64,000 nt of DNA, from NCBI GenBank assembly GCA_900128565.1, contig LT635913.1:1-64000 (forward strand), read 5' to 3'. Under the pieces are notes generated by a model. It was given only the letters and a program-made list of their open reading frames with translations. It did not search any database and had not been told where the DNA came from. Shown here piece by piece: positions 1 through 64,000 of this stretch (positions within the stretch are counted from its first letter, which is position 1; every line of letters begins with the position of its first letter). Both the position numbers and the translations under genes were made by a program. Source of the DNA: Stramenopiles sp. TOSAG23-6 (lineage: Eukaryota).

Positions 1-101
1 TGTATTTTGGAAAAATATTTCAAAAAAAAAAACTAAAATTTGTTAGGTACAAAATTCCGTACGAAAAATAAATTCGAAATTGAAAAAAAAATAAAACATA
101 C
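1..101 (-). other. Intron, repeated introner-like family copy A (3' end cut by window edge)
   Basis: Minus strand CAT|GTATGTTTT...CGTACGGAATTTTGTACCTAAC...GAAATATTTTTCCAAAATACA; nearly identical to the intron at 61074-61164; host ORF turns into Phe/Ile-rich noise exactly here. Confidence 0.8.
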
Positions 102-968
102 ATGTATCGATTTTATGCGACTTGCTACAGTACGAGAGCAAGTAAAGTACATTGGTGATTTACTAGATGCGACAGAAAACATTCGAGACTTTTCTGATAG
201 ATCAGCTGATATAAACGTGATCATCCCTTGATCTATATTATGTTTTTCAAATAGGGAAACGAGCATTTGGAACCAGCGGAACATGTGTTGTCCTGTATTT
301 TCACGGGATAAAACAACAACAGGTACACCTAACTCAACATTTCGTAGAACTTTCCGAAAGAGATCTAAGAAATTAGAAAAGTTTGAAACACATCCAATAT
401 AAGCAGCTGAGCGATTGATATTTATGGCTCCTGAAAATTCGTGCTCCAAAAGTTGGTCCCCCAAACGCTGTTCCACAATATTTGCTTGTGCAGATTCTTC
501 AATTTCAGTAAGCCCATCTTGTTTCAAATAGTCCATCGCCTGGTTTCCAACAAGAAATCCACCATGATTGGCAAATATTTCAGCTTCGACTGAGCGCACT
601 TCATTACGGTAATCTATTTTTGGTGGAACATATGTCAACATATGTTCAATCACTGCGTCGACTTCACCAGAAGTAGCCATTATACTATTACCATTTTCTC
701 GATTAAAGGCATCAACCGTATGGATTTTTTCACCACTCTTAAGTGAATCTCCTTTTAGAATAGTTACAATTGGATCTTCATACCATGTTTTGGCGTCAAA
801 AGAGTCTAGATATGATAGAGATTCAACACGTAAAGCTGTGGTATCATAATCAGGAATTCCTTCTCGTTTAAAGCATTTATCAAAATCGGTCGAAGCAAAG
901 TTATACGAGCGGGCATGAAAAGTTTGCCAGAACTGACGACGAACTAATGATTTATACCTAGCGAGCAT
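102..968 (-). CDS. Exon 1 of a gene continuing beyond the window; aldehyde-dehydrogenase-fold-like protein with probable mitochondrial presequence
   Basis: 289 codons before the GT donor; Arg/Ser-rich N-terminus; GCVSNFSNFLDL...LGVPVVV resembles the ALDH NAD-binding region (weak). Confidence 0.5.
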
Positions 969-1434
969 TCTCTTCAGAGGACGACGAGATTTAATAATGT
1001 CGATTATATCTCGAAAGAACTTGTCGTCGTGTGTTTTCTTTTAATATTTAGCTTGCATTTGATTTAGAGCTTCTTTTCCTTCTTTTCTTTGATGGATTTT
1101 CGAATTCTGATCGATCGTAGGTTTTCGTGTTTTTTTCATAAGAATGAAGAAGAAGCGTTGGGCAACTTGAGTCGTTGAATATCCACTGAAAATGCTTCGA
1201 TGTAGCGATTTGTAATCGTCCAACATTTTGGTATTGGTGGAATTGTGGCAGTGTTTTGAAAAAGACAAAGCTACTTTGATATAAAAGATGAACGCATTTC
1301 GTAATTGGGAACAGAGAAGTCACGAAATTAAAGGAATCGACAAATGAAAATACCTTTCCTTAAAGGGATTTCACCAATATTTATTAGAATGAGACACAAT
1401 TACAAGAATTTTATTAATACATATAGCTTCTATT

Positions 1435-1845
1435 TCATAAAATCTTGCTCGTTTCAACTTTTTCAGCAGCATTTACCTCTTCTACAGCTTGCCTGTAAGC
1501 ACTATTCAGTTTCTTTAATTGCTTTCTCAAAGCCATATTCTTTTCGAGTCTAACTTGGGTTGCGTATCTAGTTTCTTCGATACGACGTTTATCATTCGAT
1601 TCTTTCTGATTCCTTCGTTTCTTCATTCGCCGGAATCTACGACCTTTAGTTGGTGGAGCTTTGGCAACTCCACCGTTTTTCTCAAATTCTGAAAATGGAA
1701 AACCCCACTTTGGTTTTTCCAAACTTTCAAGTAACATACCGCTGTTTGATATGCTGCGATTTTGGATACTACAGATACGCACTAGGGAAGATTTGGCTAG
1801 TAAGCTACTACTACGTATTCTAAGCATTGAGATTACTGATGCCAT
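1435..1845 (-). CDS. Small basic protein, probably mitochondrial (mitoribosomal-like)
   Basis: MASVISMLRIRSSS presequence-like start, Arg/Lys-rich core, coiled-coil C-terminus; no family recognised. Confidence 0.5.
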   Translation of the reverse strand: MASVISMLRIRSSSLLAKSSLVRICSIQNRSISNSGMLLESLEKPKWGFPFSEFEKNGGVAKAPPTKGRRFRRMKKRRNQKESNDKRRIEETRYATQVRLEKNMALRKQLKKLNSAYRQAVEEVNAAEKVETSKIL

Positions 1846-2148
1846 TGTGTTGTTTTTGTCAATTATACCAACTACGTACTTTATATGAACTTCCAATGTC
1901 TGTCAACACGCCACATGCCGCTGCTATCGATTTTTTCCGGCCGTTTTTCGTGTTTTTTTATGCTGATCCGCTGACTACTCAGACTCAGCGTCTTGTGGTA
2001 AAATACAAACTTATACCAAGATTTCCTTTAAAACCTGGTAAATGCACTACTGCTTCATACATCACATTATATCGGCATATTAAAAATCGAACAGTTTAGC
2101 AATATATTAACTTTCAATAACTGATTATTATAAGAAAAGGGTTCCATA

Positions 2149-2961
2149 ATGATAGGTACTGAGACTAAAAGTTCAGCTTCGTCAGGTTGCCCAGTTGGCC
2201 ACGGCGAGATTTCAACGGGCCGTAGAAGTGATGGGGACTGCGACGCTGCTAGACTCACAGATAAAAGCCTACCTGTCAATCGTGAGCTCCCTCCAAATCA
2301 GCGACCATCAATTGGTCAACGCATACCTCTTTCCACAAATCGTTTGAATTCTCGAATTCCAAAGTCAGAAGACAGTGGGAACACATGGGTCTATCCCTCA
2401 GAGCAACAGTTTTACAACGCTATGAAGAGAAAGGGATACACCCCAGACGAACGCGATATGAATACAATTATCGCTGTCCATAATACAGTTAATGAGCGCA
2501 CATGGCAACAAATTTTGCGATGGGAATCAATGCACTGTAAAACCTGTAGTACCCCGAAATTACTCAGTTTTAAGGGTCGTCCAAAAGACTTGAGTTTGAA
2601 GGCTCGCTGGAGAAACTTTATTGGATACAAGTTACCATTTGATAGACATGACTGGGTAATTGATAGATGTGGCACTCCTGTTAGATATATAATTGACTAT
2701 TATAATGGAAAAGCTGATAGTGGTTCACTCTCTACTGCTGAAAATTTTACTGCAAAAACTTCTATGTTTATAGATTCTCGACCTGCTCTCGATTCCATCG
2801 GCGCAGTTTGGGATCGCTTTAGAAAGCCTATATATGAGCAATTTGGACTGATTAATGCGAAACCTGACCTAGCGACTATGACAGGAATTACACAACGCAA
2901 AAATAGTCCTAATGGTAAATCAAATGTTAGTTCTGATTCTGCTGGACGTTGTCCATATTGA
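2149..2961 (+). CDS. HCCS: Holocytochrome c synthase (cytochrome c heme lyase)
   Basis: CPV heme motif, WVYPSEQQFYNAMKRKG, HNTVNERTW, PFDRHDWVIDRCG, RYIIDYY. Confidence 0.95.
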   Translation: MIGTETKSSASSGCPVGHGEISTGRRSDGDCDAARLTDKSLPVNRELPPNQRPSIGQRIPLSTNRLNSRIPKSEDSGNTWVYPSEQQFYNAMKRKGYTPDERDMNTIIAVHNTVNERTWQQILRWESMHCKTCSTPKLLSFKGRPKDLSLKARWRNFIGYKLPFDRHDWVIDRCGTPVRYIIDYYNGKADSGSLSTAENFTAKTSMFIDSRPALDSIGAVWDRFRKPIYEQFGLINAKPDLATMTGITQRKNSPNGKSNVSSDSAGRCPY

Positions 2962-3378
2962 TGAAACATATTATACCAACCAAGTGAATACCTCTAGAGT
3001 AGGGTTAGGGTTACAAAAGGTACTTTCGTCCCCGGAAGGGTAATTCCAAAAATGACTTTAGAAACAAATATTTATATTTCAGTTTTCAATATATACTATA
3101 AAATCATACAGTGAATATTAGCAAGGTGTGTGCCACTCAAGACTTTTGAAATTTTTACGTACAAAATTTAGTACGGATTTCGAATTTCCTGAGTGACCTC
3201 GGATTATTTCTATTTTCAAAAGAATACTGCAATAAAAATAATATAAATAATGTCATAGATCTAAAGGATTTTTTATATACACACATTCTCTCAAAAAACC
3301 ATTCCCGTGTAAGGTGGTTTAATACTCTGAAGAACATAAATCCAAATAATCTATATAATTTATACATGACAACTCATC

Positions 3379-3462
3379 ATCTTCCATAATCCAATTTATA
3401 CAGGGAAGAAAAACATTTTTTATCTTCCATAATCCAATATATACAGGGAAGAAAAACATTTT
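3379..3462. repeat. 43-bp tandem duplication in the 3' region between convergent genes
   Basis: atcttccataatccaat(t/a)tatacagggaagaaaaacattt occurs twice. Confidence 0.85.
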
Positions 3463-3487
3463 ACGAAGTCTACTTACGATATGTTAG

Positions 3488-5224
3488 TTAACTCTCCGTT
3501 GACAACTTTACAACATGGCCGACAATAGGAGCAGAAGTAGTGCCATTTACGTGCACGGTGGGAACAACAGTGGGAACAACGTTTTTAATGTGCACCAATG
3601 ACTGTGGTGGACCACTATCATTCGCCACTAATTTATATTCATCCGGTGTCAGTTTACGACCTTGAGCAAGTTTCACAAGAACTGGTTTTACTGCTGAACG
3701 AGCATTTCCTTTATCTCTTCTTTGTTTACTTGGTGTTTTCTTTTTAGGGGTGGGCTTTACATCCTTCTGTAGTGACTTCTTAAATCTTCGTGCCATTAAG
3801 CACTCCTTTTCTTTTGAATAATCACGGAGACATCCTTGTCCTTTACATGATCTAGAGCGAGGTTTTGCATCTTCCTTTCCAATGCTGTCAGTATCGAACC
3901 ACCTTGCCAAGCAAGGCTTATAATCCCGAATAAGTATAAATTTGTCACTTTTAGAGGCATCTGACCAATCAATTACACCAGGTTCAACAGGTGGTAAAGA
4001 GTCTGTTATTGGGTTGAAGTTTTGGGATACTGTACTTTTAAGGTGCCAATCTAGTTGAAGATGACAAGGCATTGGCATAAATTTTGGAAATTGAATACAT
4101 TGTTTCACATTTCTGCTGGTATCGTCAGAATAAATACCACTACGAAGCAAATACTTCAAGAATGATGAACGTCCATCAACCTTCATCCATCGGTTGAAGC
4201 AAAATAAATCATCCGCAGGTAAATATGCATTAAGAGCTTTCACAGCAGGATGTAAAGGATTATTTGAATCCATTCCAACATCTGATTTTAATATGTTGGT
4301 ACGCATATAATACTGAACAGTTCCATTGCCTGATTTTGATTTTGACTTCGTAGCTTTCGCTGGAATGACCGCTTTTGAAGCAACAACTGACTGGACGACG
4401 GCTGTAGAAGCTACCGCAGTCTTAATAATGGCGGGAACCACAGCAGGAACTACAGCAGGAACCACAGCAGGGACAACTGGTTTAGTTAAAGCGGATTTAA
4501 CAACAACACTTGCTACAGCAGCCTTTGGTGAGCGTTTTTTCTTCTTTGAAGTTTTTGACCAGCGTACATTTTCAATGATCCAATCACGACCTTCTTCAGT
4601 TACAGCCATTTTGATTGGACGTTCACCCCATTCAGGGTTTCGTGGGGTAAGTACATAGCCCACTCGGTTTTTTGCAAAGTCTTTTGTCTTCTGACATGTT
4701 GCTCCAGGTCTAACTGCATCACCGGTAAAACTACCTTCAGTAAAGTCTTCCCTTGAGAAAGCAATACCCTCATCACGTACAGCTTCTGCCACCTTCTTGC
4801 AAAGCACCTTTTGTTTCTGAGCTTGGTGAAGAACAGTGGTTAGTTCTTGGTGTCCTTCAGTGACAACAGTCGTAACTTTAGTACCTCCATCACTACCCCG
4901 AAGCACAACAAGTAATCCATTTGCAGTTAAACCTACAACAGAAGTCGTACCTTTATAAAGTTCACTTGCAATTTGAGATTGAACAGAATTGTTCTCGATA
5001 GATCTTTGTAAAGTTGCAGCTTTTCGAGCTTTTTTTGCGTGGTCGTTAATAATCATTGAAGGTTCCTCGGAGCGTGGGCGTTTCATCGGAGAATGAGGTT
5101 TCGAATCTTCTGCTAATAACGCAACCGATTCCATAATATTTGGATTCATCATTTCCTTTGGCATAATATTAACACGTTGCAGCTCGTGGTGCATTATTGG
5201 TTGTACATTCATTCCGTTATTCAT
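3488..5224 (-). CDS. Hypothetical protein (578 aa), basic NLS-like patches, VVPA repeats
   Basis: Long ORF with protein-like composition; no family recognised. Confidence 0.7.
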   Translation of the reverse strand: MNNGMNVQPIMHHELQRVNIMPKEMMNPNIMESVALLAEDSKPHSPMKRPRSEEPSMIINDHAKKARKAATLQRSIENNSVQSQIASELYKGTTSVVGLTANGLLVVLRGSDGGTKVTTVVTEGHQELTTVLHQAQKQKVLCKKVAEAVRDEGIAFSREDFTEGSFTGDAVRPGATCQKTKDFAKNRVGYVLTPRNPEWGERPIKMAVTEEGRDWIIENVRWSKTSKKKKRSPKAAVASVVVKSALTKPVVPAVVPAVVPAVVPAIIKTAVASTAVVQSVVASKAVIPAKATKSKSKSGNGTVQYYMRTNILKSDVGMDSNNPLHPAVKALNAYLPADDLFCFNRWMKVDGRSSFLKYLLRSGIYSDDTSRNVKQCIQFPKFMPMPCHLQLDWHLKSTVSQNFNPITDSLPPVEPGVIDWSDASKSDKFILIRDYKPCLARWFDTDSIGKEDAKPRSRSCKGQGCLRDYSKEKECLMARRFKKSLQKDVKPTPKKKTPSKQRRDKGNARSAVKPVLVKLAQGRKLTPDEYKLVANDSGPPQSLVHIKNVVPTVVPTVHVNGTTSAPIVGHVVKLSTES

Positions 5225-5357
5225 TTTGAGGAGGAATTATTTTCCTTGTTAATCAACAATATTTTCCCAGTTTCCCGCGCACGACACGAATTCGAAAGAC
5301 AATTGCGCGCACGAAAAATATTTTTGAGCGACCAAAATGACACGTGCGTCTGTGCGA

Positions 5358-5366
5358 TACCCGGTA
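5358..5366. promoter_or_regulatory. TACCCGGTA palindromic motif in a divergent promoter (one of 6 TACCNGGTA copies)
   Basis: Also at 8389, 10639, 25344, 31514 and 38873 (TACCAGGTA), all in 5' intergenic DNA. Confidence 0.6.
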
Positions 5367-5557
5367 CCTACTAATCTGCTACTAAAAATTTAATGCCGCG
5401 TACTATCTTGTAGAAGTAGAGAACTAGCAGTAGTAGGACCTATAGCTGGTGTGAAAAAAAACGCCTAGCCTGTAAAGATAACGAGCCGAGTAATTAGAAT
5501 TATTGTTTATCGCTCAATTACATACATAGCCTTATCTTTTATTTGGTGCCTTAAGAA

Positions 5558-6772
5558 ATGATTGGGTTACACTCGAGAGAAGTAGCCTCCCAATTTTTCT
5601 TTGGACGAGCCCTTCAGCATTTGGCAAAACGTAGTATGTGTAGTACCAGTATAGTCACTACACCGTGGCAGGTTTTGCCTGCTACAAAGTCAGTAATGCA
5701 GCTGGATGATCAAAACGTCTTGCGCCAGAAATACGTTCCTAACCGGCATTTTTCTGTGTATAATGATCCATGGGAAAATAAATGTCGTCTCTCCCAAACA
5801 AATATTCTTTCCAGGTACAGATTTTTCACCACAAAGTCAAGTGATAATACTGAAAACGTAAAAAATAAAAGTGTAGCTGTTTCAGGGATGAAACAAATGT
5901 GGAATAAATATGGATGGACTGCTGTTGGTGTGTATGCGAGCATTTATGTAACCGGACTAGGCGGTATATATTCAGCTATTGAGTACGGTGGAGTCGATAC
6001 ACAGCCAATTTTGACAAATATTACATATTATTTGACAAAGTTTGGACTTGATAGTCATTTACCTATGGACAAGTTGGATCATCGATCCGGCTCATTTGCT
6101 GCGGCATGGTTAATATTGAAAACAACGGAACCTCTTCGTTTTATAGCGACAGCCGCGGTGACACCCGCTGTGGCTCGTTGGATTACTCCAAAAGTAAAAG
6201 AAAAGGCACAAAATGAGTTAGTGAAACATAGAGACCGAAAAGCGAAAAAGGTAATCTTGAAGCAAGCTGATGCTAAAGAGACTGCCGCATTTATAGATGC
6301 AGCCAACAAGGCTACAGAACATGCTTTGCTGTCACTTTCCCACAGAAAATCTTCAAATCGTTCCCGTGTGAAAAATAATATTTCCCGTTGGAGTGGATTT
6401 ACAGCTCACTTTGATTCAATAAAAGTCCACGGCCGTAGAATAAAACAAGTGATTAAATACAAAACCCCAATAATTGGTTATCGTGCAAAAAACCGTCGTT
6501 GGAGAGCATCTCACTTGTCTAACATTTTGTCTTCGAATAATGGTCTTGCAACTAGTGTCACTTTTAAAAATGCAAAGAAATTCGGTTTCAAAAATGATCC
6601 ATTCCCACATATTGGCCATAGTATAAAAGGTTCGATCAGTAGAAATAGATACCCTGTTCAACAAGAGCATAGACGTAATTTCATCAAACGAAGAAGTGAA
6701 CAAAAGCGGATAAATCGAGCTTTGAAGTCAAAGAAACTTTTAGACGAAATGAATGAAATGAATAATCACTAA
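5558..6772 (+). CDS. DUF1279/FAM210-like mitochondrial membrane protein
   Basis: KQMWNKYGWTAVGVYASIY...FAAAWLILKTTEPLRFIATAAVTP is typical of DUF1279; presequence-like N-terminus. Confidence 0.8.
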   Translation: MIGLHSREVASQFFFGRALQHLAKRSMCSTSIVTTPWQVLPATKSVMQLDDQNVLRQKYVPNRHFSVYNDPWENKCRLSQTNILSRYRFFTTKSSDNTENVKNKSVAVSGMKQMWNKYGWTAVGVYASIYVTGLGGIYSAIEYGGVDTQPILTNITYYLTKFGLDSHLPMDKLDHRSGSFAAAWLILKTTEPLRFIATAAVTPAVARWITPKVKEKAQNELVKHRDRKAKKVILKQADAKETAAFIDAANKATEHALLSLSHRKSSNRSRVKNNISRWSGFTAHFDSIKVHGRRIKQVIKYKTPIIGYRAKNRRWRASHLSNILSSNNGLATSVTFKNAKKFGFKNDPFPHIGHSIKGSISRNRYPVQQEHRRNFIKRRSEQKRINRALKSKKLLDEMNEMNNH

Positions 6773-6813
6773 GAAAAAGAAACTTTTAGACGAAATGAAT
6801 AATCACTAAGAAA
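6731..6813 (+). repeat. Tandem duplication of the last codons plus stop codon of the DUF1279 gene
   Basis: aagaaacttttagacgaaatgaat...aatcactaagaaa repeated immediately downstream. Confidence 0.8.
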
Positions 6814-6981
6814 TATACAGTGAAATGTACAATGAAACAAACAATTATTTGAAATGGCTTAACATTGGTGAATGCATTGATATGAAAGTGTTACTTAAAA
6901 TCAGTGTAAGATAATTCAAGATAATTCAAGATAATTCAGCTCTAATCATTTGTTTTATTCAATAAAGAGAATATAATGTAA

Positions 6982-8247
6982 TTAATAATCAACTAAACAT
7001 TCTCTAAATTGTCTATTAAGAGTTGCACTGTCAAGAAATCTACCAATAAAAATTATCTTGTTTAATTGTTCTATATTTTTACTCGTTGCATCTATTTCCT
7101 CGCTTACCGCATCGATATCAAAAAGTTCATGCACCGCTTGCAAAATATGTATACTTGTACTCCCTGAAACACTGAGAAAGCCTTTAGCACGAAATATTTC
7201 AGGTCTATTGTTGCTATTTGAATTATTATTTATATCATTTGTATCTATCCATTCGTCCTCCCATAAAATTTTCCCCAACCACATCTTCAACTTTTCTAGG
7301 TTAACAGAACCTTGGGCGGTGACAGTTATACTTCCAATATCACTAGTATGGTCACTATTAGACACAACGGTGCTATATTTATCGACGTCTCTTGATTTAG
7401 GTTTAGGACAAACAATATGAGACTTATCTTCGGATTTACACTCACCGCAACTTTGTTTACAATGAATTTCCCCAATATCTACAGCTTCTGTTGACAACTC
7501 AAACGATCTTTGGTTTAGAATATTATCAAGTTTAACTTTAGACTTTTCAGTCATATAAATAGAAGCTGTTGAGTTAATTCCTTGAATTCGTTCTACTGTT
7601 GATTGAAGCTTCTCTGGCTCTCTTTCAAATAAATCTTTCTTATTTAAAAGAACAACGTCGGCAAATGCAATTTGCATAGCTGCTTCATTGAGTTTACCAT
7701 GCGCCTGCTTTGTCACGTCGTCGAGATGTCGATGCACATTCTTGGCATCAACAAGAGTAATAATGGAGTCAAGATACATTCTACTCTCAAGCTCATCATC
7801 CAACCACAAAGACTTTGCTAAAGGACCTGGATTTGCAAGTCCAGTAGTTTCGATTAAAATGTAATCAAACTTGTGCCGACGCATTAATAAACGCTCTAGT
7901 GTTACAGCTAATTCATCACGCACAGAACAACATATACAACCGTTGTTCAACTCGAAGAATTCCTCGAAGACTTCACCGTCAGCACCATTTTTTGCAATAA
8001 GTGATTCAATTCCAATATCTTCTCCAAATTCGTTTTCAATTACAGCTATACGCTTTCCATGCTTAGCTGTTAGTATATGGTTTAACAGTGTAGTTTTCCC
8101 ACTTCCCAAAAACCCCGTAATAATAGTAATTGGGACTGGAGGATATTTTTTTATATCTTCAAGAGGGAGAGAACTCGAAGTCGTCACTTCCTCTTCCTCT
8201 TCATCTACATTACATACTAACTCTGGACACTCCTCATCAGACGACAT
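6982..8247 (-). CDS. CobW/COG0523 (ZNG1-like) metal-chaperone GTPase
   Basis: ITGFLGSGKTT, NEFGE, GCICC, ETTGLANP, NKKD, C-terminal CobW_C RAKG motif. Confidence 0.93.
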   Translation of the reverse strand: MSSDEECPELVCNVDEEEEEVTTSSSLPLEDIKKYPPVPITIITGFLGSGKTTLLNHILTAKHGKRIAVIENEFGEDIGIESLIAKNGADGEVFEEFFELNNGCICCSVRDELAVTLERLLMRRHKFDYILIETTGLANPGPLAKSLWLDDELESRMYLDSIITLVDAKNVHRHLDDVTKQAHGKLNEAAMQIAFADVVLLNKKDLFEREPEKLQSTVERIQGINSTASIYMTEKSKVKLDNILNQRSFELSTEAVDIGEIHCKQSCGECKSEDKSHIVCPKPKSRDVDKYSTVVSNSDHTSDIGSITVTAQGSVNLEKLKMWLGKILWEDEWIDTNDINNNSNSNNRPEIFRAKGFLSVSGSTSIHILQAVHELFDIDAVSEEIDATSKNIEQLNKIIFIGRFLDSATLNRQFRECLVDY

Positions 8248-8584
8248 TGCAACACAGTCGATATTTAAGTGAGAACTGTAGAGTGGAAACTTTAGCTGAT
8301 ATTGGAAATAGCTACAGCATAGCTACAGTAAGTTGGACTAGTAGCATTTTGTAAAATAGTAGACTGACTCTGGCCAAAAAAAATGCATTACCCGGTAACT
8401 TGTTTAAGAAAAAAAAAAAATAATTATACGAAAGGACATTACCATTTGGTACTACCTACAGCTACGCAATCTTAGTAACTTGACCACTCATTTTTTCAAT
8501 TCCGAAATAGTTTTGAATTTTGCCAGTGATAGTGATTTTTTTGTGTTTTAGCATTACACTTCTCTACAACACATAAATATTCAA

Positions 8585-9913
8585 ATGGCACCATCAAAGG
8601 AATGTGTTAAAACATCACTGAACGACTTATGTTTGTTGGATACATCCAGAAAAGGAGCTCGTGCAGCTGCTGGAGAAATGACTGAAAGAACAGGTTTGGG
8701 ATATGTTCTATGTTTAAACATTATTATATATTGCCAGAGAATAAATAATTTAGGAATATGTGAAGATGATTTGAAGTCTGTACCTGGAGTGGACAAAGAA
8801 AAACTTCTTAAGCTAAAGGATGCAGGTTATAACTTTGGGAAAAATGTTGTACTGAGAAAAAACTCTATTGGCCAAGGAGAAGTGATAAAAGGTCAAATTC
8901 CAACAGTACAAAGAGGAAAGATTTTATGCGAAAAGCTTAAAAGTGTTTTCTTTGGAAAATCTGTACCTCCAGAAGAAGCCTATGAACAAGAAATTGATAG
9001 ACTTGAAGTTTTAATCAAAAACTTACGTGATGAAAGCGAATTGTTTCAAAAAGAAAAAGTTTTGTTGAAAGGCCAAAATGCTTTATTAAAAAGGATTAGA
9101 AATACACAAAACGAATGCATCGCTGACTATAAAACAAAAGAAAAAGAATTACAAATGAGAATATCTGAACAAACGAAATGTATCACAAAACTTGCGAAGT
9201 ACAAGAAAAATGCAGAATCATCGTTGGTAGCATCTGCTAAAACACTGAAAGAATACAAGAAGAATTTAATCTTGAAAGAAGCTAACCCAAACACTCCTCC
9301 CGCCGAAGATAAAATCAAGTTACAAAACAATCGTATAGAACATGATATACATCACAGTAGTAAAACCTCGTTGTTGAAGCCATCGGAGATAAGTCCCTCC
9401 AGAACGTTTCAAACTGTGAAGCCATCGGAGATAAGTCCCTCCAGAACGTTTCAAAATATGTATTCTGTCTGTATCAAAAATTTGTCACCTAAAACGACAG
9501 AAGATGATATACGACACATGTTTGAATCCAAAGGAAAAATTATTAACATCAATATATGTGCGTCGAATCAGAAAGCACTCCAATGTTGGGCATATATTCA
9601 ATTTTCAACTGATAATGAGTGCAGAAAAGCTGTAGCATTGAATGGTGCATTTTTACTCAACTACAAAATTTATGTGTCAATTAGGCATGATGTGTATGTC
9701 GGTAACTTACCCCGTGAATGGGTAACAGAGGATCGTTTGCATTCTTTCTTTGCATTTGCTGGAAAAATCAGGAATATAAAAATTCGTGATACCAAAGGTA
9801 TTGGTATGAAAGCCTATGTTCAATTTTCATCTGCAGAAGAATGTTCAAATGCTCTTACAATGAATGGTGCGATGCTAATGGGTAATCATTTAAAAGTTTG
9901 TTTAACTAGATAA
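8585..9913 (+). CDS. Coiled-coil protein with two C-terminal RRM domains
   Basis: VCIKNLS...AYIQF and VYVGNLP...AYVQF RNP motifs; 42-bp internal duplication at about 9376-9455. Confidence 0.8.
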   Translation: MAPSKECVKTSLNDLCLLDTSRKGARAAAGEMTERTGLGYVLCLNIIIYCQRINNLGICEDDLKSVPGVDKEKLLKLKDAGYNFGKNVVLRKNSIGQGEVIKGQIPTVQRGKILCEKLKSVFFGKSVPPEEAYEQEIDRLEVLIKNLRDESELFQKEKVLLKGQNALLKRIRNTQNECIADYKTKEKELQMRISEQTKCITKLAKYKKNAESSLVASAKTLKEYKKNLILKEANPNTPPAEDKIKLQNNRIEHDIHHSSKTSLLKPSEISPSRTFQTVKPSEISPSRTFQNMYSVCIKNLSPKTTEDDIRHMFESKGKIININICASNQKALQCWAYIQFSTDNECRKAVALNGAFLLNYKIYVSIRHDVYVGNLPREWVTEDRLHSFFAFAGKIRNIKIRDTKGIGMKAYVQFSSAEECSNALTMNGAMLMGNHLKVCLTR

Positions 9914-10020
9914 TAAAACTTATTTTTTTTGCAGTTTTGTATTTGTTTTTTGAATGAACCCAAACACTTGATGAGCTATTTTAACCTCTGGGAGACAGTA
10001 ATTTTTATAGTAATAGTTTT

Positions 10021-10494
10021 TTATTTATTTCTAAGCATCATGTTAACAATTTTATCTTTGCTATGATGAAGTTCTCCTACTTTCTTAAAACCATGGCGTC
10101 CATGAAATCTCATTGACCCAGGATTCGGTGGGCTCAAATTGACTTCTGCAACAACTGTCTTTTCTTCGGCTACATCAAAGACTTTTTCGTACAGTTGAGA
10201 GCCGATTTGCCGACCTCGGTGGTTCTGAGCGACAGCAATTCGATCAACATACAAAAAATCTTTATATTTTTCATTAAACCAAGCATAGTTGGGGCTTGTA
10301 TATTTTATTCCTGGAAGCATGCAAATTACAAAACCTAATAATTCGTTCTTATTAAAGGCGCCTATTGCAAATTCTGCAAGAAGAAGAAGATTAGCAATCT
10401 CAGCTTCAGTTGCTCCACCAGTACCAGGACGACCATCCTCATTTATTTGCCATATAGATGGTATATCGTTTGCTTGAAGCGCACGAAATTCCAT
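10021..10494 (-). CDS. GNAT N-acetyltransferase, COG3818-like (bacterial type)
   Basis: YTSPNYAWF..Y..FLYVDRIAV...RGRQIG..LY and EVNLSPPNPGSMRFH motifs. Confidence 0.85.
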   Translation of the reverse strand: MEFRALQANDIPSIWQINEDGRPGTGGATEAEIANLLLLAEFAIGAFNKNELLGFVICMLPGIKYTSPNYAWFNEKYKDFLYVDRIAVAQNHRGRQIGSQLYEKVFDVAEEKTVVAEVNLSPPNPGSMRFHGRHGFKKVGELHHSKDKIVNMMLRNK

Positions 10495-10823
10495 TGAACT
10501 ACTGTATACTGGAAAATAAATTTATTGGAAAGAGTTATTGTTTTAAAATAAACAATACTAAAANTATTGTCGGTTGATAATACTTCGTGGCCATGTTGTT
10601 GCCTGTCATTGATGACGTGGTCAAGATTCTTGGCTTGATACCCGGTAATTATACCAACGCGCGAAGTTCGAAGTTCGATACCGACAGTCGTCCGCTATAG
10701 TACGGAGGGAAACTCTTTCTAAAGTATTTAGTACATAGTGGATGTCATTAGGAAGAAAAGAATATACAGCTGATGATATATTAGGTCATATAAAACGAAA
10801 TTGTAAGGAAATTTGAAAAATAA

Positions 10824-12464
10824 ATGTCCGGAGCTCTTGATTACGGCAATGCCAATTTACGGCACGTCATTCAAAAAGATGAAGAAGATGCTGTTGCACT
10901 TGGAGGTTTTGAGAATACGACACTGAATATTGATGATTTTGTAATGTGTCAATGGCGTGATGGAACTTGGCGACATGCTGAAATTGTTGAAAAACACTTA
11001 CTTGAGGGGAAAAAACCTGAAAAAGGTAATGAAGACGTATGTTTCAAATACTATGTTCATTACATACAATTTAATCGCCGTTTAGATGAGTGGTTAGATT
11101 ACCCTCGAATACGACTTTGTAATACTTCTGAGGCTGATTTTGCAAGAGCACATAGTCACCAACAACATGGTGAAGACAAAAGTAGTACTAAAAAGAAAAA
11201 CAAGAAAGATAAGACTAAGGAAGGAACTGGAACTGGGGACACTGCAGATGCAAAACGTAAAAGAAAAAGTGTGAATGACACTCGGAAAAAAGGAAAGACT
11301 GGAACAGGTATCACAGGTGATGGGGCTTTACAATATATTGAAGAAGAACATGAAGGAATGGATGATGCAAGCATTCGTGAACATGAACTTGTAACGAAAG
11401 TAAAAAATGTTAATGTTTTACAGTTAGGTAGGCACCGTATGGAGACTTGGTATTTTTCTCCTTATCCGAGTGATATATTTGGTGGTAGTTCGTACATCGA
11501 AGTTTTATATTTATGTGAATTCTGTCTAACGTGGTTTACAGATCATAACCAATTTCGTAGACATACATCGAAATGTACTCACAAGCATCCACCGGGAGAT
11601 GAAATTTATAGGCATAACAAGGAGGATGAAAGAAGTGGTGGGAGTAATATTTCAATGTTTGAGCTAGACGGTGAAAAATCTACTCAGTATTGTCAAAATC
11701 TGTGTTATTTGGCAAAATTATTCCTCGATCATAAGACTTTATATTACGATGTTCAGCCTTTTCTATTTTACGTAATGTGTGAGCGAACAGAGTATGGGTA
11801 TCACCCAGTTGGTTTTTATTCAAAAGAAAAGTATTCAGAAACTGGATTTAACCTAGCTTGTATTCTTGCATTCCCCTGCTATCAGCGTCGTGGTTTCGGT
11901 AGATTTCTTATTCAATTTTCGTATGAATTAAGTAAAAAAGAAGGTCGTGTGGGATCACCAGAAAAACCGCTTTCAGATTTAGGTTTGTTGTCGTATAGAA
12001 GTTTTTGGTCGTATGAAATATGCATGGTTCTTCAAAAAGCTCTTGATAATCGAGATGGTAATGACACCGATACCGATAGTTTATCTCTTTCTTCCCGTAA
12101 AGGTAAGAGTAGAAGTAAACGAAATGATAAGAGAAAATCAAATAAATCTTCTGATGTTACAATGTCTATTATGGATATAGCAAAAGTTACTTCAATAAAG
12201 ACAGACGATGTTGTTACGACAATGCAATGGCTAGGGCTGATTAGATATGTGTATGGTAGAGGTGAACACGCCATTTGCGCTGATCCTATCATATTAAAAA
12301 AACAATGTTCTAAGATTATCCGTGGGCCTCAAGTTGACCCAAAGAAACTTCATTTTATGCCATATGACATGACGATACGTAAAGATAAGTGGTCCATTAA
12401 ACAGCAAGAAATCGAACTTGACGGCGATGCTAGTAGCTATGGTTATAGTGACAGGAATAGATAA
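10824..12464 (+). CDS. MYST-family histone acetyltransferase (Esa1/Tip60/HAM-like) with N-terminal chromo-barrel domain
   Basis: [26 protein letters not shown] zinc finger, [34 protein letters not shown]. Confidence 0.95.
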
Positions 12465-12537
12465 TTTCTTCATTAAAAAACAGTATTAAATATTTCAAGA
12501 TCTTTTATTTATATTACACAAAATTACGAATTTTTAT

Positions 12538-13710
12538 TCAAATCTCAACTTCGTCTGTCTTAATTATACTGACGACATTACTACTACCTTTCGGATCAAC
12601 TATTCTATATCCACGAGAGCGACATTCTGGACGCCATGTAAAACCTCTACCACTTGGATCAGCCAAACATCGTGGTCGTAAGGACTCTTTGGCATCAACT
12701 GTTGTATCCGCTACATTTAAAATAAGGATTTTTTCAGGATTCTTCGAGATATTTTCAGGTATAAAAATAATACTATCTGCCATCTGACTTTTTGCAGTAA
12801 TAGTAGGCGTATACTCCAAGACCTCCCCACTAGAACCTTGAATATCTATTTCTACATTGCTACAATTATCATCACTACTAACTCCTTTAGTACTCTTATT
12901 TGTGTTGGGGGGTAACAGTGTATGATATCCAAAGCTATGTAACTGATTTACTAAACTAGATGACTGACAAAGTTGAGCTACAATGTCTTTTGAATATCTT
13001 CTCATATTTTTACAAATAGCTCCAACTCCTGGTTTATAACGAGTTTCCCAGAGATTAGCTGTGGCCATATCAGATAGGTTTTTTCGCCATAGAATTAATT
13101 GGTCTTTACGATCAGAAGCTAGAAAAGAAAGTATTGAATCTAAAGTCGCCACTCTATCCGAAAGTAGTTGCTCATAACGAACGACTAAAACTGGAATACC
13201 TGAATTTAACCAGTAATTGTTGAATTTTTTCCACAGCTCCATTTCTTCAAGAACATGCTGACGCCAACGACATTCATGCACGGTGTAATCATCTTCATGG
13301 ATTCCCAAGTTATGAGACTTTGTAAGTAACATATTAAAATATGAGTCAATGGCATCAAAAGGGTTACGAATAAGCAAAACTGCACGTTTAGCTCGAACAG
13401 GCTTCCAACCTAGACGTTCAGGGAAATGAGTTTTGACTAACCAAGCCTTTTTACATACACCCTCTCCCGCAAAACCACAGTCAGAAAGCTGCATGCTCAA
13501 CGCACGCCTAGGGTCCATGTCGCTTCCCGTTGCTAGACCAGTGATTCTTTCTAGAAAGGAGCGAAGCATTGAATTTCCAGAGCGAGGGTAACTTGCTAAA
13601 GCAACGTTTCCACCAAAGTAATCAAGTTCACCACGACGTAAAAATCTACATGTATTCTTTGAATGTGTTTGTGACGTGCCCACCGTTTGCATATCGTCAA
13701 AGTTGCTCAT
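12538..13710 (-). CDS. Sulfotransferase-domain protein (WSCD-like P-loop)
   Basis: ASYPRSGNS PAPS-binding loop, VKTH, IRNPFDAIDS, VVRYEQL. Confidence 0.85.
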   Translation of the reverse strand: MSNFDDMQTVGTSQTHSKNTCRFLRRGELDYFGGNVALASYPRSGNSMLRSFLERITGLATGSDMDPRRALSMQLSDCGFAGEGVCKKAWLVKTHFPERLGWKPVRAKRAVLLIRNPFDAIDSYFNMLLTKSHNLGIHEDDYTVHECRWRQHVLEEMELWKKFNNYWLNSGIPVLVVRYEQLLSDRVATLDSILSFLASDRKDQLILWRKNLSDMATANLWETRYKPGVGAICKNMRRYSKDIVAQLCQSSSLVNQLHSFGYHTLLPPNTNKSTKGVSSDDNCSNVEIDIQGSSGEVLEYTPTITAKSQMADSIIFIPENISKNPEKILILNVADTTVDAKESLRPRCLADPSGRGFTWRPECRSRGYRIVDPKGSSNVVSIIKTDEVEI

Positions 13711-14002
13711 CTCATTCTATTTTAATAACTATTTATATGTGGTGCGATACTAGCCAGTAAGCTTAAGTGGACGTTGACTTTCAAAAACGAACTGCCTCTT
13801 TTTGACTTTTTTTTATTTACCACAAACCAAACGTTATTTTTTTACCGTATATCGGTACCGTAGTACAAATCGAAATCAAATCGGCACAAACGCAGGCAAA
13901 CGCTTGCCACAAACAAGAAACAAGATATTATTCCAGTGGCTAGATTTCAGATTAAAAGATTCCGTACGATCTATATTGATTAAAGAAATACTGAAAGGAG
14001 TA

Positions 14003-14698
14003 ATGACAACATCTAGTACATCGCTCTTGCGAAAAAAGTCAAAGGCGAGTAAGGAAGTATCATTCTGGACAAAACCAAAAGTAGTTATACTCGTAGTCTT
14101 TCTTCTTGTAGCAATATGTTTTAGTATTTTAACTCCATTGGTCTTTCTACGGGGGGAAAATAAACGTAACCCTAATGCTACTCAAGAGGAAATAATAGCA
14201 ATGTTCTTGGAAATTCAAAAGCGTGAATTACCGCGCATTTTGAAGGAACTCAAAGATGAAAAGAAAAAAAAAACTCATTGGATATGGTGGGTTTTCCCAA
14301 ACCCGTTCCCAGGTTCAAGTGCAGGAAATTATTCTTTAAAGACTAAATCCTTTTATGTTGTAACCCGAAAAAGTGCAAAAGTATTATTAGGCAAAGCACC
14401 AGATATGTGGAAAGAAGTTCTTGAAGAAGTAGAAAAACTTGTGCATACCAAACAAAGTGTTAAAGCAGTTTTCCCATCGATTGATACGTATCACTTAGCC
14501 AGATTTATAGCTTTTTGGACAAAAAATAACAAACACTGGCAAAAATTTAAAGGTACCAACTTTAAGAAGGAAGGATCACCATTTATTCCTATAAGTACAG
14601 AGACACCTGATTGGATGCAAAATGCGATAGACACTCTCGTAAATTACTGGGATTTTAAAACGGAACTTAGCAAAATAGATATTCACAAAGGTATTTAA
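14003..14698 (+). CDS. DUF1810-like protein with N-terminal transmembrane anchor
   Basis: ELKDEKKKTHWIWWVFP resembles DUF1810 (EL..G.K.SHW.W.IFP); hydrophobic segment VVILVVFLLVAICFSIL; first ATG at 14003. Confidence 0.6.
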   Translation: MTTSSTSLLRKKSKASKEVSFWTKPKVVILVVFLLVAICFSILTPLVFLRGENKRNPNATQEEIIAMFLEIQKRELPRILKELKDEKKKKTHWIWWVFPNPFPGSSAGNYSLKTKSFYVVTRKSAKVLLGKAPDMWKEVLEEVEKLVHTKQSVKAVFPSIDTYHLARFIAFWTKNNKHWQKFKGTNFKKEGSPFIPISTETPDWMQNAIDTLVNYWDFKTELSKIDIHKGI

Positions 14699-14823
14699 TA
14701 ATACGTTTCCTGTCTTATGACAAGTAGAAACATCTAGGAAATTATGAAACTCTTGAAGATGCTTCAAATTTCAGTAACATTAATACATAGTGTAGTACTT
14801 CCTAGTCTCTATTAATGTATATT

Positions 14824-15996
14824 TTATTTTTTATTTTTTTTCTTTGATTTTGGCTGAATTGTACGGCGTGCCATTGGACTGCTATCTTGCCTTCCTTGCT
14901 TGTATTTTACTGCAGATGTTCGCCAGGTCGGTTTACTGTTATTTGTCATTTTTTCATCATCTATGTCGTCCATTTCAGGATTTATGCGTCTGGTGATTTG
15001 CTTTACACTTTGTTTTTTTTTCTTTTTTTTTTTCTTAATCTTTTTATTTCGAAGCACTTTGTCGTATTTTGCTAAAGAGGTATCGTCCGTGCTCTTTATA
15101 AAGCCGTGTTTTAATAGTACAGCCTTTCGTCGAAAATCCATAACCGGCTCCAGGCGCTCACATATTCTTTTCCATGGTATTCCCATAACTCTACAGATAT
15201 GACCCGTAGACATAAATGTAGAATTTGTATCACCAGCATTCGAAACTCTGTTTTGAGGCTTTACCATTTTCTTCAGATCCTGAATGACGTCGTTCCAGAA
15301 AACGCCGCCAAGAATACGTTTTTTCATCTGTGCTTGAATAGAAAATACAGGAAAAAATACACTTCTATTGGCCATTACGAAGTTTAAAAATGCATGCTTA
15401 CCAATAGTTCCTTCCCACTGACGAAGCTTTTGAATGCAACCTTCTGTAAGGTTGTTCATATGCTTTACACCGTTGTATGCATGGAGCAGCATTTCAAAAG
15501 CCTGGAAGCCAGCTATTTGCCCGTGAGGAGGAATGGTGTCGTATATATCAAAAGCAAACATAATCATTCCGGTTTCATCTAAATTTGCACAGATATTCCA
15601 AGCTGCGACGGCAAATTCTCCAAAGTCTAACTCTCCTGAACCATCAGCATCCATTGCGTTGAAATACCTTCGTGTCAGAGGAGTTTGGAATGAAAAACCA
15701 AAGTACGAATAAAATTCGTCACATGACAATGTGCCGTCACCACTTGTATCAATTTCCTTAAATACTTTGTGCAATTTTGCTATACGGATATCAGTGAGTG
15801 CAAACTGTGGAAACACTTTTTTCCAATCCTGAAGTTGTTCGCAGTTTTCGATATATCCTACAAAAGGATACATTTGCCATGACTGCTTGCCCACCTTTCT
15901 TTGAACATATTTGGGAGCCGTTTTCGCGTAACAACGAACTGAGCAAGAACATACTCTCTGGATTAATTTCGATATGCTCTTGCCCATTGAATTCAA
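14824..15996 (-). CDS. EF-hand calcium-binding protein (calcineurin-B-like)
   Basis: DTSGDGTLSCDE, DADGSGELDFGE, FAFDIYD EF-hand loops. Confidence 0.85.
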   Translation of the reverse strand: MNSMGKSISKLIQRVCSCSVRCYAKTAPKYVQRKVGKQSWQMYPFVGYIENCEQLQDWKKVFPQFALTDIRIAKLHKVFKEIDTSGDGTLSCDEFYSYFGFSFQTPLTRRYFNAMDADGSGELDFGEFAVAAWNICANLDETGMIMFAFDIYDTIPPHGQIAGFQAFEMLLHAYNGVKHMNNLTEGCIQKLRQWEGTIGKHAFLNFVMANRSVFFPVFSIQAQMKKRILGGVFWNDVIQDLKKMVKPQNRVSNAGDTNSTFMSTGHICRVMGIPWKRICERLEPVMDFRRKAVLLKHGFIKSTDDTSLAKYDKVLRNKKIKKKKKKKKQSVKQITRRINPEMDDIDDEKMTNNSKPTWRTSAVKYKQGRQDSSPMARRTIQPKSKKKNKK

Positions 15997-16196
15997 TTAT
16001 ACAACTATACTATAAATGTATCTAACATATTCACAGAAGATGGAACAACATAATATATGTGTAGCCTAGGTACATATATATAGCAGCATACCCTACGGCC
16101 CAACATGTGTAACTCCCATATCCATGGCCAACTCTAACAAATTGAAAACAAAAAAAAAGGAAAAAAAAAAAATTTACTTTCCAAATTATTTATTTA

Positions 16197-18101
16197 TTAC
16201 GACAAAGATGCTGACACTTCTGCATTTTGCAAGCAAAGCCACCTTGCACCCGTTTTGTTACAAGCAGTAACTTTGCTAGTAGAAGAATTCTGCACAATAG
16301 AAACTTCGCTAGGGTTAGCGCTATCTTTGTCACGAACATAGAGAGCCGACTCAAAAGCTTCATTTGGTGCAAATAACCAACATTGTCTACATTTTTGATT
16401 CTCAGCAGAATATAATGGACCAGGGATAAATGATATATATGGTGGGGGTCTACTTTCCTCAGCGCCATGACTAAAGTCAAATTTGAGAATATGACGACGA
16501 TGCCATCTGGGAAATAATTGTCTCATCAATGAGGTATCATCAGCTCCTACAATTTGATCATCATTGTTATTCTTATCATTATTTTCTTGTTTTAAAGACT
16601 GAACAAGATTATTTGTATGATCTCTCATCTGGTCATTAGACAAGACAACAATACGCGGGGAACCTAATAATGCAATTAACATCCAGTACAAGTCATCACA
16701 TGAATCAAATGGAGTTGCGCAGATTTCACCACGGTTTTCCCAATCATTAATTATTTGACGATCCATTTCTGTTATTGTAGTTCCATCTTGGCCATATATT
16801 GAGTGATTGGGTATAACATCTGCTAAATAACGCAAGGGTAATACAATCAACAATTCATTTTTTTTACCTGTCACATTGTTTCTGCGAAGTTCTTTCACTG
16901 CGATATTGATTTGTTGAAACGAAAATCGTCCTCCGTCCCAATTTTGATTTTTGTACGCTACATTTGCTCCATCTATAACATGAGTAATATCTGGTAGACC
17001 TCTTTCTTTCCTCGCAATAAGCCACTGATGTAAGTCTGATAATTTTTTTGGTTGAAGTTTGAAAGAAATCGGAAGAATTTTTGCTAGTCTTTTTTCTTCT
17101 TGTTGAGCTTCGTTTGATTTATGAACTTTCGTTAATGAAGTACGCTTCAAATGTGTCCTAGATTCGTCAATTTTTGCTATTTGGATAAGACCTGAAACTA
17201 ATTGTTGACGATTTTCATCTGAAAGATTTAAATGAATTGCTTTAGGCAGCGTTCCAAAACATTTCTTTACAACTTCAATATTTTCATTATTCGAAGGAAT
17301 GAGTTCCCCTTCGTTGCTTATTGTACCCCACAATGCCAATCTATTCATAATAGTAAAAGACGTCTTAATAGATTGAAGAGTTTCATCACATAAACTGTCC
17401 CAGCGTTTAGTCATTTCAGAGAGTACAGAGTCGATTTTAGTATATTCTGGTGGACAACAACGAGCATATGCACCAATTAATAGAGCTTCAACTTCTTGCG
17501 CAGTGCTTACATTAAATCCAGCAAAACCACCAAGATGTTTCATTTTCTCCCGTAAATCAAGAGCACTATTTATATTCCCATTATAACAATATCCCTTGTA
17601 AAGGCTGACACATACACGTACTGATATTGACTTACCCGAAGCTGTAAGTTGATTATACAACGTTTCTGCTCGAGAGAGTTTACCTATAGCAATAAATGCG
17701 CGCATTACAACAGAGTAAAAACGTTCTGTCATTTCAACATCATTTTGGCAAGCATGAGTATATACACGTTCTAATAACGTTTCATGAAGCAAAGTAGCTT
17801 CGTTGGCTTTATCACAAGCCGTTTTAGTTTTTATTGCCCATTTTGCTTTGCTAGGTATACTTCGTAAAATTATACTAAGAATTAGAAAATATACATTATC
17901 CGGTATTACTGGAGCATCAGATTTCCCCACTACATCCTTCGTCTCAATGGCAGCTGGCTTATGGCATTTTTTTCTAACGTAAATGGAGGGATCTGAGCAC
18001 AACTTTTCGAAGAGAGCTGCCGCCCCTACTACATCACACTTTCGAGCTAAAGTATTTAGCTCGTTTAAGATTGAGTTTTGCTTGCGCTTCCTTTTCGGCA
18101 T
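16197..18101 (-). CDS. PRORP: Protein-only RNase P (PPR + NYN domain), nuclear-type N-terminal NLS
   Basis: PPR-like helices, VIDGANVAY, DDLYW, SNDQMRDH NYN catalytic motifs; MPKRKRK start. Confidence 0.85.
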   Translation of the reverse strand: MPKRKRKQNSILNELNTLARKCDVVGAAALFEKLCSDPSIYVRKKCHKPAAIETKDVVGKSDAPVIPDNVYFLILSIILRSIPSKAKWAIKTKTACDKANEATLLHETLLERVYTHACQNDVEMTERFYSVVMRAFIAIGKLSRAETLYNQLTASGKSISVRVCVSLYKGYCYNGNINSALDLREKMKHLGGFAGFNVSTAQEVEALLIGAYARCCPPEYTKIDSVLSEMTKRWDSLCDETLQSIKTSFTIMNRLALWGTISNEGELIPSNNENIEVVKKCFGTLPKAIHLNLSDENRQQLVSGLIQIAKIDESRTHLKRTSLTKVHKSNEAQQEEKRLAKILPISFKLQPKKLSDLHQWLIARKERGLPDITHVIDGANVAYKNQNWDGGRFSFQQINIAVKELRRNNVTGKKNELLIVLPLRYLADVIPNHSIYGQDGTTITEMDRQIINDWENRGEICATPFDSCDDLYWMLIALLGSPRIVVLSNDQMRDHTNNLVQSLKQENNDKNNNDDQIVGADDTSLMRQLFPRWHRRHILKFDFSHGAEESRPPPYISFIPGPLYSAENQKCRQCWLFAPNEAFESALYVRDKDSANPSEVSIVQNSSTSKVTACNKTGARWLCLQNAEVSASLS

Positions 18102-18332
18102 AGATATACTAATTCTATGTAACGTACAACTAGGTTAAATGTAATCGTGATCCAAATGAATCTGCCTTATGGAGTATAGTCAAGTATTTCGCGAAGCTAC
18201 CACTAAGTGTGTCGTTAGAGGTACTACCAGTAGTTAGCTACTACGTAGTGTGTAATAATTTTTTTCGATGTACTGAATCTTTTTTGATTTCGGAGTTATT
18301 GGATTTTTACGATATATTTATATAAAATACGT

Positions 18333-18422
18333 ACCAATAATAAAAAAAATTGTAAAAAAAAATGTTGGGTATAAAATTTCGTAGGAAATTACTCCTTAAA
18401 AAAATCAATTTTGANAAAATAC
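18333..18422 (-). other. Degenerate introner-family copy B in non-coding (UTR) DNA
   Basis: Minus strand GTATTTT...CCTACGAAATTTTATACCCAACATTTTTTTT matches the family core; 3' end approximate. Confidence 0.55.
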
Positions 18423-18547
18423 TCTGTAAACAATAGCTAATCATATCAATATATTTTCTCAGCTGAAAAATTAAAAAAATGGTAAAACACAAAAAGTTGA
18501 CTACTATTTTAAATTTATATGCTATCCTTAATGAGTTAATGAATAAA

Positions 18548-20545
18548 TCATAATTGCATACTTTTGACTTGTTTGATGATATGCGACATTCTGATTTCAT
18601 CAATATTTCGCTGAATGTCCATTTTCCATCCCCTAATCTTACTGGGATGTCCAACGCAGTTAGTAGGTAACACTGGAACCACAAAGGGTACACGTTTACC
18701 TGCTATCCCTAGTTTCACCATACTATTTCCATCATTTCTACTCGATGACAATTCTTTGGATTCTTCATTACCTTTATTATTTTGTGTAGCTACTACTTTA
18801 CACACATTTGGGTGTGTTTGATTACTTTGTTTCATATTTTTACTGGCATTTTGATTAATATTGACACAATTTTGCTGTTTAAAAAAATCTGGCCACATAA
18901 CATCGTTGTCAAACGTTTTCGCTGTACCGTCTTCAACAGAAACATTACTGTCATCATTACCACTATTCTTAGTATTTTGTTTTGTGTTACTTATTTCAGT
19001 GTTCTTTGCTTTATTTTGAAGTTTTGAAACTTTCCCTGACTTTTTTAATTTTTTTTGTGCTTTGGAGACTATGCTAGGAGTATTGATAGTTATACTTTTT
19101 CCTTCACCAGGAAAGTTTGTTTTGGTATCCTTAGTAAATACAAAGGGTTTTAGTATGAGACTTGATAAAGAGACAGCAACATTATAATTTTGTTTCTCTT
19201 TTTCAGTTTTAAGAATAATTTTATGGTTTCGTGCAGTACAACCTTGTTCTTTGTTTTCAATGACAAACCGTTGACATGGGCTATTGCAACACGGATATAT
19301 ACCTAAATGTTTACCTGAATTTTGAATTCTTGTATTGCTAGAGATACCATCATTTGTATGTTTTGTCGAGAAACTTTTAAAAATTGGTTTTTTAGGGTGA
19401 TATGTGCAGTTTCCAATTTCAGCTATTGGAATGCGGCATTTACAACGTGCACAGTACACACTTCTAGAGAAGCCCCATAATTTCCAGTATTGTTCCGAGT
19501 AGGATAAACCTGCTTTTTGCATTATATCTATTTCCATAGCAACCGTCCATCCTTCTATTGGGCTATGTTGAGATATTACATTACCACGAAATCCGATAGA
19601 TATTTTAGTTTTTTTACAAATTAACTGAGAGATTTCGCTGGAGAGATAAATTTTCTCACAAAATTTACATTTTTTTAATAAACCTGTATTTTCTATCCAA
19701 GCCCCTGCTGATGGCATTTGAGGTATATCAGACAATCTAGCATCTGAACCTATTCTATCAACTTTTTTTTTTTTTTTGTTTTCTATAGTAGAAAAACTTC
19801 TCAAGAGTTGTTTTCCTTTGTTTTCATTGAGCTTTGGGGATTCTGACTTTTTGGAACATGATTTATGTAATAGATCAAATAGAACATTTTGTTGAGTCGC
19901 AAAAGCTTCGATTTTTTTTTGGTAAAGTTTCGGAATGATTTTTCCTCGCTGGTCCTCTATAACACCTAATATATTGCTAGGTAATATTGTGGCTAATCTA
20001 CGACACAAATCAGAACTCAAACAATTTAAATCCAGAGGTAAATTTACAATTGCTTGCAAGTTATTGCCAACAAATTCAATACATTTTGTAACAAGATTGT
20101 CCATGCCCAGGAAATCTGATGAAATTAGTATTGACACGACAATGTTTGTGTTGAGCTTTGGTAAAGTATTAGTTTTATGTATATATTGAACTAACCATTC
20201 AAAAATAGTGACATCACAGTGTACAGAGATATCAATATCATCATATGCTCCAGTACCGTCGAGGTACTTTGAGAAATATTTCATTTCTTTGAGCAAAATG
20301 TCTTTTTTACATACAAAGTCTCTATTTATTTGTCTTGGCTCATCACAAACGTGAATCAAAATTGTTTCAACCTCTGTCTCATCTATTTTCACTATAGGTG
20401 CATCTGTCGTGTGCATACTTGTCTGCGGGAGTTCTTTTGTTGAAGAATTAGTATTAAGTTTAGTTTCCTGTTTTTCATTATCAACCCCTGACAGAATTTC
20501 TAGTATTGGTTCCTCTAGCACCCTATATTCTAAGCCAGGATACAT
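18548..20545 (-). CDS. SANBR/KIAA1841-like (DUF3342, BTB) protein
   Basis: IHVCDE...RDFVC...LLKEMKYF...DISVHCDVTIFEWL, ILISSDFLGM, C-terminal QR.ID..RM. Confidence 0.88.
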   Translation of the reverse strand: MYPGLEYRVLEEPILEILSGVDNEKQETKLNTNSSTKELPQTSMHTTDAPIVKIDETEVETILIHVCDEPRQINRDFVCKKDILLKEMKYFSKYLDGTGAYDDIDISVHCDVTIFEWLVQYIHKTNTLPKLNTNIVVSILISSDFLGMDNLVTKCIEFVGNNLQAIVNLPLDLNCLSSDLCRRLATILPSNILGVIEDQRGKIIPKLYQKKIEAFATQQNVLFDLLHKSCSKKSESPKLNENKGKQLLRSFSTIENKKKKKVDRIGSDARLSDIPQMPSAGAWIENTGLLKKCKFCEKIYLSSEISQLICKKTKISIGFRGNVISQHSPIEGWTVAMEIDIMQKAGLSYSEQYWKLWGFSRSVYCARCKCRIPIAEIGNCTYHPKKPIFKSFSTKHTNDGISSNTRIQNSGKHLGIYPCCNSPCQRFVIENKEQGCTARNHKIILKTEKEKQNYNVAVSLSSLILKPFVFTKDTKTNFPGEGKSITINTPSIVSKAQKKLKKSGKVSKLQNKAKNTEISNTKQNTKNSGNDDSNVSVEDGTAKTFDNDVMWPDFFKQQNCVNINQNASKNMKQSNQTHPNVCKVVATQNNKGNEESKELSSSRNDGNSMVKLGIAGKRVPFVVPVLPTNCVGHPSKIRGWKMDIQRNIDEIRMSHIIKQVKSMQL

Positions 20546-21018
20546 TTGGAAATTCTCAATTAAACTTTGAAGATGTTCTTGTATCTATGAAGAGTTCATA
20601 ACGTTCACTGAAACGTTTGGTTAATATTTTTATTTTTGTCCTATACTATTTATTAGCTACTATAGAGTCATTTTATTAGAAAGAAGCTATACATCTTGAA
20701 CAGCTAGCCTAGAACATAGTATACATACTACTAAACTGATGATTGCTATTGTGTTCTAGACTTAGCTACTACTTACAACAGTAAAGTGTTACGATACAGT
20801 GTGTACACTTACTTCTACTATAACCGTATTGCAGGATATGATAGTAAGTTGTACGTAGTTATTAAGATATACAAACGGACACGACGGTTATAATAACGGT
20901 TTCAATAATTTTCCTTTATAGTATACTACCGGTTCCGTGGGTACTGTACTAGTCAAGAATGGAAGAAAATAAACGACGAAAACATTATAATACTGTAATC
21001 TGTAGAAATGCATAGTCA

Positions 21019-22215
21019 ATGAATCATTTCACTGAAGTATCTTTACATGTACCTTCAGCTCGGCATTCCGAAATTTTAAATACTTTGAAGTATAGTGCAA
21101 ATGATGGGTATGATTGGCTTTTTAAACCAACTGTAGATCTTTCTCGTTCTGCGAGATACAAAAACATTGAACATGATTTATCTGCGGCGTGTACATTAGA
21201 TCCTGTTGTATTACAGGAAATTCACTATCGTATGAGACGCAAGCAACGCTTTGTTTGTGAGAAGCGGTCACATAATCGATTACCTCGCAGACGAAAACAA
21301 AAGGAGAAGGTATCACTAAATGTGCGATCTAGTACTAGCGAGATCGACAGCGATAGAGGTACTATATTACAAAATGCTAATATCAACTTTGATACTGAAA
21401 TTTACACACCAAAGACACCATATACGTATAAACAGCTACGCATGCAAACTAATACTCGTCAAAAGTTACAAAACAACTTGTCCAAGTCCGGGACGTTACG
21501 AAATATTCATTATTATCATACAAATAGGTCAAAAGGTAAGCTCTTGTGTCCAAACCCTAAAGCTAACCTCAAAAACACACAAAGTTGGTTAAAGTCCACT
21601 GCAAAAGGGGCTTCGTTTTTGCAAATTGTAGATGGAAAACCATACATAAACGAATCTATAATACGAAATTTTAGGGATCCAACTACAGTTGTGAAGGGTA
21701 TTTTGCTTTTTGACAGTAATTCGAAATCAGAAGAGAATAGTGTCCAAAATACTTTTGATGAAGATAATTATGGAATTCAGCCTTACAATGGGATTGATAA
21801 TTCAAATAAAGTAATACCAGTTGATTTTTCATGTTTTACTGAACCTGAAAAACCAAAATTATTTGGTCGGTCGGAAAAAAACACAAAAGCTAAGAAAAGT
21901 AAGTCAAACAAACAAAACAAAAAAAAAACCCTTTCATCTTCTTCTACTGCCTTAGAACGGCAGCGAAATCGTGATGATAGACTAAGGTTTCGTGGCATAC
22001 GACGTCGAATCATTCCAAATAGAAAACCAAAACTGAATACTGTGGTTAATCCTGTGAGAAGCAAAGAAAGGAAAACAGAATGGAATTTTAAATCTGCTTC
22101 TGGTCATTTGATGAGTAAATATGCACAACATTTTGGGAGTGATCGTTATTCTGAGCTAGGTGCAAATTTTTCAGAAGATCTTCGACAAAGGTGGGAAATT
22201 AGTGACGGTAAATAA
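21019..22215 (+). CDS. Hypothetical basic protein (398 aa)
   Basis: Long ORF, no recognised domain. Confidence 0.6.
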   Translation: MNHFTEVSLHVPSARHSEILNTLKYSANDGYDWLFKPTVDLSRSARYKNIEHDLSAACTLDPVVLQEIHYRMRRKQRFVCEKRSHNRLPRRRKQKEKVSLNVRSSTSEIDSDRGTILQNANINFDTEIYTPKTPYTYKQLRMQTNTRQKLQNNLSKSGTLRNIHYYHTNRSKGKLLCPNPKANLKNTQSWLKSTAKGASFLQIVDGKPYINESIIRNFRDPTTVVKGILLFDSNSKSEENSVQNTFDEDNYGIQPYNGIDNSNKVIPVDFSCFTEPEKPKLFGRSEKNTKAKKSKSNKQNKKKTLSSSSTALERQRNRDDRLRFRGIRRRIIPNRKPKLNTVVNPVRSKERKTEWNFKSASGHLMSKYAQHFGSDRYSELGANFSEDLRQRWEISDGK

Positions 22216-22390
22216 ATATCAATATGTATAAAGAAAATGTTTGTGAAAATAGCTTAAANACAAATAAACAAATTTNATTCTTGAATGTTTTCGATTTTTA
22301 TATTGAAATTATAAATCTACACACAACAAACCACTTCCAATACAAAATATATAATGCATTCAATCCCTTTGAAAATATTGCTTTTTTTTT

Positions 22391-23839
22391 TCACTTTGAG
22401 ATACCACGAATGTAGTTTTTTGTTACCTTGGTTTCAAAGTCTCCATCATCATATAGAATATCATATGTATTATCATTATTTTTTTGTATAATAGTACCGA
22501 CAAAAAAACCATACTTGCCTTTATCAAAAGCTGCTTCTACCCGCTGTTGTACAGCAAATTCATCTTTACCTAACTTTCTGTTATTTCCAGATTTATTTTG
22601 TTGCTTTCTAGTATTTCTAGTATTTCTAGTATTTCTAGTATTTCTAGTATTTGTAGAATTTGTTTTGCCAATTAGTTTTCTACCTGTACTATCTTTGGAA
22701 TTATTATTACTAAGGACAGACTGTGCTTCCATATTTTTTTGAGAAGCTAACTCATTATTATCCTTAAGTTTACCACTATCATTAGCAAGATGCAAAGGTA
22801 TAACTACTAAATCTTTGGCACGCTTCGCGACATGTTCAGTGATAGACTTATCATGAGGAATCAAAAGCACCCAACCATGTTGAGCACCACTTACAGTTGC
22901 AGTCATACCTAAGTGCCTCCCGCCTGTAATCAATACACAGGAGTGCAACCATTTTTCTGTAGAAATAGTTGACAACAGCGGAAATTTAGATGTATTTACT
23001 AACTCATTTTTAATAGCACTTTGATGATTCCCGACTTTCCTACTACTTCCATGATCTCTTCTATTTTTTAAAATTTTGTTTGCTGTAGTGTTTGTACTAA
23101 TTTTCATAGTTATTTTATGATCAACATCAGTAGTCGTTCTGGTATATCTGCAAGGTCTCAACGCCGTTTTTCGTCTTTTTGGAGGTATCCGTTTACATTT
23201 ACGTTTACTCTGGGCAATATTTTTAGAATGAATAGCGGCTTTCATCCTTTCACTATTTTTAGACGATTTATTTCTTGTTGTGAATTCACTTTCAGTGCTA
23301 CGCCCATTATGGTTTGGGGGAAAGGTTTCAGATTTATGTTTACGTTTTTTTGAACTGAAAGGAACCACTGAAGATCGTATGACAAAGTTATCATATACAT
23401 CGATATCAATCTGTATATTCTTTGTCTTTTTACTAAGATGAACTTCGTTGAGTGGAGTGTCCAAAGGTTTATGTCCTATTCTATTGATTCTCCGACGAAT
23501 GTCTTTTGGAGCTACGTTAGTGTCAACACCACCGTCACTAAAGGCAAGATGATAAGTTCCATCCGACTCGTTGTATCCCATTACTTGGGCATTATACCAA
23601 TCTGGGTATGCTGAATCTTTCCCGGAACACCAAAGAGCCTCCACATTTTCAAGACGAGAAAAAACACCATCACGATTTAAGTTTTTGGGAGAAGCAAAAC
23701 CAGAAAAGTTTGTTGCTTGTCTTTCTCCAATGATAGATTTCTTCTCTCGGTCAAAATAATATTCAGAGCATTCCCCATTCTCCTTTAATTTCTCAAGTCT
23801 TTGAAGTGCAAGAAGCTTTTTTGTAAGACTCATTGACAT
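22391..23839 (-). CDS. Protein with two Tudor-like domains and a KOW-like segment
   Basis: VEALW...WYNAQV...DGTYHLAFSDG and RVEAAF...GTI...DNTYDILYDDGDFE; VLITGGRHLGMTATV; NTR x5 repeat at 22605-22652. Confidence 0.7.
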   Translation of the reverse strand: MSMSLTKKLLALQRLEKLKENGECSEYYFDREKKSIIGERQATNFSGFASPKNLNRDGVFSRLENVEALWCSGKDSAYPDWYNAQVMGYNESDGTYHLAFSDGGVDTNVAPKDIRRRINRIGHKPLDTPLNEVHLSKKTKNIQIDIDVYDNFVIRSSVVPFSSKKRKHKSETFPPNHNGRSTESEFTTRNKSSKNSERMKAAIHSKNIAQSKRKCKRIPPKRRKTALRPCRYTRTTTDVDHKITMKISTNTTANKILKNRRDHGSSRKVGNHQSAIKNELVNTSKFPLLSTISTEKWLHSCVLITGGRHLGMTATVSGAQHGWVLLIPHDKSITEHVAKRAKDLVVIPLHLANDSGKLKDNNELASQKNMEAQSVLSNNNSKDSTGRKLIGKTNSTNTRNTRNTRNTRNTRKQQNKSGNNRKLGKDEFAVQQRVEAAFDKGKYGFFVGTIIQKNNDNTYDILYDDGDFETKVTKNYIRGISK

Positions 23840-24090
23840 AATATTATTATTGTTACGGGTACCGTACGTATTATAGCGTATGGTACACTATGACCCTTCT
23901 TCTTCTTTCTTTTTTTGTTTTTTTGTCTTCAAACGATATTTTTCAATTCGTGTGGGATTTCGTGTCATCCAGTAGCGCTAACAAGGCTATCCTTGCTTGC
24001 ATCCAGCTGGAAATGAGTATTTATTCCGTGATAAATAAAAAAATGGAGTGTCGAGACTAAAAACATCTACAATTTAATTACATTTATTTA

Positions 24091-25131
24091 CTATACTTCA
24101 ACGGTAGTATTGTTATTCGATAGTGGCACTATAGATTCTGTTGTTGTCTCCCTCTGTTGCTTATCTTTAATTTCGAAATATTTTTTCTGTTGTTTATCTT
24201 TAATTTCAAAATACTTTTTCTGCTCTTTTAGTTTTCTTTGATATACAGATGACGTCATACTTCGTATTCGAGCTCCTCGTTGTTTCATAAACCGCATCAT
24301 GTTGAATCCTCCTTCAGTTTTAAAATTTGTCTTGTGAACTTTTGAGTAACCTATTGAGTTTCTGTTGACATCAATTTCCTCCTTTATATTACAGTATCTT
24401 TTTTTTTTTTTTTTTTTTTGATTTTCAGAAAAATATCGACATTTTGGTTTTTGCAAATAATGCAACGACAAAAAACATTTCTTTCGGAAAGCTTTTTTGC
24501 ACGAAATATCTTTAGATTCAGCTGCTGCACAATAAAGCCATCGTTTTCGTTTTAATGACTTCTGTTTATCGCTATTTAAAGTTATTTTGTTCATTACATT
24601 TGGATGAAGTACATCCGCGGCTTTTTTATTATAATGAATCGTAGAATTATTTTTTTTAGATGTGTCGTTTTGTACGGAACATTTTTCACGGCAGTTGAAA
24701 CTTTGTGCAAAATGTAAAGTAATAAAGTTACTGGATTTGAAAGTTTTATCACACGCAGGACATTTAAACAGGTTTGTTACACTTGAACGTTTTACTCGAA
24801 TACCATTAAAGTTTGCCCATGTTTCTTTCTCACTAACAAGTAAAAGATTTGCCTCTTTGATCTGGTCGTTTAAAATACGGTTTGCGTGAGCTCGGCAGGT
24901 AATTGAATATTTTAGGTGAAGTGTCAACCAATCAGCTTTCTGAAAAGTTTCCTTACAGCTTACACAACGAAACATTCCATCCGATGAAGCTACAGTCTTA
25001 ACTGTTCCACAAATTGACATTCTGGTTCGCGCTAAGTGTCTTTTTAAGTCCACAGAAATACTTGTGTCGACGCTTTGTGTCTTAAATATCTCATAATTAA
25101 TAGAAGGTGCATCAAAGCAAAACAAACACAT
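24091..25131 (-). CDS. C2H2-type zinc-finger protein (start uncertain, 25131 or 25021)
   Basis: FRCVSCKETF..LTLHL, FKCPACDKTF..ITLHF, CKKAF..LSLHY. Confidence 0.75.
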   Translation of the reverse strand: MCLFCFDAPSINYEIFKTQSVDTSISVDLKRHLARTRMSICGTVKTVASSDGMFRCVSCKETFQKADWLTLHLKYSITCRAHANRILNDQIKEANLLLVSEKETWANFNGIRVKRSSVTNLFKCPACDKTFKSSNFITLHFAQSFNCREKCSVQNDTSKKNNSTIHYNKKAADVLHPNVMNKITLNSDKQKSLKRKRWLYCAAAESKDISCKKAFRKKCFLSLHYLQKPKCRYFSENQKKKKKKRYCNIKEEIDVNRNSIGYSKVHKTNFKTEGGFNMMRFMKQRGARIRSMTSSVYQRKLKEQKKYFEIKDKQQKKYFEIKDKQQRETTTESIVPLSNNNTTVEV

Positions 25132-25486
25132 ATTTCTACACGCAACTCAATATAGAAAAAGGTTTCCAAGATTACTAGACTGTACAAATTTTGACACACC
25201 TATAGAATTTAGCATTGGTAGGACAATTTTGTTTCTATATCTGCATTTAGACATATCAAGGTTTTTTACACCTGTAGAGTTCCTTTCCTTTGGTAGAGCA
25301 CAAAAGAGACAATTTTGAAATTTGTCGTAACTGTCATACTGGGTACCCGGTACCAACAAGTTCAGTTGACCCACCCACAAAACTGACATGATGTCACACC
25401 AAACAAGCTTACTACTACAACTTTTGATTTACAGCATTTGTATATGAAAGTCCTTATTGTAATACATTAATTTATTACAGTAGGAA

Positions 25487-26476
25487 ATGCTTCGTACGTT
25501 TCTAAATGGGATATCACACAAATCAATTCCAAAGAGATCACATGCTTTGCGCACCTTTTCAGTTGCAGCGATAGAACCTAAAAGTAGTTCATCCGTAAGG
25601 CAAAAACCGCGACGTTATATTAAATACTGGGGTTCCGTCGGTAAGCGTGGTCCAAATGCAAAGTCTAGTCAATCAGGGATATCCAAAGGGAAAGGTGACA
25701 CATCAAGAAGGCAGAGGATTGCTGGAAAAGAAATCCATGAAACTTTGAAACAATATAGCAAATCTAAAGAATATTTTGGCCAGTCATTTTCTTTAGACCA
25801 TCTTGAGCAGAAGTTTAGACCAGCACAATACACGCTTCAACAGAAGAATGTCGCATCAAGGTTACCTGGTCAAGGTTGCACTTTTTTAGGATCATTCACA
25901 TCACTCGAACAATTACCGACTATTACAAACGACTTATCCTGGGTAGCTTTTGTGGGTCGATCAAACGCAGGTAAATCTAGTTTACTTCGTGCGCTGCTAC
26001 GCGATAAAAAAATTGTTAGAACCTCCAAGACACCTGGACACACCCAACATATGAACTTTTTCAGACTTGGGCGAAATATGGTCGAAGGGTTATGTTTAGT
26101 GGATTTACCGGGGTATGGTTTTGCCAGAGCCCCTGGAAAAATCCGTAGTGCCTTTCAATCGTTGGTCAATGTTTTTGTTCAAGGTGATAAAGTATCTCAG
26201 TTAAAAAGAACAATGGTGCTGATAGATAGCCGTCGTGGTGTAATGCCGGTCGATATTGAAATTCTAAAAAGTCTAGAAAAATCAAAAATGAAATACGAAA
26301 TTGTTTTAACAAAAACAGATAAGTTAAACAAAACATCTTTACATATAGTACAAAGAAAGACACTATCGCAGTTACTTTTAAATTATCCTAACTGTATTTG
26401 TGTTCATAGTGTGAGTTCTAAATATGGTGACGGGGTGGGATGGTTGCGCAATGGAATATCAGCAGCTGTACAATAA
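25487..26476 (+). CDS. EngB/YihA (GTPBP8-like) organellar ribosome-biogenesis GTPase
   Basis: GRSNAGKSS, SKTPGHT, DLPGYG, DSRRG, TKTDK; N-terminal presequence. Confidence 0.92.
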   Translation: MLRTFLNGISHKSIPKRSHALRTFSVAAIEPKSSSSVRQKPRRYIKYWGSVGKRGPNAKSSQSGISKGKGDTSRRQRIAGKEIHETLKQYSKSKEYFGQSFSLDHLEQKFRPAQYTLQQKNVASRLPGQGCTFLGSFTSLEQLPTITNDLSWVAFVGRSNAGKSSLLRALLRDKKIVRTSKTPGHTQHMNFFRLGRNMVEGLCLVDLPGYGFARAPGKIRSAFQSLVNVFVQGDKVSQLKRTMVLIDSRRGVMPVDIEILKSLEKSKMKYEIVLTKTDKLNKTSLHIVQRKTLSQLLLNYPNCICVHSVSSKYGDGVGWLRNGISAAVQ

Positions 26477-26563
26477 TTGAATCAAAACAACATATGCGTA
26501 AATCTATCGAATTTTACTTCTAAAAATATATAAAATAAAAAAATGTTCACACCTAAAATAACT

Positions 26564-28408
26564 TTACAACGTAAGATCATATACTATTGCTGGTCTTCTC
26601 TGTCCACACATCGTACAATGAGAAAGTGTACCTTTATTGTGAAACGTACACATGATACATGACCAGCTTCCACGTGGTAGTTCACACAGAGGATTAGAGC
26701 AAACAGTCACAGAATTTGGGTTTTGTTTTTCACAATACCATGCTTCTTTGCCATCTTTTGACTTTTTTGAATTTCCACATAACCAATAACCACGTTGTAA
26801 TTTGCATAACTTACACACTTTCCGTTGTGCTTGATTTTTCGTCGAACATGAAGTACATTGCCATCCTGCAAAGAACTCCTGCATTGGTGAAGGGGGGATA
26901 TTTGAAGTTTTTTTGCAATTTATTTCACTTGGTTTTGATGACAAAGGTTTAGAAATGACTTGTGACTTTTTTTTTCCATCTATTGAATTTATTTTAGATT
27001 GACCTTCTTTTAAGTTAATTTTATGAGGTGTATCCAAATTACTTGCATCTTTTTCGTTTTCAAAGGCATCTTCAAACTTATCCAGGTCATCTAAAGTGAC
27101 AAGATCAATATCTTGTTTAGTTTTTAATGAAGAACATTCGCCTTTTACTTTGATTTCTTCTTTAGTTTTTAATGAAGAAAGTCCGCCTTTTACTTTGATA
27201 GATATTCTCTTTGCATCCCCATAAATAACTTGAAAATGTTGATTTGAGGAGGAAGTTTCATTTACACGAGTCGAAAGAGTCGATTTTGAACATTTCTTTT
27301 TGGAATCATTCAGAGTCTTGCAAAGAATATCTTTGGCAGAACCTAGTAGATCATCATCATCCTCAATGGCAAAAGATAATTTTGAAGTATTCTTTGGTAC
27401 GTCTTTTGATAAAACATTTAAAAGTTTTCTTTTTTTTAAAGGTGATTTTAAACATGTTTCATTATCTGTTTTAGTTTTACATTTTTCGTCACTCATTTCC
27501 GTTTTAGAGTAACTACGTTTTTGGCGACTTGATATAGGCGAATTGCATGATTTTGACACTCTATCCAGGACTGGTTTCTCTATTTTATTTGATATAAAAT
27601 TTGATTTTCTATCGTCTTTATTTGATATAAAATTTGATTTTCTATCGTCTGTGTCTGTTCCAATTAGTATCTGAAGAATATATGGCATGGATTTTTTATT
27701 ACTTTCCTCAATAGACTTTGGGAAAGATTTAAATGACAAGCCATGTGCTTTACGAACACTTCGTATAATGCTTGTATCAAATCGAACTATTTTCATCAGA
27801 AGAGTAACAGTAGCAGACACTTCTAAAGAAAAACTATCGGTTTCGTCATCATCCACGTGAGCAGTAAATTTTTTCAAACAAATGAAAATTTGTTCAAGCA
27901 TTCGATTTTGATATTCATTAGAAAATGGTACACATAGCAAAGGTTGTACTTCTAAAAGTCGAATGAACAATTTAAGTTTTTGAAAAGTACAGACAATACG
28001 CAAATGGTCCTCTTTTTCTAGTGTTTCAAGCACTGCATCTTCAGATGCGTTGAGAGTTTCAAGTACTATACAGATATTTTTTTGGACCTCATCTGGAGGT
28101 AACTTAATTTTTTGTAATGCTATTATTTTAGAAAGTAAAGAAAATATCTCACTAGAACGACGCACAAGCCTCACTCTTCGGTCAAGTTCGTCAAATAATA
28201 TAAATAATAACTCCGGCGGAAAACCCTCCATCATTAAACCTGATTGCAAACACAATGAACAATATTTTACGACACGCGAAGATGAATTTTCAGTATTGTT
28301 TCCGTCCTCATTTTCATTATCTTGTTCCTCTTCAATTAAGTCCTCCACTTTGCGAAAAAGTTGGTCAGTAACGTCGGGGTAGTAAAGACAGCGGGGCTGT
28401 TCAACCAT
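26564..28408 (-). CDS. Protein with C-terminal RanBP2-type zinc fingers
   Basis: WQCTSCSTKN...CKLC, WLC...N...C..C, WSCIMCTFHN...CTMC. Confidence 0.75.
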   Translation of the reverse strand: MVEQPRCLYYPDVTDQLFRKVEDLIEEEQDNENEDGNNTENSSSRVVKYCSLCLQSGLMMEGFPPELLFILFDELDRRVRLVRRSSEIFSLLSKIIALQKIKLPPDEVQKNICIVLETLNASEDAVLETLEKEDHLRIVCTFQKLKLFIRLLEVQPLLCVPFSNEYQNRMLEQIFICLKKFTAHVDDDETDSFSLEVSATVTLLMKIVRFDTSIIRSVRKAHGLSFKSFPKSIEESNKKSMPYILQILIGTDTDDRKSNFISNKDDRKSNFISNKIEKPVLDRVSKSCNSPISSRQKRSYSKTEMSDEKCKTKTDNETCLKSPLKKRKLLNVLSKDVPKNTSKLSFAIEDDDDLLGSAKDILCKTLNDSKKKCSKSTLSTRVNETSSSNQHFQVIYGDAKRISIKVKGGLSSLKTKEEIKVKGECSSLKTKQDIDLVTLDDLDKFEDAFENEKDASNLDTPHKINLKEGQSKINSIDGKKKSQVISKPLSSKPSEINCKKTSNIPPSPMQEFFAGWQCTSCSTKNQAQRKVCKLCKLQRGYWLCGNSKKSKDGKEAWYCEKQNPNSVTVCSNPLCELPRGSWSCIMCTFHNKGTLSHCTMCGQRRPAIVYDLTL

Positions 28409-28804
28409 TATTTTAGAAGTCAGTTATTTGCAGCCTGGTAAATACATTTTACTCGATTTACAAACACTTTAACGATTTCGATATGATGTTTGGTATTCGT
28501 TGACAAAGCATAAAATATGTGATATTAATGATACAAAGACATTCAATTCGATAATACAACAACAAAGCTTCTCTCTGTATTATACTATTATTATCAAATC
28601 AATAATAGAGGAGTGAATGAGTCTCTTCGAATTCTTCGCGCAAAAAAAAAAGTCAAAAAATTGAAAAATGATTGGTCAAAAACAAAAAATTGAAACGGCG
28701 TTATGGATTTTCATCTTGCATACTACTACTACTACAAGTAGAGCTCTGACTAGCTATATTAGTAGTACAGTTTTTCTTTTGAATATAACCATCAATTTTT
28801 CAGA

Positions 28805-29311
28805 ATGACACTCACTGAAGGAAATATCATTGAAGCTAAAACTGTATTCACAATGTTTTCTGAAGACGAAGATATTCTACCAAGAGAAAAACTTAAAGAT
28901 GTGATGCTGAGTCTGGGCTATGTTGTCAACGCAGAAGATATGCTACATCTAAATTTAGCTAATACAATAAGTGGTTTTACTTTTAGAGATGTTCTGGATA
29001 TTCTTAACGATTTCCACCATCCTTCAGCAAAACAAATCATGGAAGGTTTCAAGTCAGCACATAATAAGAAGAATTTTATGTTAGCTGATGAAGTTTACAA
29101 AGTGTATACTAACATAGGTGATTCAATATCTTCAAAGTCATTGAAAGTGTTCTTAAATACTGCAAATATGCAGAAGGATGGAACCATTGAATTCAAAGAT
29201 GTGGTACATGATATGTTAGAATATCAGGCGGAAAAGACAGCCAAACAGGAATGGCTTGATGCAATGCTCTCTGTCACAAACAGAAGGATTGCGACAAAAG
29301 GTTCATTATAA
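28805..29311 (+). CDS. Calmodulin/myosin-light-chain-like EF-hand protein
   Basis: EAKTVFTMF...LKDVMLSLG, DGTIEF; size 168 aa. Confidence 0.7.
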   Translation: MTLTEGNIIEAKTVFTMFSEDEDILPREKLKDVMLSLGYVVNAEDMLHLNLANTISGFTFRDVLDILNDFHHPSAKQIMEGFKSAHNKKNFMLADEVYKVYTNIGDSISSKSLKVFLNTANMQKDGTIEFKDVVHDMLEYQAEKTAKQEWLDAMLSVTNRRIATKGSL

Positions 29312-29352
29312 AAAAAATATATAAAAAGTAATATAATACTACTAGATATTCT

Positions 29353-30510
29353 TTATTTCCTAGGTAATCCGAAAAATATTCGTGCATTACGCGCAGTGAT
29401 ATTAGCCACGTCTACAGGTGCAAGATCATCACACGACAAACATTGCGACAAACAAGAAGCTACGTGTGGCAACGAAGTTGGTACATTTGGATATGTTTTA
29501 TTTTCAGCTTTTTCTTGACCTTTTCTACATTTTTTAAATCCTAAATATGGTGAATCTGTTTCAATCATTATACGATCCAGTAATGTAGACCATTTAAATC
29601 CACCATTTGCATCTCTTTCGTTTGCACGACTCCAACAGGCAAGCTTTTTAATTGTTTCACATAAGGCTTTTCCCCGTGTTTTGTTACATAAAACTCCGCT
29701 AAACGAAACATAAAAACCACGTTCCAAATAATACTTCAATTCTGATAGGGTTCCAGTAAAGCAGTGAATAATAATAGGTGGTAATCCTAATTGATCATCT
29801 GATAGTTTCTGGGATATCTTTTCTTGTGTATCCAGCACTTTACAAAAGTCGTCGAATGCAAGTCGCTCATGAAGGAAAAGTGGAATATTTAGCTTGCATG
29901 CCAAAGCTACCTGTTTTTCAAAACACCATATTTGGTCTTGACAAGGTGGAAATCCGTCACTGTAATCTAGTCCACACTCACCAATTGCTACAATACTTTT
30001 GAGATCATTGTTAACTTTCTGATCGTTATACAAACGTTTTAGTGTGTCTGCGAAGTCACTGTCTTTTTGTAAGTGCTTCGAATTGTATGGGTGTACACCT
30101 AAAGTGGCGAATATTTTCCCCGGGTATTCGTTTGCTAGTTTTATACATTGTTTACTTTCTTCGATTGTTGAACCTGGAACTATAAACTCCGAAATGCCAC
30201 ATTTTGCAGAAGCTGTTATTAAAGCAGGCATATCCGAAGCTAAATCTTTGTGAGTAAAGTTACAATCCACATCTACCATTTGAGGTATTGGCTCCTCCTT
30301 CAGAGATATTCCAAGAATTTCTCGAGTAAGAGAAGTAAAATCATACAACTTTTTAGATTTAACCCTTTCCATTTTCTGTCTATTATTATTTTCATTTTGC
30401 TTGTAACGTCCAGCAGTGCTACTGTATAGTTCTACAGCTAACCTTAACTCATCATAAACGCTAGCGTACAGGCGCGTTGAAGAACTTGGTCGCAGAATTG
30501 CTTGGAACAT
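29353..30510 (-). CDS. TatD-family DNase
   Basis: GVHP, AIGECGLDY, PLFLHER, HCFTG, MIETDSPY; start taken at MFQAILR. Confidence 0.92.
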   Translation of the reverse strand: MFQAILRPSSSTRLYASVYDELRLAVELYSSTAGRYKQNENNNRQKMERVKSKKLYDFTSLTREILGISLKEEPIPQMVDVDCNFTHKDLASDMPALITASAKCGISEFIVPGSTIEESKQCIKLANEYPGKIFATLGVHPYNSKHLQKDSDFADTLKRLYNDQKVNNDLKSIVAIGECGLDYSDGFPPCQDQIWCFEKQVALACKLNIPLFLHERLAFDDFCKVLDTQEKISQKLSDDQLGLPPIIIHCFTGTLSELKYYLERGFYVSFSGVLCNKTRGKALCETIKKLACWSRANERDANGGFKWSTLLDRIMIETDSPYLGFKKCRKGQEKAENKTYPNVPTSLPHVASCLSQCLSCDDLAPVDVANITARNARIFFGLPRK

Positions 30511-30873
30511 TGTACTAAAATAAAATAAATGATCTATTTTTGCATATCTGATTAAATACAATCATCTATATGGACTTAAAAATGCTTACTTTCTTTGTTT
30601 TCTTTCAAAAATCCTCTCGTGTGACTTCTTTTTGCAGTGCGCTTCGAACCCTGCTTTTCGTCGGTCGTCAATTTAACGGTCAGCATATACGCGTACAGAA
30701 ATTATAATTAAAAGAACTGTAAGACTAAAAAAAAATTAAAATTTTCCCCTGATTAAATCTTAAATAACTAAATGAAACATTTTGTATTGTTTTTATTCAT
30801 TCGATCAATATCTTGAATCATTCAATCTAAAATAATAATAATGAACCACTGATATTAAACTTATTCAAGAAGA

Positions 30874-31398
30874 CTATTTCTCCCTAAGACGTAAATTATC
30901 TCTTGAATCTCTTGAACCAGAATCTCTGATTGAGGCCACATTTCTAGCTTTGTTTTGCCATATTTCATCAAATGTTGCGCGTTTATCTTCTGGGATGTTT
31001 TCGGTTCTCTCCTCTTTCTCAATTTCTCCATTCATATTACGCCTCTGACTCATTATTCTTCTTTGGTCACCGATTCCTCTTGTTAACCTCATACCGTCTT
31101 CTCCAGTCCGTGAATCACGAAACATTTCTCGACTTTCTGTGATCCCAGATGGACCATGTCGTGTATGGTGAGATGATCGCTCTACCACAACAGGTTTCCC
31201 TCCATTTGTACTTGATGAAGAGTAATAAGAAGTTGAAGACATCGTAGAGCTGGAGTTTGGACCAACAAGATCATTGCCAAACATACTTCCCTGAAATAAT
31301 GATCTCCCACCTAGAGACCCCCTCGCACCAAACATATCATCTGACCCATTAAAAAATGGATCGTCATCAAAAATATCTCTGCCAAAGTCACCAGACAT
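30874..31398 (-). CDS. Myeloid leukemia factor (MLF)-like protein
   Basis: F/D/G-rich N-terminus, SSTSYYSS, GITESREMFRDSRTG...RGIGD, FDEIW. Confidence 0.75.
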   Translation of the reverse strand: MSGDFGRDIFDDDPFFNGSDDMFGARGSLGGRSLFQGSMFGNDLVGPNSSSTMSSTSYYSSSSTNGGKPVVVERSSHHTRHGPSGITESREMFRDSRTGEDGMRLTRGIGDQRRIMSQRRNMNGEIEKEERTENIPEDKRATFDEIWQNKARNVASIRDSGSRDSRDNLRLREK

Positions 31399-31710
31399 CA
31401 ACGTGTTGTAATCAGAGTCGCAAAAGATTTTTATATGATTTGTATCTTGTGTGTGTGTGTATTCGTAACTTATCCATAAAAATCATCTCGGAATTCCGTC
31501 AAGACCCCGTCGATACCCGGTACCTGTCTCGCGACCAGATTTCGTGGACACTAATGAGGTTGGTGTATTCAAATGGAAGCAAGGAAAACCATTTATTATT
31601 GATGGTGGACATGGATATGATTGGGCAAGGGAAGATGAAAAATATTAATTTGTGAAATAAAATATGTTTAAAACACTTTATCGCAGTTTATTCTTTATTG
31701 CATATAATTG

Positions 31711-33620
31711 TTACCTACGTTTCTTTGTATCAGATGGTGGACATGGTGAATTACCACCATATGAATCTACAAGGCCAACAGGCATAAAATTTGGTAAAAG
31801 ACCAGTTGGTGTACCAGTACTGCTACCTCTGCGTCTACTAGGAGTTAGACGAGGAGAACTGATTTGAGGTAAATCTTTGTATTCTGGAATAGTTTTTGAT
31901 GCGTCTGCTTGAAAAATTTTCTCAAGTTTTTTCAGATCAAAAGAAATATCTTTTAATACAATACCATCACTGCAAACGCCACACGCAGTAAGTGGATTCC
32001 AAATTTCATTACTTTTACGATCACCATCCCCACGCATTTGACGTCTTCTTTCAAGTTGTGCTTTTTTTAGTTGAATTTTATACTCGGCAGTGATTAATTT
32101 CCACACTTTATAGGTTGCATCACTTACACCAGTTCCAAGATATGATGCCATTCGTAATTGCATATTATTTGCATATATCAAAGAATTCTCTTTTTCTTTT
32201 TTCGTAGGATACTTTATTATGAAAAAATATTTTTTTTTGTAAAATTTGTTAGGTACGGAATTTTCTATGAAAAAAAAAAATAATAATAATAAAAGCATAC
32301 ATGAACCGGAAGGATTTTCACTTCCATTCTTTGGACAAATTGACAACATGATCGCCATATTAGATCCAGAAGTTCACAACCACCAACCTCTCTACCAGTA
32401 TAACAAGGATTGAAATTACTGTATGGCATTTTGAAAGCTATTAATTGGACAGGTTCCCCCGCAGCAAACGCTCCTCCATTAAATCGAAACAAAGCTGCTT
32501 GGTTGTCACAGGTACCTTCGGGGAATATCATTAATTGTGGAGCATCATCCGATTTGTCTGTTGCACGAGCTTTTATATCTTGTAATGTTTTTGATTTCGA
32601 TTTTGGATCCCATCTATCTACAAGTAGTGCGTCTAAGACCCTACAAATTCCACTAAATAAAGGAAGACGGGTATTTTCTATTGCCGAAACGAAAGATGGA
32701 AAGGATAACGCTGACACCACAAGTATTTCTACTGCTCCGATATGGTTGGGTATAAGCAGTTTGCACTTTTTTGGATCGCAAAATTTTCCTTCAATCACAA
32801 CACGATGGTAACCTAAAAAACTGAGTGCTGCAAAGACAATCATCCGAACGGGACCAAAAAGCCAAAAGTTTCTCCAACGTTTACTTGGAAAAATCGCTGC
32901 CACATTCATGAGACATACACCAATAGTAATAGCAAAAGCAAACATGACAAAGCGAAATAGAGCAAAACCAGTTACTGTAAATATTATTGTTTTGTATAAT
33001 TCATATCCTTTCAGGGGTGTAGTATATTCAGTAGCTATTGCTTTGGAAACTCGTGGAATTTTATCCAGTGGTGTCGGTTTCTGTGGCCAGTTCCAGCCAC
33101 TTCTTGGCAACCCTAACATGTATCGCAAATTTTCCACCATAAACAGAAACACATGTGTCATTAAAAGTAGTTCTATATATATTAGAAGATATGATCGCCA
33201 ACCTACACCTTGAGGAAAATATTTAGACTCTACTATACCTAATTTCATTGTATGAAAGCCTGTAATTAACTTCGTTGAGGGAAAGCCTGTTACAGCATTC
33301 GCAGCATACTCTCCAAATGCATGCCAAGCTGCCCAAGTGCTCAATGTCATACCCTCAAATTCTTCCAGAGATATTTGGCCATCTTTATCTTTATCAAGTG
33401 AGTCAAAGAGACCTCGAATAGCTGACTCAACTTTACCTTCAACAGATTCAAACACTCTTTCTTTCAACATTTCTGCATCTTCCAGCATATTTATAGCTGC
33501 ATTATTGAAATCCTCCAACTCCAATGAATCCAATGAGTCTGAGCCATCCCATATCGGAAGATACCTGACTAAATTTAGAAGATAAACCAATGCAAGAGCA
33601 AAAACGAGGCGCTCGATCAT
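31711..33620 (-). CDS. Lysophospholipid acyltransferase (LPCAT-like) with EF-hand; 2 exons (33620-32301, 32211-31711)
   Basis: PNHIGAVE, IFPEGT, FNGGAF; splicing restores LPVH|YPTKKEKENSLIYANN. Confidence 0.88.
32212..32300 (-). other. Intron, family copy C, GT-AG, 89 nt
   Basis: CAT|GTATGC...CCGTACCTAAC...AAATATTTTTTCATAATAAAG|TAT; joins two ORFs in frame. Confidence 0.9.
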
Positions 33621-33669
33621 TGTACTTGAATCTTCGGCTCGAGAGAAAGCTCTGGGACTTCCGAGACTC

Positions 33670-33718
33670 GAGAGAGCGAGAGAGAGCGAGAGGCGAGAGA
33701 GAGTGAGAGAGCGAGAGA
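33670..33718. repeat. Imperfect (GA)n microsatellite in the LPCAT 5' region
   Basis: gagagagcgagagagagcgagaggcgagagagagtgagagagcgagaga. Confidence 0.85.
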
Positions 33719-33881
33719 TACCATTCAAAAAACCCTAACCCTAGTAAATATATAACAAATCAAAAACACAAAATTTAATTTTGAGAATTTTTTGACACAA
33801 CACTATTGATCCGCTATTTTATTATTACGGGTTTTTGGGAAGTGGGAATTCTGCTTTTGCACTTGAATACATTCATCCAAA

Positions 33882-35159
33882 ATGGTAAAACGCTCTGACA
33901 CCGAAAGATATAGCCGGCAGCTTCTTCTACCCGAATATGGTCCGAAAGCTCAGGAACAAGTAATGAAGAAATCAGTTCTAATTGTTGGTGCTGGAGGCCT
34001 AGGTTGTCCCCTTGCTCTATATCTAGCAGGTGCTGGAGTAAAACACTTGGGTATAGTAGACGATGACGTTGTTGAACGTGGAAACTTACATAGGCAAATA
34101 GCACATACTGATGAAGGTGCTGTCAATCGTACGAGAAAGGTCGAATCGTTGATTGCTTCAGTGCGGGCTTTGAATCCTAGCATCAAGTGTACAGCAATAA
34201 TTGAACGTTTCAACTCTGACAACGCTCAGCGAATTATTAACGGATATACAGTTGTTGCCGATTGCACTGATAATGTTACAGCAAGATACTTTATCAATGA
34301 TGCATGTGTAATGAATCAAATCCCACTTGTCTCTGGTGCAGCTGTGGCATTTGATGGACAATTATCTGTTTATAACTATGATGGCGGTCCTTGTTATCGA
34401 TGTGTCAATCCGCTTCCTCCAAGTCAAGGTGCAGCTGGTAGTTGCTCTAGTAATGGAGTTCTGGGCCCCGTACCAGGTGTAATAGGTACACTAATGGCAA
34501 TAGAAGTATTAAAGATAATTGGAAAGTTTGGAGATCCTTTACGTCAGAAGTTGTGTATTTTTGATGGATTTTCCGGGAGATTTCGCACAATAAAATTACC
34601 AAAGAGGTGTGAAAACTGTGCTGTTTGTAGTAAACGTGGTATAAGATCTATGTCAGAATCAAAGTCATGGGCTGATAAAGTTGGTATTGGAAATGCTGGT
34701 GGGTGCGAAGCATTACAAATTGGTCATGTGATGAATAGAATAACAAACGAAGCATCTTTGCCAAATACGAACAAAGTATCCTGTGAAGAATTTAGTAAAA
34801 AGTACAACAATTTGATTCATGAATATGTACTTATTGATGTTCGTGTGCGTTCTCAATTTGCTATTTGTAGACTTGATGATTCGCTAAATATTCCTCTTAC
34901 TGAACTCAAGAATAATTTGGATAAAATTCGTGTGATACAGCAATCAAAAGAAAAAACAGTATTTAAAACAAATTTGCAAAATCAACAGAATCAAAGGCTG
35001 ATACCAATATTTATTATTTGTCGCCGTGGAATCAATAGTCAGCTAGGAGCACGTATACTCATTAATAATGGTTTTGAAAAGTTCGGTCCTGTTTATCATA
35101 TTATTGGGGGACTTCTCTCTTGGGCTGAAGAGGTAGACAATTTGTTTCCTATATATTAA
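33882..35159 (+). CDS. MOCS3: Adenylyltransferase/sulfurtransferase MOCS3/Uba4 (ThiF + rhodanese)
   Basis: RYSRQLLL, VGAGGLG, NLHRQ, DCTDN, PCYRC, C-terminal CRRG and W...VD..FPIY. Confidence 0.93.
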   Translation: MVKRSDTERYSRQLLLPEYGPKAQEQVMKKSVLIVGAGGLGCPLALYLAGAGVKHLGIVDDDVVERGNLHRQIAHTDEGAVNRTRKVESLIASVRALNPSIKCTAIIERFNSDNAQRIINGYTVVADCTDNVTARYFINDACVMNQIPLVSGAAVAFDGQLSVYNYDGGPCYRCVNPLPPSQGAAGSCSSNGVLGPVPGVIGTLMAIEVLKIIGKFGDPLRQKLCIFDGFSGRFRTIKLPKRCENCAVCSKRGIRSMSESKSWADKVGIGNAGGCEALQIGHVMNRITNEASLPNTNKVSCEEFSKKYNNLIHEYVLIDVRVRSQFAICRLDDSLNIPLTELKNNLDKIRVIQQSKEKTVFKTNLQNQQNQRLIPIFIICRRGINSQLGARILINNGFEKFGPVYHIIGGLLSWAEEVDNLFPIY

Positions 35160-35191
35160 AATGTGATTAATTTTCGTTATTTATAAAAAGT

Positions 35192-35776
35192 TTATTCGTC
35201 AAACATTGATACCATTTCTTGGTCACTGATCTGAAGAATACGATATTTACAATATAATTTTGCAAAATGTTGAGCTAGAATATGTTTACAATAAAAATTT
35301 GGAGGGGTGCTAGAGGCTCTTCGAGAAAAATCAGGACAACTGCAGTAACGATGCAAGCATATGTAAGGTCGAATCGCGCTACCTTGAATTCTAACTAAGC
35401 GGCGACCGCTAGGCATTGCCTGTATAACTTCAACTTTGTCACTGTCTGCGATAAGGACAGCTTTGCTTATTAAATCTGGTGTCAACAGAAACGTCAGAGA
35501 GCGTAAAAGATCTGACATAATATGCGGAGACGAGCTTAAAATCAGTTGCCGTTTTTGTGCAATGACAGATAAGCCATTCTCATCAAGCATATTATCTACA
35601 CTACATACCATTGAATTTCCATTCCTCGACTGATGGTTAACATCACTTGGTTCAACTGGGTGCACGCTTTTCTTCACATCAACAAGCGTTTTTTGTAACG
35701 CAGCTTCAGCTGTAGAAAAAGCCATCGCAACATAATCGCGCGGTAAAAGTGCACTACTGCAAACGCTTATATCCAT
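35192..35776 (-). CDS. SWIM zinc-finger protein (ZSWIM7/Sws1-like)
   Basis: YCSCPDF...CKHILA SWIM motif; small size. Confidence 0.8.
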   Translation of the reverse strand: MDISVCSSALLPRDYVAMAFSTAEAALQKTLVDVKKSVHPVEPSDVNHQSRNGNSMVCSVDNMLDENGLSVIAQKRQLILSSSPHIMSDLLRSLTFLLTPDLISKAVLIADSDKVEVIQAMPSGRRLVRIQGSAIRPYICLHRYCSCPDFSRRASSTPPNFYCKHILAQHFAKLYCKYRILQISDQEMVSMFDE

Positions 35777-36098
35777 ATACGCATAGATGATAGTCTGGCC
35801 TCTAGTTGATCATATCTTATTATATCGGCATCGTCTCTCCGTATTTCCAGGGAGAATGGCTACGTATCATGTGAAAAATGTCATCATAAAAAAGAACAAC
35901 ACGAATAGTACGGGTACACCTACAAATCGTGTGATGGATGATGACGTCAACTTTTTTTGTTTTTTATCCGTTTTTTCGTGCGTTTCAAGATTTTTTTTAA
36001 TTGGATATTGGTTTGCTTTTTGCACGCATATATTACATTTTGTGTGGACATCTGCTTCCACCAAGCAAACCATTGTTGTATCATTAGATAGTATTAGA

Positions 36099-38024
36099 AT
36101 GGCAGATGTGTCAGAAACATTTGAGCAGTTTTTATGTATTAATCGTCGACAATATCGTATTTTGAAAAAAATTGGAGACGGTGCATTTTCGGTAGTTTAC
36201 TTAGTCCAGGCTGACGGCGCTTCTCGCAAACTTGTTGCCAAGGTTGTAAACACGGTTCGGCCTGATGTAGCTGCACTTGTCCGGAAAGAAGTTTCTATAA
36301 TGAAGCGTGTTGATCATCGTAACATCGTAAAATTTGGAGGATTTGAACAGACCAGTAGACGCGCAATAATTTTAATGGAATTCTGTAAAGGTGGTGATTT
36401 ATGGGCTTGTTTAAGGAGACGGCGTGGAACGAGTCTTTCTGAAAAGGCTATTTTACAGGTAATGAAAGGGGCTTGCCTATCTGTATCAGTTTTACATGGA
36501 CGATCTCCTCCAATATCCCATTGGGATATTAAAATGGATAATTTTTTGCAAGGTGATGAGCATGCGATAAAGCTATGTGATTTCGGCTCATGTCAAGAAC
36601 CTGGGATTGTACCACTTATGACTAAGAAACAGCGTAATAGAGCGAAAGAACTTATTGAACAGTATACATCTCCAGTATATAGAGCACCAGAACAATGTGA
36701 TTTTTTTGGTCATTCAAACCTAACTCCAAAAGTGGATATATGGGCCATTGGCTGCGTTTTATACTGTCTCGCTTTTCAGTTCCATCCATTTCGTGACGCT
36801 GGTGTTTTAGGCATCTTATCTGGCAATTGGGAGTATCCCAAGGAAAGAGGCAAATATTTTTCCCCGGTAATAAAGATACTTCTTGATCGTTGTTTAGAAA
36901 AAGATCCAATAAAGCGAGCTGATATATTTGAAATTGTAGAACGAATCGAATCAGCACTAGGTGGAAAAAAATATGTCGAAAGAAAAAAGAAAAATACTAA
37001 AGAAGAAGAAGAAGTTGTGTTGAATGTAGCACATTCAAAGCGGGAAGCCAAAGAAAAAAAAAGTGCAAAAAAAGAAGCATTGCGAAAACGACGCGATAGA
37101 AAAGAACGAGCAGCTCTTGTAAAGGCAGCTGCTGCAAATGCCACACTCCCTGCGAAAAGAAATAAACACAAATCAAAATCTTCAATAGTAAAAAACAAAA
37201 ATAGTGCGTATACAGAAGCTCTGTGGGATGATGATGCATGGGGTATTACAACTGATAATAATACTACTAATGATGATAATGATGCATGGGGTATTACAAC
37301 TGATAATAATACTACTAATGATGATGATGCATGGGGTATTACAACTGATAATAATACTACTAATAGTACGAATGATGATGCTGATGATGCATGGGGTATT
37401 ACAACTGATAATACTACTACTGATGATAATGATACTGATGTATGGGGTAGTGTTGTCGATAACGCTGCGTTCACAAAATCTAAACCCTCTAGCTTTTACA
37501 CGTCATTAGAACATCGTGCTGAGGAAAATTCATCTGAATCTTCAGATTCTGACAAAATATCAAATAGATTAAATGATGATACTAGTGTCGATGATATATT
37601 TGTTCCAGTGTCTTACAATGAAGAATATGACAACCTCTTTGGTGACGAGGATAATCAACCAAGTATGCCAGTATCAAATGGGGTGGATAATAATGGACAT
37701 GTTAAAAATTTTCAATCGTTAAACCCAAATCCAACAGGTACGACGTTATTTGATGAAGCAATGGCAGTTACCAAAAAAACTACAACTAAAATGAATTTGC
37801 CACATTCGAGCAACGCAACAAAAATTGATGCTGCATTTGGTAGTATAAGCTTGCAGAGTACGAATAAGTATGATAGTTATAACCCTTTTTCGAACGATGC
37901 TATTTTGAATGGAAATCAGTATCACTCAAATAAACCACAAAATGTGTACCAACAACAGCAGCGACCACGAAATACAGCAGGATATTTTAATACCAAAACT
38001 CGTCATAATGATTCGTTTCGTTAA
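36099..38024 (+). CDS. NAK-family (AAK1/GAK/BIKE-like) Ser/Thr kinase with acidic DAWG repeat tail
   Basis: GDGAFSVV, PPISHWDIKMDN, KLCDFGS, YTSPVYRAPE, DIWAIGC; start taken at MADVSETF. Confidence 0.88.
   Translation: MADVSETFEQFLCINRRQYRILKKIGDGAFSVVYLVQADGASRKLVAKVVNTVRPDVAALVRKEVSIMKRVDHRNIVKFGGFEQTSRRAIILMEFCKGGDLWACLRRRRGTSLSEKAILQVMKGACLSVSVLHGRSPPISHWDIKMDNFLQGDEHAIKLCDFGSCQEPGIVPLMTKKQRNRAKELIEQYTSPVYRAPEQCDFFGHSNLTPKVDIWAIGCVLYCLAFQFHPFRDAGVLGILSGNWEYPKERGKYFSPVIKILLDRCLEKDPIKRADIFEIVERIESALGGKKYVERKKKNTKEEEEVVLNVAHSKREAKEKKSAKKEALRKRRDRKERAALVKAAAANATLPAKRNKHKSKSSIVKNKNSAYTEALWDDDAWGITTDNNTTNDDNDAWGITTDNNTTNDDDAWGITTDNNTTNSTNDDADDAWGITTDNTTTDDNDTDVWGSVVDNAAFTKSKPSSFYTSLEHRAEENSSESSDSDKISNRLNDDTSVDDIFVPVSYNEEYDNLFGDEDNQPSMPVSNGVDNNGHVKNFQSLNPNPTGTTLFDEAMAVTKKTTTKMNLPHSSNATKIDAAFGSISLQSTNKYDSYNPFSNDAILNGNQYHSNKPQNVYQQQQRPRNTAGYFNTKTRHNDSFR
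37227..37450 (+). repeat. Coding tandem repeat (DDDAWGITTDNNTT)n, about 5 units
   Basis: gatgcatggggtattacaactgataat repeated 4 times plus a diverged DVWG unit. Confidence 0.9.
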
Positions 38025-38149
38025 ATAAAATAAAAATGTATATCTTTCGTCACTGAAAATTTATATACAATTAATTTATACACTCCGTCGTTTTTTTCAC
38101 ACTAAAATTTGTTATAATATTTATAATTACGCAAAATAAAGTTTCGTAT

Positions 38150-38220
38150 TCATCAGTCTCAGAACCCCCAGTGGCTATGTAGATTATTAGCCTTGTCCAT
38201 AGGTTCGTCAATGGCGGTAC
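38150..38220 (-). promoter_or_regulatory. SECIS element (type II) in the GPx 3' UTR
   Basis: Minus strand UGAC-GAACCUAUGG-ACAA-GGCUA(loop)UAGCC-A-CUGGGGGUUC-UGAG: GA/GA core, about 10-bp stem, apical AA, ministem. Confidence 0.8.
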
Positions 38221-38258
38221 ATTTTGTTTATTATTTTCACAAGTTTCGAAGAAGAAGT

Positions 38259-38726
38259 CTAGGCAAGCCAAGAGTGCATCTTATTGTCCAAATAAGCAGA
38301 TGTTATCTTCTGAGGGAATCTCTCGAGTACTTGACCGTTGCGACCAACAACGAACTTTGTAAAGTTCCACTCGATAGGTTCTGAGAATTTTCCAGAGCGT
38401 AGGAACTGATATACATCCTGAGTAAACTTACCATTGACATCAGCTTTCTCAAATAGGGAAGATGCTGGCAAGCCATACTTTTCAACATAAAAAGCTCTTA
38501 CTTCTTCGGGTGTCCCAGGTTCTTCATCACAAAACTGGTTACAAGGAAAGAATAATACGTCGAGGCCCTTGTCTGCATATTTCTTTCCAAGAGCTATAAG
38601 ACCTGGAACGTCACTGATATCTCACAAACTTGCAACATTTACAATCAGAACGACCTTACCACTAAATTGAGTGAAGGACACTTCTTGGCCTGAATTGTTT
38701 CTTGCGCAAAGGTCTGTAAACGACAT
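38259..38726 (-). CDS. Selenocysteine-containing glutathione peroxidase (155 aa, Sec35)
   Basis: GKVVLIVNVASL-TGA(38622-38624)-DIS...FPCNQF..EEPG...IEWNFTKF; frame is open across the TGA; SECIS downstream. Confidence 0.93.
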
Positions 38727-39066
38727 GATATTCAACTATTCTAGTGACAAAATGCGATGTACCCCCTACAAACGATTTCAATACAAAAACGACAAACTAT
38801 AATGACTAGCGAGTCTTTCTTAAAGTTTCTTTGCTTTTCTGTGTCGTTTGCAACGTAATAGAAGCGTCTGACTACCAGGTACCTACTGTATATGTGTTGA
38901 CACCAAATGCCCCCCCGTGGGAGTCTCAAAATTAATTATATTAACAGGTTTTTTATATAAATGGTAATTTATTTAGTAAAGCATAATCATGTAAATCATC
39001 TGCTCACAGAATACAAAGAATCGTAGTACTTATAATTCATCAAACTTGACCCAAAATTTTCATTTT

Positions 39067-39438
39067 TCAGTCTTTCCTGATGGACTCTACTCGAACTAAC
39101 TGAAGTGTGCCTTGCGTCCATAATCTCGAAAAGGCATACGCACAAGCAAAAGGTGAGCCAAGTAAACAAATTACAACAACCCACGCGAAACCAACAACTA
39201 AAGAATCCTCACTTGCGAGAATAATCAAAGATAAAGGAAATACCGCACCATAGTAGTCAACACAAGTCATGACTAGCCACGACTGTAGCCATTCTTTATT
39301 TTCCAATTGAAAAGGAAACAAAGGCTGCTTCACATATGTTACTATGAGAGCGGATAAACATGCAGCCCCAGCAACCGCTGCAATGAGCAATTGAAATCGA
39401 GGAAAGGCCCGCATTTGTAAACTATGATCCTTTGACAT
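39067..39438 (-). CDS. Small multi-pass membrane protein (DUF1475-like)
   Basis: WLVMTCVDYYG...ILASE...W.....LGSP pattern; hydrophobic helices. Confidence 0.7.
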   Translation of the reverse strand: MSKDHSLQMRAFPRFQLLIAAVAGAACLSALIVTYVKQPLFPFQLENKEWLQSWLVMTCVDYYGAVFPLSLIILASEDSLVVGFAWVVVICLLGSPFACAYAFSRLWTQGTLQLVRVESIRKD

Positions 39439-39667
39439 GTTGATTATCCAATTAGTCTAATTATTATATCGTTTCAAATTTCTTTGTCTCTTTAGTTGGA
39501 ACACAACAGCTAATAACATGGGGAATTCCATCGGGGGTTTTCATTTCTCGGCGAAACACAAGATTTTTTTCGATTTTTTTTGCCTTTTGGCGAAAAACGC
39601 GACCGGTATAGTATCCTGTTCCAGTATCTTCTCACTAAATCTTTCGTTTTCATTTCAACAAAAGTAA

Positions 39668-42047
39668 ATGTCGTGTCCTATTCATGCTGTTCGAAACATG
39701 AAAATTTCACCAGGTACATGCCCCATGCATACGAATAAAACTGCCAATATGGCTGGAGACTGGTGGCCAAATCAACTCAATCTAACTCCTCTGAAAAGTC
39801 GGAAAGCGTCCAAACCTCAATCATCAACGTTTAACTACGCTAAAGAGTTTGCAAGTATTAACCTTCCAGAGTTAAAGGAAGACATATTTAAGCTCATGAA
39901 AACCTCTCAAAGTTGGTGGCCTGCTGATTATGGACATTATGGTCCATTCTTTGTACGTATGTCGTGGCACAGCGCTGGTACTTACCGAGTATTTGACGGG
40001 CGTGGTGGAGGTGGAACAGGTATGCTTAGATTTGCCCCGCTTAACTCTTGTAAGTAATATTTTTTGTGTAGTTTTCTCCTTAATGTATCATTTTTCCATT
40101 ACACTTATTTCTCTGCTCATTATCTTTATTATATCATCATAAAATATATGGCCGGATAATGGAAATTTGGACAAAGCTAGGAGATTATTATGGCCAATCA
40201 AAAAAAAGTATGGTCGCAAATTATCTTGGGCTGACCTAATGATTCTAACTGGAAATTGTGCTATGGAATCAATGGGATTTAAAACATTTGGTTTTGGTGG
40301 TGGCAGAGAAGACGTGTATGAACCTGAATCTGAAGTGTATTGGGGTGCGGAAAGAACTTGGCTCTCTGCTGAAAGAGGTGGGTTAGGTGATGCCCTTCAT
40401 AAACCTCTAGGAGCTGTACAAATGGGTTTAATTTATGTCAACCCTGAAGGTCCAAATGGAGTTCCAAACCCTCTTCAATCTGCCGAAGATATCCGTACTA
40501 CATTTGGTAGAATGGCGATGAATGATGTAGAAACTGTGGCTTTAATTGCTGGAGGTCATACGTTTGGTAAGGCTCATGGGGCAGCTGATCCTGGTGTTCA
40601 TGTTGGACCTGAACCAGAAGGTGCTTCAATTGAAGAGCAAGGTACAGGTTGGAAAAATTCTTTTCAAACTGGTTCAGGTAAGGATGCAATTACGTCTGGT
40701 CTCGAAGGAGCTTGGACAGCAAATCCGATACAATGGGACAATGGCTACTTTGAAAATTTGTTTGGTTATGAGTGGGAATTAAGTGAATCTCCTGCTGGTG
40801 CCAAACAGTGGGTGCCAAAAGACAAGAGCGAAGCGACAATGAATAAAGTCCCTGATGCTCATGTGAAAGAAAAACGTCACCCTCCAATAATGTTTACAAC
40901 TGATCTTGCACTCATTATGGATCCAAAATATAAGGTTATTTCGAAACGTTTTCACGATAACCCGGAGGAGTTTCAGTTAGCTTTTGCCAAGGCTTGGTAT
41001 AAACTAACGCATCGAGATTTGGGACCAGTAAATCGTCTTGTCTCCGCTATTGGTGGAAATGTTCCTGAAGCACAACTTTGGCAAGATCCAATACCAATGT
41101 CTAATTCTGTTATTGGTGACTCCGAAATTCAAGAACTCAGAACTGCTGTACAATCTATGTTAAGCGGTGGATCTCTTTCCGTTTCACAATTGGTGAAGAT
41201 TGCTTGGGGTTCTGCGAGTTCTTTCCGACATACAGATTTTCGTGGAGGTGGTAATGGTGCTCGGATTCGTCTCGCTCCTCAAAAGAATTGGGAAGCAAAT
41301 GATCCAGATGAGTTGCAGTCAGTTCTTGAAGTTCTTGAAAATGTACAGAATGATTTCAATAACAGTCATGCTACGAATCCTGTATCTATCGCAGATCTAA
41401 TTGTTCTTGCTGGAAGTGTTGCAATTGAGAATGCAGCGAAGAAGGCAGGTCATGAAATGGTAGTACCATTTCGTCCGGGTCGAGGAGATGCAACCCAGGA
41501 AATGACTGATGTTGAGTCATTTTCTTATTTAGAACCGACTGCTGATGGTTTTCGTAACTATTTGGGACCAGAAGCAAAACAAGGCGAAGCTACACCAGAA
41601 GCTCAACTTGTGGATATGGCACACTTGTTGACGTTGTCAGCTGCTGAAATGACAGTATTGGTTGGTGGTATGAGAAGTCTTGGTGCAAATTCAGGAGGTT
41701 CAAATGTTGGTATTTTAACTGATAATCCAGGGATTTTGTCAAATGATTTTTTCGTTAATTTGCTCAACATGGGAGTTCAATGGGGAAAAGATCCAGAAAA
41801 TCCTGATGCTGCAGTTGCAAAACAAGCTGGACAAGTTGACCCATACCGGGGTACCTACATTGGCCGAGATAGAGAATCTGGAAAGATACGTTGGAGAGCC
41901 AGTCGAGTTGACCTTATATTTGGTTCTCATTCTGAACTAAGATCATTTTCAGAGTATTATGCTTGTGATGATTCCAACAAAGTTTTTGTTGAAGATTTTG
42001 TAAAGGCATGGGTAAAAGTGATGGAATTAGACAGATTTGATGTATGA
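39668..42047 (+). CDS. katG: Catalase-peroxidase; 2 exons (39668-40049, 40150-42047), 759 aa
   Basis: [75 protein letters not shown]-terminal LDRFD. Confidence 0.96.
40050..40149 (+). other. Non-canonical intron GT...AT, 100 nt, not a member of the repeat family
   Basis: TCT T|GTAAGT...CATAAAATATAT|GG CCG GAT restores the invariant Trp of NSWPDN. Confidence 0.88.
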
Positions 42048-42329
42048 AGAAACCATATTGAAATTGTAGGAGACAAGTTCCTCTCTTCATTTACTACCGT
42101 GTTACATATTTGCTCTACCGTGATACATATTTTTTTTAGGTAGGATAAGACAGGAGTTAATAATTGTATATATGAGAATGATTTAAAAAAAAAAAAAAGT
42201 TAACTAATATGTGTATTTTATATATTCAAGAATCGTGAAAGATTCACTGATTAAAAATTAACTGTTTTATGTTGTTTGAATTGCAAAAGATCCACGATGT
42301 ATCTTCATTGTAATATTCTCTTTCCGGCA

Positions 42330-43436
42330 TCATATTTGGGCTCTGTCAGAAAAACTTTCTTCGTGCTTCAGTGTGGTCAGTTGTTCCCTCAAACCTTTAA
42401 TAGACTTGATTGCTTCGGCGAGGACGTCAGCTTTGTTCCATTTTGTTTTCTTTTGCAAATACTCATTTTGTAAATCTTCAAGTAAGACATCTGTAAGTTC
42501 ATCAAAGCGATCATTCATCGCTTGACGCCGTCGTTTTTCCCGATTATTTTTACGCTCACGGCGGACAGGACCATTGGGACCATTAACAAATTCACAGTCG
42601 TCATCGTCAATTTCAGGAGATATTCGAACGTACCCAGCTGGTCGCCACGCTCTTGAAGCAACATGCTTACCCAATCCTTTAGACGTTCTCGATGTCTTTT
42701 CAGCTTTGGATTTCAGATTTGTTTTTTTTCCTACAATTTTTTGGAGGGAGTGCTTATTCTTAAACTTTGTCGTTTGCCTCCTCCCCTGAGTTTTCGTTTT
42801 TCTGTTTTTTTTCGTCGTCGAATTGTTAATATTCATTATAGCACAAACCATTTCTTCATCAATAGGTCGAGTATATAAATCATTAAGAGATACAGGATTG
42901 GGTTGATAACGATTATTTCCAGAAGCCATATAGACTCCAGACGAAGATGATGGGGTAGTCTGTAAGTCAACAATTCCTCCAGGACCAAAAGAACGCGGTG
43001 TTCTCGGCATTCCACCCATCAATGCGCCGTATGGCATACCCATATCCAATAAACCAGATCCTTTCAACTCTGCATCAAGTTGTGGAAGCTGGTGGTTATG
43101 ATGAGAATTCATACTATGTACGTTAGACTGAGGCACTACGGCATCATTAAGAAGAGAACTTCCAGCCAGTGGATTAAGCACACCCCAGTTTTCGTCTGCA
43201 ATCAATGAGTCATTCGGAACACCAAGCATTTCACCATTGGGACCGCAGAAACCTTCACGCATTAAATCAGAGTTTGAAAGAAAGTCTACAGATCCAATAG
43301 ATTGAATAGAGTCATGTCGATTCCGCTTCATTGGCAGTCCGCTGTCTGGCAAACTTCCCATTGCATCCAACGAGCGCTTGCGTATCGGCATACGTCCCAA
43401 CGGTAATGGCGCAAGGGCCCCACATTTTGTTCCCAT
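42330..43436 (-). CDS. bHLH transcription factor
   Basis: RRERKNNREKRRRQAMNDRFDELTDVL...KWNKADVLAEAIKSIKGL; start uncertain (open frame extends to 43709). Confidence 0.85.
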   Translation of the reverse strand: MGTKCGALAPLPLGRMPIRKRSLDAMGSLPDSGLPMKRNRHDSIQSIGSVDFLSNSDLMREGFCGPNGEMLGVPNDSLIADENWGVLNPLAGSSLLNDAVVPQSNVHSMNSHHNHQLPQLDAELKGSGLLDMGMPYGALMGGMPRTPRSFGPGGIVDLQTTPSSSSGVYMASGNNRYQPNPVSLNDLYTRPIDEEMVCAIMNINNSTTKKNRKTKTQGRRQTTKFKNKHSLQKIVGKKTNLKSKAEKTSRTSKGLGKHVASRAWRPAGYVRISPEIDDDDCEFVNGPNGPVRRERKNNREKRRRQAMNDRFDELTDVLLEDLQNEYLQKKTKWNKADVLAEAIKSIKGLREQLTTLKHEESFSDRAQI

Positions 43437-43717
43437 CAAACGGCTTGAAATTGGTTGTATGGTTTCCTCGCTCAAATCAATGCTCCTGAATTCAAAAACA
43501 AACGAGTTGTAGAGTTTGCGTCCTCGAACCAGACTTGGTAGAGCACAAAGTATTCGAAAAGAAGGAGAAAAAAGTGTTGTGCTGGCTCTTCTGTGACGAC
43601 ACGTGGCAAACTTTCGACACAAACCTGCTCGACAAAAAAAACTTTTTGTGTGACATTGGTCATTGTTTTGATCTCTCAATATTTCATTGAAAAAAACATA
43701 TAGAATCATTCAACATT

Positions 43718-44398
43718 ATGATGCGTTGTGGTACATGGTGTCTTCAAAGAACTTTTTCACAATATCGGCATGTTTCAACACATTCCAATAGCAACCAAAC
43801 TGTTTGGCAAGCTCTTGTAACTCGAAGAACTATTGGTGATTTTGATACGACTCGCAAGGTACCGAATGAAACTGTACAAAAAGCTGTAGAAGCTGCAATA
43901 CACGCTCCAAATCATAAACTAACCGAACCTTGGCGAATGGTTTCTCTTGGGCCGAAAGCTTCCGGGAAACTTGCAGAATTGTGTGGAGCACATGTAGAAA
44001 AAATCAAAGGAGAGCGTGCAGGAAAAAGAAAAACCGAGAAATGGAAAGCTGTCCCTAACTGGATGGTTTTCCTGTCTAAAAATCAAACAATCACTCCAAC
44101 ACATACACACAACACAACTGAACCTACAGAAATGACATATACACAGATAGAGGATTATGCAGCTACTTGCTGTGCATTGCATAATTTTACACTAGCACTG
44201 CATGAGTCTGGTGTTGTTAGTAAGTGGAGTAGTGGAAGTATTACTCGTCAGCAGGTATTTCGTGATTTAATTGAAGCAAATAATGACGAGATAATTGTAG
44301 GTTTAGTAATGTTTGGATATCCTGACGCTAAAAAAAAGAAGAAAAAGCCACCTCTAAAACGAAGGGGTATATTAGAATGTTTATATTCCGTACCATAA
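43718..44398 (+). CDS. Nitroreductase-family protein (YdjA-like)
   Basis: TRRTIGDF, AAIHAPNHKLTEPWR, EDYAATCCALHN, IVGLVMFGYP. Confidence 0.88.
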   Translation: MMRCGTWCLQRTFSQYRHVSTHSNSNQTVWQALVTRRTIGDFDTTRKVPNETVQKAVEAAIHAPNHKLTEPWRMVSLGPKASGKLAELCGAHVEKIKGERAGKRKTEKWKAVPNWMVFLSKNQTITPTHTHNTTEPTEMTYTQIEDYAATCCALHNFTLALHESGVVSKWSSGSITRQQVFRDLIEANNDEIIVGLVMFGYPDAKKKKKKPPLKRRGILECLYSVP

Positions 44399-44435
44399 TT
44401 AAAAGTTTCCATAGTATATATATTATCAGCATTTC

Positions 44436-45456
44436 TCATAAAATTGTCTCTGTTCTTTTTTTAGTACTACTTTGAACAATTTCTGCAACGCCACCCAAAT
44501 ATGGTTGGACAGCAAGAGTCCAATTACATGATCCAGAGACTGACGTCGATCCAATTTTTATATCATTCTTAAAGAATATTACCTTGATATTATCGTTGCA
44601 CACATTTTTGTGATTTTTTTGATTTTTTTGATTTGTTTTATTTTCATTTGCAACAATTTTTACTCCAATGGTGTCACCCTCCGTATATACGTTTTCATTT
44701 ACGCTGTTTTTTTCATCAACACCAAAAGACGTTTCTTTCCTATTATTCATCAATACTCCGCGTGAGTGCCAAACAATAGCATTTGGTGTTCTACCCAAAC
44801 TTTTGAATGGTGCTTTCATGCTGTTTTTTGCAATTCCTATTAAAATGTGTATAGTACTTGAATTATAATATTAATAAATAAGAGTATAACTATGACGGAT
44901 AATATTATATTTTTCAGTGCAAAATGTAGAAAATACCAGCAAAACCACCAACACCATTTTTGATTACTTTGACCTCCCAATAGCATTGAGGTTTTTCTTT
45001 ATTATACACTGCCAGACATGCACCATAGCCTGCTTGGCGAGTAGTCGCCACAACCGTTCCCATAGGAGAGATATCGAGATGTTGGTGATGTCTTCCCCAT
45101 ATACAACTCTGCAAATCGCGCTCATTTTTGTTTTGCTCTATATCTGAGAAAAGTTGCTGTGTCCAAAGCGGTACTCGTAATTCAGATATTTTTCTCGGCG
45201 TTTTTGTAATGCGTTTCACCGGTATTTTAGTGCCGTCCACTGCGATACCTCTAACCCGACGCGACCTTCGTTTTGGTAGAGGTGCAGTATTCTCTGTTTG
45301 TTTCTTTTGTTTATGAGTCAGTGTTCGCTTTTTTGGTTTACCGATTACAGCTGTATTTTTATTCGGGTCTAATCCAAGACTCCGTAAAACTGCTTCATTC
45401 TTTTTTATGTTTTCAAGGCGCCTTATTTCATAATTTGATAGTGTTTGCATTGTCAT
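44436..45456 (-). CDS. SPRY-like domain protein with LSNYEIRRLENIKKN N-terminal motif; 2 exons (45456-44937, 44836-44436)
   Basis: YWEVKV...GFAGIA...GDTIGVK...VIFFKND; GT-AG intron restores the frame. Confidence 0.72.
44837..44936 (-). other. Intron GT-AG, 100 nt, non-family
   Basis: GCT G|GTATTT...TTTTAATAG|GA ATT joins two ORFs in frame. Confidence 0.75.
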
Positions 45457-45713
45457 ACTATGTCAAATTGCCCTTTGGGATTCATTGATTCATTATAATA
45501 AATCGACAAGTCTCGCTCCTTTAGGATTAAGTTTTTGATGTTCGAATTTCCAAGGATTTTTGAAAATTTTGACCCGCGCTCTTTTTTTGACCACGTGTCA
45601 CGGGTGTCAGTTTTTTTTTCGTTTTTTTTAAACCACTCAAATTTTTTTGTCCTTCGTGAACACAACCAACAAATTGTATTAAATATCGCCTTCGTGTGAT
45701 ATTAATTTTCAAA

Positions 45714-48299
45714 ATGTATCGTTTTCGACAATATAGTTTGTCTCATATTCGGCATGATAGAGTTTTATCGCGTATTATGCCATATAAGGCTTTTTCTTCT
45801 ATATCTGATGTCTTTGAATCTTTAGAATACACAACAGCACCAGAGAATGACGAAGCTGCCCGAGCTTGGCTGGCTAGTCATGATCATACATTCGGAATGT
45901 TCATAAATAATAAATGGCATAAACCCGAAAATCGTGAAATGTGTTCATCATTTTGTCCTGCGACTGGCGAAAAAATAGCAGATACTTTCCAAGCAAATAG
46001 TGACGATGTAGATGCTGCGGTTTCAGCGGCACGGGAGAGCCAAGTTAGTTGGGCAGCACTCCCTCCACATGCGCGATCACGTCATATGTATTCCATCACC
46101 CGGCATTTGCAAAAGCACCAGCGATTATTAGCCATCATTGAAAGTCTTGATAATGGGAAAACTATTAGAGAGACACGAGATGTTGATATTCCTTTGGCAA
46201 TTCGTCACTTTTATTCTCATGCAGGTTGGGCACAAGTCATGGATCGTGAATTAGCTGATCAGAAACCCCTCGGCGTCGTTGGACAAATTATTCCTTGGAA
46301 TTTTCCGTTTTTGATGCTCGCTTGGAAAATTGCCCCAGCAATAGCAATGGGTAATACGGTTGTTCTAAAGCCTGCCCCATCAACAAGATTAAGTGCATTT
46401 CTTTTTGCAGAAATTTGTGTTGAGGCTGGAATTCCCCCAGGTGTAATTAATGTTGTATCTGGTGATAATGAAATGGCTACACATCTTGCAGCACACCCTG
46501 ATTTAGATAAGCTAGCATTTACTGGATCAACAGGTGTTGGAAAATATCTTCGAGAAATAACAGCTGGTACTGGACGAAAGTTGTCTTTAGAACTTGGAGG
46601 GAAAAGTCCAATCATAGTATATGATTCATGTGATGTAGACAGTGCTATTGAAGGACTTGTTAATGGTATATGGTTCAATCAAGGTCAAGTATGTTGTGCG
46701 GCGTCGCGGTTATTAGTCCAAGAAAGTATTGCTGATACATTTCTAAAAAAGTTAAAACAAAGAATGAAAAAACTTCGTCTGGGAATGTCGTTGGATAAAT
46801 CTGTTGATATGGGACCTTTAATTAATGATACACAAAAAGCTAGGGTTCAAGCATTTATTGATATTGGTAAAGACGAAGGTTGTGACATCTTTCAGACAGA
46901 GTATCCATCAGAATTAAATGATCAAGGAAGCTTCTTCCCACCGACACTTGTGACTAATGTACAGCCAACATCATCATTAGTTCAAAATGAAATATTTGGG
47001 CCTGTATTAGTGACACAATCTTTTAGAACTCCAGAAGAAGCAATTGCACTTGCAAATAATACTAAATATGGTCTATCTGCTGGTGTCTGGACGGAAAACA
47101 TTGGTTTAGCAATGGAAGCAGCAATGTCAATCAAAGCAGGTGTGGTTTGGATAAATTGTCATAATTTATTTGATGCAGCTGCAGGTTTCGGTGGATTCAA
47201 AGAATCTGGATTTGGACGAGAAGGTGGAAAAGAAGGGTTGTATCAGTACACTCGTCCTGTGTGGGAAACTCAGGAGGTTGATGGTGTTTATAAGGCAAAA
47301 GAAATTCCTACAGCTTGGAAAGATAATGAAAAATCTTGGGGTCGAGCAGCAAATGCGAATCCTATAGAATTTCCAAATTCTCTTGGTATTCATCTGAAAC
47401 AAATTGATTTACCCTCATCAAAGACATTTGATAGAATGAATCTTTTGCCTACTATTGATAGAACACCAAAAATGTACATTGGAGGGAAACAAAAACGTCC
47501 AGATGGATGCTATGTAAAACCAATTTATTCATTTGATGGACATTTATTAGATCAAGTAGGTGAAGGAAATCGTAAAGATATTCGAAATGCAGTAGAAGCA
47601 GCACGAAATGCTAAACCAGGTTGGGGTAAAAGAGCTGCGCATAATCGTGCACAAATACTATATTATATTGCAGAAAATTTAAATATTCGTCGAGAAGAAT
47701 TTGGGGAACGTATTGCGCATATGACTGGTGAAACGCGAAGTGAAGGTATTAGAGAAGTAGATGCTGCAATAGATAGATTATTCACGTATGGTGCATATGC
47801 AGATAAATATGGGGGTAATGTTCAAGAAACTACTTTGTATGGATTAACAGTGTCTATCAATGAACCTGTAGGTGTAATTGGTATTATTTGTCCTGATAAA
47901 CAACCATTATTAAGCTTTGTTTCACTCGTAGCACCTGCTGTTGTTAGAGGTAATACTGTTGTTGCTGTACCCAGTCAAAAGTGTCCTTTAGCAGCTACTG
48001 ATTTATATCAAGTATTTGATACATCAGATCTACCTGGTGGTGTTGTCAACATTGTAACAGGAGAGACAGACCCATTAGCTAAAACATTAGTGGAACATCA
48101 ACATGTCGATGCAATATGGTATCATGGAAGTGCGGAAGGGTCATACCATGTGGAACGTTTATCCTCGGGTAATATGAAGAGAACTGTTGTTAATTATGGA
48201 CGAGATAGAGACTGGTTCGATGAAAAACAAGGTGCGGGTGAATCTTTTCTAATGGATTCAACTGAAGTGAAGACAATTTGGGTTCCAATGGGAGAATAA
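45714..48299 (+). CDS. ALDH16-like two-domain aldehyde dehydrogenase with presequence
   Basis: IIPWNFP, FTGSTGVG, LELGGKSP, NQGQVCCA, EIFGPV, then a second ALDH-like domain (DRTPKMYIGGKQKRPDG...KTIWVPMGE). Confidence 0.9.
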   Translation: MYRFRQYSLSHIRHDRVLSRIMPYKAFSSISDVFESLEYTTAPENDEAARAWLASHDHTFGMFINNKWHKPENREMCSSFCPATGEKIADTFQANSDDVDAAVSAARESQVSWAALPPHARSRHMYSITRHLQKHQRLLAIIESLDNGKTIRETRDVDIPLAIRHFYSHAGWAQVMDRELADQKPLGVVGQIIPWNFPFLMLAWKIAPAIAMGNTVVLKPAPSTRLSAFLFAEICVEAGIPPGVINVVSGDNEMATHLAAHPDLDKLAFTGSTGVGKYLREITAGTGRKLSLELGGKSPIIVYDSCDVDSAIEGLVNGIWFNQGQVCCAASRLLVQESIADTFLKKLKQRMKKLRLGMSLDKSVDMGPLINDTQKARVQAFIDIGKDEGCDIFQTEYPSELNDQGSFFPPTLVTNVQPTSSLVQNEIFGPVLVTQSFRTPEEAIALANNTKYGLSAGVWTENIGLAMEAAMSIKAGVVWINCHNLFDAAAGFGGFKESGFGREGGKEGLYQYTRPVWETQEVDGVYKAKEIPTAWKDNEKSWGRAANANPIEFPNSLGIHLKQIDLPSSKTFDRMNLLPTIDRTPKMYIGGKQKRPDGCYVKPIYSFDGHLLDQVGEGNRKDIRNAVEAARNAKPGWGKRAAHNRAQILYYIAENLNIRREEFGERIAHMTGETRSEGIREVDAAIDRLFTYGAYADKYGGNVQETTLYGLTVSINEPVGVIGIICPDKQPLLSFVSLVAPAVVRGNTVVAVPSQKCPLAATDLYQVFDTSDLPGGVVNIVTGETDPLAKTLVEHQHVDAIWYHGSAEGSYHVERLSSGNMKRTVVNYGRDRDWFDEKQGAGESFLMDSTEVKTIWVPMGE

Positions 48300-48475
48300 A
48301 ACTTTACTTTTTTCTTTATTTACATCTTAAAGTAAGAGATTTTTATGTAAGAAAAAAATACGTAGAGATTTTGTCTTTTCAATAAATTATGAATACAAAT
48401 AGAAAATATTCGAAAATATTCGAAAATATTGATTCAAAAGTTTTATTTCTTTTAAAAATATTGAGAAACCACTTG

Positions 48476-50086
48476 CTACTTTTTGACTGAACTTTGCTTA
48501 TTCGTTCGGAAAACAGTATCTAGATTTTTCTTTCCAGCGGGCGTCAAATTGGGATATATACACATTCTCATTTGTTCTTGAAATACTTTCTTTTGATCGT
48601 CCGTCAACAATGGATACAGACTAGTCCTCTGCTTCCTGAAGTATTCATTCACACGTCTTCTGCTGAAAAGAAATCCACGATTTTTGCTGTTCAAATCTGA
48701 CAGCTTGGAGTACATTACTTTCATTCTTTTCGAATCTGCAGTGATTCTTTCGTTCAGCTTTTTCAATTTTGTTGCTTCTTGATCCAGCATCAATTTCATT
48801 TCTAATCTCGCTTTTTTTTGGTGATACGCTAACTTTGACTTCATATCTTTATTCTTTTCGTTAATGATATTAAAGAGACATGAATTAAGAATTTTCATAC
48901 GCGAATCATTATTACCGCTATATCCATTATTATTATTATTATTACCATTTGATATTTGTGAAATTCGGCGTTTCTTATTGCTTCCATTAGAATTCTTCTT
49001 GGTTTCACTCATTAAAAAGGCAAGCACACCTTCAATATCATTCTTTAAATTAAATTTCTTTGAACGTCCTGAATAATATGGCGCAGTTGCCAAATGTTTA
49101 CTTATTCCTTCTATACATCTTTCTTGTAATGAAGCTAAAACATTATTCGGCTTTTTCTTACCTTGAAGAATCCATTCATTTCCAGCTTGAGGATATCTAA
49201 ATACGCAGTTTAGCATTTTTAATGCTGTGCCACAATCCAATGATGGCATCATAGTAGGATTTGCAACTCTACTGATAAATTCTGCATTGACCTCTTCATT
49301 ATGTAAATTTCTAGAACAATACTCAGAAACTACACGACAAATAGCATAGGATTTTCCTGAATAATAAACTTTCCAATATTTTTTATCATTAGCATATTGT
49401 TCAATAATTTTCCAGATCTCAAGAAATAATGGAACAGAGAACTTGCAAATTAAATTTATTGGCGCTTCGAGTTCTTTCATCTCGTAAGTCACATAACGCG
49501 CACAGCCTGGCGCCGTCGTTGTCGTCGACAACGACAAGCAACGAAATTCTAATAAAGATTGTGCAGTTTTTTTTAGTGCTACTGCTAAAAGCTTTTCTAA
49601 GGAATAAACACAGGCTTCTTTCACATATACAACTGCGTTATACTCGGTACAAATATCTTTTTCCATAAATGCAGTGGTTGCTTTATCAAGCTCACGGCAT
49701 CTAAGATATTGAGCAAGATAAAACAAAGGAACCACGTTTTCTGTTGTTGCCTTAAATGTACCATGATAAACAAAATTAAGAAGAGAAGGAAATGCGGTGA
49801 CAGCTGATTGTTTCATAACCAGTTTGCTTTCATTTCTCCGATTTTCAGAAAACGAATCATTTTTTAATAACGTCGAAAAATACTCTAGTCGACGCGCCCC
49901 TCCTGCAATAACGTTTTGGTGACAATGATATGATGTGCCAATATCATCACTCCCTTCAGTTTCGACTATAATTGTCCAGTTTGAAAAGCAATCAGATTCA
50001 TCCGTGTGCCAAGTAAGCATAAGCTTTTCTTCAGGAGGATCATCAAAATGGGTGAATCCTCCAAAATCATTTGATTCATTTGACAT
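48476..50086 (-). CDS. BTB/POZ-domain protein
   Basis: FSNWTIIV...YHCHQNVIAGG...EYFSTL...FPSLLNFVY...LAQYL. Confidence 0.8.
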   Translation of the reverse strand: MSNESNDFGGFTHFDDPPEEKLMLTWHTDESDCFSNWTIIVETEGSDDIGTSYHCHQNVIAGGARRLEYFSTLLKNDSFSENRRNESKLVMKQSAVTAFPSLLNFVYHGTFKATTENVVPLFYLAQYLRCRELDKATTAFMEKDICTEYNAVVYVKEACVYSLEKLLAVALKKTAQSLLEFRCLSLSTTTTAPGCARYVTYEMKELEAPINLICKFSVPLFLEIWKIIEQYANDKKYWKVYYSGKSYAICRVVSEYCSRNLHNEEVNAEFISRVANPTMMPSLDCGTALKMLNCVFRYPQAGNEWILQGKKKPNNVLASLQERCIEGISKHLATAPYYSGRSKKFNLKNDIEGVLAFLMSETKKNSNGSNKKRRISQISNGNNNNNNGYSGNNDSRMKILNSCLFNIINEKNKDMKSKLAYHQKKARLEMKLMLDQEATKLKKLNERITADSKRMKVMYSKLSDLNSKNRGFLFSRRRVNEYFRKQRTSLYPLLTDDQKKVFQEQMRMCIYPNLTPAGKKNLDTVFRTNKQSSVKK

Positions 50087-50700
50087 TTTCTTTTAAATAA
50101 TTGCGTGTAAGAAGAACGTAAAGAAGTGTAACCGGTAATGTTTAGCTATTGTACTAAGAGAATCTTATCCTTGATCTGATGATTGACCGAATCAGATTCT
50201 TTCAAATGAAACTGAATTGAAAAAAACCTCCGATCAAGAAAGTTCTCAGTCCATTTAGGAAATTTTAGATAACAACAAACAACAACTGTAGTATCTTTAC
50301 AATTATCTAAAACGTTTCAGCGAACGTTATTCAACGATTACTTAGTTCATTGTTCACTTACATCAATTATATTTCCTACAAATTCACGATTATCTTACTC
50401 AAACGGGTGAGACACTAAAGAGAAACCATCTCGGGCTTACAGTCCTCGGTAGGTCAACGCCCAAGAAGGCTCGGACGCAGGCCAATTATTACAAGACAAA
50501 ACAAGAACACTCCAGTAGTTTCATCTTCTGGAAGAGTTACCCGTAGTCAATCTAAATCCACTACTATAAAGCGTGCTCGGGTTGATTCACCTGTATTGAA
50601 TATACGAAATACTCGGAGAAGAAAAAGTAAAAAACAAAAGCAACGGCCTAGTTCAGCTTCAGCAACGTCGAAGACTAAAAAAAGATCAAAACGGGCAGAT

Positions 50701-52911
50701 ATGAAAAATGGAAAAGAAACTTCTGAAGCCTCTACATCTACAAAAATCAAAATGAAAAAGTTTCAAAGTAAATCAAATATTGTGTCCAGCGATGGGTACT
50801 TGACAGTTTCACCTTCAAATTCTTCTACTGGAAATTCGTCAGCTGATCATGTAGAATTTAAAGTGCAAGCACCTGAACTCATTCGTATAGTCCTCCAAGG
50901 CTTGTCGGAGTTAGGCTATTACAAAACTGCGGAAACTCTCTCTAACGAGTCAGGTGTAACAATTCACTCTGAACAAATGGCGCTATTTCGTAGAAGTATT
51001 TTAGACGGGGATTGGACTCTTTGTTTAGAATTGATACCTCATTTAAAATTTTCTCAAACTTCTCAGTCTTCTCAAACCTCACAAATTGAGTTGGCTCGTT
51101 TTTTTATATTAAGAGAAAAGTATCTTGAACTTTTAGAACAAAAGAAAACCACAGAAGCCATCAAATGCCTTCGAACAGAACTGTCTGAGAGTTCATTACA
51201 TAATTCCTCTAAACAAAATTCTGCTGTTCAGGACAACAATGCAGCAATTAGATTTGGTGACCAAAGTTGTTCTCAAATGTTTGATAGTTGTCAATCATCA
51301 ACTGTATTGAACAGCTCAAGATTAAAAACCCTATCCCCTTTGGTTTTGTGTAGTACTAAAAAGGATTTATTGCTCAAGGCCAAATGGGCAGGTACAGAAG
51401 GCGGGTCTCGTATACATTTATTAAACAAATTCAATACTATATTGCAGCATTCAACCTTAGTACCAGAAAGTCGTCTTCGTACATTACTAGGTCAATCATT
51501 ACAAAATCAAATTGGAAAATCGTTATACCGTAGACCGAGGCATCAGCCATATTCCCTTTTGAATAATAACAAATGCATGCCACCTAAATTACCTACACGG
51601 GCTGTGTGTGTTTTAGAGGAGCATAATAATGAAGTTTGGCATATAGAGTTTTCAAAAGATAGCAACAAAATGTGTTCATCATCGAAAGATGGTACGACTA
51701 TAATCTGGGATACAAGAGCTATTAAAAACGATCAATTTACTAAAGGATTTTTGCCTGTTCCTATACTTCATAAGCTAAAGCCTCACGAGACAAAAGATAT
51801 ACCAGTGATGTTTTCAACATGGAGCCCAGACGATTTACTGATTGTGACTTGTCATGGAGATGGAAGCGTCTATCTTTGGGATGCGCTATCAGGTGATACT
51901 CGGTATAAATTAGTCGGTCATACATCTGCTGTAATATCAGCAGCTTGGCTTCCTGACGGGAAAAGTTTAGTCACAGGTGGAATTGATAAAAAAATTATAC
52001 TATGGGAAATAACGGAAAATATTCCTTCACCTCAAAATGATGTTACTATTAATATCATGAGTAATACACCTAATGGTACAACAAATGAAACAACAAATGA
52101 AACAACAAATGATACAACAAATGATACAACAAATGATACAACAAATGAAACAACAAATGAAACAACAAATGAAACAACAAATGGTACAACAAATGGTACA
52201 ACAAATGAAACAACAAATGATACAACAAATGATACAACAAATGATACAACAAATGATACAACAAATGATACAACTGATGGTAATATTACAGATACATCAC
52301 AGAGTTCAAGTTCATCATTTGATACTGAGTTAGCAGATGTTGGAGAGTTGGTTGAAGGGACAGAAAATATACCAAGTTCAAGCAACATAAGAATAATTTC
52401 TCCAACATACTTGTGGTTAGGTGTTCAAGTGAATGACATTGTTTTAAATCATTCTGGGACTTCTGTGATAGTAGCAGGTTGCAATAATCAGGTGTATATG
52501 TATAATTTAGTAAACCGCCAGAAAAAATCTGAAAGTTTTATAAAGGAAAGTGGGTCCGTCATGTCAATGAAATTGACTGATGATGGTCGTTATCTTTTGT
52601 TAGCTATTGCAAATAAAGATATACAAGTTTGGGATATACAAAAGCGCAAGTATGTACTAAACTTTAAGGGTCCTCGCTTAGGCCGGTATGTCATTCATTT
52701 TGCACTGGGTGGTGAAGGACAGTGCTTACTAGCATCTGGTAGTGAAGATTCTCAAATTTATTTATGGTATCGAATTACGGGTACTCCTCTTTCAGTGTTA
52801 TCTGGACATGCAGCAACGGTGAATTGTGTGTCATGGGCAACAGTGGATTCAGGAAAATCACCTATATTAGCTAGTTGCAGTGATGATCATACCGTTCGCA
52901 TTTGGCGATGA
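50701..52911 (+). CDS. WDR26: WDR26/Gid7-like CTLH-complex subunit (LisH-CTLH-WD40); N-terminus may extend upstream
   Basis: IRIVLQGLSELGY..TAETLSNESG, FRRSILDGDW, KYLELLE, VPESRLRTLL, HNNEVW, ASGSEDSQIY, GHAATVNCVSW. Confidence 0.85.
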   Translation: MKNGKETSEASTSTKIKMKKFQSKSNIVSSDGYLTVSPSNSSTGNSSADHVEFKVQAPELIRIVLQGLSELGYYKTAETLSNESGVTIHSEQMALFRRSILDGDWTLCLELIPHLKFSQTSQSSQTSQIELARFFILREKYLELLEQKKTTEAIKCLRTELSESSLHNSSKQNSAVQDNNAAIRFGDQSCSQMFDSCQSSTVLNSSRLKTLSPLVLCSTKKDLLLKAKWAGTEGGSRIHLLNKFNTILQHSTLVPESRLRTLLGQSLQNQIGKSLYRRPRHQPYSLLNNNKCMPPKLPTRAVCVLEEHNNEVWHIEFSKDSNKMCSSSKDGTTIIWDTRAIKNDQFTKGFLPVPILHKLKPHETKDIPVMFSTWSPDDLLIVTCHGDGSVYLWDALSGDTRYKLVGHTSAVISAAWLPDGKSLVTGGIDKKIILWEITENIPSPQNDVTINIMSNTPNGTTNETTNETTNDTTNDTTNDTTNETTNETTNETTNGTTNGTTNETTNDTTNDTTNDTTNDTTNDTTDGNITDTSQSSSSSFDTELADVGELVEGTENIPSSSNIRIISPTYLWLGVQVNDIVLNHSGTSVIVAGCNNQVYMYNLVNRQKKSESFIKESGSVMSMKLTDDGRYLLLAIANKDIQVWDIQKRKYVLNFKGPRLGRYVIHFALGGEGQCLLASGSEDSQIYLWYRITGTPLSVLSGHAATVNCVSWATVDSGKSPILASCSDDHTVRIWR
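52072..52279 (+). repeat. 12-bp coding tandem repeat (TTN[D/E/G])n, about 17 units, inside a WD40 loop
   Basis: acaacaaatga(t/a) and acaacaaatggt repeated. Confidence 0.95.
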
Positions 52912-53025
52912 GATTTTTAAGTGTTTATGTTCAATATTGAAAAATTAAAAAAAAAATTCATAAATATTATTTTGAATCAACTACTATTTACTAACATTTA
53001 TATTTCCAGGTTAAAATTTACATTA

Positions 53026-53745
53026 CTAAGAAACAGTTTCATTATTTTTTTCAGTGTTTTTTTCTACTTCTGTAACTATGTCACTTCCTTCAGTCTCTAC
53101 ATTTTCTCTCTTTGAAGACACAGTTTTCTTACCTCTGAAATCTTTAATTCTTGGAAATTGTGCAGACGCTACGGTATTACTGATGGTGTAACCAAATACA
53201 GTTGGCGTGTACGATATATCCAATTTAGGGGGTACATATTCGGGATATGACATAAGCAAGAAATGTGGGAAAGAGCAACCGAAATACGCTCCATCTACAT
53301 ACCTTGCTGCTACTGTCATTGGTGGAACAAACACATCCTGACATTTAGGACAGTATACCATAACCCTTTGTTCTCCAGGAATATCAGATAACCCCACGGG
53401 CAGGACAGGATAGTTATTACACAATATACGTGGACAATTGCCAAAATCCTCATTCTTAAACTTCTTAAACATAAGTTGCTGACCGTGCGTCGTCAATAGA
53501 AAACGAGCGTGTATACGACCGTAAAGGTCCATACACTCTTTACGACTCCATTCCTCTCGGTTCCAGTCATCTGAAGAAGAGTCTGAGTTTACATAATCGA
53601 GAATAATATTGAGGCACTCTGCAAAGTTATGTACTTCAAGGGAAAGTCCATATAGGTTAAAACGACTCTCGATAAAAGAACGATCTACTTGACAGAAAAA
53701 ATCGTGGCCCTCCATAGAGCCAAACCACTGAATCCAGTCCGCCAT
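53026..53745 (-). CDS. CSNK2B: Casein kinase II regulatory beta subunit
   Basis: WIQWF..GHDFFCQVD..FI..FNLYGL, LYGRIHARF, FGNCPRILC, YCPKC, DGAYFG. Confidence 0.95.
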   Translation of the reverse strand: MADWIQWFGSMEGHDFFCQVDRSFIESRFNLYGLSLEVHNFAECLNIILDYVNSDSSSDDWNREEWSRKECMDLYGRIHARFLLTTHGQQLMFKKFKNEDFGNCPRILCNNYPVLPVGLSDIPGEQRVMVYCPKCQDVFVPPMTVAARYVDGAYFGCSFPHFLLMSYPEYVPPKLDISYTPTVFGYTISNTVASAQFPRIKDFRGKKTVSSKRENVETEGSDIVTEVEKNTEKNNETVS

Positions 53746-54198
53746 TAGCCCAAAGAATAAATATACGTATACTGTACAAACGATTCAATACCTCACTGAT
53801 AAATATGGGCACAACACAGTGTGATAATAGCTTGCCTTAATCTCGATTAATATTATTATAAAAGGGTCCACCCTCTTTAGGTCTTGCCACACTCCTGATT
53901 ATTGTTCGATACTCCCGATATATAATATAAACCGCGATATAGTATCTCACCTCGAGAGCTCGCTCAAAAAAAATCGAATGTTTCAAACACGAAATATTTA
54001 GTATTATTGTACAAAAAAAAATTGAAGCTGACTCTCACAATCTAAATCGTTCTTCAATCAAGAATACTACGCGAATACGACTACGGTAGCTATTTTACTA
54101 GCCTACGTAGCTACAAGTACTAAATTCCTAGTTTAGTATTACAAAAGCGCTTGAAAGATCCTGTACAATTATCGAAATTATTCCTTGTAAAAGATAGA

Positions 54199-55017
54199 AT
54201 GTTTTTAATGCGTTCTAGATATTTAGTGCATTGTATGCGTATTTCTACTCCATTTGCGCGTCGAAGGAATAGGTTATTTATATCATCCAGCAGCTATTTC
54301 GACCGCAATTTTAGTATTTTTCCGGATAATAAAAAAGAGAAAGATAATCTTTCTACAAAACAAGAGCATGACACTCTTGATCAAGAGAAGTTTTATACAA
54401 TGGGTCCATTACGCATTCGTGCTGTAAACGTGAACCTCCCAAATGCTCTGACAATAGCACGCATTCTTGCTTCACCTCCTTTATCTGTGTTATATTTACA
54501 AGGTTATTACAAGAGTGCCTTTTTTTTATTCATGTCTGCTGGTGCGTGCGATTTTTGGGATGGTTATCTAGCTAGAAAATGGAACCAACAAACTGTGTTG
54601 GGTGCTATGCTTGATCCAGTTTCCGATAAAATTCTAGTCGCAGCATTAGCCTTGCCTATGGCGTATGACGGTACTTTACCAATATGGCTTGTCACTTTAA
54701 TTATAGGACGTGACGTTGGTCTTGTTGCTGGTGGTTTCTGGCATCGCTTTCGAACAAAACAGCGTGATGAATTTCTATTTGATACAAAAAGAGTGAATTG
54801 GACTGTGGAACCAACATTTGTAAGTAAGTGTAATACAGCTGGTTTAATTGCACTTGTAAGTTTTGGCTTAACAAATAGTGCATTTTCTTTACCTGGTGAT
54901 TTTCTTATACAATGGATGTCGTATGGAGTAGGTTGTACTACTGCTTGGTCTGCTGTCGAGTATATTAATATGTTTGTAAAGAATGACGCTTTCAAAGATC
55001 GAAAGCGAGTCGATTAA
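54199..55017 (+). CDS. Cardiolipin synthase (CDP-alcohol phosphatidyltransferase, CRLS1-like)
   Basis: NLPNALTIARI, DFWDGYLARKWNQQTVLGAMLDPVSDK, IIGRD, PTFVSKCNT. Confidence 0.88.
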   Translation: MFLMRSRYLVHCMRISTPFARRRNRLFISSSSYFDRNFSIFPDNKKEKDNLSTKQEHDTLDQEKFYTMGPLRIRAVNVNLPNALTIARILASPPLSVLYLQGYYKSAFFLFMSAGACDFWDGYLARKWNQQTVLGAMLDPVSDKILVAALALPMAYDGTLPIWLVTLIIGRDVGLVAGGFWHRFRTKQRDEFLFDTKRVNWTVEPTFVSKCNTAGLIALVSFGLTNSAFSLPGDFLIQWMSYGVGCTTAWSAVEYINMFVKNDAFKDRKRVD

Positions 55018-55078
55018 AATGATGAATTTAAATATAGTAAAATTTTGAGACTAGAAACGAAAAATAATTTTTAAAAAT

Positions 55079-57145
55079 TTATAAATTAATAGTCGTCAAC
55101 TCTGTGCCGTCATCGTCCATATCACACTGCGGTTCATCCATATTTCCATGAAGTCTGACATGAACATCATCAGTGTATAATATTTCCGAGTTTGGCATTT
55201 TATCCGAACTCTCTAAGGAATCACTTGGTCGGCCTAAAGGTACTAAATATGGAATGAGAAGTATTGGAAGTAATCTTGTTAAACTGCGGGTCAAAACAAG
55301 CAACTCAATATTATGAAATTCAGGAGCACGAACACCTCCAAAGACTTCCAATAGCCCAACTCCAACATATCCTCCAATGACAGAACCAAAATTTGAAAGG
55401 CCCATTGTCATTGCAAAAAGTGTTGCCTCCATTTTTGGTGGGCATAATTTTGCTGCTAGAATAAAAACTGGCATTGTATTAAATCGACTTATTAAAGGGG
55501 ATATAACTTCTTCGCCTAGCATGAAAGCTTTATCTGATATTCCAAGACTTTTGTTCCAACGTTGAACCCAAATAAGATCCATGTATTGTGAAAAAAAAAT
55601 GTTTTAGTATAAAAAATCCATAGGTACGAAATTTCATACCAACAAGAAAAAACAATTAAATTCATTTTTCAAAACGTACATGAGATTGACAAATACAAGT
55701 GCCAGTTGAGTCATTGCAAAGATTTTTCTGTATGGCCATGAACTAAAATATCTATTGTATAACGCCGTCCCAATGACAAAAAAAATATTTCCTAGAACGC
55801 CAAACCAGGAGTGAATAATGTGAAAAAATATTTTTTTTGTCAAGAAAAATGTTAGGTACAAAATTTTTATGGTAAAAAATGAATGAAAATTCAATTTTGA
55901 AACCATACATAATTTAGGTGAAAAACAGGGACGTTCTCCATAGACCCCATTACAATTTTCTGGGGTTTCTTTTGACCAGTAGTAGATAACTTCTGAATAT
56001 GGTTGCATTGCTCCTTGTAAGAAGATATAAATTGTTACTTGAGCTAATACAGGATTGATTTTAGATTCATAGTAATGTATAACGTAGCAAACAACTACAG
56101 CAATGAGTATACTAAATATACATATTACTGAATTATCAGATACAATAGAAGCAAAACCACCCTTTTCTGAAGAACATATTTTGTATAGTTTGATATTTGT
56201 TAGGTACAGAATTTGGTATAAAATTTAGGTAAAACATTCATGATGAAAACATACCATTGTCAAAGATATAGCACAAACAAATAAAGCCATTTTGATCATC
56301 ACGCCTTGTTTACCATTATTAATTGCATCTTTTAAAGGTTGAATATTTGAACATTTTCTATACGGAGGTTTGTCACGCTCTTCGGGTAGCCATCTTCGCC
56401 AAGCAGGAACCAGTACGGCTAGTGCTGGTATAACACATAAACCGAGAAGGACACGGCTACCAAACCATTCATAAAGAATTCCAGAAGAACAACCAGCAAA
56501 AATTTGACCAATTCCTAAAGACCCCCAGCATAACGTCTGCAAATCAGCGGCATATTTTGGGCGTTCACGACATCTTTTAGCGACAGATGCATCGATCATT
56601 ACATCAGGGGATGCGATGGAGTAATTAAACATAATCAATAATATTGTAACTATTGCAATGCCCAACCCAGGAGAAAAGGCAAATGATAGAGTTGAAAATA
56701 CTCCTGAAAATCCAGCTATACCAATATATGGAGACAGGTGAAGTCCTGAAATTGGAAGTGTATCACTCAATACACCATACATAGATTTAAGTTGCCATGG
56801 AATGTTCCCCACTCCTGACACAACCTGCATTCTATCGGAAGATAGTCCAAGCCCTTTGTGCATTGTTGATTCCGTATCAGAGAGCAGATACCGCATTGCG
56901 AAGAATCCCCAACCTTCACCAATTCCTTGGTTCACACCATACACAGCAACGACAGAAAGCACAAAATATAGACCGAATGTTCTCGTTAACCGGGAAAAAT
57001 ATTTGGCCAGCGTACAAGGAAAAAACATTACATAGTCCACGAATTCTGGATTAACAGGAAGTGTATGAAAGTCACGTATACTTGAATCCATACTTTGGTC
57101 TAAATCAAGGCTATCATCTGTCAATGGATCAAACTTTTGGTCCAT
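55079..57145 (-). CDS. BT1 folate-biopterin transporter; 4 exons (57145-56255, 56161-55909, 55812-55680, 55580-55079), 592 aa
   Basis: PWQLKSMYGVLSDTLPI, DVMIDA, ADLQTLCW, D.IWVQRWN..LGISD, AKLCPPKMEATLFA..MGLSN; exon phases add up. Confidence 0.9.
55581..55679 (-). other. Intron, family copy D, GT...AT, 99 nt
   Basis: CTC AT|GTACGT...GGTATGAAATTTCGTACC...TTTTTCACAATACAT|G GAT gives VNLMDLIWVQRWN. Confidence 0.85.
55813..55908 (-). other. Intron, family copy E, GT...TC (best guess), 96 nt, stop-free
   Basis: TTA T|GTATGG...TGTACCTAAC...AAATATTTTTTCACATTATTC|AC TCC TGG gives FSPKLYSWFG; no AG near the end. Confidence 0.65.
56162..56254 (-). other. Intron, family copy F, GT-AG, 93 nt
   Basis: ATG|GTATGT...CTGTACCTAAC...TTCAGAAAAG|GGT. 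Confidence 0.88.
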
Positions 57146-57419
57146 TGAGTGTGCTGTATTGGCAGAGTTGATATAATTATAACTTAGGCATTTGAATGAT
57201 ATTAACAAGTCATAAAAAATAAAATTGACAGCATGCGCAAAAAAGTAATTATTCGTGTTTTTTTTTTCTGTTAGGACTTCGACTTGACTACTTCGGTCAA
57301 AGGTATTATATATTACCCAGCTAGGGTTATAGTGTCTCTCGAATTCTTGCTCTAAACACACTTCTCTTCACACACTTCTATACCTGTCGAAAAAATATTT
57401 ATCTTAATCTTTTTATATA

Positions 57420-58226
57420 ATGGGCAAACGTGACGAAAATTCTCTCACTAGTACGAAAGACTCGTCAAGCATGGAAGATTCTAATGGTCGTGCATTGAAG
57501 AAACAAAAGATGAGCAAAAGCGATGCGCCGCCCATCAAGGTAAAGGTCGATGCTCCTACGGCTTCACCTGGAATAGTGTCTTCGACGGTAAATACGGCAA
57601 CCCCCCCAATAACGCCCTCTAAAGTTACAGATGAGAACAATGAAGACAAAAACAAAGTAAATACAAATATAGATTCAACCAAACCTTCAACTGTATTATC
57701 CGAATCACAGTGTAAACTTGCGCAGTTCCAGGGTTGGTGGAAACTCGACGTTCAAGCGTCCGAAACTATGAAACCATACCTGGAAACGCTTGGTTTGAGC
57801 GCTACGGCTGTCAAAGCCGCATTAAAAACAGAAACAGAATTCCCATCATTTATTCAATTTAAAGTAACGCCGAAAGAAGTTACTATCAAGCGGAAGTCCA
57901 GACTAAGTAGGCCATCGGATGAAAAAGTAGGTATAAATTATAAGTTGGGTATGACAACCTCTTCAGAAACAAAATACGGACAAGTGATTTCAAATGCTAC
58001 AATTCTTAAAGGTGGTATTCTAAATGTATCTGAAACTAGAAAAGTAAATGGCGAAAAAATTAAATTAAGTAGTCAACGAAAGCTTTTGGAGACAAAAGGA
58101 AATACTTTTAACGTAATTGAACAAATAATTACACTTCATCATATCGGTAATAAAGTGACTGTTACTACAAAGAGAATTTGGCGTAGGCAAAGGAGAGACT
58201 CATCGAATATATTTGTCGCGAGTTAA
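57420..58226 (+). CDS. Hypothetical protein with a C-terminal lipocalin/FABP-like beta-barrel
   Basis: FQGWWKLD..SETMKPYLETLGL resembles the FABP N-terminal GxW motif, followed by beta-rich sequence. Confidence 0.6.
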   Translation: MGKRDENSLTSTKDSSSMEDSNGRALKKQKMSKSDAPPIKVKVDAPTASPGIVSSTVNTATPPITPSKVTDENNEDKNKVNTNIDSTKPSTVLSESQCKLAQFQGWWKLDVQASETMKPYLETLGLSATAVKAALKTETEFPSFIQFKVTPKEVTIKRKSRLSRPSDEKVGINYKLGMTTSSETKYGQVISNATILKGGILNVSETRKVNGEKIKLSSQRKLLETKGNTFNVIEQIITLHHIGNKVTVTTKRIWRRQRRDSSNIFVAS

Positions 58227-58353
58227 AATGTATCAATAGTTAGTATGTGGAGAAATTCCTTAAATATTTATTTAGTACTTTTATATAATTTACTACTAAA
58301 ATATAAATGAAAAAACATTTTTTTTTTACTTTTCATAGTTTTCAAAAGTTGTG

Positions 58354-59802
58354 TCATTTCATATCCGTTAGTATTCTATTTATATAATTCATCATTTTCC
58401 GAAGACTTCTGCGACTGGATTTTTTTCGCGGTTCAAGGTTATCTTCCAACTCATTTTTGATGAATTTTAGTTTTTTATTTAACCAATCTGTAGACGCACC
58501 ACGCCATTCCGAATGAGAAGAACAGTATAACAATAAACCTGAGTTTTTGTTATTTTTATAATTTTTCATGGTAGAGACAGTAGACGTTGACGCAGCTGCA
58601 TTCAAACAACCATTACAAAGTAAAACTAATGACCGACATAACTCACAACGACCTGTGTGTCTATCATAAGTTTCATTGGGAAACGCACAATATTCACATT
58701 TTCCAATTATAGTGGGTTTCTTCTGGATCTGTTGATGCCTTTTTCTCTTTTTTGTGGTATCAGATGAAATATTATCTACACAATCGTTTGATACTGGACG
58801 TGCAATACCACGCCCATCAAATGTGAAATTACTGCCGCGGAAAAGACCATGTTGCCATATTTCTTTTTCTTCGACACTTTCATCTTTTTCGTTGCATTCA
58901 TGTTGACAATTTTCTATTTTTTTTTGATTTTTTGTTTTTTTCTCACAGATTTTTTTATCCGTACCATTACCTTTTACACGATTACATGCGAATGATTCTA
59001 AATATCGATGAATTCCACCCTTAAGCTGAAACACATCTTCTACGCCGTGTCTTTTCATAAGAGCAGAGGCTGTCTCACAACGGATGCCACCTGTACAATA
59101 CATTGCTACTCTTTTATTCTTCAAGTTTAATTTAGAAGCATTTTCATCTAACCATTGAGGAAATGCAGCAAAATTTCGCGTGTTTGGTAAAATTACTTCT
59201 GCGCCTTTTGCCTTTGCGGTGTCCCCAACAGAAAAGTTACCTATACGCCATTCGTATGGATTTCTACAATCTATTACACATAATGGTTTTTTACTTGAAT
59301 TTGTGCCAAAATTCGTATCTAATGGTTGATGAAGATTTGTTTCATTAGAAAATTTGAAATCTCCTGTATCTAATAGAGAATGCCACTCTTGAGGGGACAA
59401 ATGAATACCGGCAGTGTTACTTTTCAAATCAATAGGGGTTTGCATTCCGAGAGAGCATATTTCTTTGACAACTCGACATCGTAACTTTTTACCCTCAAAA
59501 TGCACTGAAGCATCAGGTCCATCACTTTCACTGAGTTTCCAATCAATATTAGTTGATTCAAATAAGGACATATCTTCTGTTTGTCTCATGTACTCATATA
59601 TATTCGCTGAAGTTCCACCAACTGTACCATTTATACCCCGACGACTAATCCGAATACGCCCAGCTAAAGATAGTTTTGCACACAAAGCTGTCTGAGCTGA
59701 AGCAACTGCGGCAGGATCATTCACTTCCGTGTATAAATAATATAAACAAACTAGTCCATTTTTAATAGATTCATTTGTAATGTTCGAACAAGAACCTGTC
59801 AT
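58354..59802 (-). CDS. TSTD2/TrhO (UPF0176) rhodanese-domain protein
   Basis: LYYLY, LAGRIRISRRGINGTVGG, IDCRNPYEWRIGNF, MYCTGGIRCE, QLKGGIHRYL, FTFDGR. Confidence 0.9.
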   Translation of the reverse strand: MTGSCSNITNESIKNGLVCLYYLYTEVNDPAAVASAQTALCAKLSLAGRIRISRRGINGTVGGTSANIYEYMRQTEDMSLFESTNIDWKLSESDGPDASVHFEGKKLRCRVVKEICSLGMQTPIDLKSNTAGIHLSPQEWHSLLDTGDFKFSNETNLHQPLDTNFGTNSSKKPLCVIDCRNPYEWRIGNFSVGDTAKAKGAEVILPNTRNFAAFPQWLDENASKLNLKNKRVAMYCTGGIRCETASALMKRHGVEDVFQLKGGIHRYLESFACNRVKGNGTDKKICEKKTKNQKKIENCQHECNEKDESVEEKEIWQHGLFRGSNFTFDGRGIARPVSNDCVDNISSDTTKKRKRHQQIQKKPTIIGKCEYCAFPNETYDRHTGRCELCRSLVLLCNGCLNAAASTSTVSTMKNYKNNKNSGLLLYCSSHSEWRGASTDWLNKKLKFIKNELEDNLEPRKKSSRRSLRKMMNYINRILTDMK

Positions 59803-60164
59803 TACTAAAACTAATACGTAATAATTTAATAAAGTCCAAAGCTGCTTGCGTGTGAAAAATCTTCTTGATTGACTTGTCGTGCTGAATTCTTCTTCAGATG
59901 GCCTTCAGATGATTTGATTTTGATTTATTTCGTGTGTGTCAATAAAACGGTTAAATAACGGCTGGACAGTAGTATATATTATTGGCTACAGGGTACCCCT
60001 ACACTACTGCTGTAGTACACGTAGGCACCGCATTACTTCTACTACTGATACAAGAACTATTACAAAACGCACATTAAATTTACAATATATCTCTAGCTAA
60101 AACGCCCATATAGCATTAGATTGAGATTATTTTGCAGAAACTTTACGTTTGATATTTTACATAA

Positions 60165-60719
60165 ATGTCAAAGTTTGGGTCACACACGAAAAACGCATTT
60201 CCTTTAGATACACCGTCTGTATTCTATGTCGTTGGTGCTACATCACACGATCCTCTACATCCTCCGGAATATGCCATGACAATGATACCAAATAATATAG
60301 GTACAAAGTCATCAGTATCAAAACAGAATACTATGAAAAAACAATCTCAAACAAGTGGGAAATTCTGGTCAACTACTGGTGGCTTTCCACAGGAAATTAT
60401 CTTAGAGACTGAGGAGTTATGCAAAGTGCACTCATTGAAACTTGCCACAACAGGTGCTGCTTACTTAACTATACGGTTATATCCTGAATCTCATAATTGT
60501 AATGAGGTAGCGATGAGTGTTGTCACTCTTGAGAAATCAGAGCCCTTCAATGTCGGATTCCCTCGTCTACAACGTAAAATAGTTCACTTTTCAGACCAAC
60601 CACCTTGCCGTAGAATTAAAATAGTAATAGAAAAAGTATACAATCAATTTGCGACATTGAGTGATGTACACGTAAATAGTTCACCAATTGAAAGTATAGA
60701 AGAAACAGGAGTAAAATAA
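60165..60719 (+). CDS. IFT25: Intraflagellar transport protein 25 (HSPB11)
   Basis: ATSHDPLHPPE, FWSTTGGFPQEIIL, LQRKI, IKIVIEKVYNQFATL. Confidence 0.8.
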   Translation: MSKFGSHTKNAFPLDTPSVFYVVGATSHDPLHPPEYAMTMIPNNIGTKSSVSKQNTMKKQSQTSGKFWSTTGGFPQEIILETEELCKVHSLKLATTGAAYLTIRLYPESHNCNEVAMSVVTLEKSEPFNVGFPRLQRKIVHFSDQPPCRRIKIVIEKVYNQFATLSDVHVNSSPIESIEETGVK

Positions 60720-60873
60720 TAAAAGGAACTATCTTTTTTAATCATATTCTACTTTTTCACTTGTAATAGCCCTAAATTCACAATAAAAACACTTATTCAG
60801 TAAAATAGCACAGTTTTTCCGATGCTTGAAGTGTTTCGTATTACTACCACACACGCTTGTTACTCCGTTGTAC

Positions 60874-63800
60874 TTACCAAGTTGCTTCACTTGGGTATTT
60901 TCTGTTATTCGTCACTATATTTTGCCTCGCGGATTCCATGATGTTAAGCTGTTGTTTTTCCAGAGTTATCTTGCGAATCCGAGCAGCTGCTGTACTGCCA
61001 TCCCTATTTTGTTTCATTCCGCATATAGAACAACCTTTACTAGGTAAAATATGGGAAGGATTAATAAAGGTACATGTATTTTGGAAAAATATTTCAAAAA
61101 CAAAAAACTTGTTAGGTACAAAATTTCGTACGAAAAATAAATTCTAAAAAAAAATAAAACATACATGTGTTACATTTCCATGGTGCATTTTGTTTTTCTG
61201 TATTATCACTATGCCAAACACTTGTTGCGCTTTTCTTCTTCGGTATACTTTTCCATGATTTTATGGAGATGTTGGAAAGATTTGCATTATTTTCATCATT
61301 TAGATGACTTTGATATTGAAAATTCGAGGTTTGAAAATGTTCACTACTTCTGATATAATTTTCCATCATAGACGATTTTTCATTAGCTTGTATTGTAGAG
61401 GGATGACGACTATTATTAGAATTGAACGTATTCATGCCAGATGATTCGAAATTATTACTTGTTTTTTTTTGGATCGAATGACGCGGGAAACTGCACAATT
61501 CACATTTTGTTGCATCACGATTAAAATTCTCATATGTACACATTTTACAAACCCAATCGGAGGAGGTAGAAGAAAAGGAAACCATGGAGTTACATCTCCC
61601 ATCAATTATATCTAATTCTGAATCATCATCGCGTGTATACGCTGCTTGTACTTGCTGTAATTGTTCTTCTGCGGCCGCCGCTAATGCTTTCAATTTTCTT
61701 GTTTCATCGTCAGCTTTCTTTGCGGCTATGCGATTTTCATATTCAATGCGTTCTTGTTCAATACGACGTTCTTGTTCAATACGACGTTCTTGTTCAATAC
61801 GACGTTCTTCTTCAATGCGACGTTCTTCTTCAATACGACGTTCTTCTTCAATACGACGTTCNAGTTCAAGACGCTCTTGTTCAATACGTTGTTCAATACG
61901 TTGTTGTTCAAGACGTTTCTGTTCAATATTCTGAGATAACACAAAGTCCAAAGTCTCGTTTGCAACATCTGCACATTCGCGACAAGCTGCATTAGCACAA
62001 ATAACAGCAGTATAAGCAGCAGATGCCGCGTTGACACAAAAGGTCTCATTATCAAGAGAATTTGTATTATCAAACTCATTAGCAGCATTGATCATTTGCA
62101 GAGTTCCATTTTTAAATTGGTAAGATTTTGAAGGAGTAATCATCAAAGAATTATTGGCATCATTTACTGCAGCATATTGATCATCATGAAAAGTATTGAT
62201 TACTTCATTCTGTTTAAATATATTTGTATCATCTTTCAATTCTTGTTTCGATCCTTCCAGTGAAACTGTAGCTTTATCTTGTGGTTGTCTTGTAATAATA
62301 TTTGATTCAACGGCTGTTGATTTCCATACATTTTTACTATATGTAGCAGCCTTCGGCAAAGTAGTTGCTTTCTTTCTCCATGAATCTATTTCTGATCGTC
62401 CTACGGTTTGTTCTATAGGGTTTCTTGGAAAGTATGTATTGTGAAAAAATATTTCAAAAAAAAATGTTAGGTATAAAATTTCGTACCAAAAAAAAACTAG
62501 ATTTGAAATTCATGATGGAAATGTACATAGCGGTTTAGAAATTCTTGCAGTTGTACTAGAATGTTTCTCTCGTTGGCTAGGACGTTTGGAAGATATAGGT
62601 GGATAATTTACATTGTTGACTCCATTCGTGTATTTCGTGTATTTTTTTTTTGTTGTTGATGTTGTACTGATTGAAGTTGTTGACGATGAGGCAGAGTTTA
62701 TATCGTTCACTTTCGCTCGAGGGACCAAATTTGATTGAGATACAGTATTAGAAGTTGCTGATGTCACAGGTACATCTGGATTCCTTTGAAGAATTTCACA
62801 CACCATTTCAATAGCACGAATGCATGTATTGTGAAAAATATTTTTTTTTAGTTACAAAAATCGTTAGGTACAAAATTTGGTACGAAAACAAAAATCAGGT
62901 AGAAAAGGGATGATGGAAATGTACATGCATTAGATGATGGTCCTTTGACAACAAGTTCATTAAGACCTTTGTACATTGGTTTTGATGACTCTTGTACAGC
63001 TAGAGAAGTACCTGCATTGTAAAAAAAATAGAAATTAGAAATTCGTTAGGTACAAAATTTTCTAGTAAAAAAAATTAAATCTAAAATTCATAATTAAAGA
63101 GTACCAGTCTCTCGCATAATACGTTTGATGTTGCAACCTGAGGTACCTATTACAGTACCACGCTCTCTTGCAGTAAGTGAATGAAATGGTATGTAGGAAG
63201 CAAACCTTTGCAAAAATTCTGTGGCTTTTGTATGAGCGGCTTGAACTGCCGTGTCTGTACCCGTTATTGTAGCGATGAAAGTTTTCCGGTCAATTGAATA
63301 AGTTGCACCTGTTTCATCTTGAATTCGTTGTATTGTCGCACCTCCAGGACCAATGAATTTAAGCATTTTTTCAAGTGAGCCAAATTCAAACGTTTTCTGT
63401 GAAGATGACATTGGGCGGGGTTTCTTTTGAGATTGTGAGTTTCGTTTGACTGGAGCAACAACAGTTTTTAATGGTACCTTACGAGCTCGTGTGTATGAAG
63501 GAAGGACTCCACTCTTCCCCCAGGCACTCCGCACTATTCTAGGCTTAGGATGAGATTGATTTGACAAGCCACCATCATCTATATTTGATGTTGTGATGGA
63601 TTTGACTGAATCGATGTTAGATCTACAATAAGGACAACTAGCTGCCTGTTTCTTTGCTAGAAAGGTCTGACGCCAGCTAGATAAACACCCATCGCAGAAT
63701 TGATGACGGCACGGTCCTATTTCCACATCAACCAGATTAACCGTACAAACAATACATATGCCTTCAGAATCACTCTCCATACAACTGTTAATTTTATCAT

Positions 63801-63933
63801 CATCCAGATATGGCTTTATTGCAGAAGAATTGAACTGAGGTGGTAAGTGATTATTGTCAGATATGCCTTCAACTTCAAGATTCATAGATGTGAACTTTCG
63901 TCTGAAAGACAAAGGCTCAGAAAAAGTGCTCAT
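60874..63933 (-). CDS. RING + 2xKH + coiled-coil + 2x RanBP2 zinc-finger protein; 5 exons (63933-63105, 63011-62925, 62823-62527, 62433-61165, 61073-60874), 893 aa
   Basis: CIVC..PCRHQFCDGC..CPYCR RING; IGPGG and IGTSG KH loops; splicing completes KH2 and WKCNT|CTFIN..CSIC; all four introns phase 1. Confidence 0.88.
61074..61164 (-). other. Intron, family copy G, GT...AT, 91 nt
   Basis: ACA T|GTATGT...CGTACGAAATTTTGTACCTAAC...TTTTTCCAAAATACAT|GT ACC restores a RanBP2 finger. Confidence 0.88.
61750..61930 (-). repeat. 18-bp coding repeat (RRIE[E/Q]E)n, charged single-alpha-helix/coiled coil
   Basis: ttcaatacgacgttcttc/g repeated; contains one N at 61862. Confidence 0.9.
62434..62526 (-). other. 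Intron, family copy H, GT...AT, 93 nt
   Basis: CTA T|GTACAT...TATACCTAAC...TTTTTTCACAATACAT|AC TTT; contains an in-frame TGA so it must be removed. Confidence 0.8.
62824..62924 (-). other. Intron, family copy I, GT...AT, 101 nt
   Basis: GCA T|GTACAT...CGTACCAAATTTTGTACCTAAC...TTTTTCACAATACAT|GC ATT gives KGPSSNACIRAIEMV (KH last helix). Confidence 0.87.
63012..63104 (-). other. Intron, family copy J, GT-AG, 93 nt
   Basis: ACT G|GTACTC...TTGTACCTAAC...TTTTACAATGCAG|GT ACT gives IMRETGTSLAV. Confidence 0.9.
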
Positions 63934-64000
63934 GATCTTTTGAATACGCTAAGGTAATGTTGTATGTTTTCTTTGTGATGGAAATAAATCAATTTAATGA

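Follow-up and report, generated by a model that had tools for sequence, protein, structure and literature searches.

A probable introner-type intron family with relaxed 3' splice-site choice in a marine microbial eukaryote

Our results point to an introner-type family in a compact, AT-rich, marine microbial eukaryote, that is, short non-coding elements of ~90-100 nt whose copies are spliceosomal introns, in a host with relaxed 3' splice-site choice. We regard this combined explanation as probable and hold it with good confidence. A profile search of the window (the whole 64-kb stretch of DNA analysed here) gives ten copies. All lie on the minus strand; nine are introns of four genes on that strand, and the tenth is non-coding.

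The family and its copies

The copies, and one weaker match, are as follows.

c1, 1..101 (minus strand): family intron, donor G at 101, 3' end cut by the window edge with the last base missing; host ORF 33..1040, without a Pfam family; placed by profile search and identity to 61074-61164
c32212, 32212..32300 (minus strand): family intron, 89 nt, GT..AG, in an EF-hand/acyltransferase gene; placed by Pfam, reading frames and fit to the homologue P0003
c55581, 55581..55679 (minus strand): family intron, 99 nt, GT..AT (equivalently AT..AC), in a BT1 transporter gene; CATG at both junctions; placed by an RNA contig and the homologue P0002
c55813, 55813..55908 (minus strand): family intron, 96 nt, BT1, likely end TC; placed by frames, gapless P0002 fit and a 3' end in register with those of the other copies
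c56162, 56162..56254 (minus strand): family intron, 93 nt, GT..AG, BT1; placed by Pfam profile continuity 224/225 and gapless P0002 fit (...LAM|G...)
c61074, 61074..61164 (minus strand): family intron, 91 nt, GT..AT, in a RING/KH gene; 7-nt repeat ACATGTA at both junctions; highest metagenome depth
c62434, 62434..62526 (minus strand): family intron, 93 nt, GT..AT, RING/KH gene; placed by frames
c62824, 62824..62924 (minus strand): family intron, 101 nt, GT..AT; CATG at both junctions; a 12-nt palindrome arises where the exons join
c63012, 63012..63104 (minus strand): family intron, 93 nt, GT..AG, KH domain region of the RING/KH gene
18344..18424 (minus strand): non-coding family copy, ~125 nt downstream of the stop of gene 18548..20584 and in the same orientation; profile E 9.9e-10, leave-one-out E 1.6e-4
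3149..3177 (minus strand): weak match to the palindromic core only, between convergent genes; E 0.05-0.13, not significant; possibly a decayed copy

The profile built from the copies has ten matches with E <=1e-9 in the window, the next best match standing at E 0.057. On leave-one-out, 10/10 copies are regained (E 1.7e-13 to 1.6e-4); outside the family, the best match always has E >=0.05. Searching for GTAC-N8-GTACCTAAC with <=2 mismatches gives nine matches against 0.64 expected, a number reached by none of 100 shuffles; all are on the minus strand, seven in family copies, one in the weak core (3154) and one (63138) in unrelated exon sequence. Exact GTACCTAAC occurs seven times against 0.13 expected, always within copies and on the minus strand. 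The first-pass annotation had reported nine introns of one architecture in four genes, and the architecture is seen at every coordinate that it gave, each of which proves to be the last intron base; its copy in a UTR (about 18333-18422) corresponds to the non-coding match at 18344..18424.

Across the 45 family pairs the mean identity is 0.74 (range 0.65-0.97), compared with 0.55 +/- 0.11 (maximum 0.70, n=225) for shuffled partners. The similarity runs the whole length of the element, through the spacers as well as the splice signals, and the early reservation that it might lie in short splice signals only can be set aside. Copies 1-101 and 61074-61164, already singled out as almost identical, are indeed the closest pair: 88/91 aligned positions are the same, spacers included, and four short indels separate the two. 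The four host genes have differing Pfam content or none. As had been claimed for the genic copies, every copy, the non-coding one included, is sense to a gene that it lies in or neighbours; with ~25 minus-strand and 17 plus-strand genes in the window (ORF-list count), the strand bias of the copies alone is not significant. The window has no Rfam match at gathering score, and the family is not a curated RNA family (snoRNA, miRNA etc.).

The order of parts within the element is constant: a yeast-like GTAYRT donor (GTATGT, GTACAT, GTACGT and similar), a T-rich stretch, a 16-nt near-palindrome (GTAC-AAATTT-GTAC) leading into the CTAAC branch site, a second T-rich block (ATATTTTTTCAYA) and a fixed 6-nt tail. 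In diverged copies the left arm of the palindrome decays with no compensation and GTACCTAAC stays intact, which fits a role of the palindrome in spread and not in splicing. Terminal helices of 5-10 bp, partly using exon bases, are predicted in 5/5 AT-ended copies, c1, with its cut edge, having only 5 bp; folding z-scores of AT-ended copies are -0.4 to -2.4, and that of c1 is +0.3. The distance of the branch A from the 3' end is 33-42 nt. U12-type introns are defined by a 5' RTATCCTT and a branch site TCCTTRAY 10-26 nt from the 3' end; by this definition the family was rejected as U12-type, given its different 5' site and its branch-site distance.

Splicing and 3' ends

Direct RNA evidence of splicing covers one of the nine introns; for the others, frames and domains are restored on joining. 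A metatranscriptome contig of 151 nt (X10 record 4, depth 6) lacks exactly 55580-55678, equivalent to 55581-55679. Its junction connects 55679/55680 to 55579/55580 with no letters between and reads ...CTCAT|GGATC..., where an AG acceptor is impossible and the equivalent readings are GT..AT, AT..AC, TG..CA, TA..TG and CA..TA. This contig could alternatively derive from an intron-free allele present in the RNA library. RNA contig X9 record 29, which ends exactly at 62527 with 19 unplaced letters, lends weak support to splicing of c62434; RNA contig X6 record 23 extends 22 nt into the same intron, unspliced.

The reading frame is regained at each family-intron junction, and the BT1 Pfam profile, split over three ORFs (12-224, 225-301 and 298-431), runs on through them. 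Removal of c61074 restores W-x-C-x2-C...C-x2-C, which we take to be a RanBP2-type zinc finger, in an ORF without a match in family searches. The nine 3' ends lie in register without gaps and read AT in four copies, TC in one and AG in three, the remaining one (c1) being cut by the edge. The TC copy, c55813, is in frame and stop-free and may be partly exonised; an in-frame AG or AT end is not available to it.

The window also holds two introns outside the family.

40050..40149 (plus strand): non-family intron, 100 nt, GT..AT, in the catalase-peroxidase gene; placed by exon alignment to solved chains; no profile match
44837..44936 (minus strand): non-family intron, 100 nt, ordinary GT..AG; placed by frames; no profile match

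Exon 1 of the catalase-peroxidase aligns to solved chains up to S118 and exon 2 from W119; the readings left are GT..AT, TG..TA or TA..TG, and an AG reading is impossible. At least six introns have an end other than AG, the acceptor that is otherwise nearly universal. The RNA contig, the abutting catalase-peroxidase exons and the in-register ends with AT, TC or AG support relaxed acceptor use, as the first-pass annotation had suggested. Neither of the two other introns, the only such introns available, has the family architecture, so the family motif is not the general intron consensus of the organism.

Age, insertion sites and route of spread

The nearest homologues found, P0002 and P0003 (44% and 58% identity), are distant, come from a GC-richer organism and are taken as plain ORF calls; in them, 4/4 testable intron sites are continuous. 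P0002 is uninterrupted across all three BT1 sites, and P0003 is gapless across ...LPVH|YPT..., which favours the AG end of c32212 and leaves the acyltransferase site uninterrupted. Ancient positions shared with relatives, a finding that had been named as refuting the introner reading, are thus not seen at the sites where the comparison can be made. Intron loss on the homologues' side would be another way to such continuity. The copies appear to have arisen by transposition into once intron-free sites, and AG ends seem to have evolved later than AT ends. No presence/absence polymorphism at the copies was seen in the seawater DNA metagenome X3, where record 8 has all three BT1 introns, and no transposase or reverse transcriptase was found in the window.

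Look-alikes of the family are highly abundant in a natural population. Single-copy bins of the window have a depth of 4.5-14.5 in X3, about 7, and copy-bearing bins have 56-116, 1,131, 2,629, 5,172 and 33,024, the last over c61074. Matching contigs in X3 number 5,025, and 1,285 of them show a similarity of 99% or more; depth summed over contigs does not measure copy number, and other organisms may contribute to it. Within the window the density is 10 copies per 64 kb. A search of a metagenome contig collection gave no family members and 13 chance loci, and a viral contig collection had no matches to the family. Taken together, the unrelated sites in four genes, the similarity of the spacers, the two motif-less introns and the thousands of look-alike contigs support the introner reading originally offered.

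The insertion sites share a short context. CAT precedes the donor in 5/9 copies (background 0.015, P 9e-8) and AT in 7/9 (background 0.108, P 5e-6). Direct repeats at the junctions, over nine sites only, are CATG (two copies), ACATGTA, AT and GGTACT, of 2-7 nt, and CATG is repeated at both junctions in 3/4 complete young copies; the flanks of c62434 are unequal (TATG vs CATA). As the repeat is the same word in most copies, a duplication is inseparable from element ends plus a target preference. Inverted repeats of ~10 nt or more, as in MITE/TIR elements, are not present: the ends share ATGTA...TACAT only, a match of 5-7 nt that falls to 2-3 nt when CATG is taken as a duplication. None of the ten copies is on the plus strand, which says little about the two orientations that MITEs take outside genes, one or two copies being non-coding.

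We propose that the introns would be removed by the major spliceosome, with the 3' cut at one fixed position of the element regardless of the last two bases. If the cut is so fixed, the host tolerates non-AG acceptors, as the catalase-peroxidase GT..AT intron also shows. The youngest copies would end AT, and more diverged copies AG or TC. Young copies would sit at CAT|G sites, giving CATG at both junctions, and removal of the element plus one repeat would restore the frame exactly. A bolder version, which we hold to be possible rather than probable, is that position, or pairing of the intron ends, and not an AG, defines the 3' splice site. This would have let the element, which brings no more than a donor and a branch site and terminates within its own CATG target duplication, spread to thousands of copies, and its introns would be born GT..AT and become GT..AG later by point mutation. 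If true, this would provide a natural series from transposon insertion to ordinary intron, and the spliceosome, of the major type, would routinely take U, or any base, in the last position of the intron.

Two alternatives concern what the copies are. Intron-poor eukaryotes retain long, rigid intron signals, and the shared architecture might be the extended splice consensus of the host, kept in old, non-mobile introns of an intron-poor genome; the donor, branch site and pyrimidine tract do account for part of the similarity, and copy lengths are all similar. This alternative is largely refuted and very improbable, since 2/2 other introns of the window are without the motif, c1 and c61074 agree at 88/91 positions, spacers too, splicing gives no reason for conserving the non-coding copy, 4/4 testable sites are uninterrupted in homologues, and similarities of at least 90-99% are seen in thousands of contigs. 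The young copies might also be AT..AC introns (/ATGTAYRT ... ATAC/), in which case acceptor choice would not be truly relaxed. Both cuts can be shifted 2 nt to the left in all four complete young copies, and A-C termini, which work in both spliceosomes, are the only viable alternative to G..G termini so far known. We consider it unlikely nonetheless, as such a reading is impossible for the catalase-peroxidase intron and for c55813, and would place the GTAYGT donor 2 nt off the cut; a U12-type intron is excluded as well, by the 5' site and the branch-site distance.

The route of copying is less settled. We lean slightly, giving it just short of an even chance, to a DNA route in which the element inserts at the palindromic target CATG and 4 bp are duplicated; the donor G would then come from the duplication, and the 3' cut would fall within the duplicated copy. 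With CATG as the duplication, the inverted ends of only 2-3 nt are odd for a cut-and-paste transposon. In the RNA route, which we find rather doubtful, an excised intron would be reverse-spliced into CAT|G of other transcripts and, after copying into DNA, would recombine into the genome, with no target duplication. Several observations suit it: the element is the intron to the base, its nine 3' ends being in register; all copies, including 18344-18424, are sense to the neighbouring gene; the inverted ends are just 5-7 nt; the flanks of c62434 are unequal; and two contigs of RNA run X6 have joints of the element 3' end to its 5' end, as full-length intron circles would give. Such joints are, however, far commoner in DNA run X3, and the RNA route leaves unexplained why the 3' exon starts with G and why CATG stands at both junctions in 3/4 complete young copies. 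The window is also without a reverse transcriptase, and passages of PMC9860276 report DNA signatures in most non-fungal introner families.

Significance and comparison with known systems

Bursts of intron gain are at present best explained by introners, which are already known in many marine protists. If confirmed, the present family would be a natural system for studying the choice of the second-step site without AG, with copies that share one register and vary in their last bases alone, and the gradation of ages within it, with AT-ended copies of high abundance at one end and diverged AG-ended ones at the other, would serve for studying intron maturation. It would also mean that gene predictors and introner screens that assume GT/AG miss such families, fragmenting the genes of uncultured marine eukaryotes.

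U12-type introns tolerate several 3' terminal dinucleotides and have a 3' site that depends largely on position, as also appears to hold for this family, which is not a member of that class. Non-canonical introns in tunicates have been linked to transposon insertions, and fungal introner-like elements are ~100-nt introns with full splice signals and no clear TIR or TSD, always sense and presumed to spread by reverse splicing. The fungal elements, which PMC9860276 also mentions, differ from the present family in their GT..AG ends and their filamentous ascomycete hosts, and have no sequence relation to it. The tunicate (Fritillaria/Oikopleura) and euglenid non-canonical introns (see PMC13326754, PMC4770533) have other terminal dinucleotides, belong to other lineages and have lost the normal donor, whereas the donor is normal here.

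Excerpts of PMC9860276 and PMC12130899 place introners in marine algae and other aquatic protists, including Micromonas, Aureococcus, Symbiodinium, Chrysochromulina and Florenciella. As in the systems that those excerpts describe, the present elements are short, non-coding and intronic, with many similar copies in unrelated genes of a marine host; the element itself brings part of the splice sites, a short target duplication may supply another part, and the message is restored exactly. By the same excerpts, published screens took annotated introns as input, families with unfamiliar ends were checked by hand, and 3' ends other than AG/AC were suspect. The present family is unlike those described there in that its young copies end AT and its inverted ends are very short (PMC9860276, PMC12130899).

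The introners of Amoebophrya, in the portion of PMC7789003 that treats them, have non-canonical ends, complementary intron ends of 8-20 nt and boundary direct repeats of 3-5 nt, and a predicted helix draws the exon ends together. Both systems consist of repeated introns with non-canonical ends, and an exon-joining helix is also predicted here for AT-ended copies (PMC7789003). The Amoebophrya introns are described in that portion as having no clear terminal signature, with U1 components that look degenerate, whereas the GTAYRT donor and CTAAC branch site are textbook here and the last two bases alone vary; the present host genome is, moreover, AT-rich, compact and intron-poor, unlike that of Amoebophrya, and the families are without sequence similarity (PMC7789003). 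The present family is distinctive in pairing textbook donor and branch signals with 3' ends that mostly depart from AG.

A family of sequence-similar introns

The first-pass annotation claimed that nine introns of about 90-100 nt in four genes, together with one non-coding copy, share a single architecture. Our results indicate that this likeness is real, and that every intron coordinate then given is that of the last intron base. The copies, and the introns compared with them, are as follows:

1-101, minus strand: family intron
32212 (last intron base), minus strand: family intron, gene with an acyltransferase homologue
55581 (last intron base), minus strand: family intron, BT1 transporter gene
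55813 (last intron base), minus strand: family intron, BT1 transporter gene
56162 (last intron base), minus strand: family intron, BT1 transporter gene
61074-61164, minus strand: family intron
62434 (last intron base), minus strand: family intron
62824 (last intron base), minus strand: family intron
63012 (last intron base), minus strand: family intron
18344-18424, minus strand: non-coding family copy
40050-40149, plus strand: catalase-peroxidase intron, outside the family
44837-44936, minus strand: intron outside the family

With up to two mismatches, the core GTAC-N8-GTACCTAAC was matched nine times in the window (0.64 expected), and GTACCTAAC itself seven times exactly (0.13 expected), always on the minus strand. 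A profile built from the copies found ten members in the window at E 1e-9 or better, the next best match having E 0.057. Each copy omitted from the profile in turn was recovered at E 1.7e-13 to 1.6e-4, and the best unrelated match had E of at least 0.05 in 128 kb (both strands). Pairwise identity, which extends over the spacers, is 0.65-0.97 (mean 0.74) within the family, compared with 0.55 +/- 0.11 for shuffled partners; the near-identity noted earlier between 1-101 and 61074-61164 amounts to 88 of 91 aligned bases, four short indels apart. The similarity is not limited to short splice signals: the aligned copies have in common a block resembling TYCATCATGAATTT that follows the donor, the near-palindrome GTAC-AAATTT-GTAC, ATATTTTTTCAYA and a 6-nt tail. 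Because the two non-family introns lack this architecture, it is not the intron consensus of the species. Rfam gave no matches in the window. The 19-base core pattern had no match in a viral contig collection, and at the loci (at least 13, GC 27-56%) where it occurred in metagenome contigs the core alone matched, with a family copy in 0 of 13. Between two convergent genes, a 29-nt near-palindrome at 3149-3177 (GTACTAAATTTTGTAC) is similar to the family core, and GTATTC...GAAAAT upstream of it resembles the family 5' block; this may be a decayed copy, with a profile match that is not significant (E about 0.05-0.1).

Three ORFs share the BT1 transporter profile, with breaks at its positions 224/225 and ~300, and the RING/KH gene consists of five ORFs, the frames of which are restored by removing 93, 101, 93 and 91 nt. 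Joining over 61074-61164 also restores the pattern W-x-C-x2-C...C-x2-C, which we take to be a RanBP2-type zinc finger, in an ORF without any family-search match. Record 4 of the RNA run X10 (151 nt, depth 6) maps to 55679-55758 and 55509-55579 with nothing between, 99 nt having been removed (...CTCATG|GATC...). This contig reflects the splicing of c55581 or could, in principle, derive from an intron-free allele in the RNA library; in either case it fixes the boundaries. A contig of the RNA run X6 extends 22 nt into the intron ending at 62434, counter to efficient splicing; the three RNA runs (X6, X9 and X10) reach little of the window, and their evidence concerns the parts covered. The intron ending at 55813 (96 nt) keeps the frame and has no stop codon, and P0001, an ORF call from a metagenome contig, reads through it; when unspliced, it may be tolerated as a protein insertion. 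Two candidate introns from a crude scan, at 2038 and 1476, were discarded as unneeded, since reading the frames revealed ordinary start and stop codons instead. At 58677-59010, two RNA runs pile up to depths of 424 and 3,437 with T-runs as loose ends, which suggests that poly(A)/T-rich sequence cross-matched a T-rich coding-strand stretch, rather than expression.

Acceptor choice at the 3' ends

The relaxed acceptor recognition proposed earlier is supported by the RNA contig, the catalase-peroxidase intron and the in-register AT, TC and AG ends. In the RNA, the junction of c55581 permits the readings GT..AT, AT..AC, TG..CA, TA..TG and CA..TA, and none with AG; the introns ending at 61074, 62434 and 62824 likewise have no AG reading, and the one ending at 55813 has no in-frame AG or AT. 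A gapless alignment to the BT1 homologue P0002 (44% identity) requires c56162 to end with AG at 56162 and c55813 with TC at 55813, so that a GT..CA end for c56162 was rejected in favour of GT..AG. Similarly, the acyltransferase homologue P0003 (58% identity) is gapless only with AG at 32212. The terminal dinucleotides are AT in four copies and the cut copy, TC in one and AG in three. With the copies anchored at their junctions, their final 22 nt align gap-free throughout, so the position of the 3' cut in the element is homologous and fixed, irrespective of the terminal bases. The distance from branch site to 3' end is 33 to 42 nt across copies. A rule by which the cut falls at the YAT nearest downstream of the branch site was rejected, given that an earlier TAT is present in c61074.

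The bacterial-type catalase-peroxidase gene (39668-42047, plus strand; E 2.5e-230 to solved chains) contains one 100-nt intron unrelated to the family. Its exons abut at S118|W119 of the solved structures, which leaves only GT..AT, TG..TA or TA..TG. Since this intron allows no AG reading, non-AG use extends beyond the family; the other non-family intron, 44837-44936, is a plain GT..AG. An AT..AC reading is possible for the family alone, and GT..AT is the most economical reading, the GT 5' end being the only one common to all. Taken together, one RNA contig, two structure or homologue alignments and the register of the nine copies point to a 3' cut that is AG-independent and fixed in position.

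Copies ending in AT resemble one another most closely (0.80-0.97) and reach the greatest depths in the metagenome, and those ending in AG or TC show more divergence and less depth. This pattern fits an age series, in which new copies would arrive with AT and gain AG later by one or two substitutions, and it fits two subfamilies equally well.

Abundance and possible routes of spread

In the seawater DNA metagenome X3, single-copy bins have depths of 4.5-14.5 and copy-bearing bins 56-116 (BT1 introns), 1,131, 2,629, 5,172 and 33,024, these summed contig depths not being copy numbers. The excess is specific to family copies, because the low-complexity T-run at 58677-59010 stays at only 14.5. X3 contigs aligned to the stretch number 5,025 (1,285 of them at least 99% alike), against eight long backbone pieces among those listed. 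The high-depth copies are break points of contigs, and one 3,071-nt contig spans the three low-depth BT1 introns. By scaling, ten copies per 64 kb would give thousands per genome. As regards the possibility of ancient positions shared with distant relatives, the four testable intron sites are all uninterrupted in the nearest homologues, which are distant and were assumed, from proteins alone, to be simple ORF calls. X3 showed no presence/absence polymorphism at intron sites, and a protein search with the RING/KH exon 61112-62509 gave no matches at E 1e-5, its low-complexity repeat having probably swamped candidates. An architecture distinct from the intron consensus, the metagenome excess over the copies and the uninterrupted homologue sites give indirect support to the reading as a mobile introner family suggested by the first-pass annotation.

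Immediately before the donor, five of nine copies have CAT (P 9e-8 against a background of 0.015) and seven of nine have AT (P 5e-6). CATG stands at both junctions in three of the four complete young (AT-ended) copies; the flanks of c62434 are unequal. In the simplest DNA model, insertion into the palindromic site CATG would duplicate 4 bp, and the G of the GT donor would come from the first duplicate. As the 3' cut would follow the CAT of the second, splicing would remove the element and one duplicate. However, under this model the inverted ends would be only 2-3 nt. Moreover, as the same word occurs nearly everywhere, a CATG duplication is indistinguishable from fixed element ends combined with a target preference, a caveat also made in the available text of PMC9860276. 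An RNA model, with reverse splicing at CAT|G, would account both for element and intron coinciding exactly and for the strict sense orientation, non-coding copy included. That all genic copies lie in sense orientation, as first described, holds; the minus-strand bias itself (10 of 10 copies, with none in ~17 plus-strand genes; about six independent loci, ~0.04 by chance) is not significant given 25 minus-strand genes among 42.

In the diverged copies of the alignment, the branch site is kept and the central palindrome shows uncompensated decay of its left arm, which suggests that the palindrome may serve spread rather than splicing. For each of the five AT-ended copies, the predicted RNA fold pairs both junctions over 5-10 bp, with modest z-scores, and the catalase-peroxidase intron has no such predicted helix. 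Transposase, integrase and reverse transcriptase were all absent from the Pfam matches of 51 ORFs of the window. The best-supported X3 joints connect 61165-61168 to 62433-62437 or 62823-62826, that is, the 5' end of one element to the 3' end of another, with 0-2 nt between. Such end-to-end joints (e.g. 21 and 13 contigs in X3, and two in X6 RNA) could reflect circular forms or copies in head-to-tail tandem with a common CATG; joints with sides under 30 are unreliable at such likeness.

The host and published introner systems

The window is AT-rich (GC 0.34-0.40), with long ORFs packed on both strands (~17 plus-strand and ~25 minus-strand genes, counted from the ORF list), and most of its genes have ordinary eukaryotic Pfam domains. 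Two small runs of 2015, possibly its source, contain the stretch 54001-64000 almost unchanged. Three seawater metagenomes from 2024 contain between 0.45 and 0.82 of the words sampled from it, and metatranscriptomes of seawater a small share. These matches mark the host as a marine microbial eukaryote that is uncultured or has been little studied. A bacterial aldehyde dehydrogenase was rejected as the identity of the ORF hosting c1 (the intron at 1-101), the protein-atlas match (score 0.93-0.94) having just 146-154 shared features, under the reliable level. Two genes contain coding tandem repeats, the WD40/LisH gene at 51993-52340 (12-nt unit, ~20 or more copies) and the RING/KH gene at 61731-61882 (18-nt unit, ~8 copies, encoding (EERRIE)n), the latter with an N at 61862. 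The glutathione peroxidase gene (~38259-38740, minus strand) has an in-frame TGA at 38622-38624, at the expected catalytic residue (...VNVASL*DIS...), which is likely a selenocysteine codon; the Pfam match covers profile positions 42-108 only, downstream of this TGA.

According to the available text of PMC9860276, introners occur in about 5% of surveyed genomes and in 17% of aquatic species, and recruit splice sites from target duplications in varied ways. As far as their accessible text goes, annotated introns are the starting point of this survey and of the one succeeding it (PMC12130899), and both are suspicious of unfamiliar ends, so that a GT..AT family could be missed. In the main text of reports on single-cell genomes of uncultured marine stramenopiles, introns come up at most in passing (PMC5269757, PMC5778133, PMC8163842). 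Neither this motif nor a GT..AT introner is described in the literature searched, which took in main-text passages of PMC9860276 and PMC12130899, the per-genome family lists being in their supplements. The closest published parallel, from the portion of PMC7789003 available, is Amoebophrya, with non-canonical, repeat-bounded introners; there, unlike in the window family, the donor signal is lost too. Introners are thus a kind of element already known, and the AG-independent 3' cut at an apparently fixed position is the unusual part.

Follow-up and report, generated by a model that had tools for sequence, protein, structure and literature searches.

A non-AG 3' end is required for exact removal of about half of the introns in a 64-kb window of stramenopile DNA

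About half of the introns in the 64-kb window, by which we mean the whole stretch of 64,000 nucleotides that was analysed, require a non-AG 3' end for their exact removal. The terminal AG is among the most constant signals of eukaryotic gene expression. The phenomenon is better described as a family of putatively transposon-derived introns that would obtain a non-AG 3' end from target duplication, accompanied by at least one unrelated GT..AT intron. The explanation we favor, with moderate confidence, is that AT 3' ends are tolerated by the U2-type spliceosome in a MAST-3-like stramenopile and that an introner family exploits this tolerance.

Ten introns were checked in the window, ranging from 89 to 101 nt in length and from 16 to 27% in GC content. 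All ten lay where the sequence-only reading had placed them, apart from two 5' ends that we re-set, and its calls that every intron begins with GT, that five end in AT and that four end in AG were confirmed with their coordinates. The tenth intron (55813-55908), given earlier as apparently ending in TC, has several candidate readings. In the GT register, all ten start with GTA and match the GTRNGT-like consensus of U2-type introns. A U2-type branch signal (CTRAY upstream of a pyrimidine-rich tract) was found through the seven introns that carry CTAAC 33 to 40 nt from the 3' end, whereas the terminal AG of that class was present in just 4/10. The exact CTAAC motif was absent from the katG, 55581 and 44837 introns. 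The features are as follows, with exon letters in lowercase and slashes marking junctions.

1-98, minus strand: family copy, incomplete at the window edge; 5' flank cat/GTATGT, visible 3' end ...AAAATACA
18338-18408, minus strand: degenerate partial family copy between two genes, not within a coding frame (E=0.0013)
32212-32300, minus strand: family copy, GT..AG intron of an EF-hand/acyltransferase gene (644-aa open model); AG in the columns where others have AT
39668-42047, plus strand: katG (catalase-peroxidase), made up of exons 39668-40049 and 40150-42047; full-length catalase-peroxidases are 63-65% identical to it
40050-40149, plus strand: katG intron, not of the family, 100 nt, 22% GC; ctt/GTAAGT...ATATAT/gg
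44837-44936, minus strand: GT..AG intron, not of the family (308-aa open model)
55079-57145, minus strand: BT1-family transporter gene in four exons with three family copies inside; Pfam BT1 on exons 1, 3 and 4; homologs P0242 and others
55581-55679, minus strand: family copy, intron ending in AT, 99 nt (55583-55681 in the AT..AC register); cat/GTACGT...ATACAT/gg
55813-55908, minus strand: degenerate 96-nt family copy, stop-free and in frame; candidate readings GT..TC, AT..AT (55815-55910) or retained
56162-56254, minus strand: family copy, GT..AG intron; junction TM/GGFAS matches GMGLFAT in P0242
60874-63948, minus strand: gene with RING, two KH and two RanBP2-zinc-finger domains, five exons, 898 aa; RING, KH_1 and Zn_ribbon_RanBP matches
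61074-61164, minus strand: 91-nt family copy whose intron ends in AT; cat/GTATGT...ATACAT/gt
62434-62526, minus strand: 93-nt family copy whose intron ends in AT; tat/GTACAT...ATACAT/ac
62824-62924, minus strand: 101-nt family copy whose intron ends in AT; cat/GTACAT...ATACAT/gc
63012-63104, minus strand: family copy, GT..AG intron; AG in the alignment columns where other copies have AT

Judged by its letters and by homology, the katG intron is the sole one that is unambiguously GT..AT. Its boundaries permit GT..AT alone (or TG..TA / TA..TG), and AT..AC is impossible. The 27 nt directly 3' of the intron encode WPDNGNLDK, and the stretch from intron position +21 up to the W codon contains no AG. 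Among the 110 of 119 homologs in which the motif context could be matched, invariance holds for 8 of the 10 residues of the motif that follows the intron (110/110 for seven of them and 109/110 for the eighth, D). The closest named protein, P0001, has a EukProt label containing 'MAST3', and its annotated model takes an AG 27 nt downstream and so goes without the 10-residue motif; this absence of a catalytic-site motif is explained by GT-AG-only modelling at the katG intron. A relaxed terminal-G spliceosome, as first proposed, is plausible, and it is this one intron, read by homology, that carries the proposal; the four other AT-ending introns also allow AT..AC.

Motifs are restored at AT junctions in the other genes as well, as had been claimed. 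Across 55581-55679, the Pfam BT1 profile runs continuously (positions 261-298, then 302-431) and the joined product reads FVNL-M-DLIWVQRWN. The context of this motif was matched by regular expression in 28 of 150 homologs, against which the candidate products of copy 55813 can be compared: GT..TC gives KLYSW (L in 2/28, Y in 6/28), while AT..AT (55815-55910) gives KFHSW (F in 18/28, H in 0/28). This copy is the one that could tell the registers apart; in the GT register it would end in TC, which is not explained by a simple rule of A followed by T or G. The 3' end of copy 56162 is AAAAG, although TTCAG sits 5 nt upstream. In the RING/KH/RanBP2 gene, excision of four family introns, including copy 62434, whose removal had been said to restore the frame, yields a single 898-aa open reading frame with a terminal stop alone; retaining any one of the four introduces 2 to 27 stops. 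In the second RanBP2 zinc finger, copy 61074 falls inside the codon for the second Cys, and its removal regains the finger (WKCNTC/TFINPSHILPSKGCSIC). Copy 62824 lies ahead of the final helix in the second KH domain, and its junction NA/CIRAIEMVCEIL has a counterpart, TAVQAAHTKATEFL, in the first KH domain.

Eight of the ten introns belong to one introner-like family, a point that the sequence-only reading underplayed; the AT-repeat flank and the two-nucleotide slide that it permits had gone unremarked. Using nhmmer, we found nine copies (E <= 2.6e-4), all on the minus strand and in at least four genes, as well as one degenerate intergenic copy; the ninth copy is truncated at the window edge. 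Highly similar introns in unrelated genes of one genome, the mark of introners, are thus present in nine copies. Mean column identity is ~63%, so the copies are not brand new, and no variation was seen in two blocks, the GTA of the 5' end and the TACCTA of the branch motif. AT-ending copies are flanked as AT/GTA...TAC-AT/, with TACAT terminal in all four complete ones. The last two exon bases before GTA are AT in seven of nine copies (eight complete plus the edge copy; binomial p ~1e-6, estimated with p(AT) taken as ~0.09), whereas copies 56162 and 63012, which end in AG, have TG there. This direct repeat looks like a 2-bp target duplication and, together with the short inverted termini GTA...TAC, provides the signature of a transposon. 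No empty insertion site was seen, and scans of other sequence collections found no further family copies. The AG of copies 63012 and 32212 shares alignment columns with the AT of other copies. Between the branch and the used site, each family copy contains 4 to 6 further AT dinucleotides; therefore, AT alone cannot define the 3' site. The assertion that no AG lies between core motif and intron end failed at copy 61074, where an AG sits 4 nt after the branch motif. In minimum free energy (MFE) folds, the 5' junction pairs with the 3' junction in all four AT family copies; the katG intron fold has no terminal helix.

RNA and independent DNA both bear on these junctions. A 151-nt metatranscriptome contig (RNA run X10, record 6) joins 55579/55679 exactly, skipping 99 nt; it has two mismatches, possibly reflecting a sister strain, and an intron-less allele would look alike. 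The alignment of a polyA RNA contig (X9 record 30) begins exactly at 62527 after 19 unplaced letters and so speaks to the donor side only. Over the three bins that contain family copies, depth was 16544, 1320 and 3156 in DNA run X3, compared with 1.2, 2.5 and 1.2 in polyA RNA run X9 and 0.3, 0.18 and 0 in X10, where other covered bins mostly had 0.1-2.7. Family depth is thus reduced in polyA RNA. The RNA-labelled run X6 may hold DNA or unspliced RNA because its family depth is DNA-like in proportion (2976 in the top bin). RNA support for the katG intron was looked for and not found, and no transcript-derived protein crossing the katG or KH junctions was found among database proteins. Systematic assembly error had been named as a possible refutation; an independent metagenome contig (X3 record 13) matches 60390-61097 with 0 differing letters and has the same AT at 61074-61075. 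The DNA contig X3 record 11 spans 53489-56557 without a joint.

The AT junctions might simply not be used, with downstream AGs, retention, recently disrupted genes or a single-cell assembly artefact accounting for the pattern; we consider this very unlikely. The earlier statement that downstream AGs are unsuitable needs correction: in-frame, open GT-AG alternatives with the same donor exist at all five introns (katG, +27 nt; 55581, +33; 61074, +39; 62434, +48; 62824, +48), yet their use would remove 9-16 residues, conserved motifs included. The public annotation of P0001 takes such an AG, copy 55813 has no in-frame stop and might be retained, and spliced katG or KH fragments were not found among the database proteins. 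However, the 27 nt lost in the AG model of katG encode residues that are invariant among homologs, and the other alternatives delete a partner of the zinc-finger cysteine pair, the KH helix and the BT1 motif. The AT junction in one RNA contig, the AT at 61074 in the independent metagenome contig, the divergence of the family copies and the intact flanking reading frames likewise argue against disuse.

AT-AC introns are handled by both U2- and U12-type spliceosomes, and the family introns could be of this kind (ATGTAY...AATAC), removed by the major spliceosome with A(+1)-C(-1) terminal pairing, leaving the katG intron as a separate oddity. In the four complete AT copies, exon and intron both end in AT, and a shift of 2 nt produces AT..AC with an unchanged mRNA; because the flanking AT is repeated, GT..AT and AT..AC are indistinguishable from mRNA in these four introns. 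Standard aligners would label the family AT-AC, and copy 55813 in the AT register yields the F seen in most matched homologs. There are also precedents, as Sheth et al. 2006 (PMC1557818, excerpt) list AT-AC introns of the U2-dependent type and AT-AC introns occur with WCTAAC branch motifs in one marine virus family of a mirusvirus survey (PMC12768974, excerpt). We nevertheless regard AT..AC as unlikely. It is incompatible with the katG intron, and ATGTAY matches no known 5' consensus, whereas a good U2-type site, GTAYGT, begins two bases further in. In addition, the AG of 63012 and 32212 aligns to the AT columns rather than two bases past the end, and copy 55813 would give an H seen in none of the 28 matched homologs and would end in AT, not AC. 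A structure-guided, possibly nonspliceosomal process, in which the terminal helix sets the cuts as in euglenids and Amoebophrya, would account for the junction-to-junction pairing of the AT copies; direct repeats at junctions and inverted termini are hallmarks of Amoebophrya introner elements (PMC7789003, excerpt) and euglenid nonconventional introns (PMC11282704, excerpt), and diplonemid noncanonical introns likewise pair their ends (PMC12621601, excerpt). We judge this most improbable: conservation within the family is highest in a U2-type 5' site and in a CTAAC branch motif placed at a fixed 33-40 nt from the 3' end, the AG-ending copies lack the helix and two of them (56162 and 63012) the AT flank, the katG intron folds without it, and a helix of just 5-6 bp is an automatic outcome of duplication plus short inverted termini.

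U12-type introns have the 5' site RTATCCTT and the branch TCCTTAAC 10-26 nt from the 3' end; we rejected this class for the introns described here, which have 5' ends GTAAGT, GTAYGT or GTACAT and a branch motif 33-40 nt from the end. Group II introns (5' GUGYG ... AY 3') end in A-pyrimidine and by that consensus resemble these introns, but 89-101 nt is too short for a six-domain structure of several hundred nucleotides, and an Rfam scan of the 64-kb window gave 0 matches. Introner surveys reportedly started from annotated introns. The literature searched contained no description of GT-AT as a major intron class in any lineage, in agreement with the earlier reading. The GT-AT and AT-AC introns that occur sporadically in animals and plants share the terminal dinucleotides, and GT-AT is known from a few U12-type introns, for which it is splice competent, and from one conserved U2-type case, DGCR2 (PMC1557818, excerpt); these are single exceptions (7 of 66 noncanonical U12-type introns), in contrast to about half of the introns seen here.

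Introner elements (Micromonas, Aureococcus, dinoflagellates and many aquatic protists) share with this family similar short, sense-orientation introns in unrelated genes and duplications resembling target-site duplications across the junctions; one splice site comes with the element, and the duplication completes the second (PMC9860276, excerpt). The excerpted surveys report noncanonical 5' sites (GC, GA) and no non-AG 3' ends, whereas here AT duplication would lead to an AT 3' end. Abundant noncanonical, transposon-like introns are known from Amoebophrya (PMC7789003), euglenids (PMC11282704), diplonemids (PMC12621601) and the tunicate Fritillaria (PMC13326754), all as described in excerpt. 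Amoebophrya, also a marine protist, has repeated introns with direct repeats at junctions and pairable inverted ends, and most of its introns are non-GT-AG; in the excerpted account, it has no dominant dinucleotide and U1 was not detected, whereas GTAYGT and CTAAC are conserved here and the ..AT class dominates. Euglenid nonconventional and intermediate introns and diplonemid noncanonical introns share junction repeats resembling target-site duplications, end pairing and a suspected MITE origin, but are described in the same excerpts as lacking a polypyrimidine tract or conserved borders, the euglenid ones being released as circles, while the family here looks spliceosomal. A euglenid-type nonconventional intron was rejected: the AT copies do have the helix, but borders and T-rich tract are conserved. 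A major spliceosome adapted to mass noncanonical termini is also present in Fritillaria borealis and further tunicates whose introns are mostly non-GT/AG; the lineage and the dinucleotides differ, and the excerpted report mentions no such repeat family (PMC13326754).

We propose that the window comes from the nuclear genome of a heterotrophic marine stramenopile near MAST-3, into whose genes a mobile element of ~90-100 nt, an AT-rich introner and probably a MITE-like DNA transposon, would have inserted repeatedly in sense orientation. Its target would be AT, often inside YAT/R, duplicated on insertion. Each copy would supply a good U2-type 5' site (GTAYGT), a T-rich tract and, at 33-40 nt from the 3' end, the branch site TACCTAAC, and the 3' boundary would be TAC plus the duplicated AT. 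The mRNA would be restored solely by removing the element with one AT, which we read as the major spliceosome splicing GT...AT introns. Duplication and element termini together would form a short helix, cauGUA/UACAUg, that may help to dock the non-AG 3' end, and some copies probably mutated later from AT to AG at an unchanged position. The katG intron is unrelated (GTAAGT...ATATAT), and tolerance of a terminal T would therefore be a property of the host machinery rather than of the element alone.

More broadly, the major spliceosome of MAST-3-like marine stramenopiles may work without need of a terminal G. GT..AT introns would then be a standing major class, perhaps thousands per genome, seeded by an AT-duplicating introner, with the 3' site chosen by branch distance and U/GUA-UAYAU pairing; we hold this wider proposal to be evenly balanced. 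Such a 3' choice is reminiscent of the A-pyrimidine with which group II introns end. GT-AG-only gene models are wrong at such introns, and aligners would mislabel the family as AT-AC 'minor' introns. If the proposal is true, a transposon can make working introns without supplying AG, and an abundant, free-living protist of the ocean with AT at the end of about half of its introns would be a natural system for studying 3' splice-site recognition at the second catalytic step.

We re-derived the ten introns that a sequence-only reading had placed in the window. They are 89 to 101 nt long, have a GC content of 16 to 27% (versus 42% in katG exon 2), and all begin with GTA (10/10). The reading's count of five introns ending in AT and four ending in AG was borne out; the tenth, a degenerate copy, was left between readings. 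Most belong to an introner-like repeat family of about 90 to 100 nt, referred to here as the family, whose copies we name by start coordinate.

40050-40149, plus strand: intron that must end in AT; katG, outside the family
55581-55679, minus strand: intron that must end in AT; family copy in the BT1 transporter gene
61074-61164, minus strand: intron that must end in AT; family copy in the RING/KH/zinc-finger gene
62434-62526, minus strand: intron that must end in AT; family copy in the RING/KH/zinc-finger gene
62824-62924, minus strand: intron that must end in AT; family copy in the RING/KH/zinc-finger gene, second KH domain
32212-32300, minus strand: intron ending in AG; family copy
44837-44936, minus strand: intron ending in AG; outside the family
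56162-56254, minus strand: intron ending in AG; family copy, BT1 intron A
63012-63104, minus strand: intron ending in AG; family copy in the RING/KH/zinc-finger gene
55813-55908, minus strand: degenerate family copy with candidate ends TC or AT; BT1 intron B

The proteins require these ends. As originally proposed, the AT junctions restore conserved motifs in katG, BT1, the zinc finger, and the KH domain. In katG, exon 1 ends in ...LRFAPLNS, and 16 residues were noted as encoded directly after the AT. A regular expression for the motif context matched 110 of 119 full-length homologs, in which W, P, D, N, L, K, and A were identical (110/110) and the second D nearly so (109/110). In BT1, exon 3 ends at Pfam profile position 298 and exon 4 resumes at position 302, a split Met codon lying between them, and the joined sequence FVNLMDLIWVQRWN fits homologs (the regular expression matched 28/150). 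Removal of four family introns from the RING/KH/zinc-finger gene (63948..60874) gives a single 898-aa frame with only a terminal stop, and keeping any one of them introduces 2 to 27 stops. The 61074 junction rebuilds a zinc finger, W-K-C-N-T-C/T-F-I-N-x7-C-S-I-C (slash, junction), that parallels the protein's upstream zinc finger, which has no interruption. At 62824, the junction restores the second KH domain's last helix. The same protein carries an imperfect tandem repeat of (E/Q)ERRIE heptad-like units (61690-61920); of the 5 N in the window, one lies there, at about 61862.

Two statements of the earlier reading did not hold. It had described the nearest downstream AGs as out of frame, stop-creating, or deleting 10 or more conserved residues, but all five AT introns have open, in-frame GT-AG alternatives from the same donor, at +27, +33, +39, +48, and +48 nt; these cost 9 to 16 residues, always including the conserved motif. 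It had also seen no AG between the core motif and the intron end in the non-AG family copies, but copy 61074 has one 4 nt past the branch motif. In BT1 intron A (56162), the acceptor required by frame and homology is AAAAG, and a TTCAG 5 nt upstream is unused; thus, the first AG after the branch is skipped, which hints that distance matters. A U12-type reading of the introns was ruled out by the 5' site and branch spacing. A Pfam search of other split ORFs for further introns returned nothing usable. Within this one 64-kb window, the AT-ending introns are real, beyond chance.

P0001, the public coding sequence closest to window katG (39668-42047), is mis-modelled: it uses the AG 27 nt into exon 2 and therefore lacks a 10-residue conserved motif. 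A second stretch, close to the N-terminus, is missing as well (PLK...KLKEDIF, compared to 34 residues in window katG). When databases were searched for protein fragments derived from transcripts and spanning the katG junction, only the window's own unspliced ORF came up (100% identity); the KH-gene junctions gave no matches.

A profile built from the four AT family copies identified nine copies in the window at E <= 2.6e-4. The family accounts for 8/10 introns, katG and 44837 being the exceptions; the ninth copy (1-98) runs off the window and is not counted in the ten. A degenerate fragment at 18338-18408 (E 0.0013) is intergenic, between two genes, and lies in no coding frame; not every copy is a coding-region intron. 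All copies are minus-strand and match the sense of the minus-strand genes they occupy. Seven fall within 8 kb (55500-63110), three in BT1 and four in the neighboring RING/KH gene, and this clustering may reflect local hopping of the element. The other 56 kb holds two copies and the fragment. When the copies were aligned, the invariant blocks were the 5' GTA and a TACCTA within the branch-like motif TACCTAAC, whose branch A lies 33 to 40 nt from the 3' end in seven copies. What is seen directly is a repeat family within genes, whose junctions have an AT direct repeat and whose 5' and branch motifs are conserved and of U2 type.

The last two exon bases are AT in 7/9 copies, for which we calculate a binomial probability of about 1e-6 at p(AT) of about 0.09, and all complete AT copies (4/4) end in TAC-AT. 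The resulting layout is ...AT/GTA....TAC-AT/.... Such AT flanks are the expected trace of a 2-bp target duplication by a DNA transposon whose inverted termini are short. The insertion sites are often palindromic: in mRNA, the sequence around the 62824 junction (window 62809-62939) is AATGCATGCATT, a perfect palindrome of 12 nt, and CATG or TATA surrounds the junction in the other AT copies. These palindromes suggest that the target-site preference is symmetric. Scanning metagenome contigs with a 16-nt core motif gave 118 loci, of which 0 matched the family HMM, and all 118 are therefore chance matches. A longer gapped pattern gave 4 loci on genome contigs, with 0 family copies, and 0 loci on viral contigs.

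Because of the AT direct repeat, GT..AT and the same introns shifted by 2 nt, AT..AC, give identical mRNA. The family introns could accordingly be AT..AC, and spliceosomes do handle that terminal pair. However, we know of no 5' splice site of the form ATGTAY, while GTAYGT is a good U2-type 5' site. The canonical AGs of copies 63012 and 32212 also occupy the same alignment columns as AT elsewhere. The GT..AT register is further supported by the katG intron, because it lies outside the family, has no preceding AT, and admits no AT..AC; judged by its bases, it can only be GT..AT, or else an implausible TG..TA or TA..TG. Because copy 55813-55908 has unlike flanks on its two sides, it could discriminate between the registers: read as GT, it yields KLYSW with TC as the last two bases, and in the shifted register KFHSW with AT. 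Among 28 homologs, the junction column has F 18, Y 4, L 2, V 2, I 1, and W 1, and the next column Y 6 and H 0, so the two registers score about equally. F at the junction column, which looked invariant in eight homologs, was dropped as a register test since it was not so in 28. As this copy is 96 nt, in frame, and stop-free, it may be retained, in which case the transporter would gain 32 residues, mostly hydrophobic ones. We consider it very probable that the non-AG 3' ends are truly spliced, whichever register applies, and lean toward the GT..AT reading specifically.

Contigs from public runs were aligned to window 44001-64000, a range that leaves katG outside. Exact removal is demanded by frames and motifs, and one RNA junction was directly observed: contig record 6 (151 nt) of the metatranscriptome run X10 aligns contiguously to 55679-55758 and 55509-55579, skipping 99 nt, a gap that equals the predicted junction given c/c ambiguity. 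An allele without the element would look identical. This contig has 2 mismatches, compared to 0 in neighboring X10 contigs, and may come from a sister strain. Record 30 of the polyA RNA run X9 aligns from exactly 62527, the exon base adjoining intron 62434-62526; 19 unplaced letters precede the aligned part, so only the donor side is fixed. Contigs of the DNA metagenome run X3 run through the introns. Systematic assembly error, raised earlier as a possible undoing of the AT ends, is countered at 61074-61075, where X3 record 13 (60390-61097) has 0 differences and therefore confirms the AT independently of the assembly.

X3 depth in the three bins that contain family copies was 16544, 1320, and 3156, compared to about 5 to 10 in most other bins. 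In the same three bins, depth was 1.2, 2.5, and 1.2 in X9 and 0.3, 0.18, and 0 in X10; in both of these runs, other covered bins mostly gave 0.1 to 2.7. These values fit removal of the family from mature RNA, contig depths being a poor measure. Bin 58675-59341 is an exception (X9 212, X10 1721 summed depth, mostly from contigs 90 to 95% alike) and probably represents cross-mapping from a conserved, highly expressed gene of other organisms. Run X6, labelled RNA, has the family in DNA-like proportion (2976, 50, and 310) and may contain DNA or unspliced RNA.

We propose that the elements insert with AT duplication, that GT...AT would be removed by the major spliceosome, and that tolerance of a terminal T would be a host property, for which katG serves as evidence. 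Between its branch and the site used, each family copy has 4 to 6 further AT dinucleotides, so AT is not the sole 3' signal. One candidate for an additional signal is the roughly constant branch-to-end distance (33 to 40 nt); another is base pairing between the 5' junction and the 3' end. In minimum free energy (MFE) folds, cauGUA lies opposite UACAUg in 4/4 AT family copies. By eye, the katG U/GUA can pair with the terminal UAUA in the same register as in the family, and its terminal heptamer, AATATAT, is identical to the family's AATACAT at 6/7 positions; however, the katG MFE fold has no helix between the intron ends.

The window is AT-rich (GC 32 to 41% in 2-kb windows) and gene-dense, with long ORFs on both strands and a few short introns. 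Rfam and tRNA scans of it each gave 0 matches. P0001, the closest named relative of the katG protein, is a EukProt coding sequence whose label contains 'MAST3', and the two share the same N-terminus. Other close matches are stramenopile transcripts (MMETSP, Triparma) and many bacterial catalase-peroxidases (62 to 65% identity). Public runs containing the window DNA are seawater metagenomes and a single small run, possibly the source. Given these katG relatives and runs, we take the organism to be a heterotrophic marine stramenopile close to MAST-3. Small word shares in RNA runs (0.06 to 0.12) and RNA-uncovered stretches were not counted toward expression level or habitat.

Introners as repeated introns, with junction duplications and splice-site co-option, are well described, and the variation reported for them is in 5' sites (PMC9860276). 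Amoebophrya has mass noncanonical introner elements with direct and inverted repeats and no dominant dinucleotide class (PMC7789003), unlike the one defined class here. The ends of euglenid (PMC11282704) and diplonemid (PMC12621601) noncanonical introns pair. GT-AT is not known as more than a sporadic exception, a survey of five model genomes giving 7 U12-type cases and one conserved U2-type case (PMC1557818). The main text of a MAST single-cell genomics paper mentions introns in its methods only, and splice sites are absent (PMC5778133); that of an Incisomonas paper mentions neither (PMC12614181). 'Introner' was found in the main text of none of the matches listed for MAST-3, MAST-4, marine stramenopiles, and Nanomonadea. 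No such lineage came up in the main text of papers retrieved for GT-AT or for non-AG splice sites in introners or protists, in agreement with the sequence-only reading's statement that it knew of none.

Aligners would label the window's intron family AT-AC. A marine mirusvirus survey reports enrichment of AT-AC introns in one virus family, with WCTAAC as the branch consensus (PMC12768974). Given that labelling, the viral introns might be related in kind to those described here and might point to hosts of this type. A comparison of the family pattern with viral contigs, which bears on this link, found nothing. The intron family is best filed under transposon-derived, noncanonical introns, and its unusual feature is that one defined non-AG class, most likely GT..AT, makes up about half of the introns seen in the window.

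Follow-up and report, generated by a model that had tools for sequence, protein, structure and literature searches.

The KatG gene and its interruption

The 64-kb stretch of DNA analysed here (the window) carries a catalase-peroxidase (KatG) gene on the plus strand, at positions 39668–42047, which is interrupted by exactly 100 nt (Table 1). The reading frame beginning with the ATG at 39668 is open until a stop codon at 40055–40057, and a downstream frame on the same strand is open from 40143 to the TGA that ends the gene. The product of exon 1 matches the catalase-peroxidases of the PDB (phmmer E value 4e-40) and aligns with residues 6–118 of 5l05_A; exon 2 matches the KatGs of the PDB (phmmer E value 2.5e-230), aligns with residues 119–727 of 5l05_A starting at Trp 119, and is recognised by Pfam PF00141 (E value 3.3e-60). 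The two exons are contiguous at residues 118/119 of 5l05_A, with neither gap nor insertion. Since no residue is lost or gained at the join, exactly 100 nt must leave the message, and a complete enzyme would require an mRNA in which 40049 is joined to 40150.

Apart from the 100 nt, the gene is intact, with 759 codons free of stops and frameshifts. Its product shows the full-length similarity to solved KatGs that is expected of a two-domain class I peroxidase, and both distal-side motifs of KatG are present, with RMxWHxAGTYR encoded by exon 1 and WPDN by the first codons of exon 2. When the join is placed on the Mycobacterium tuberculosis chain 2cca_A, it separates chain positions 134 and 135, so that the next residues are W135, P136, D137 and N138; Asp137 and Asn138 line the distal haem pocket. 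Among the KatG relatives fetched, WPDN is present in 239/239 and NSWPDN in 235/239. Moreover, the decapeptide encoded by the ten codons after 40149 is identical in two stramenopile KatGs, P0013 and P0059. The invariance of WPDN together with this identity places the decapeptide under coding constraint, and it must therefore be exon. By a crude measure, the codon-usage score of KatG is the highest among the long frames of the window; a codon-usage scan of the window aimed at additional small exons could not tell coding frames from antisense ones.

Table 1. Positions of the KatG exons, intron signals and repeat-family introns in the window.
Feature	Position	Strand	Remarks
Partial family copy	18352–18422	-	profile match
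c32256, 89 nt	32212–32300	-	GT..AG
KatG exon 1	39668–40049	+	ends ...RFAPLNS plus first base of a Trp codon (phase 1)
KatG intron, 100 nt, GT..AT register	40050–40149	+	equivalent cuts 40049–40148 (TG..TA) and 40051–40150 (TA..TG)
Donor hexamer GTAAGT	40050–40055	+	read from the sequence; U1-complementary, in one of three registers
TCCTTAAT	40077–40084	+	read from the sequence; similar to the branch consensus of U12-type introns; about 66 nt upstream of the 3' end
Intron arm of a perfect 9-nt inverted repeat	40093–40101	+	other arm in exon 2 (40157–40165); significance not established
CTCAT, possible branch site	40116–40120	+	fits yUnAy; about 30 nt before 40149; candidate from the sequence
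Terminal AT of the intron, in place of the expected AG	40148–40149	+	G at 40149 would make the intron canonical
KatG exon 2	40150–42047	+	GG of Trp, then PDNGNLDKA...; TGA at 42045–42047
First downstream AG with an in-frame join	40175–40176	+	used by P0001; 127-nt excision removes the decapeptide
c55625, BT1 transporter gene, 99 nt	55581–55679	-	CA..TA, AT..AC, TG..CA, GT..AT or TA..TG
c55859, BT1, 96 nt	55815–55910	-	AT..AT or TA..TA; alternative GT..TC at 55813–55908
c56207, BT1, 93 nt	56162–56254	-	GT..AG
c61119, 91 nt	61074–61164	-	eight registers, including AT..AC and GT..AT; none end in AG
c62474, 93 nt	62434–62526	-	AT..AC, TG..CA or GT..AT
c62871, 101 nt	62824–62924	-	registers include AT..AC and GT..AT; none end in AG
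c63053, 93 nt	63012–63104	-	GT..AG

Registers and ends of the KatG intron

The sequence around the donor reads AAC TCT T/GTAAGT (40041–40055) and that around the acceptor ...AAAATATAT/GG CCG GAT AAT (40141–40160), where the slash marks the cut. Re-reading of both segments bore out the intron coordinates, the junctions and the GTAAGT donor given in an earlier sequence-only reading of this DNA. Only TG..TA, GT..AT and TA..TG were computed as equivalent cuts; GT-AG and AT-AC are thus both excluded, as that reading had argued, and GT..AT is the sole register that begins with GT. GTAAGT is the U1-complementary donor consensus, as judged from the general consensus and not from the U1 of this host. 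At the 3' end the three registers terminate in TA, AT and TG, respectively, and none in AG. Within 40040–40185, AG dinucleotides begin at 40053, 40070, 40175, 40179 and 40182, and none begins from 40071 to 40174. All three frames of the 100 nt contain a stop codon. Judged from these characteristics, the segment is probably a real GT-AT intron.

One alternative is an ordinary GT-AG intron whose T at 40149 arose through faulty assembly or base calling, or through a mutation private to the sequenced cell. A single T-to-G change at this position would give ...TATAG/GG and an identical mRNA; furthermore, the window contains at least two N and is hence a draft, possibly derived from runs of small size. 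However, an error would have to strike this one base, and the absence of AG from five independent introns of the repeat family described below cannot be due to error in every case. The gene model P0001, taken from public data, avoids 40149, as expected if its assembly likewise read T; that assembly may, however, be the one used here, and P0001 would then not count as independent evidence. We regard an error or a private mutation as quite unlikely.

The 100 nt might also be a recent insertion that is not spliced, in which case KatG would be a fresh pseudogene in this lineage. The segment is flanked by a 2-nt direct repeat (TG), and transposon-like insertions are active in this genome, with 10 family copies in 64 kb. 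Against this, no terminal inverted repeats were found in the segment, it has no relative in the window, and it opens with a consensus donor, while the gene shows no other damage and has the top codon-usage score noted above, crude as that measure is. A pseudogene is considered very unlikely.

Public gene models

The best database match of the gene, P0001, represents the same gene, and every residue that it retains is identical. Its source lists it among the CDS of a gene set from a MAST-3 stramenopile, which points to that group for the host, and it joins 40049 to 40177. When P0001 was mapped back to the window, seven GT..AG "introns" of 72, 127, 51, 36, 33, 36 and 24 nt were obtained. Six of these (24–72 nt) are cut from an uninterrupted open frame and remove residues that can be aligned to solved KatGs, e.g., GTYIGRDR. 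Because these six impossible "introns" accompany the one of 127 nt, P0001 is an artefact of a pipeline that allowed only GT..AG, and is not derived from RNA. The neighbouring model P0391, for the BT1 transporter, errs in the same manner: of its three family introns, it gets right the one with an AG end and misplaces both of those without. Such models show how a gene finder limited to GT..AG behaves, not what the cell does.

These models bear directly on the possibility that the transcript is spliced to the first downstream AG, resulting in a KatG-like protein without the decapeptide. The intron would then be a GT..AG intron at 40050–40176, of 127 nt and in frame, and P0001 is built in this way. 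This AG is the first after any plausible branch site, and a scanning spliceosome would pick the first AG after the branch site. The sequence-only reading had objected that use of this AG deletes a decapeptide of the KatG consensus, and the present results uphold the objection, since the decapeptide includes the invariant WPDN and is the same in P0013 and P0059, and an intronic sequence would not stay so conserved. The weight of P0001 is further reduced by its six other in-frame cuts through conserved residues and by the like error of P0391 at two non-AG family introns. Splicing to 40176 is therefore highly improbable.

Further searches of proteins and contigs yielded no sequence of the same species across the join. 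No protein of the same species spanning it was present in a set of 5.8 billion proteins, in which the search with exon 2 for proteins of near length retrieved, from this species, P0001 only. Residues 1–70 of exon 2, when compared with shorter proteins, gave a best identity of 88%, and all of the matches were from other organisms. A 20-mer at the end of exon 1 had 0 matches in metagenome contigs and 0 in viral contigs, and a search for related loci with the first 85 residues of KatG returned 80 loci at 39–58% identity, with no close relative among them.

Single-cell genomes of uncultured stramenopiles have been annotated with a pipeline of GeneWise, est2genome, SNAP and GAZE, and the word "splice" is absent from the main text of that report (PMC5778133); the pipeline behind P0001 need not be this one. 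P0001 and P0391 are wrong at exactly these introns by forcing GT..AG, and the protein catalogues of the group may consequently carry deletions at conserved sites.

The GTACCTAAC family of repeat introns

The motif GTACCTAAC occurs 7 times in the 64-kb window, always on the minus strand, compared with 0.13 occurrences expected. A profile constructed from eight copies and run with nhmmer with all filters off matches ten copies at E values of at most 1e-4 in the window. All ten are on the minus strand, inside or adjoining reading frames of that strand. A KH/RING gene contains four of them, the BT1 gene three and an acyltransferase gene one; of the other two, one is cut by the window start and one is partial. 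The eight resolved copies have the orientation of their host gene. Family copies are 89–101 nt long and have inverted ends of the form ATGTAY...RTACAT; most are flanked by a 2-nt repeat, usually AT. The CTAAC of the core lies about 37–45 nt before the 3' end, as would be expected for a branch site. Excision of the copies restores long open frames and, in BT1, also the alignment to homologues, which at c55625 proceeds straight across the join (...VFVNL/MDLIW...). Six loci in viral contigs were retrieved with a 17-mer of the core; the similarity is confined to the core region, the profile scores are weak (E values 7e-5 to 1.4e-3) and the loci do not resemble family copies, and we treated them as chance matches. 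Elsewhere in the window, the apparent split of a glutathione peroxidase gene proved to be an in-frame TGA and not an intron.

Both AT..AC and GT..AT are allowed in four complete copies (c55625, c61119, c62474 and c62871). In c32256, c56207 and c63053, the ends are GT..AG, and the AG occupies the alignment column in which the other copies have AT, which favours the GT register for the family. The three BT1 frames are one genomic frame, and a GT..AT join of c55859 (94 nt) would leave the downstream exon out of frame whatever the intron length. A BT1 profile (56 homologues) prefers a 96-nt excision at c55859 by about 5 bits over excisions of 93, 90 or 87 nt. The AT..AT and GT..TC joins of this length score 664.9 and 664.5 bits, respectively, and are not separable by the profile. 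The AT..AT join, however, gives SPKFHSW, and its Phe is found in 11/16 homologues with the PCxSP motif, including all of the closest, in contrast to the Leu given by GT..TC, which is found in 0/16. AT..AT is thus the best-fitting join of c55859, as judged from the homologous proteins. On this evidence, an AT start or a TC end must occur in one family intron or more, and AT-AC/AT-AT may well be the family register.

The sequence-only reading placed the KatG intron outside the repeat family and took it to fix the register as GT..AT. The former holds: the GTACCTAAC core is absent from the KatG intron, which gives no match to the family profile even at E values up to 10 (nhmmer, filters off), compared with the ten family copies at 1e-4 or better. 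The latter does not extend to the family, because an intron that is not homologous to the family cannot determine its register, and because c55859 cannot be GT..AT. There is, nevertheless, some resemblance of the ends. The last nine bases of the KatG intron, AAAATATAT, differ by one base from AAAATACAT of c61119, and by matrices made from four family copies only, the two ends of the KatG intron rank among the best window positions (top 0.7% for the 3' end, top 0.6% for the 5' end). The resemblance may reflect a 3' signal common to both or a remote shared origin, between which so small a set of sequences (four) does not allow a choice.

Route of removal

Our preferred reading, to which we assign a probability of roughly 0.65, is that this KatG of a marine stramenopile contains a true GT-AT intron spliced by a major-type machinery that tolerates the AT end. 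A major-type spliceosome would remove the intron by means of the GTAAGT donor, a branch site such as CTCAT, and a 3' site ending in AT, and would have to tolerate a U where the last intron base is normally G. This or a related tolerance would be needed for the at least five transposon-like repeat introns in the window that lack AG. It speaks against this reading that the 3' site of KatG cannot be defined by AT alone, given the numerous AT dinucleotides immediately before 40149. A possible cue for the choice is the context AAAATAYAT/G, which is common to the KatG 3' end and the family 3' ends. A further point against the reading is that no structural rationale is known for a pairing of G(+1) with U(-1) at the ends of an intron.

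A further alternative is removal by another route, either by a divergent minor (U12-like) spliceosome or by a structure-guided excision such as has been proposed for euglenids and Amoebophrya. The U12-type donor consensus is RTATCCTT, and the U12-type branch consensus, TCCTTAAC, is usually found about 10–26 nt before the 3' end. The 5' ends of the KatG intron (GTAAGTAAT) and of the family (ATGTAYRTTT) both mismatch this donor. TCCTTAAT does resemble the branch consensus, but its distance from 40149 is far past the usual one. The terminal pairs are more favourable to a U12-like route: those allowed in the window (GT-AG, AT-AC, AT-AT and GT-AT) are pairs tabulated for U12-type introns, the GT..AT of KatG falls within the known U12-type set (AT-AC, GT-AG, AT-AN and GT-AT), and introns with AT-AN or GT-AT ends have proved acceptable to the U12 machinery in splicing tests (PMC1557818). 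A structure-guided route might be suggested by the inverted repeats at the ends of the family copies (ATGTAT...ATACAT). However, neither the KatG intron (MFE -6.2 kcal/mol; z -0.78; 45 of 200 shuffles fold equally well) nor the seven family copies that were folded (z +0.19 to -1.43) fold better than shuffled sequences, and a stable pairing of the intron ends, as in euglenids or Amoebophrya, is not found in the KatG intron. A Rfam scan of the window returned no match and thus no snRNA gene, which carries little weight for 64 kb. Taken together, we judge either of these other routes unlikely, and tolerance by the major-type spliceosome is retained as the preferred reading.

Comparison with known systems

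In animals, GT-AT introns are a documented rare class that includes both U2-type (e.g., DGCR2) and U12-type members (7 cases) (Sheth et al. 2006, PMC1557818). They share the terminal pair of the KatG intron, and the U2-type cases likewise combine a good 5' site with an odd 3' end only. The animal cases are, however, isolated exceptions among 10^5 introns (PMC1557818), whereas here 6/9 resolved introns in one 64-kb window are non-AG. AT-AC introns provide a second comparison, because AT..AC is among the registers of the four complete family copies named above, and the AT..AT of c55859 is a known variant (PMC1557818). In contrast, KatG has no register starting in A, and none of the introns of the window carries the ATATCCTT donor.

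Amoebophrya resembles the present case in being a marine protist with many non-GT-AG introns, some of which are repeated elements with inverted and direct repeats at the borders and an ambiguous register (PMC7789003). It differs in that its introns have no preferred end pair and carry inverted repeats of 8–20 nt that form hairpins (PMC7789003), whereas the ends found here are few and regular, no fold beats shuffles, and the KatG intron is without terminal repeats. In the tunicate Fritillaria borealis, non-canonical introns are served by duplicated, divergent U2AF subunits (PMC13326754). Here a major spliceosome has been adapted genome-wide to non-AG 3' ends, which makes it the closest mechanistic precedent for non-AG acceptor use as a general property of the host machinery; in contrast to our case, Fritillaria belongs to the animals, 95% of its introns are affected, and GT is missing from their 5' ends as well (PMC13326754).

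The GTACCTAAC family is itself similar to introners, the transposon-derived introns of marine protists (PMC9860276, PMC12130899): its copies combine small size with inverted ends and a flanking repeat of 2 nt, lie in sense orientation within genes, and restore the frame when excised. In these two surveys, which start from annotated introns, introners are described with GY..AG ends, and no mention of MAST was found (PMC9860276, PMC12130899). The KatG intron, unlike introners, belongs to no repeat family detected within the window.

Non-AG 3' ends in the host

The nine introns of the window that were resolved are that of KatG, which is the only one outside the family, and eight family copies. 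Six of the nine (KatG and five family copies, the latter in conserved genes) have no register ending in AG, and the other three end in AG. Candidate canonical introns near 44870–44914, 18500–18570 and possibly 10520–10600 are without homologues and lie outside the nine counted. The sequence-only reading had generalised from KatG to the splicing machinery of the host as a whole. The proportion of six in nine makes a relaxed choice of 3' sites in this host plausible, and to that extent the generalisation is plausible; its breadth is less secure, given that KatG contributes the only non-family intron. The stronger proposal, that the lineage routinely splices introns with a last base other than G (GT-AT in KatG, and AT-AC, AT-AT or GT-AT in an introner family that is still spreading), is put forward tentatively, at somewhat short of an even chance.

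AG at the end of the intron is one of the most constant signals of eukaryotic genes, and the lineages that have escaped it (Fritillaria, Amoebophrya and the euglenids) have each shown how a spliceosome can change. A search of the literature, supplements aside, brought up no paper on non-canonical splicing signals in the MAST stramenopiles. Lineages with regular non-AG introns are already known, and the present case would be a further variant, worth attention if borne out by RNA. If the proposal is true, the public gene sets of the group would be systematically wrong at non-AG sites; it would also provide a new, independent case of relaxed 3' site chemistry, as well as the first observed instance of a transposon family that gives rise to introns without AG. 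A marine stramenopile that is free-living and abundant, whose non-AG ends are few and regular, and in which a young repeat family carries them, would be a tractable new case.

Public gene models at the non-AG introns

At the introns whose 3' end lacks AG in any equivalent register, the public gene models P0001, for the catalase-peroxidase KatG (39668-42047), and P0391, for the transporter BT1 (55082-57145), are both wrong. P0001 includes six additional in-frame GT..AG excisions of 24-72 nt. In P0391, both PCFSPK...SWFGVLG and MDLIWVQRWNKS are deleted, and the model runs on into an intron.

Internal repeats of the KatG intron and an insertion in the protein

The middle of the KatG intron (40093-40101, TTTCCATTA) is perfectly complementary over 9 nt to exon 2 (40157-40165, TAATGGAAA) on the plus strand. 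The loop formed by such a pairing would enclose the 3' splice region, and the complementarity could be due to chance in AT-rich sequence. The same intron contains a direct repeat of 18 nt with 78% identity (40074-40091 and 40120-40137, plus strand), and TCCTTAAT, in its first copy, resembles the U12-type branch consensus. Compared with the bacterial enzymes in PDB, the KatG protein has an insertion of approximately 15 residues at 41790-41870 (plus strand).

Glutathione peroxidase

The in-frame TGA of the glutathione peroxidase gene occupies the site of the catalytic Cys or selenocysteine (...VNVASL*DISD...). No SECIS element was identified by Rfam in 37900-38300 or elsewhere in the window. This enzyme is probably a selenoprotein.

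Possible ordinary introns and distribution of the introner-like family

Two non-family sites are possibly ordinary GT..AG introns; the genes hosting them have no Pfam match. The copies of the introner-like family, the short repeat introns of the window, are strongly clustered, with three in the BT1 gene and four in a single KH/RING gene. In the tail of the BTB/SANBR gene, the partial copy adjoins an N. The minus strand carries all ten of the window's copies.

Coordinates of the features in the window
Feature	Position	Strand	Detail
Glutathione peroxidase gene	38262-38726	-	in-frame TGA at 38622-38624
Candidate GT..AG intron, non-family	44870-44914	-	GTATTT...AATAG
Candidate GT..AG intron, non-family	18500-18570	-	site ending TTTTTCAG
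Family cluster, BT1 transporter gene	55082-57367	-	three copies
Family cluster, KH/RING gene	61074-63948	-	four copies
Partial tenth family copy	18352-18422	-	E 1e-4
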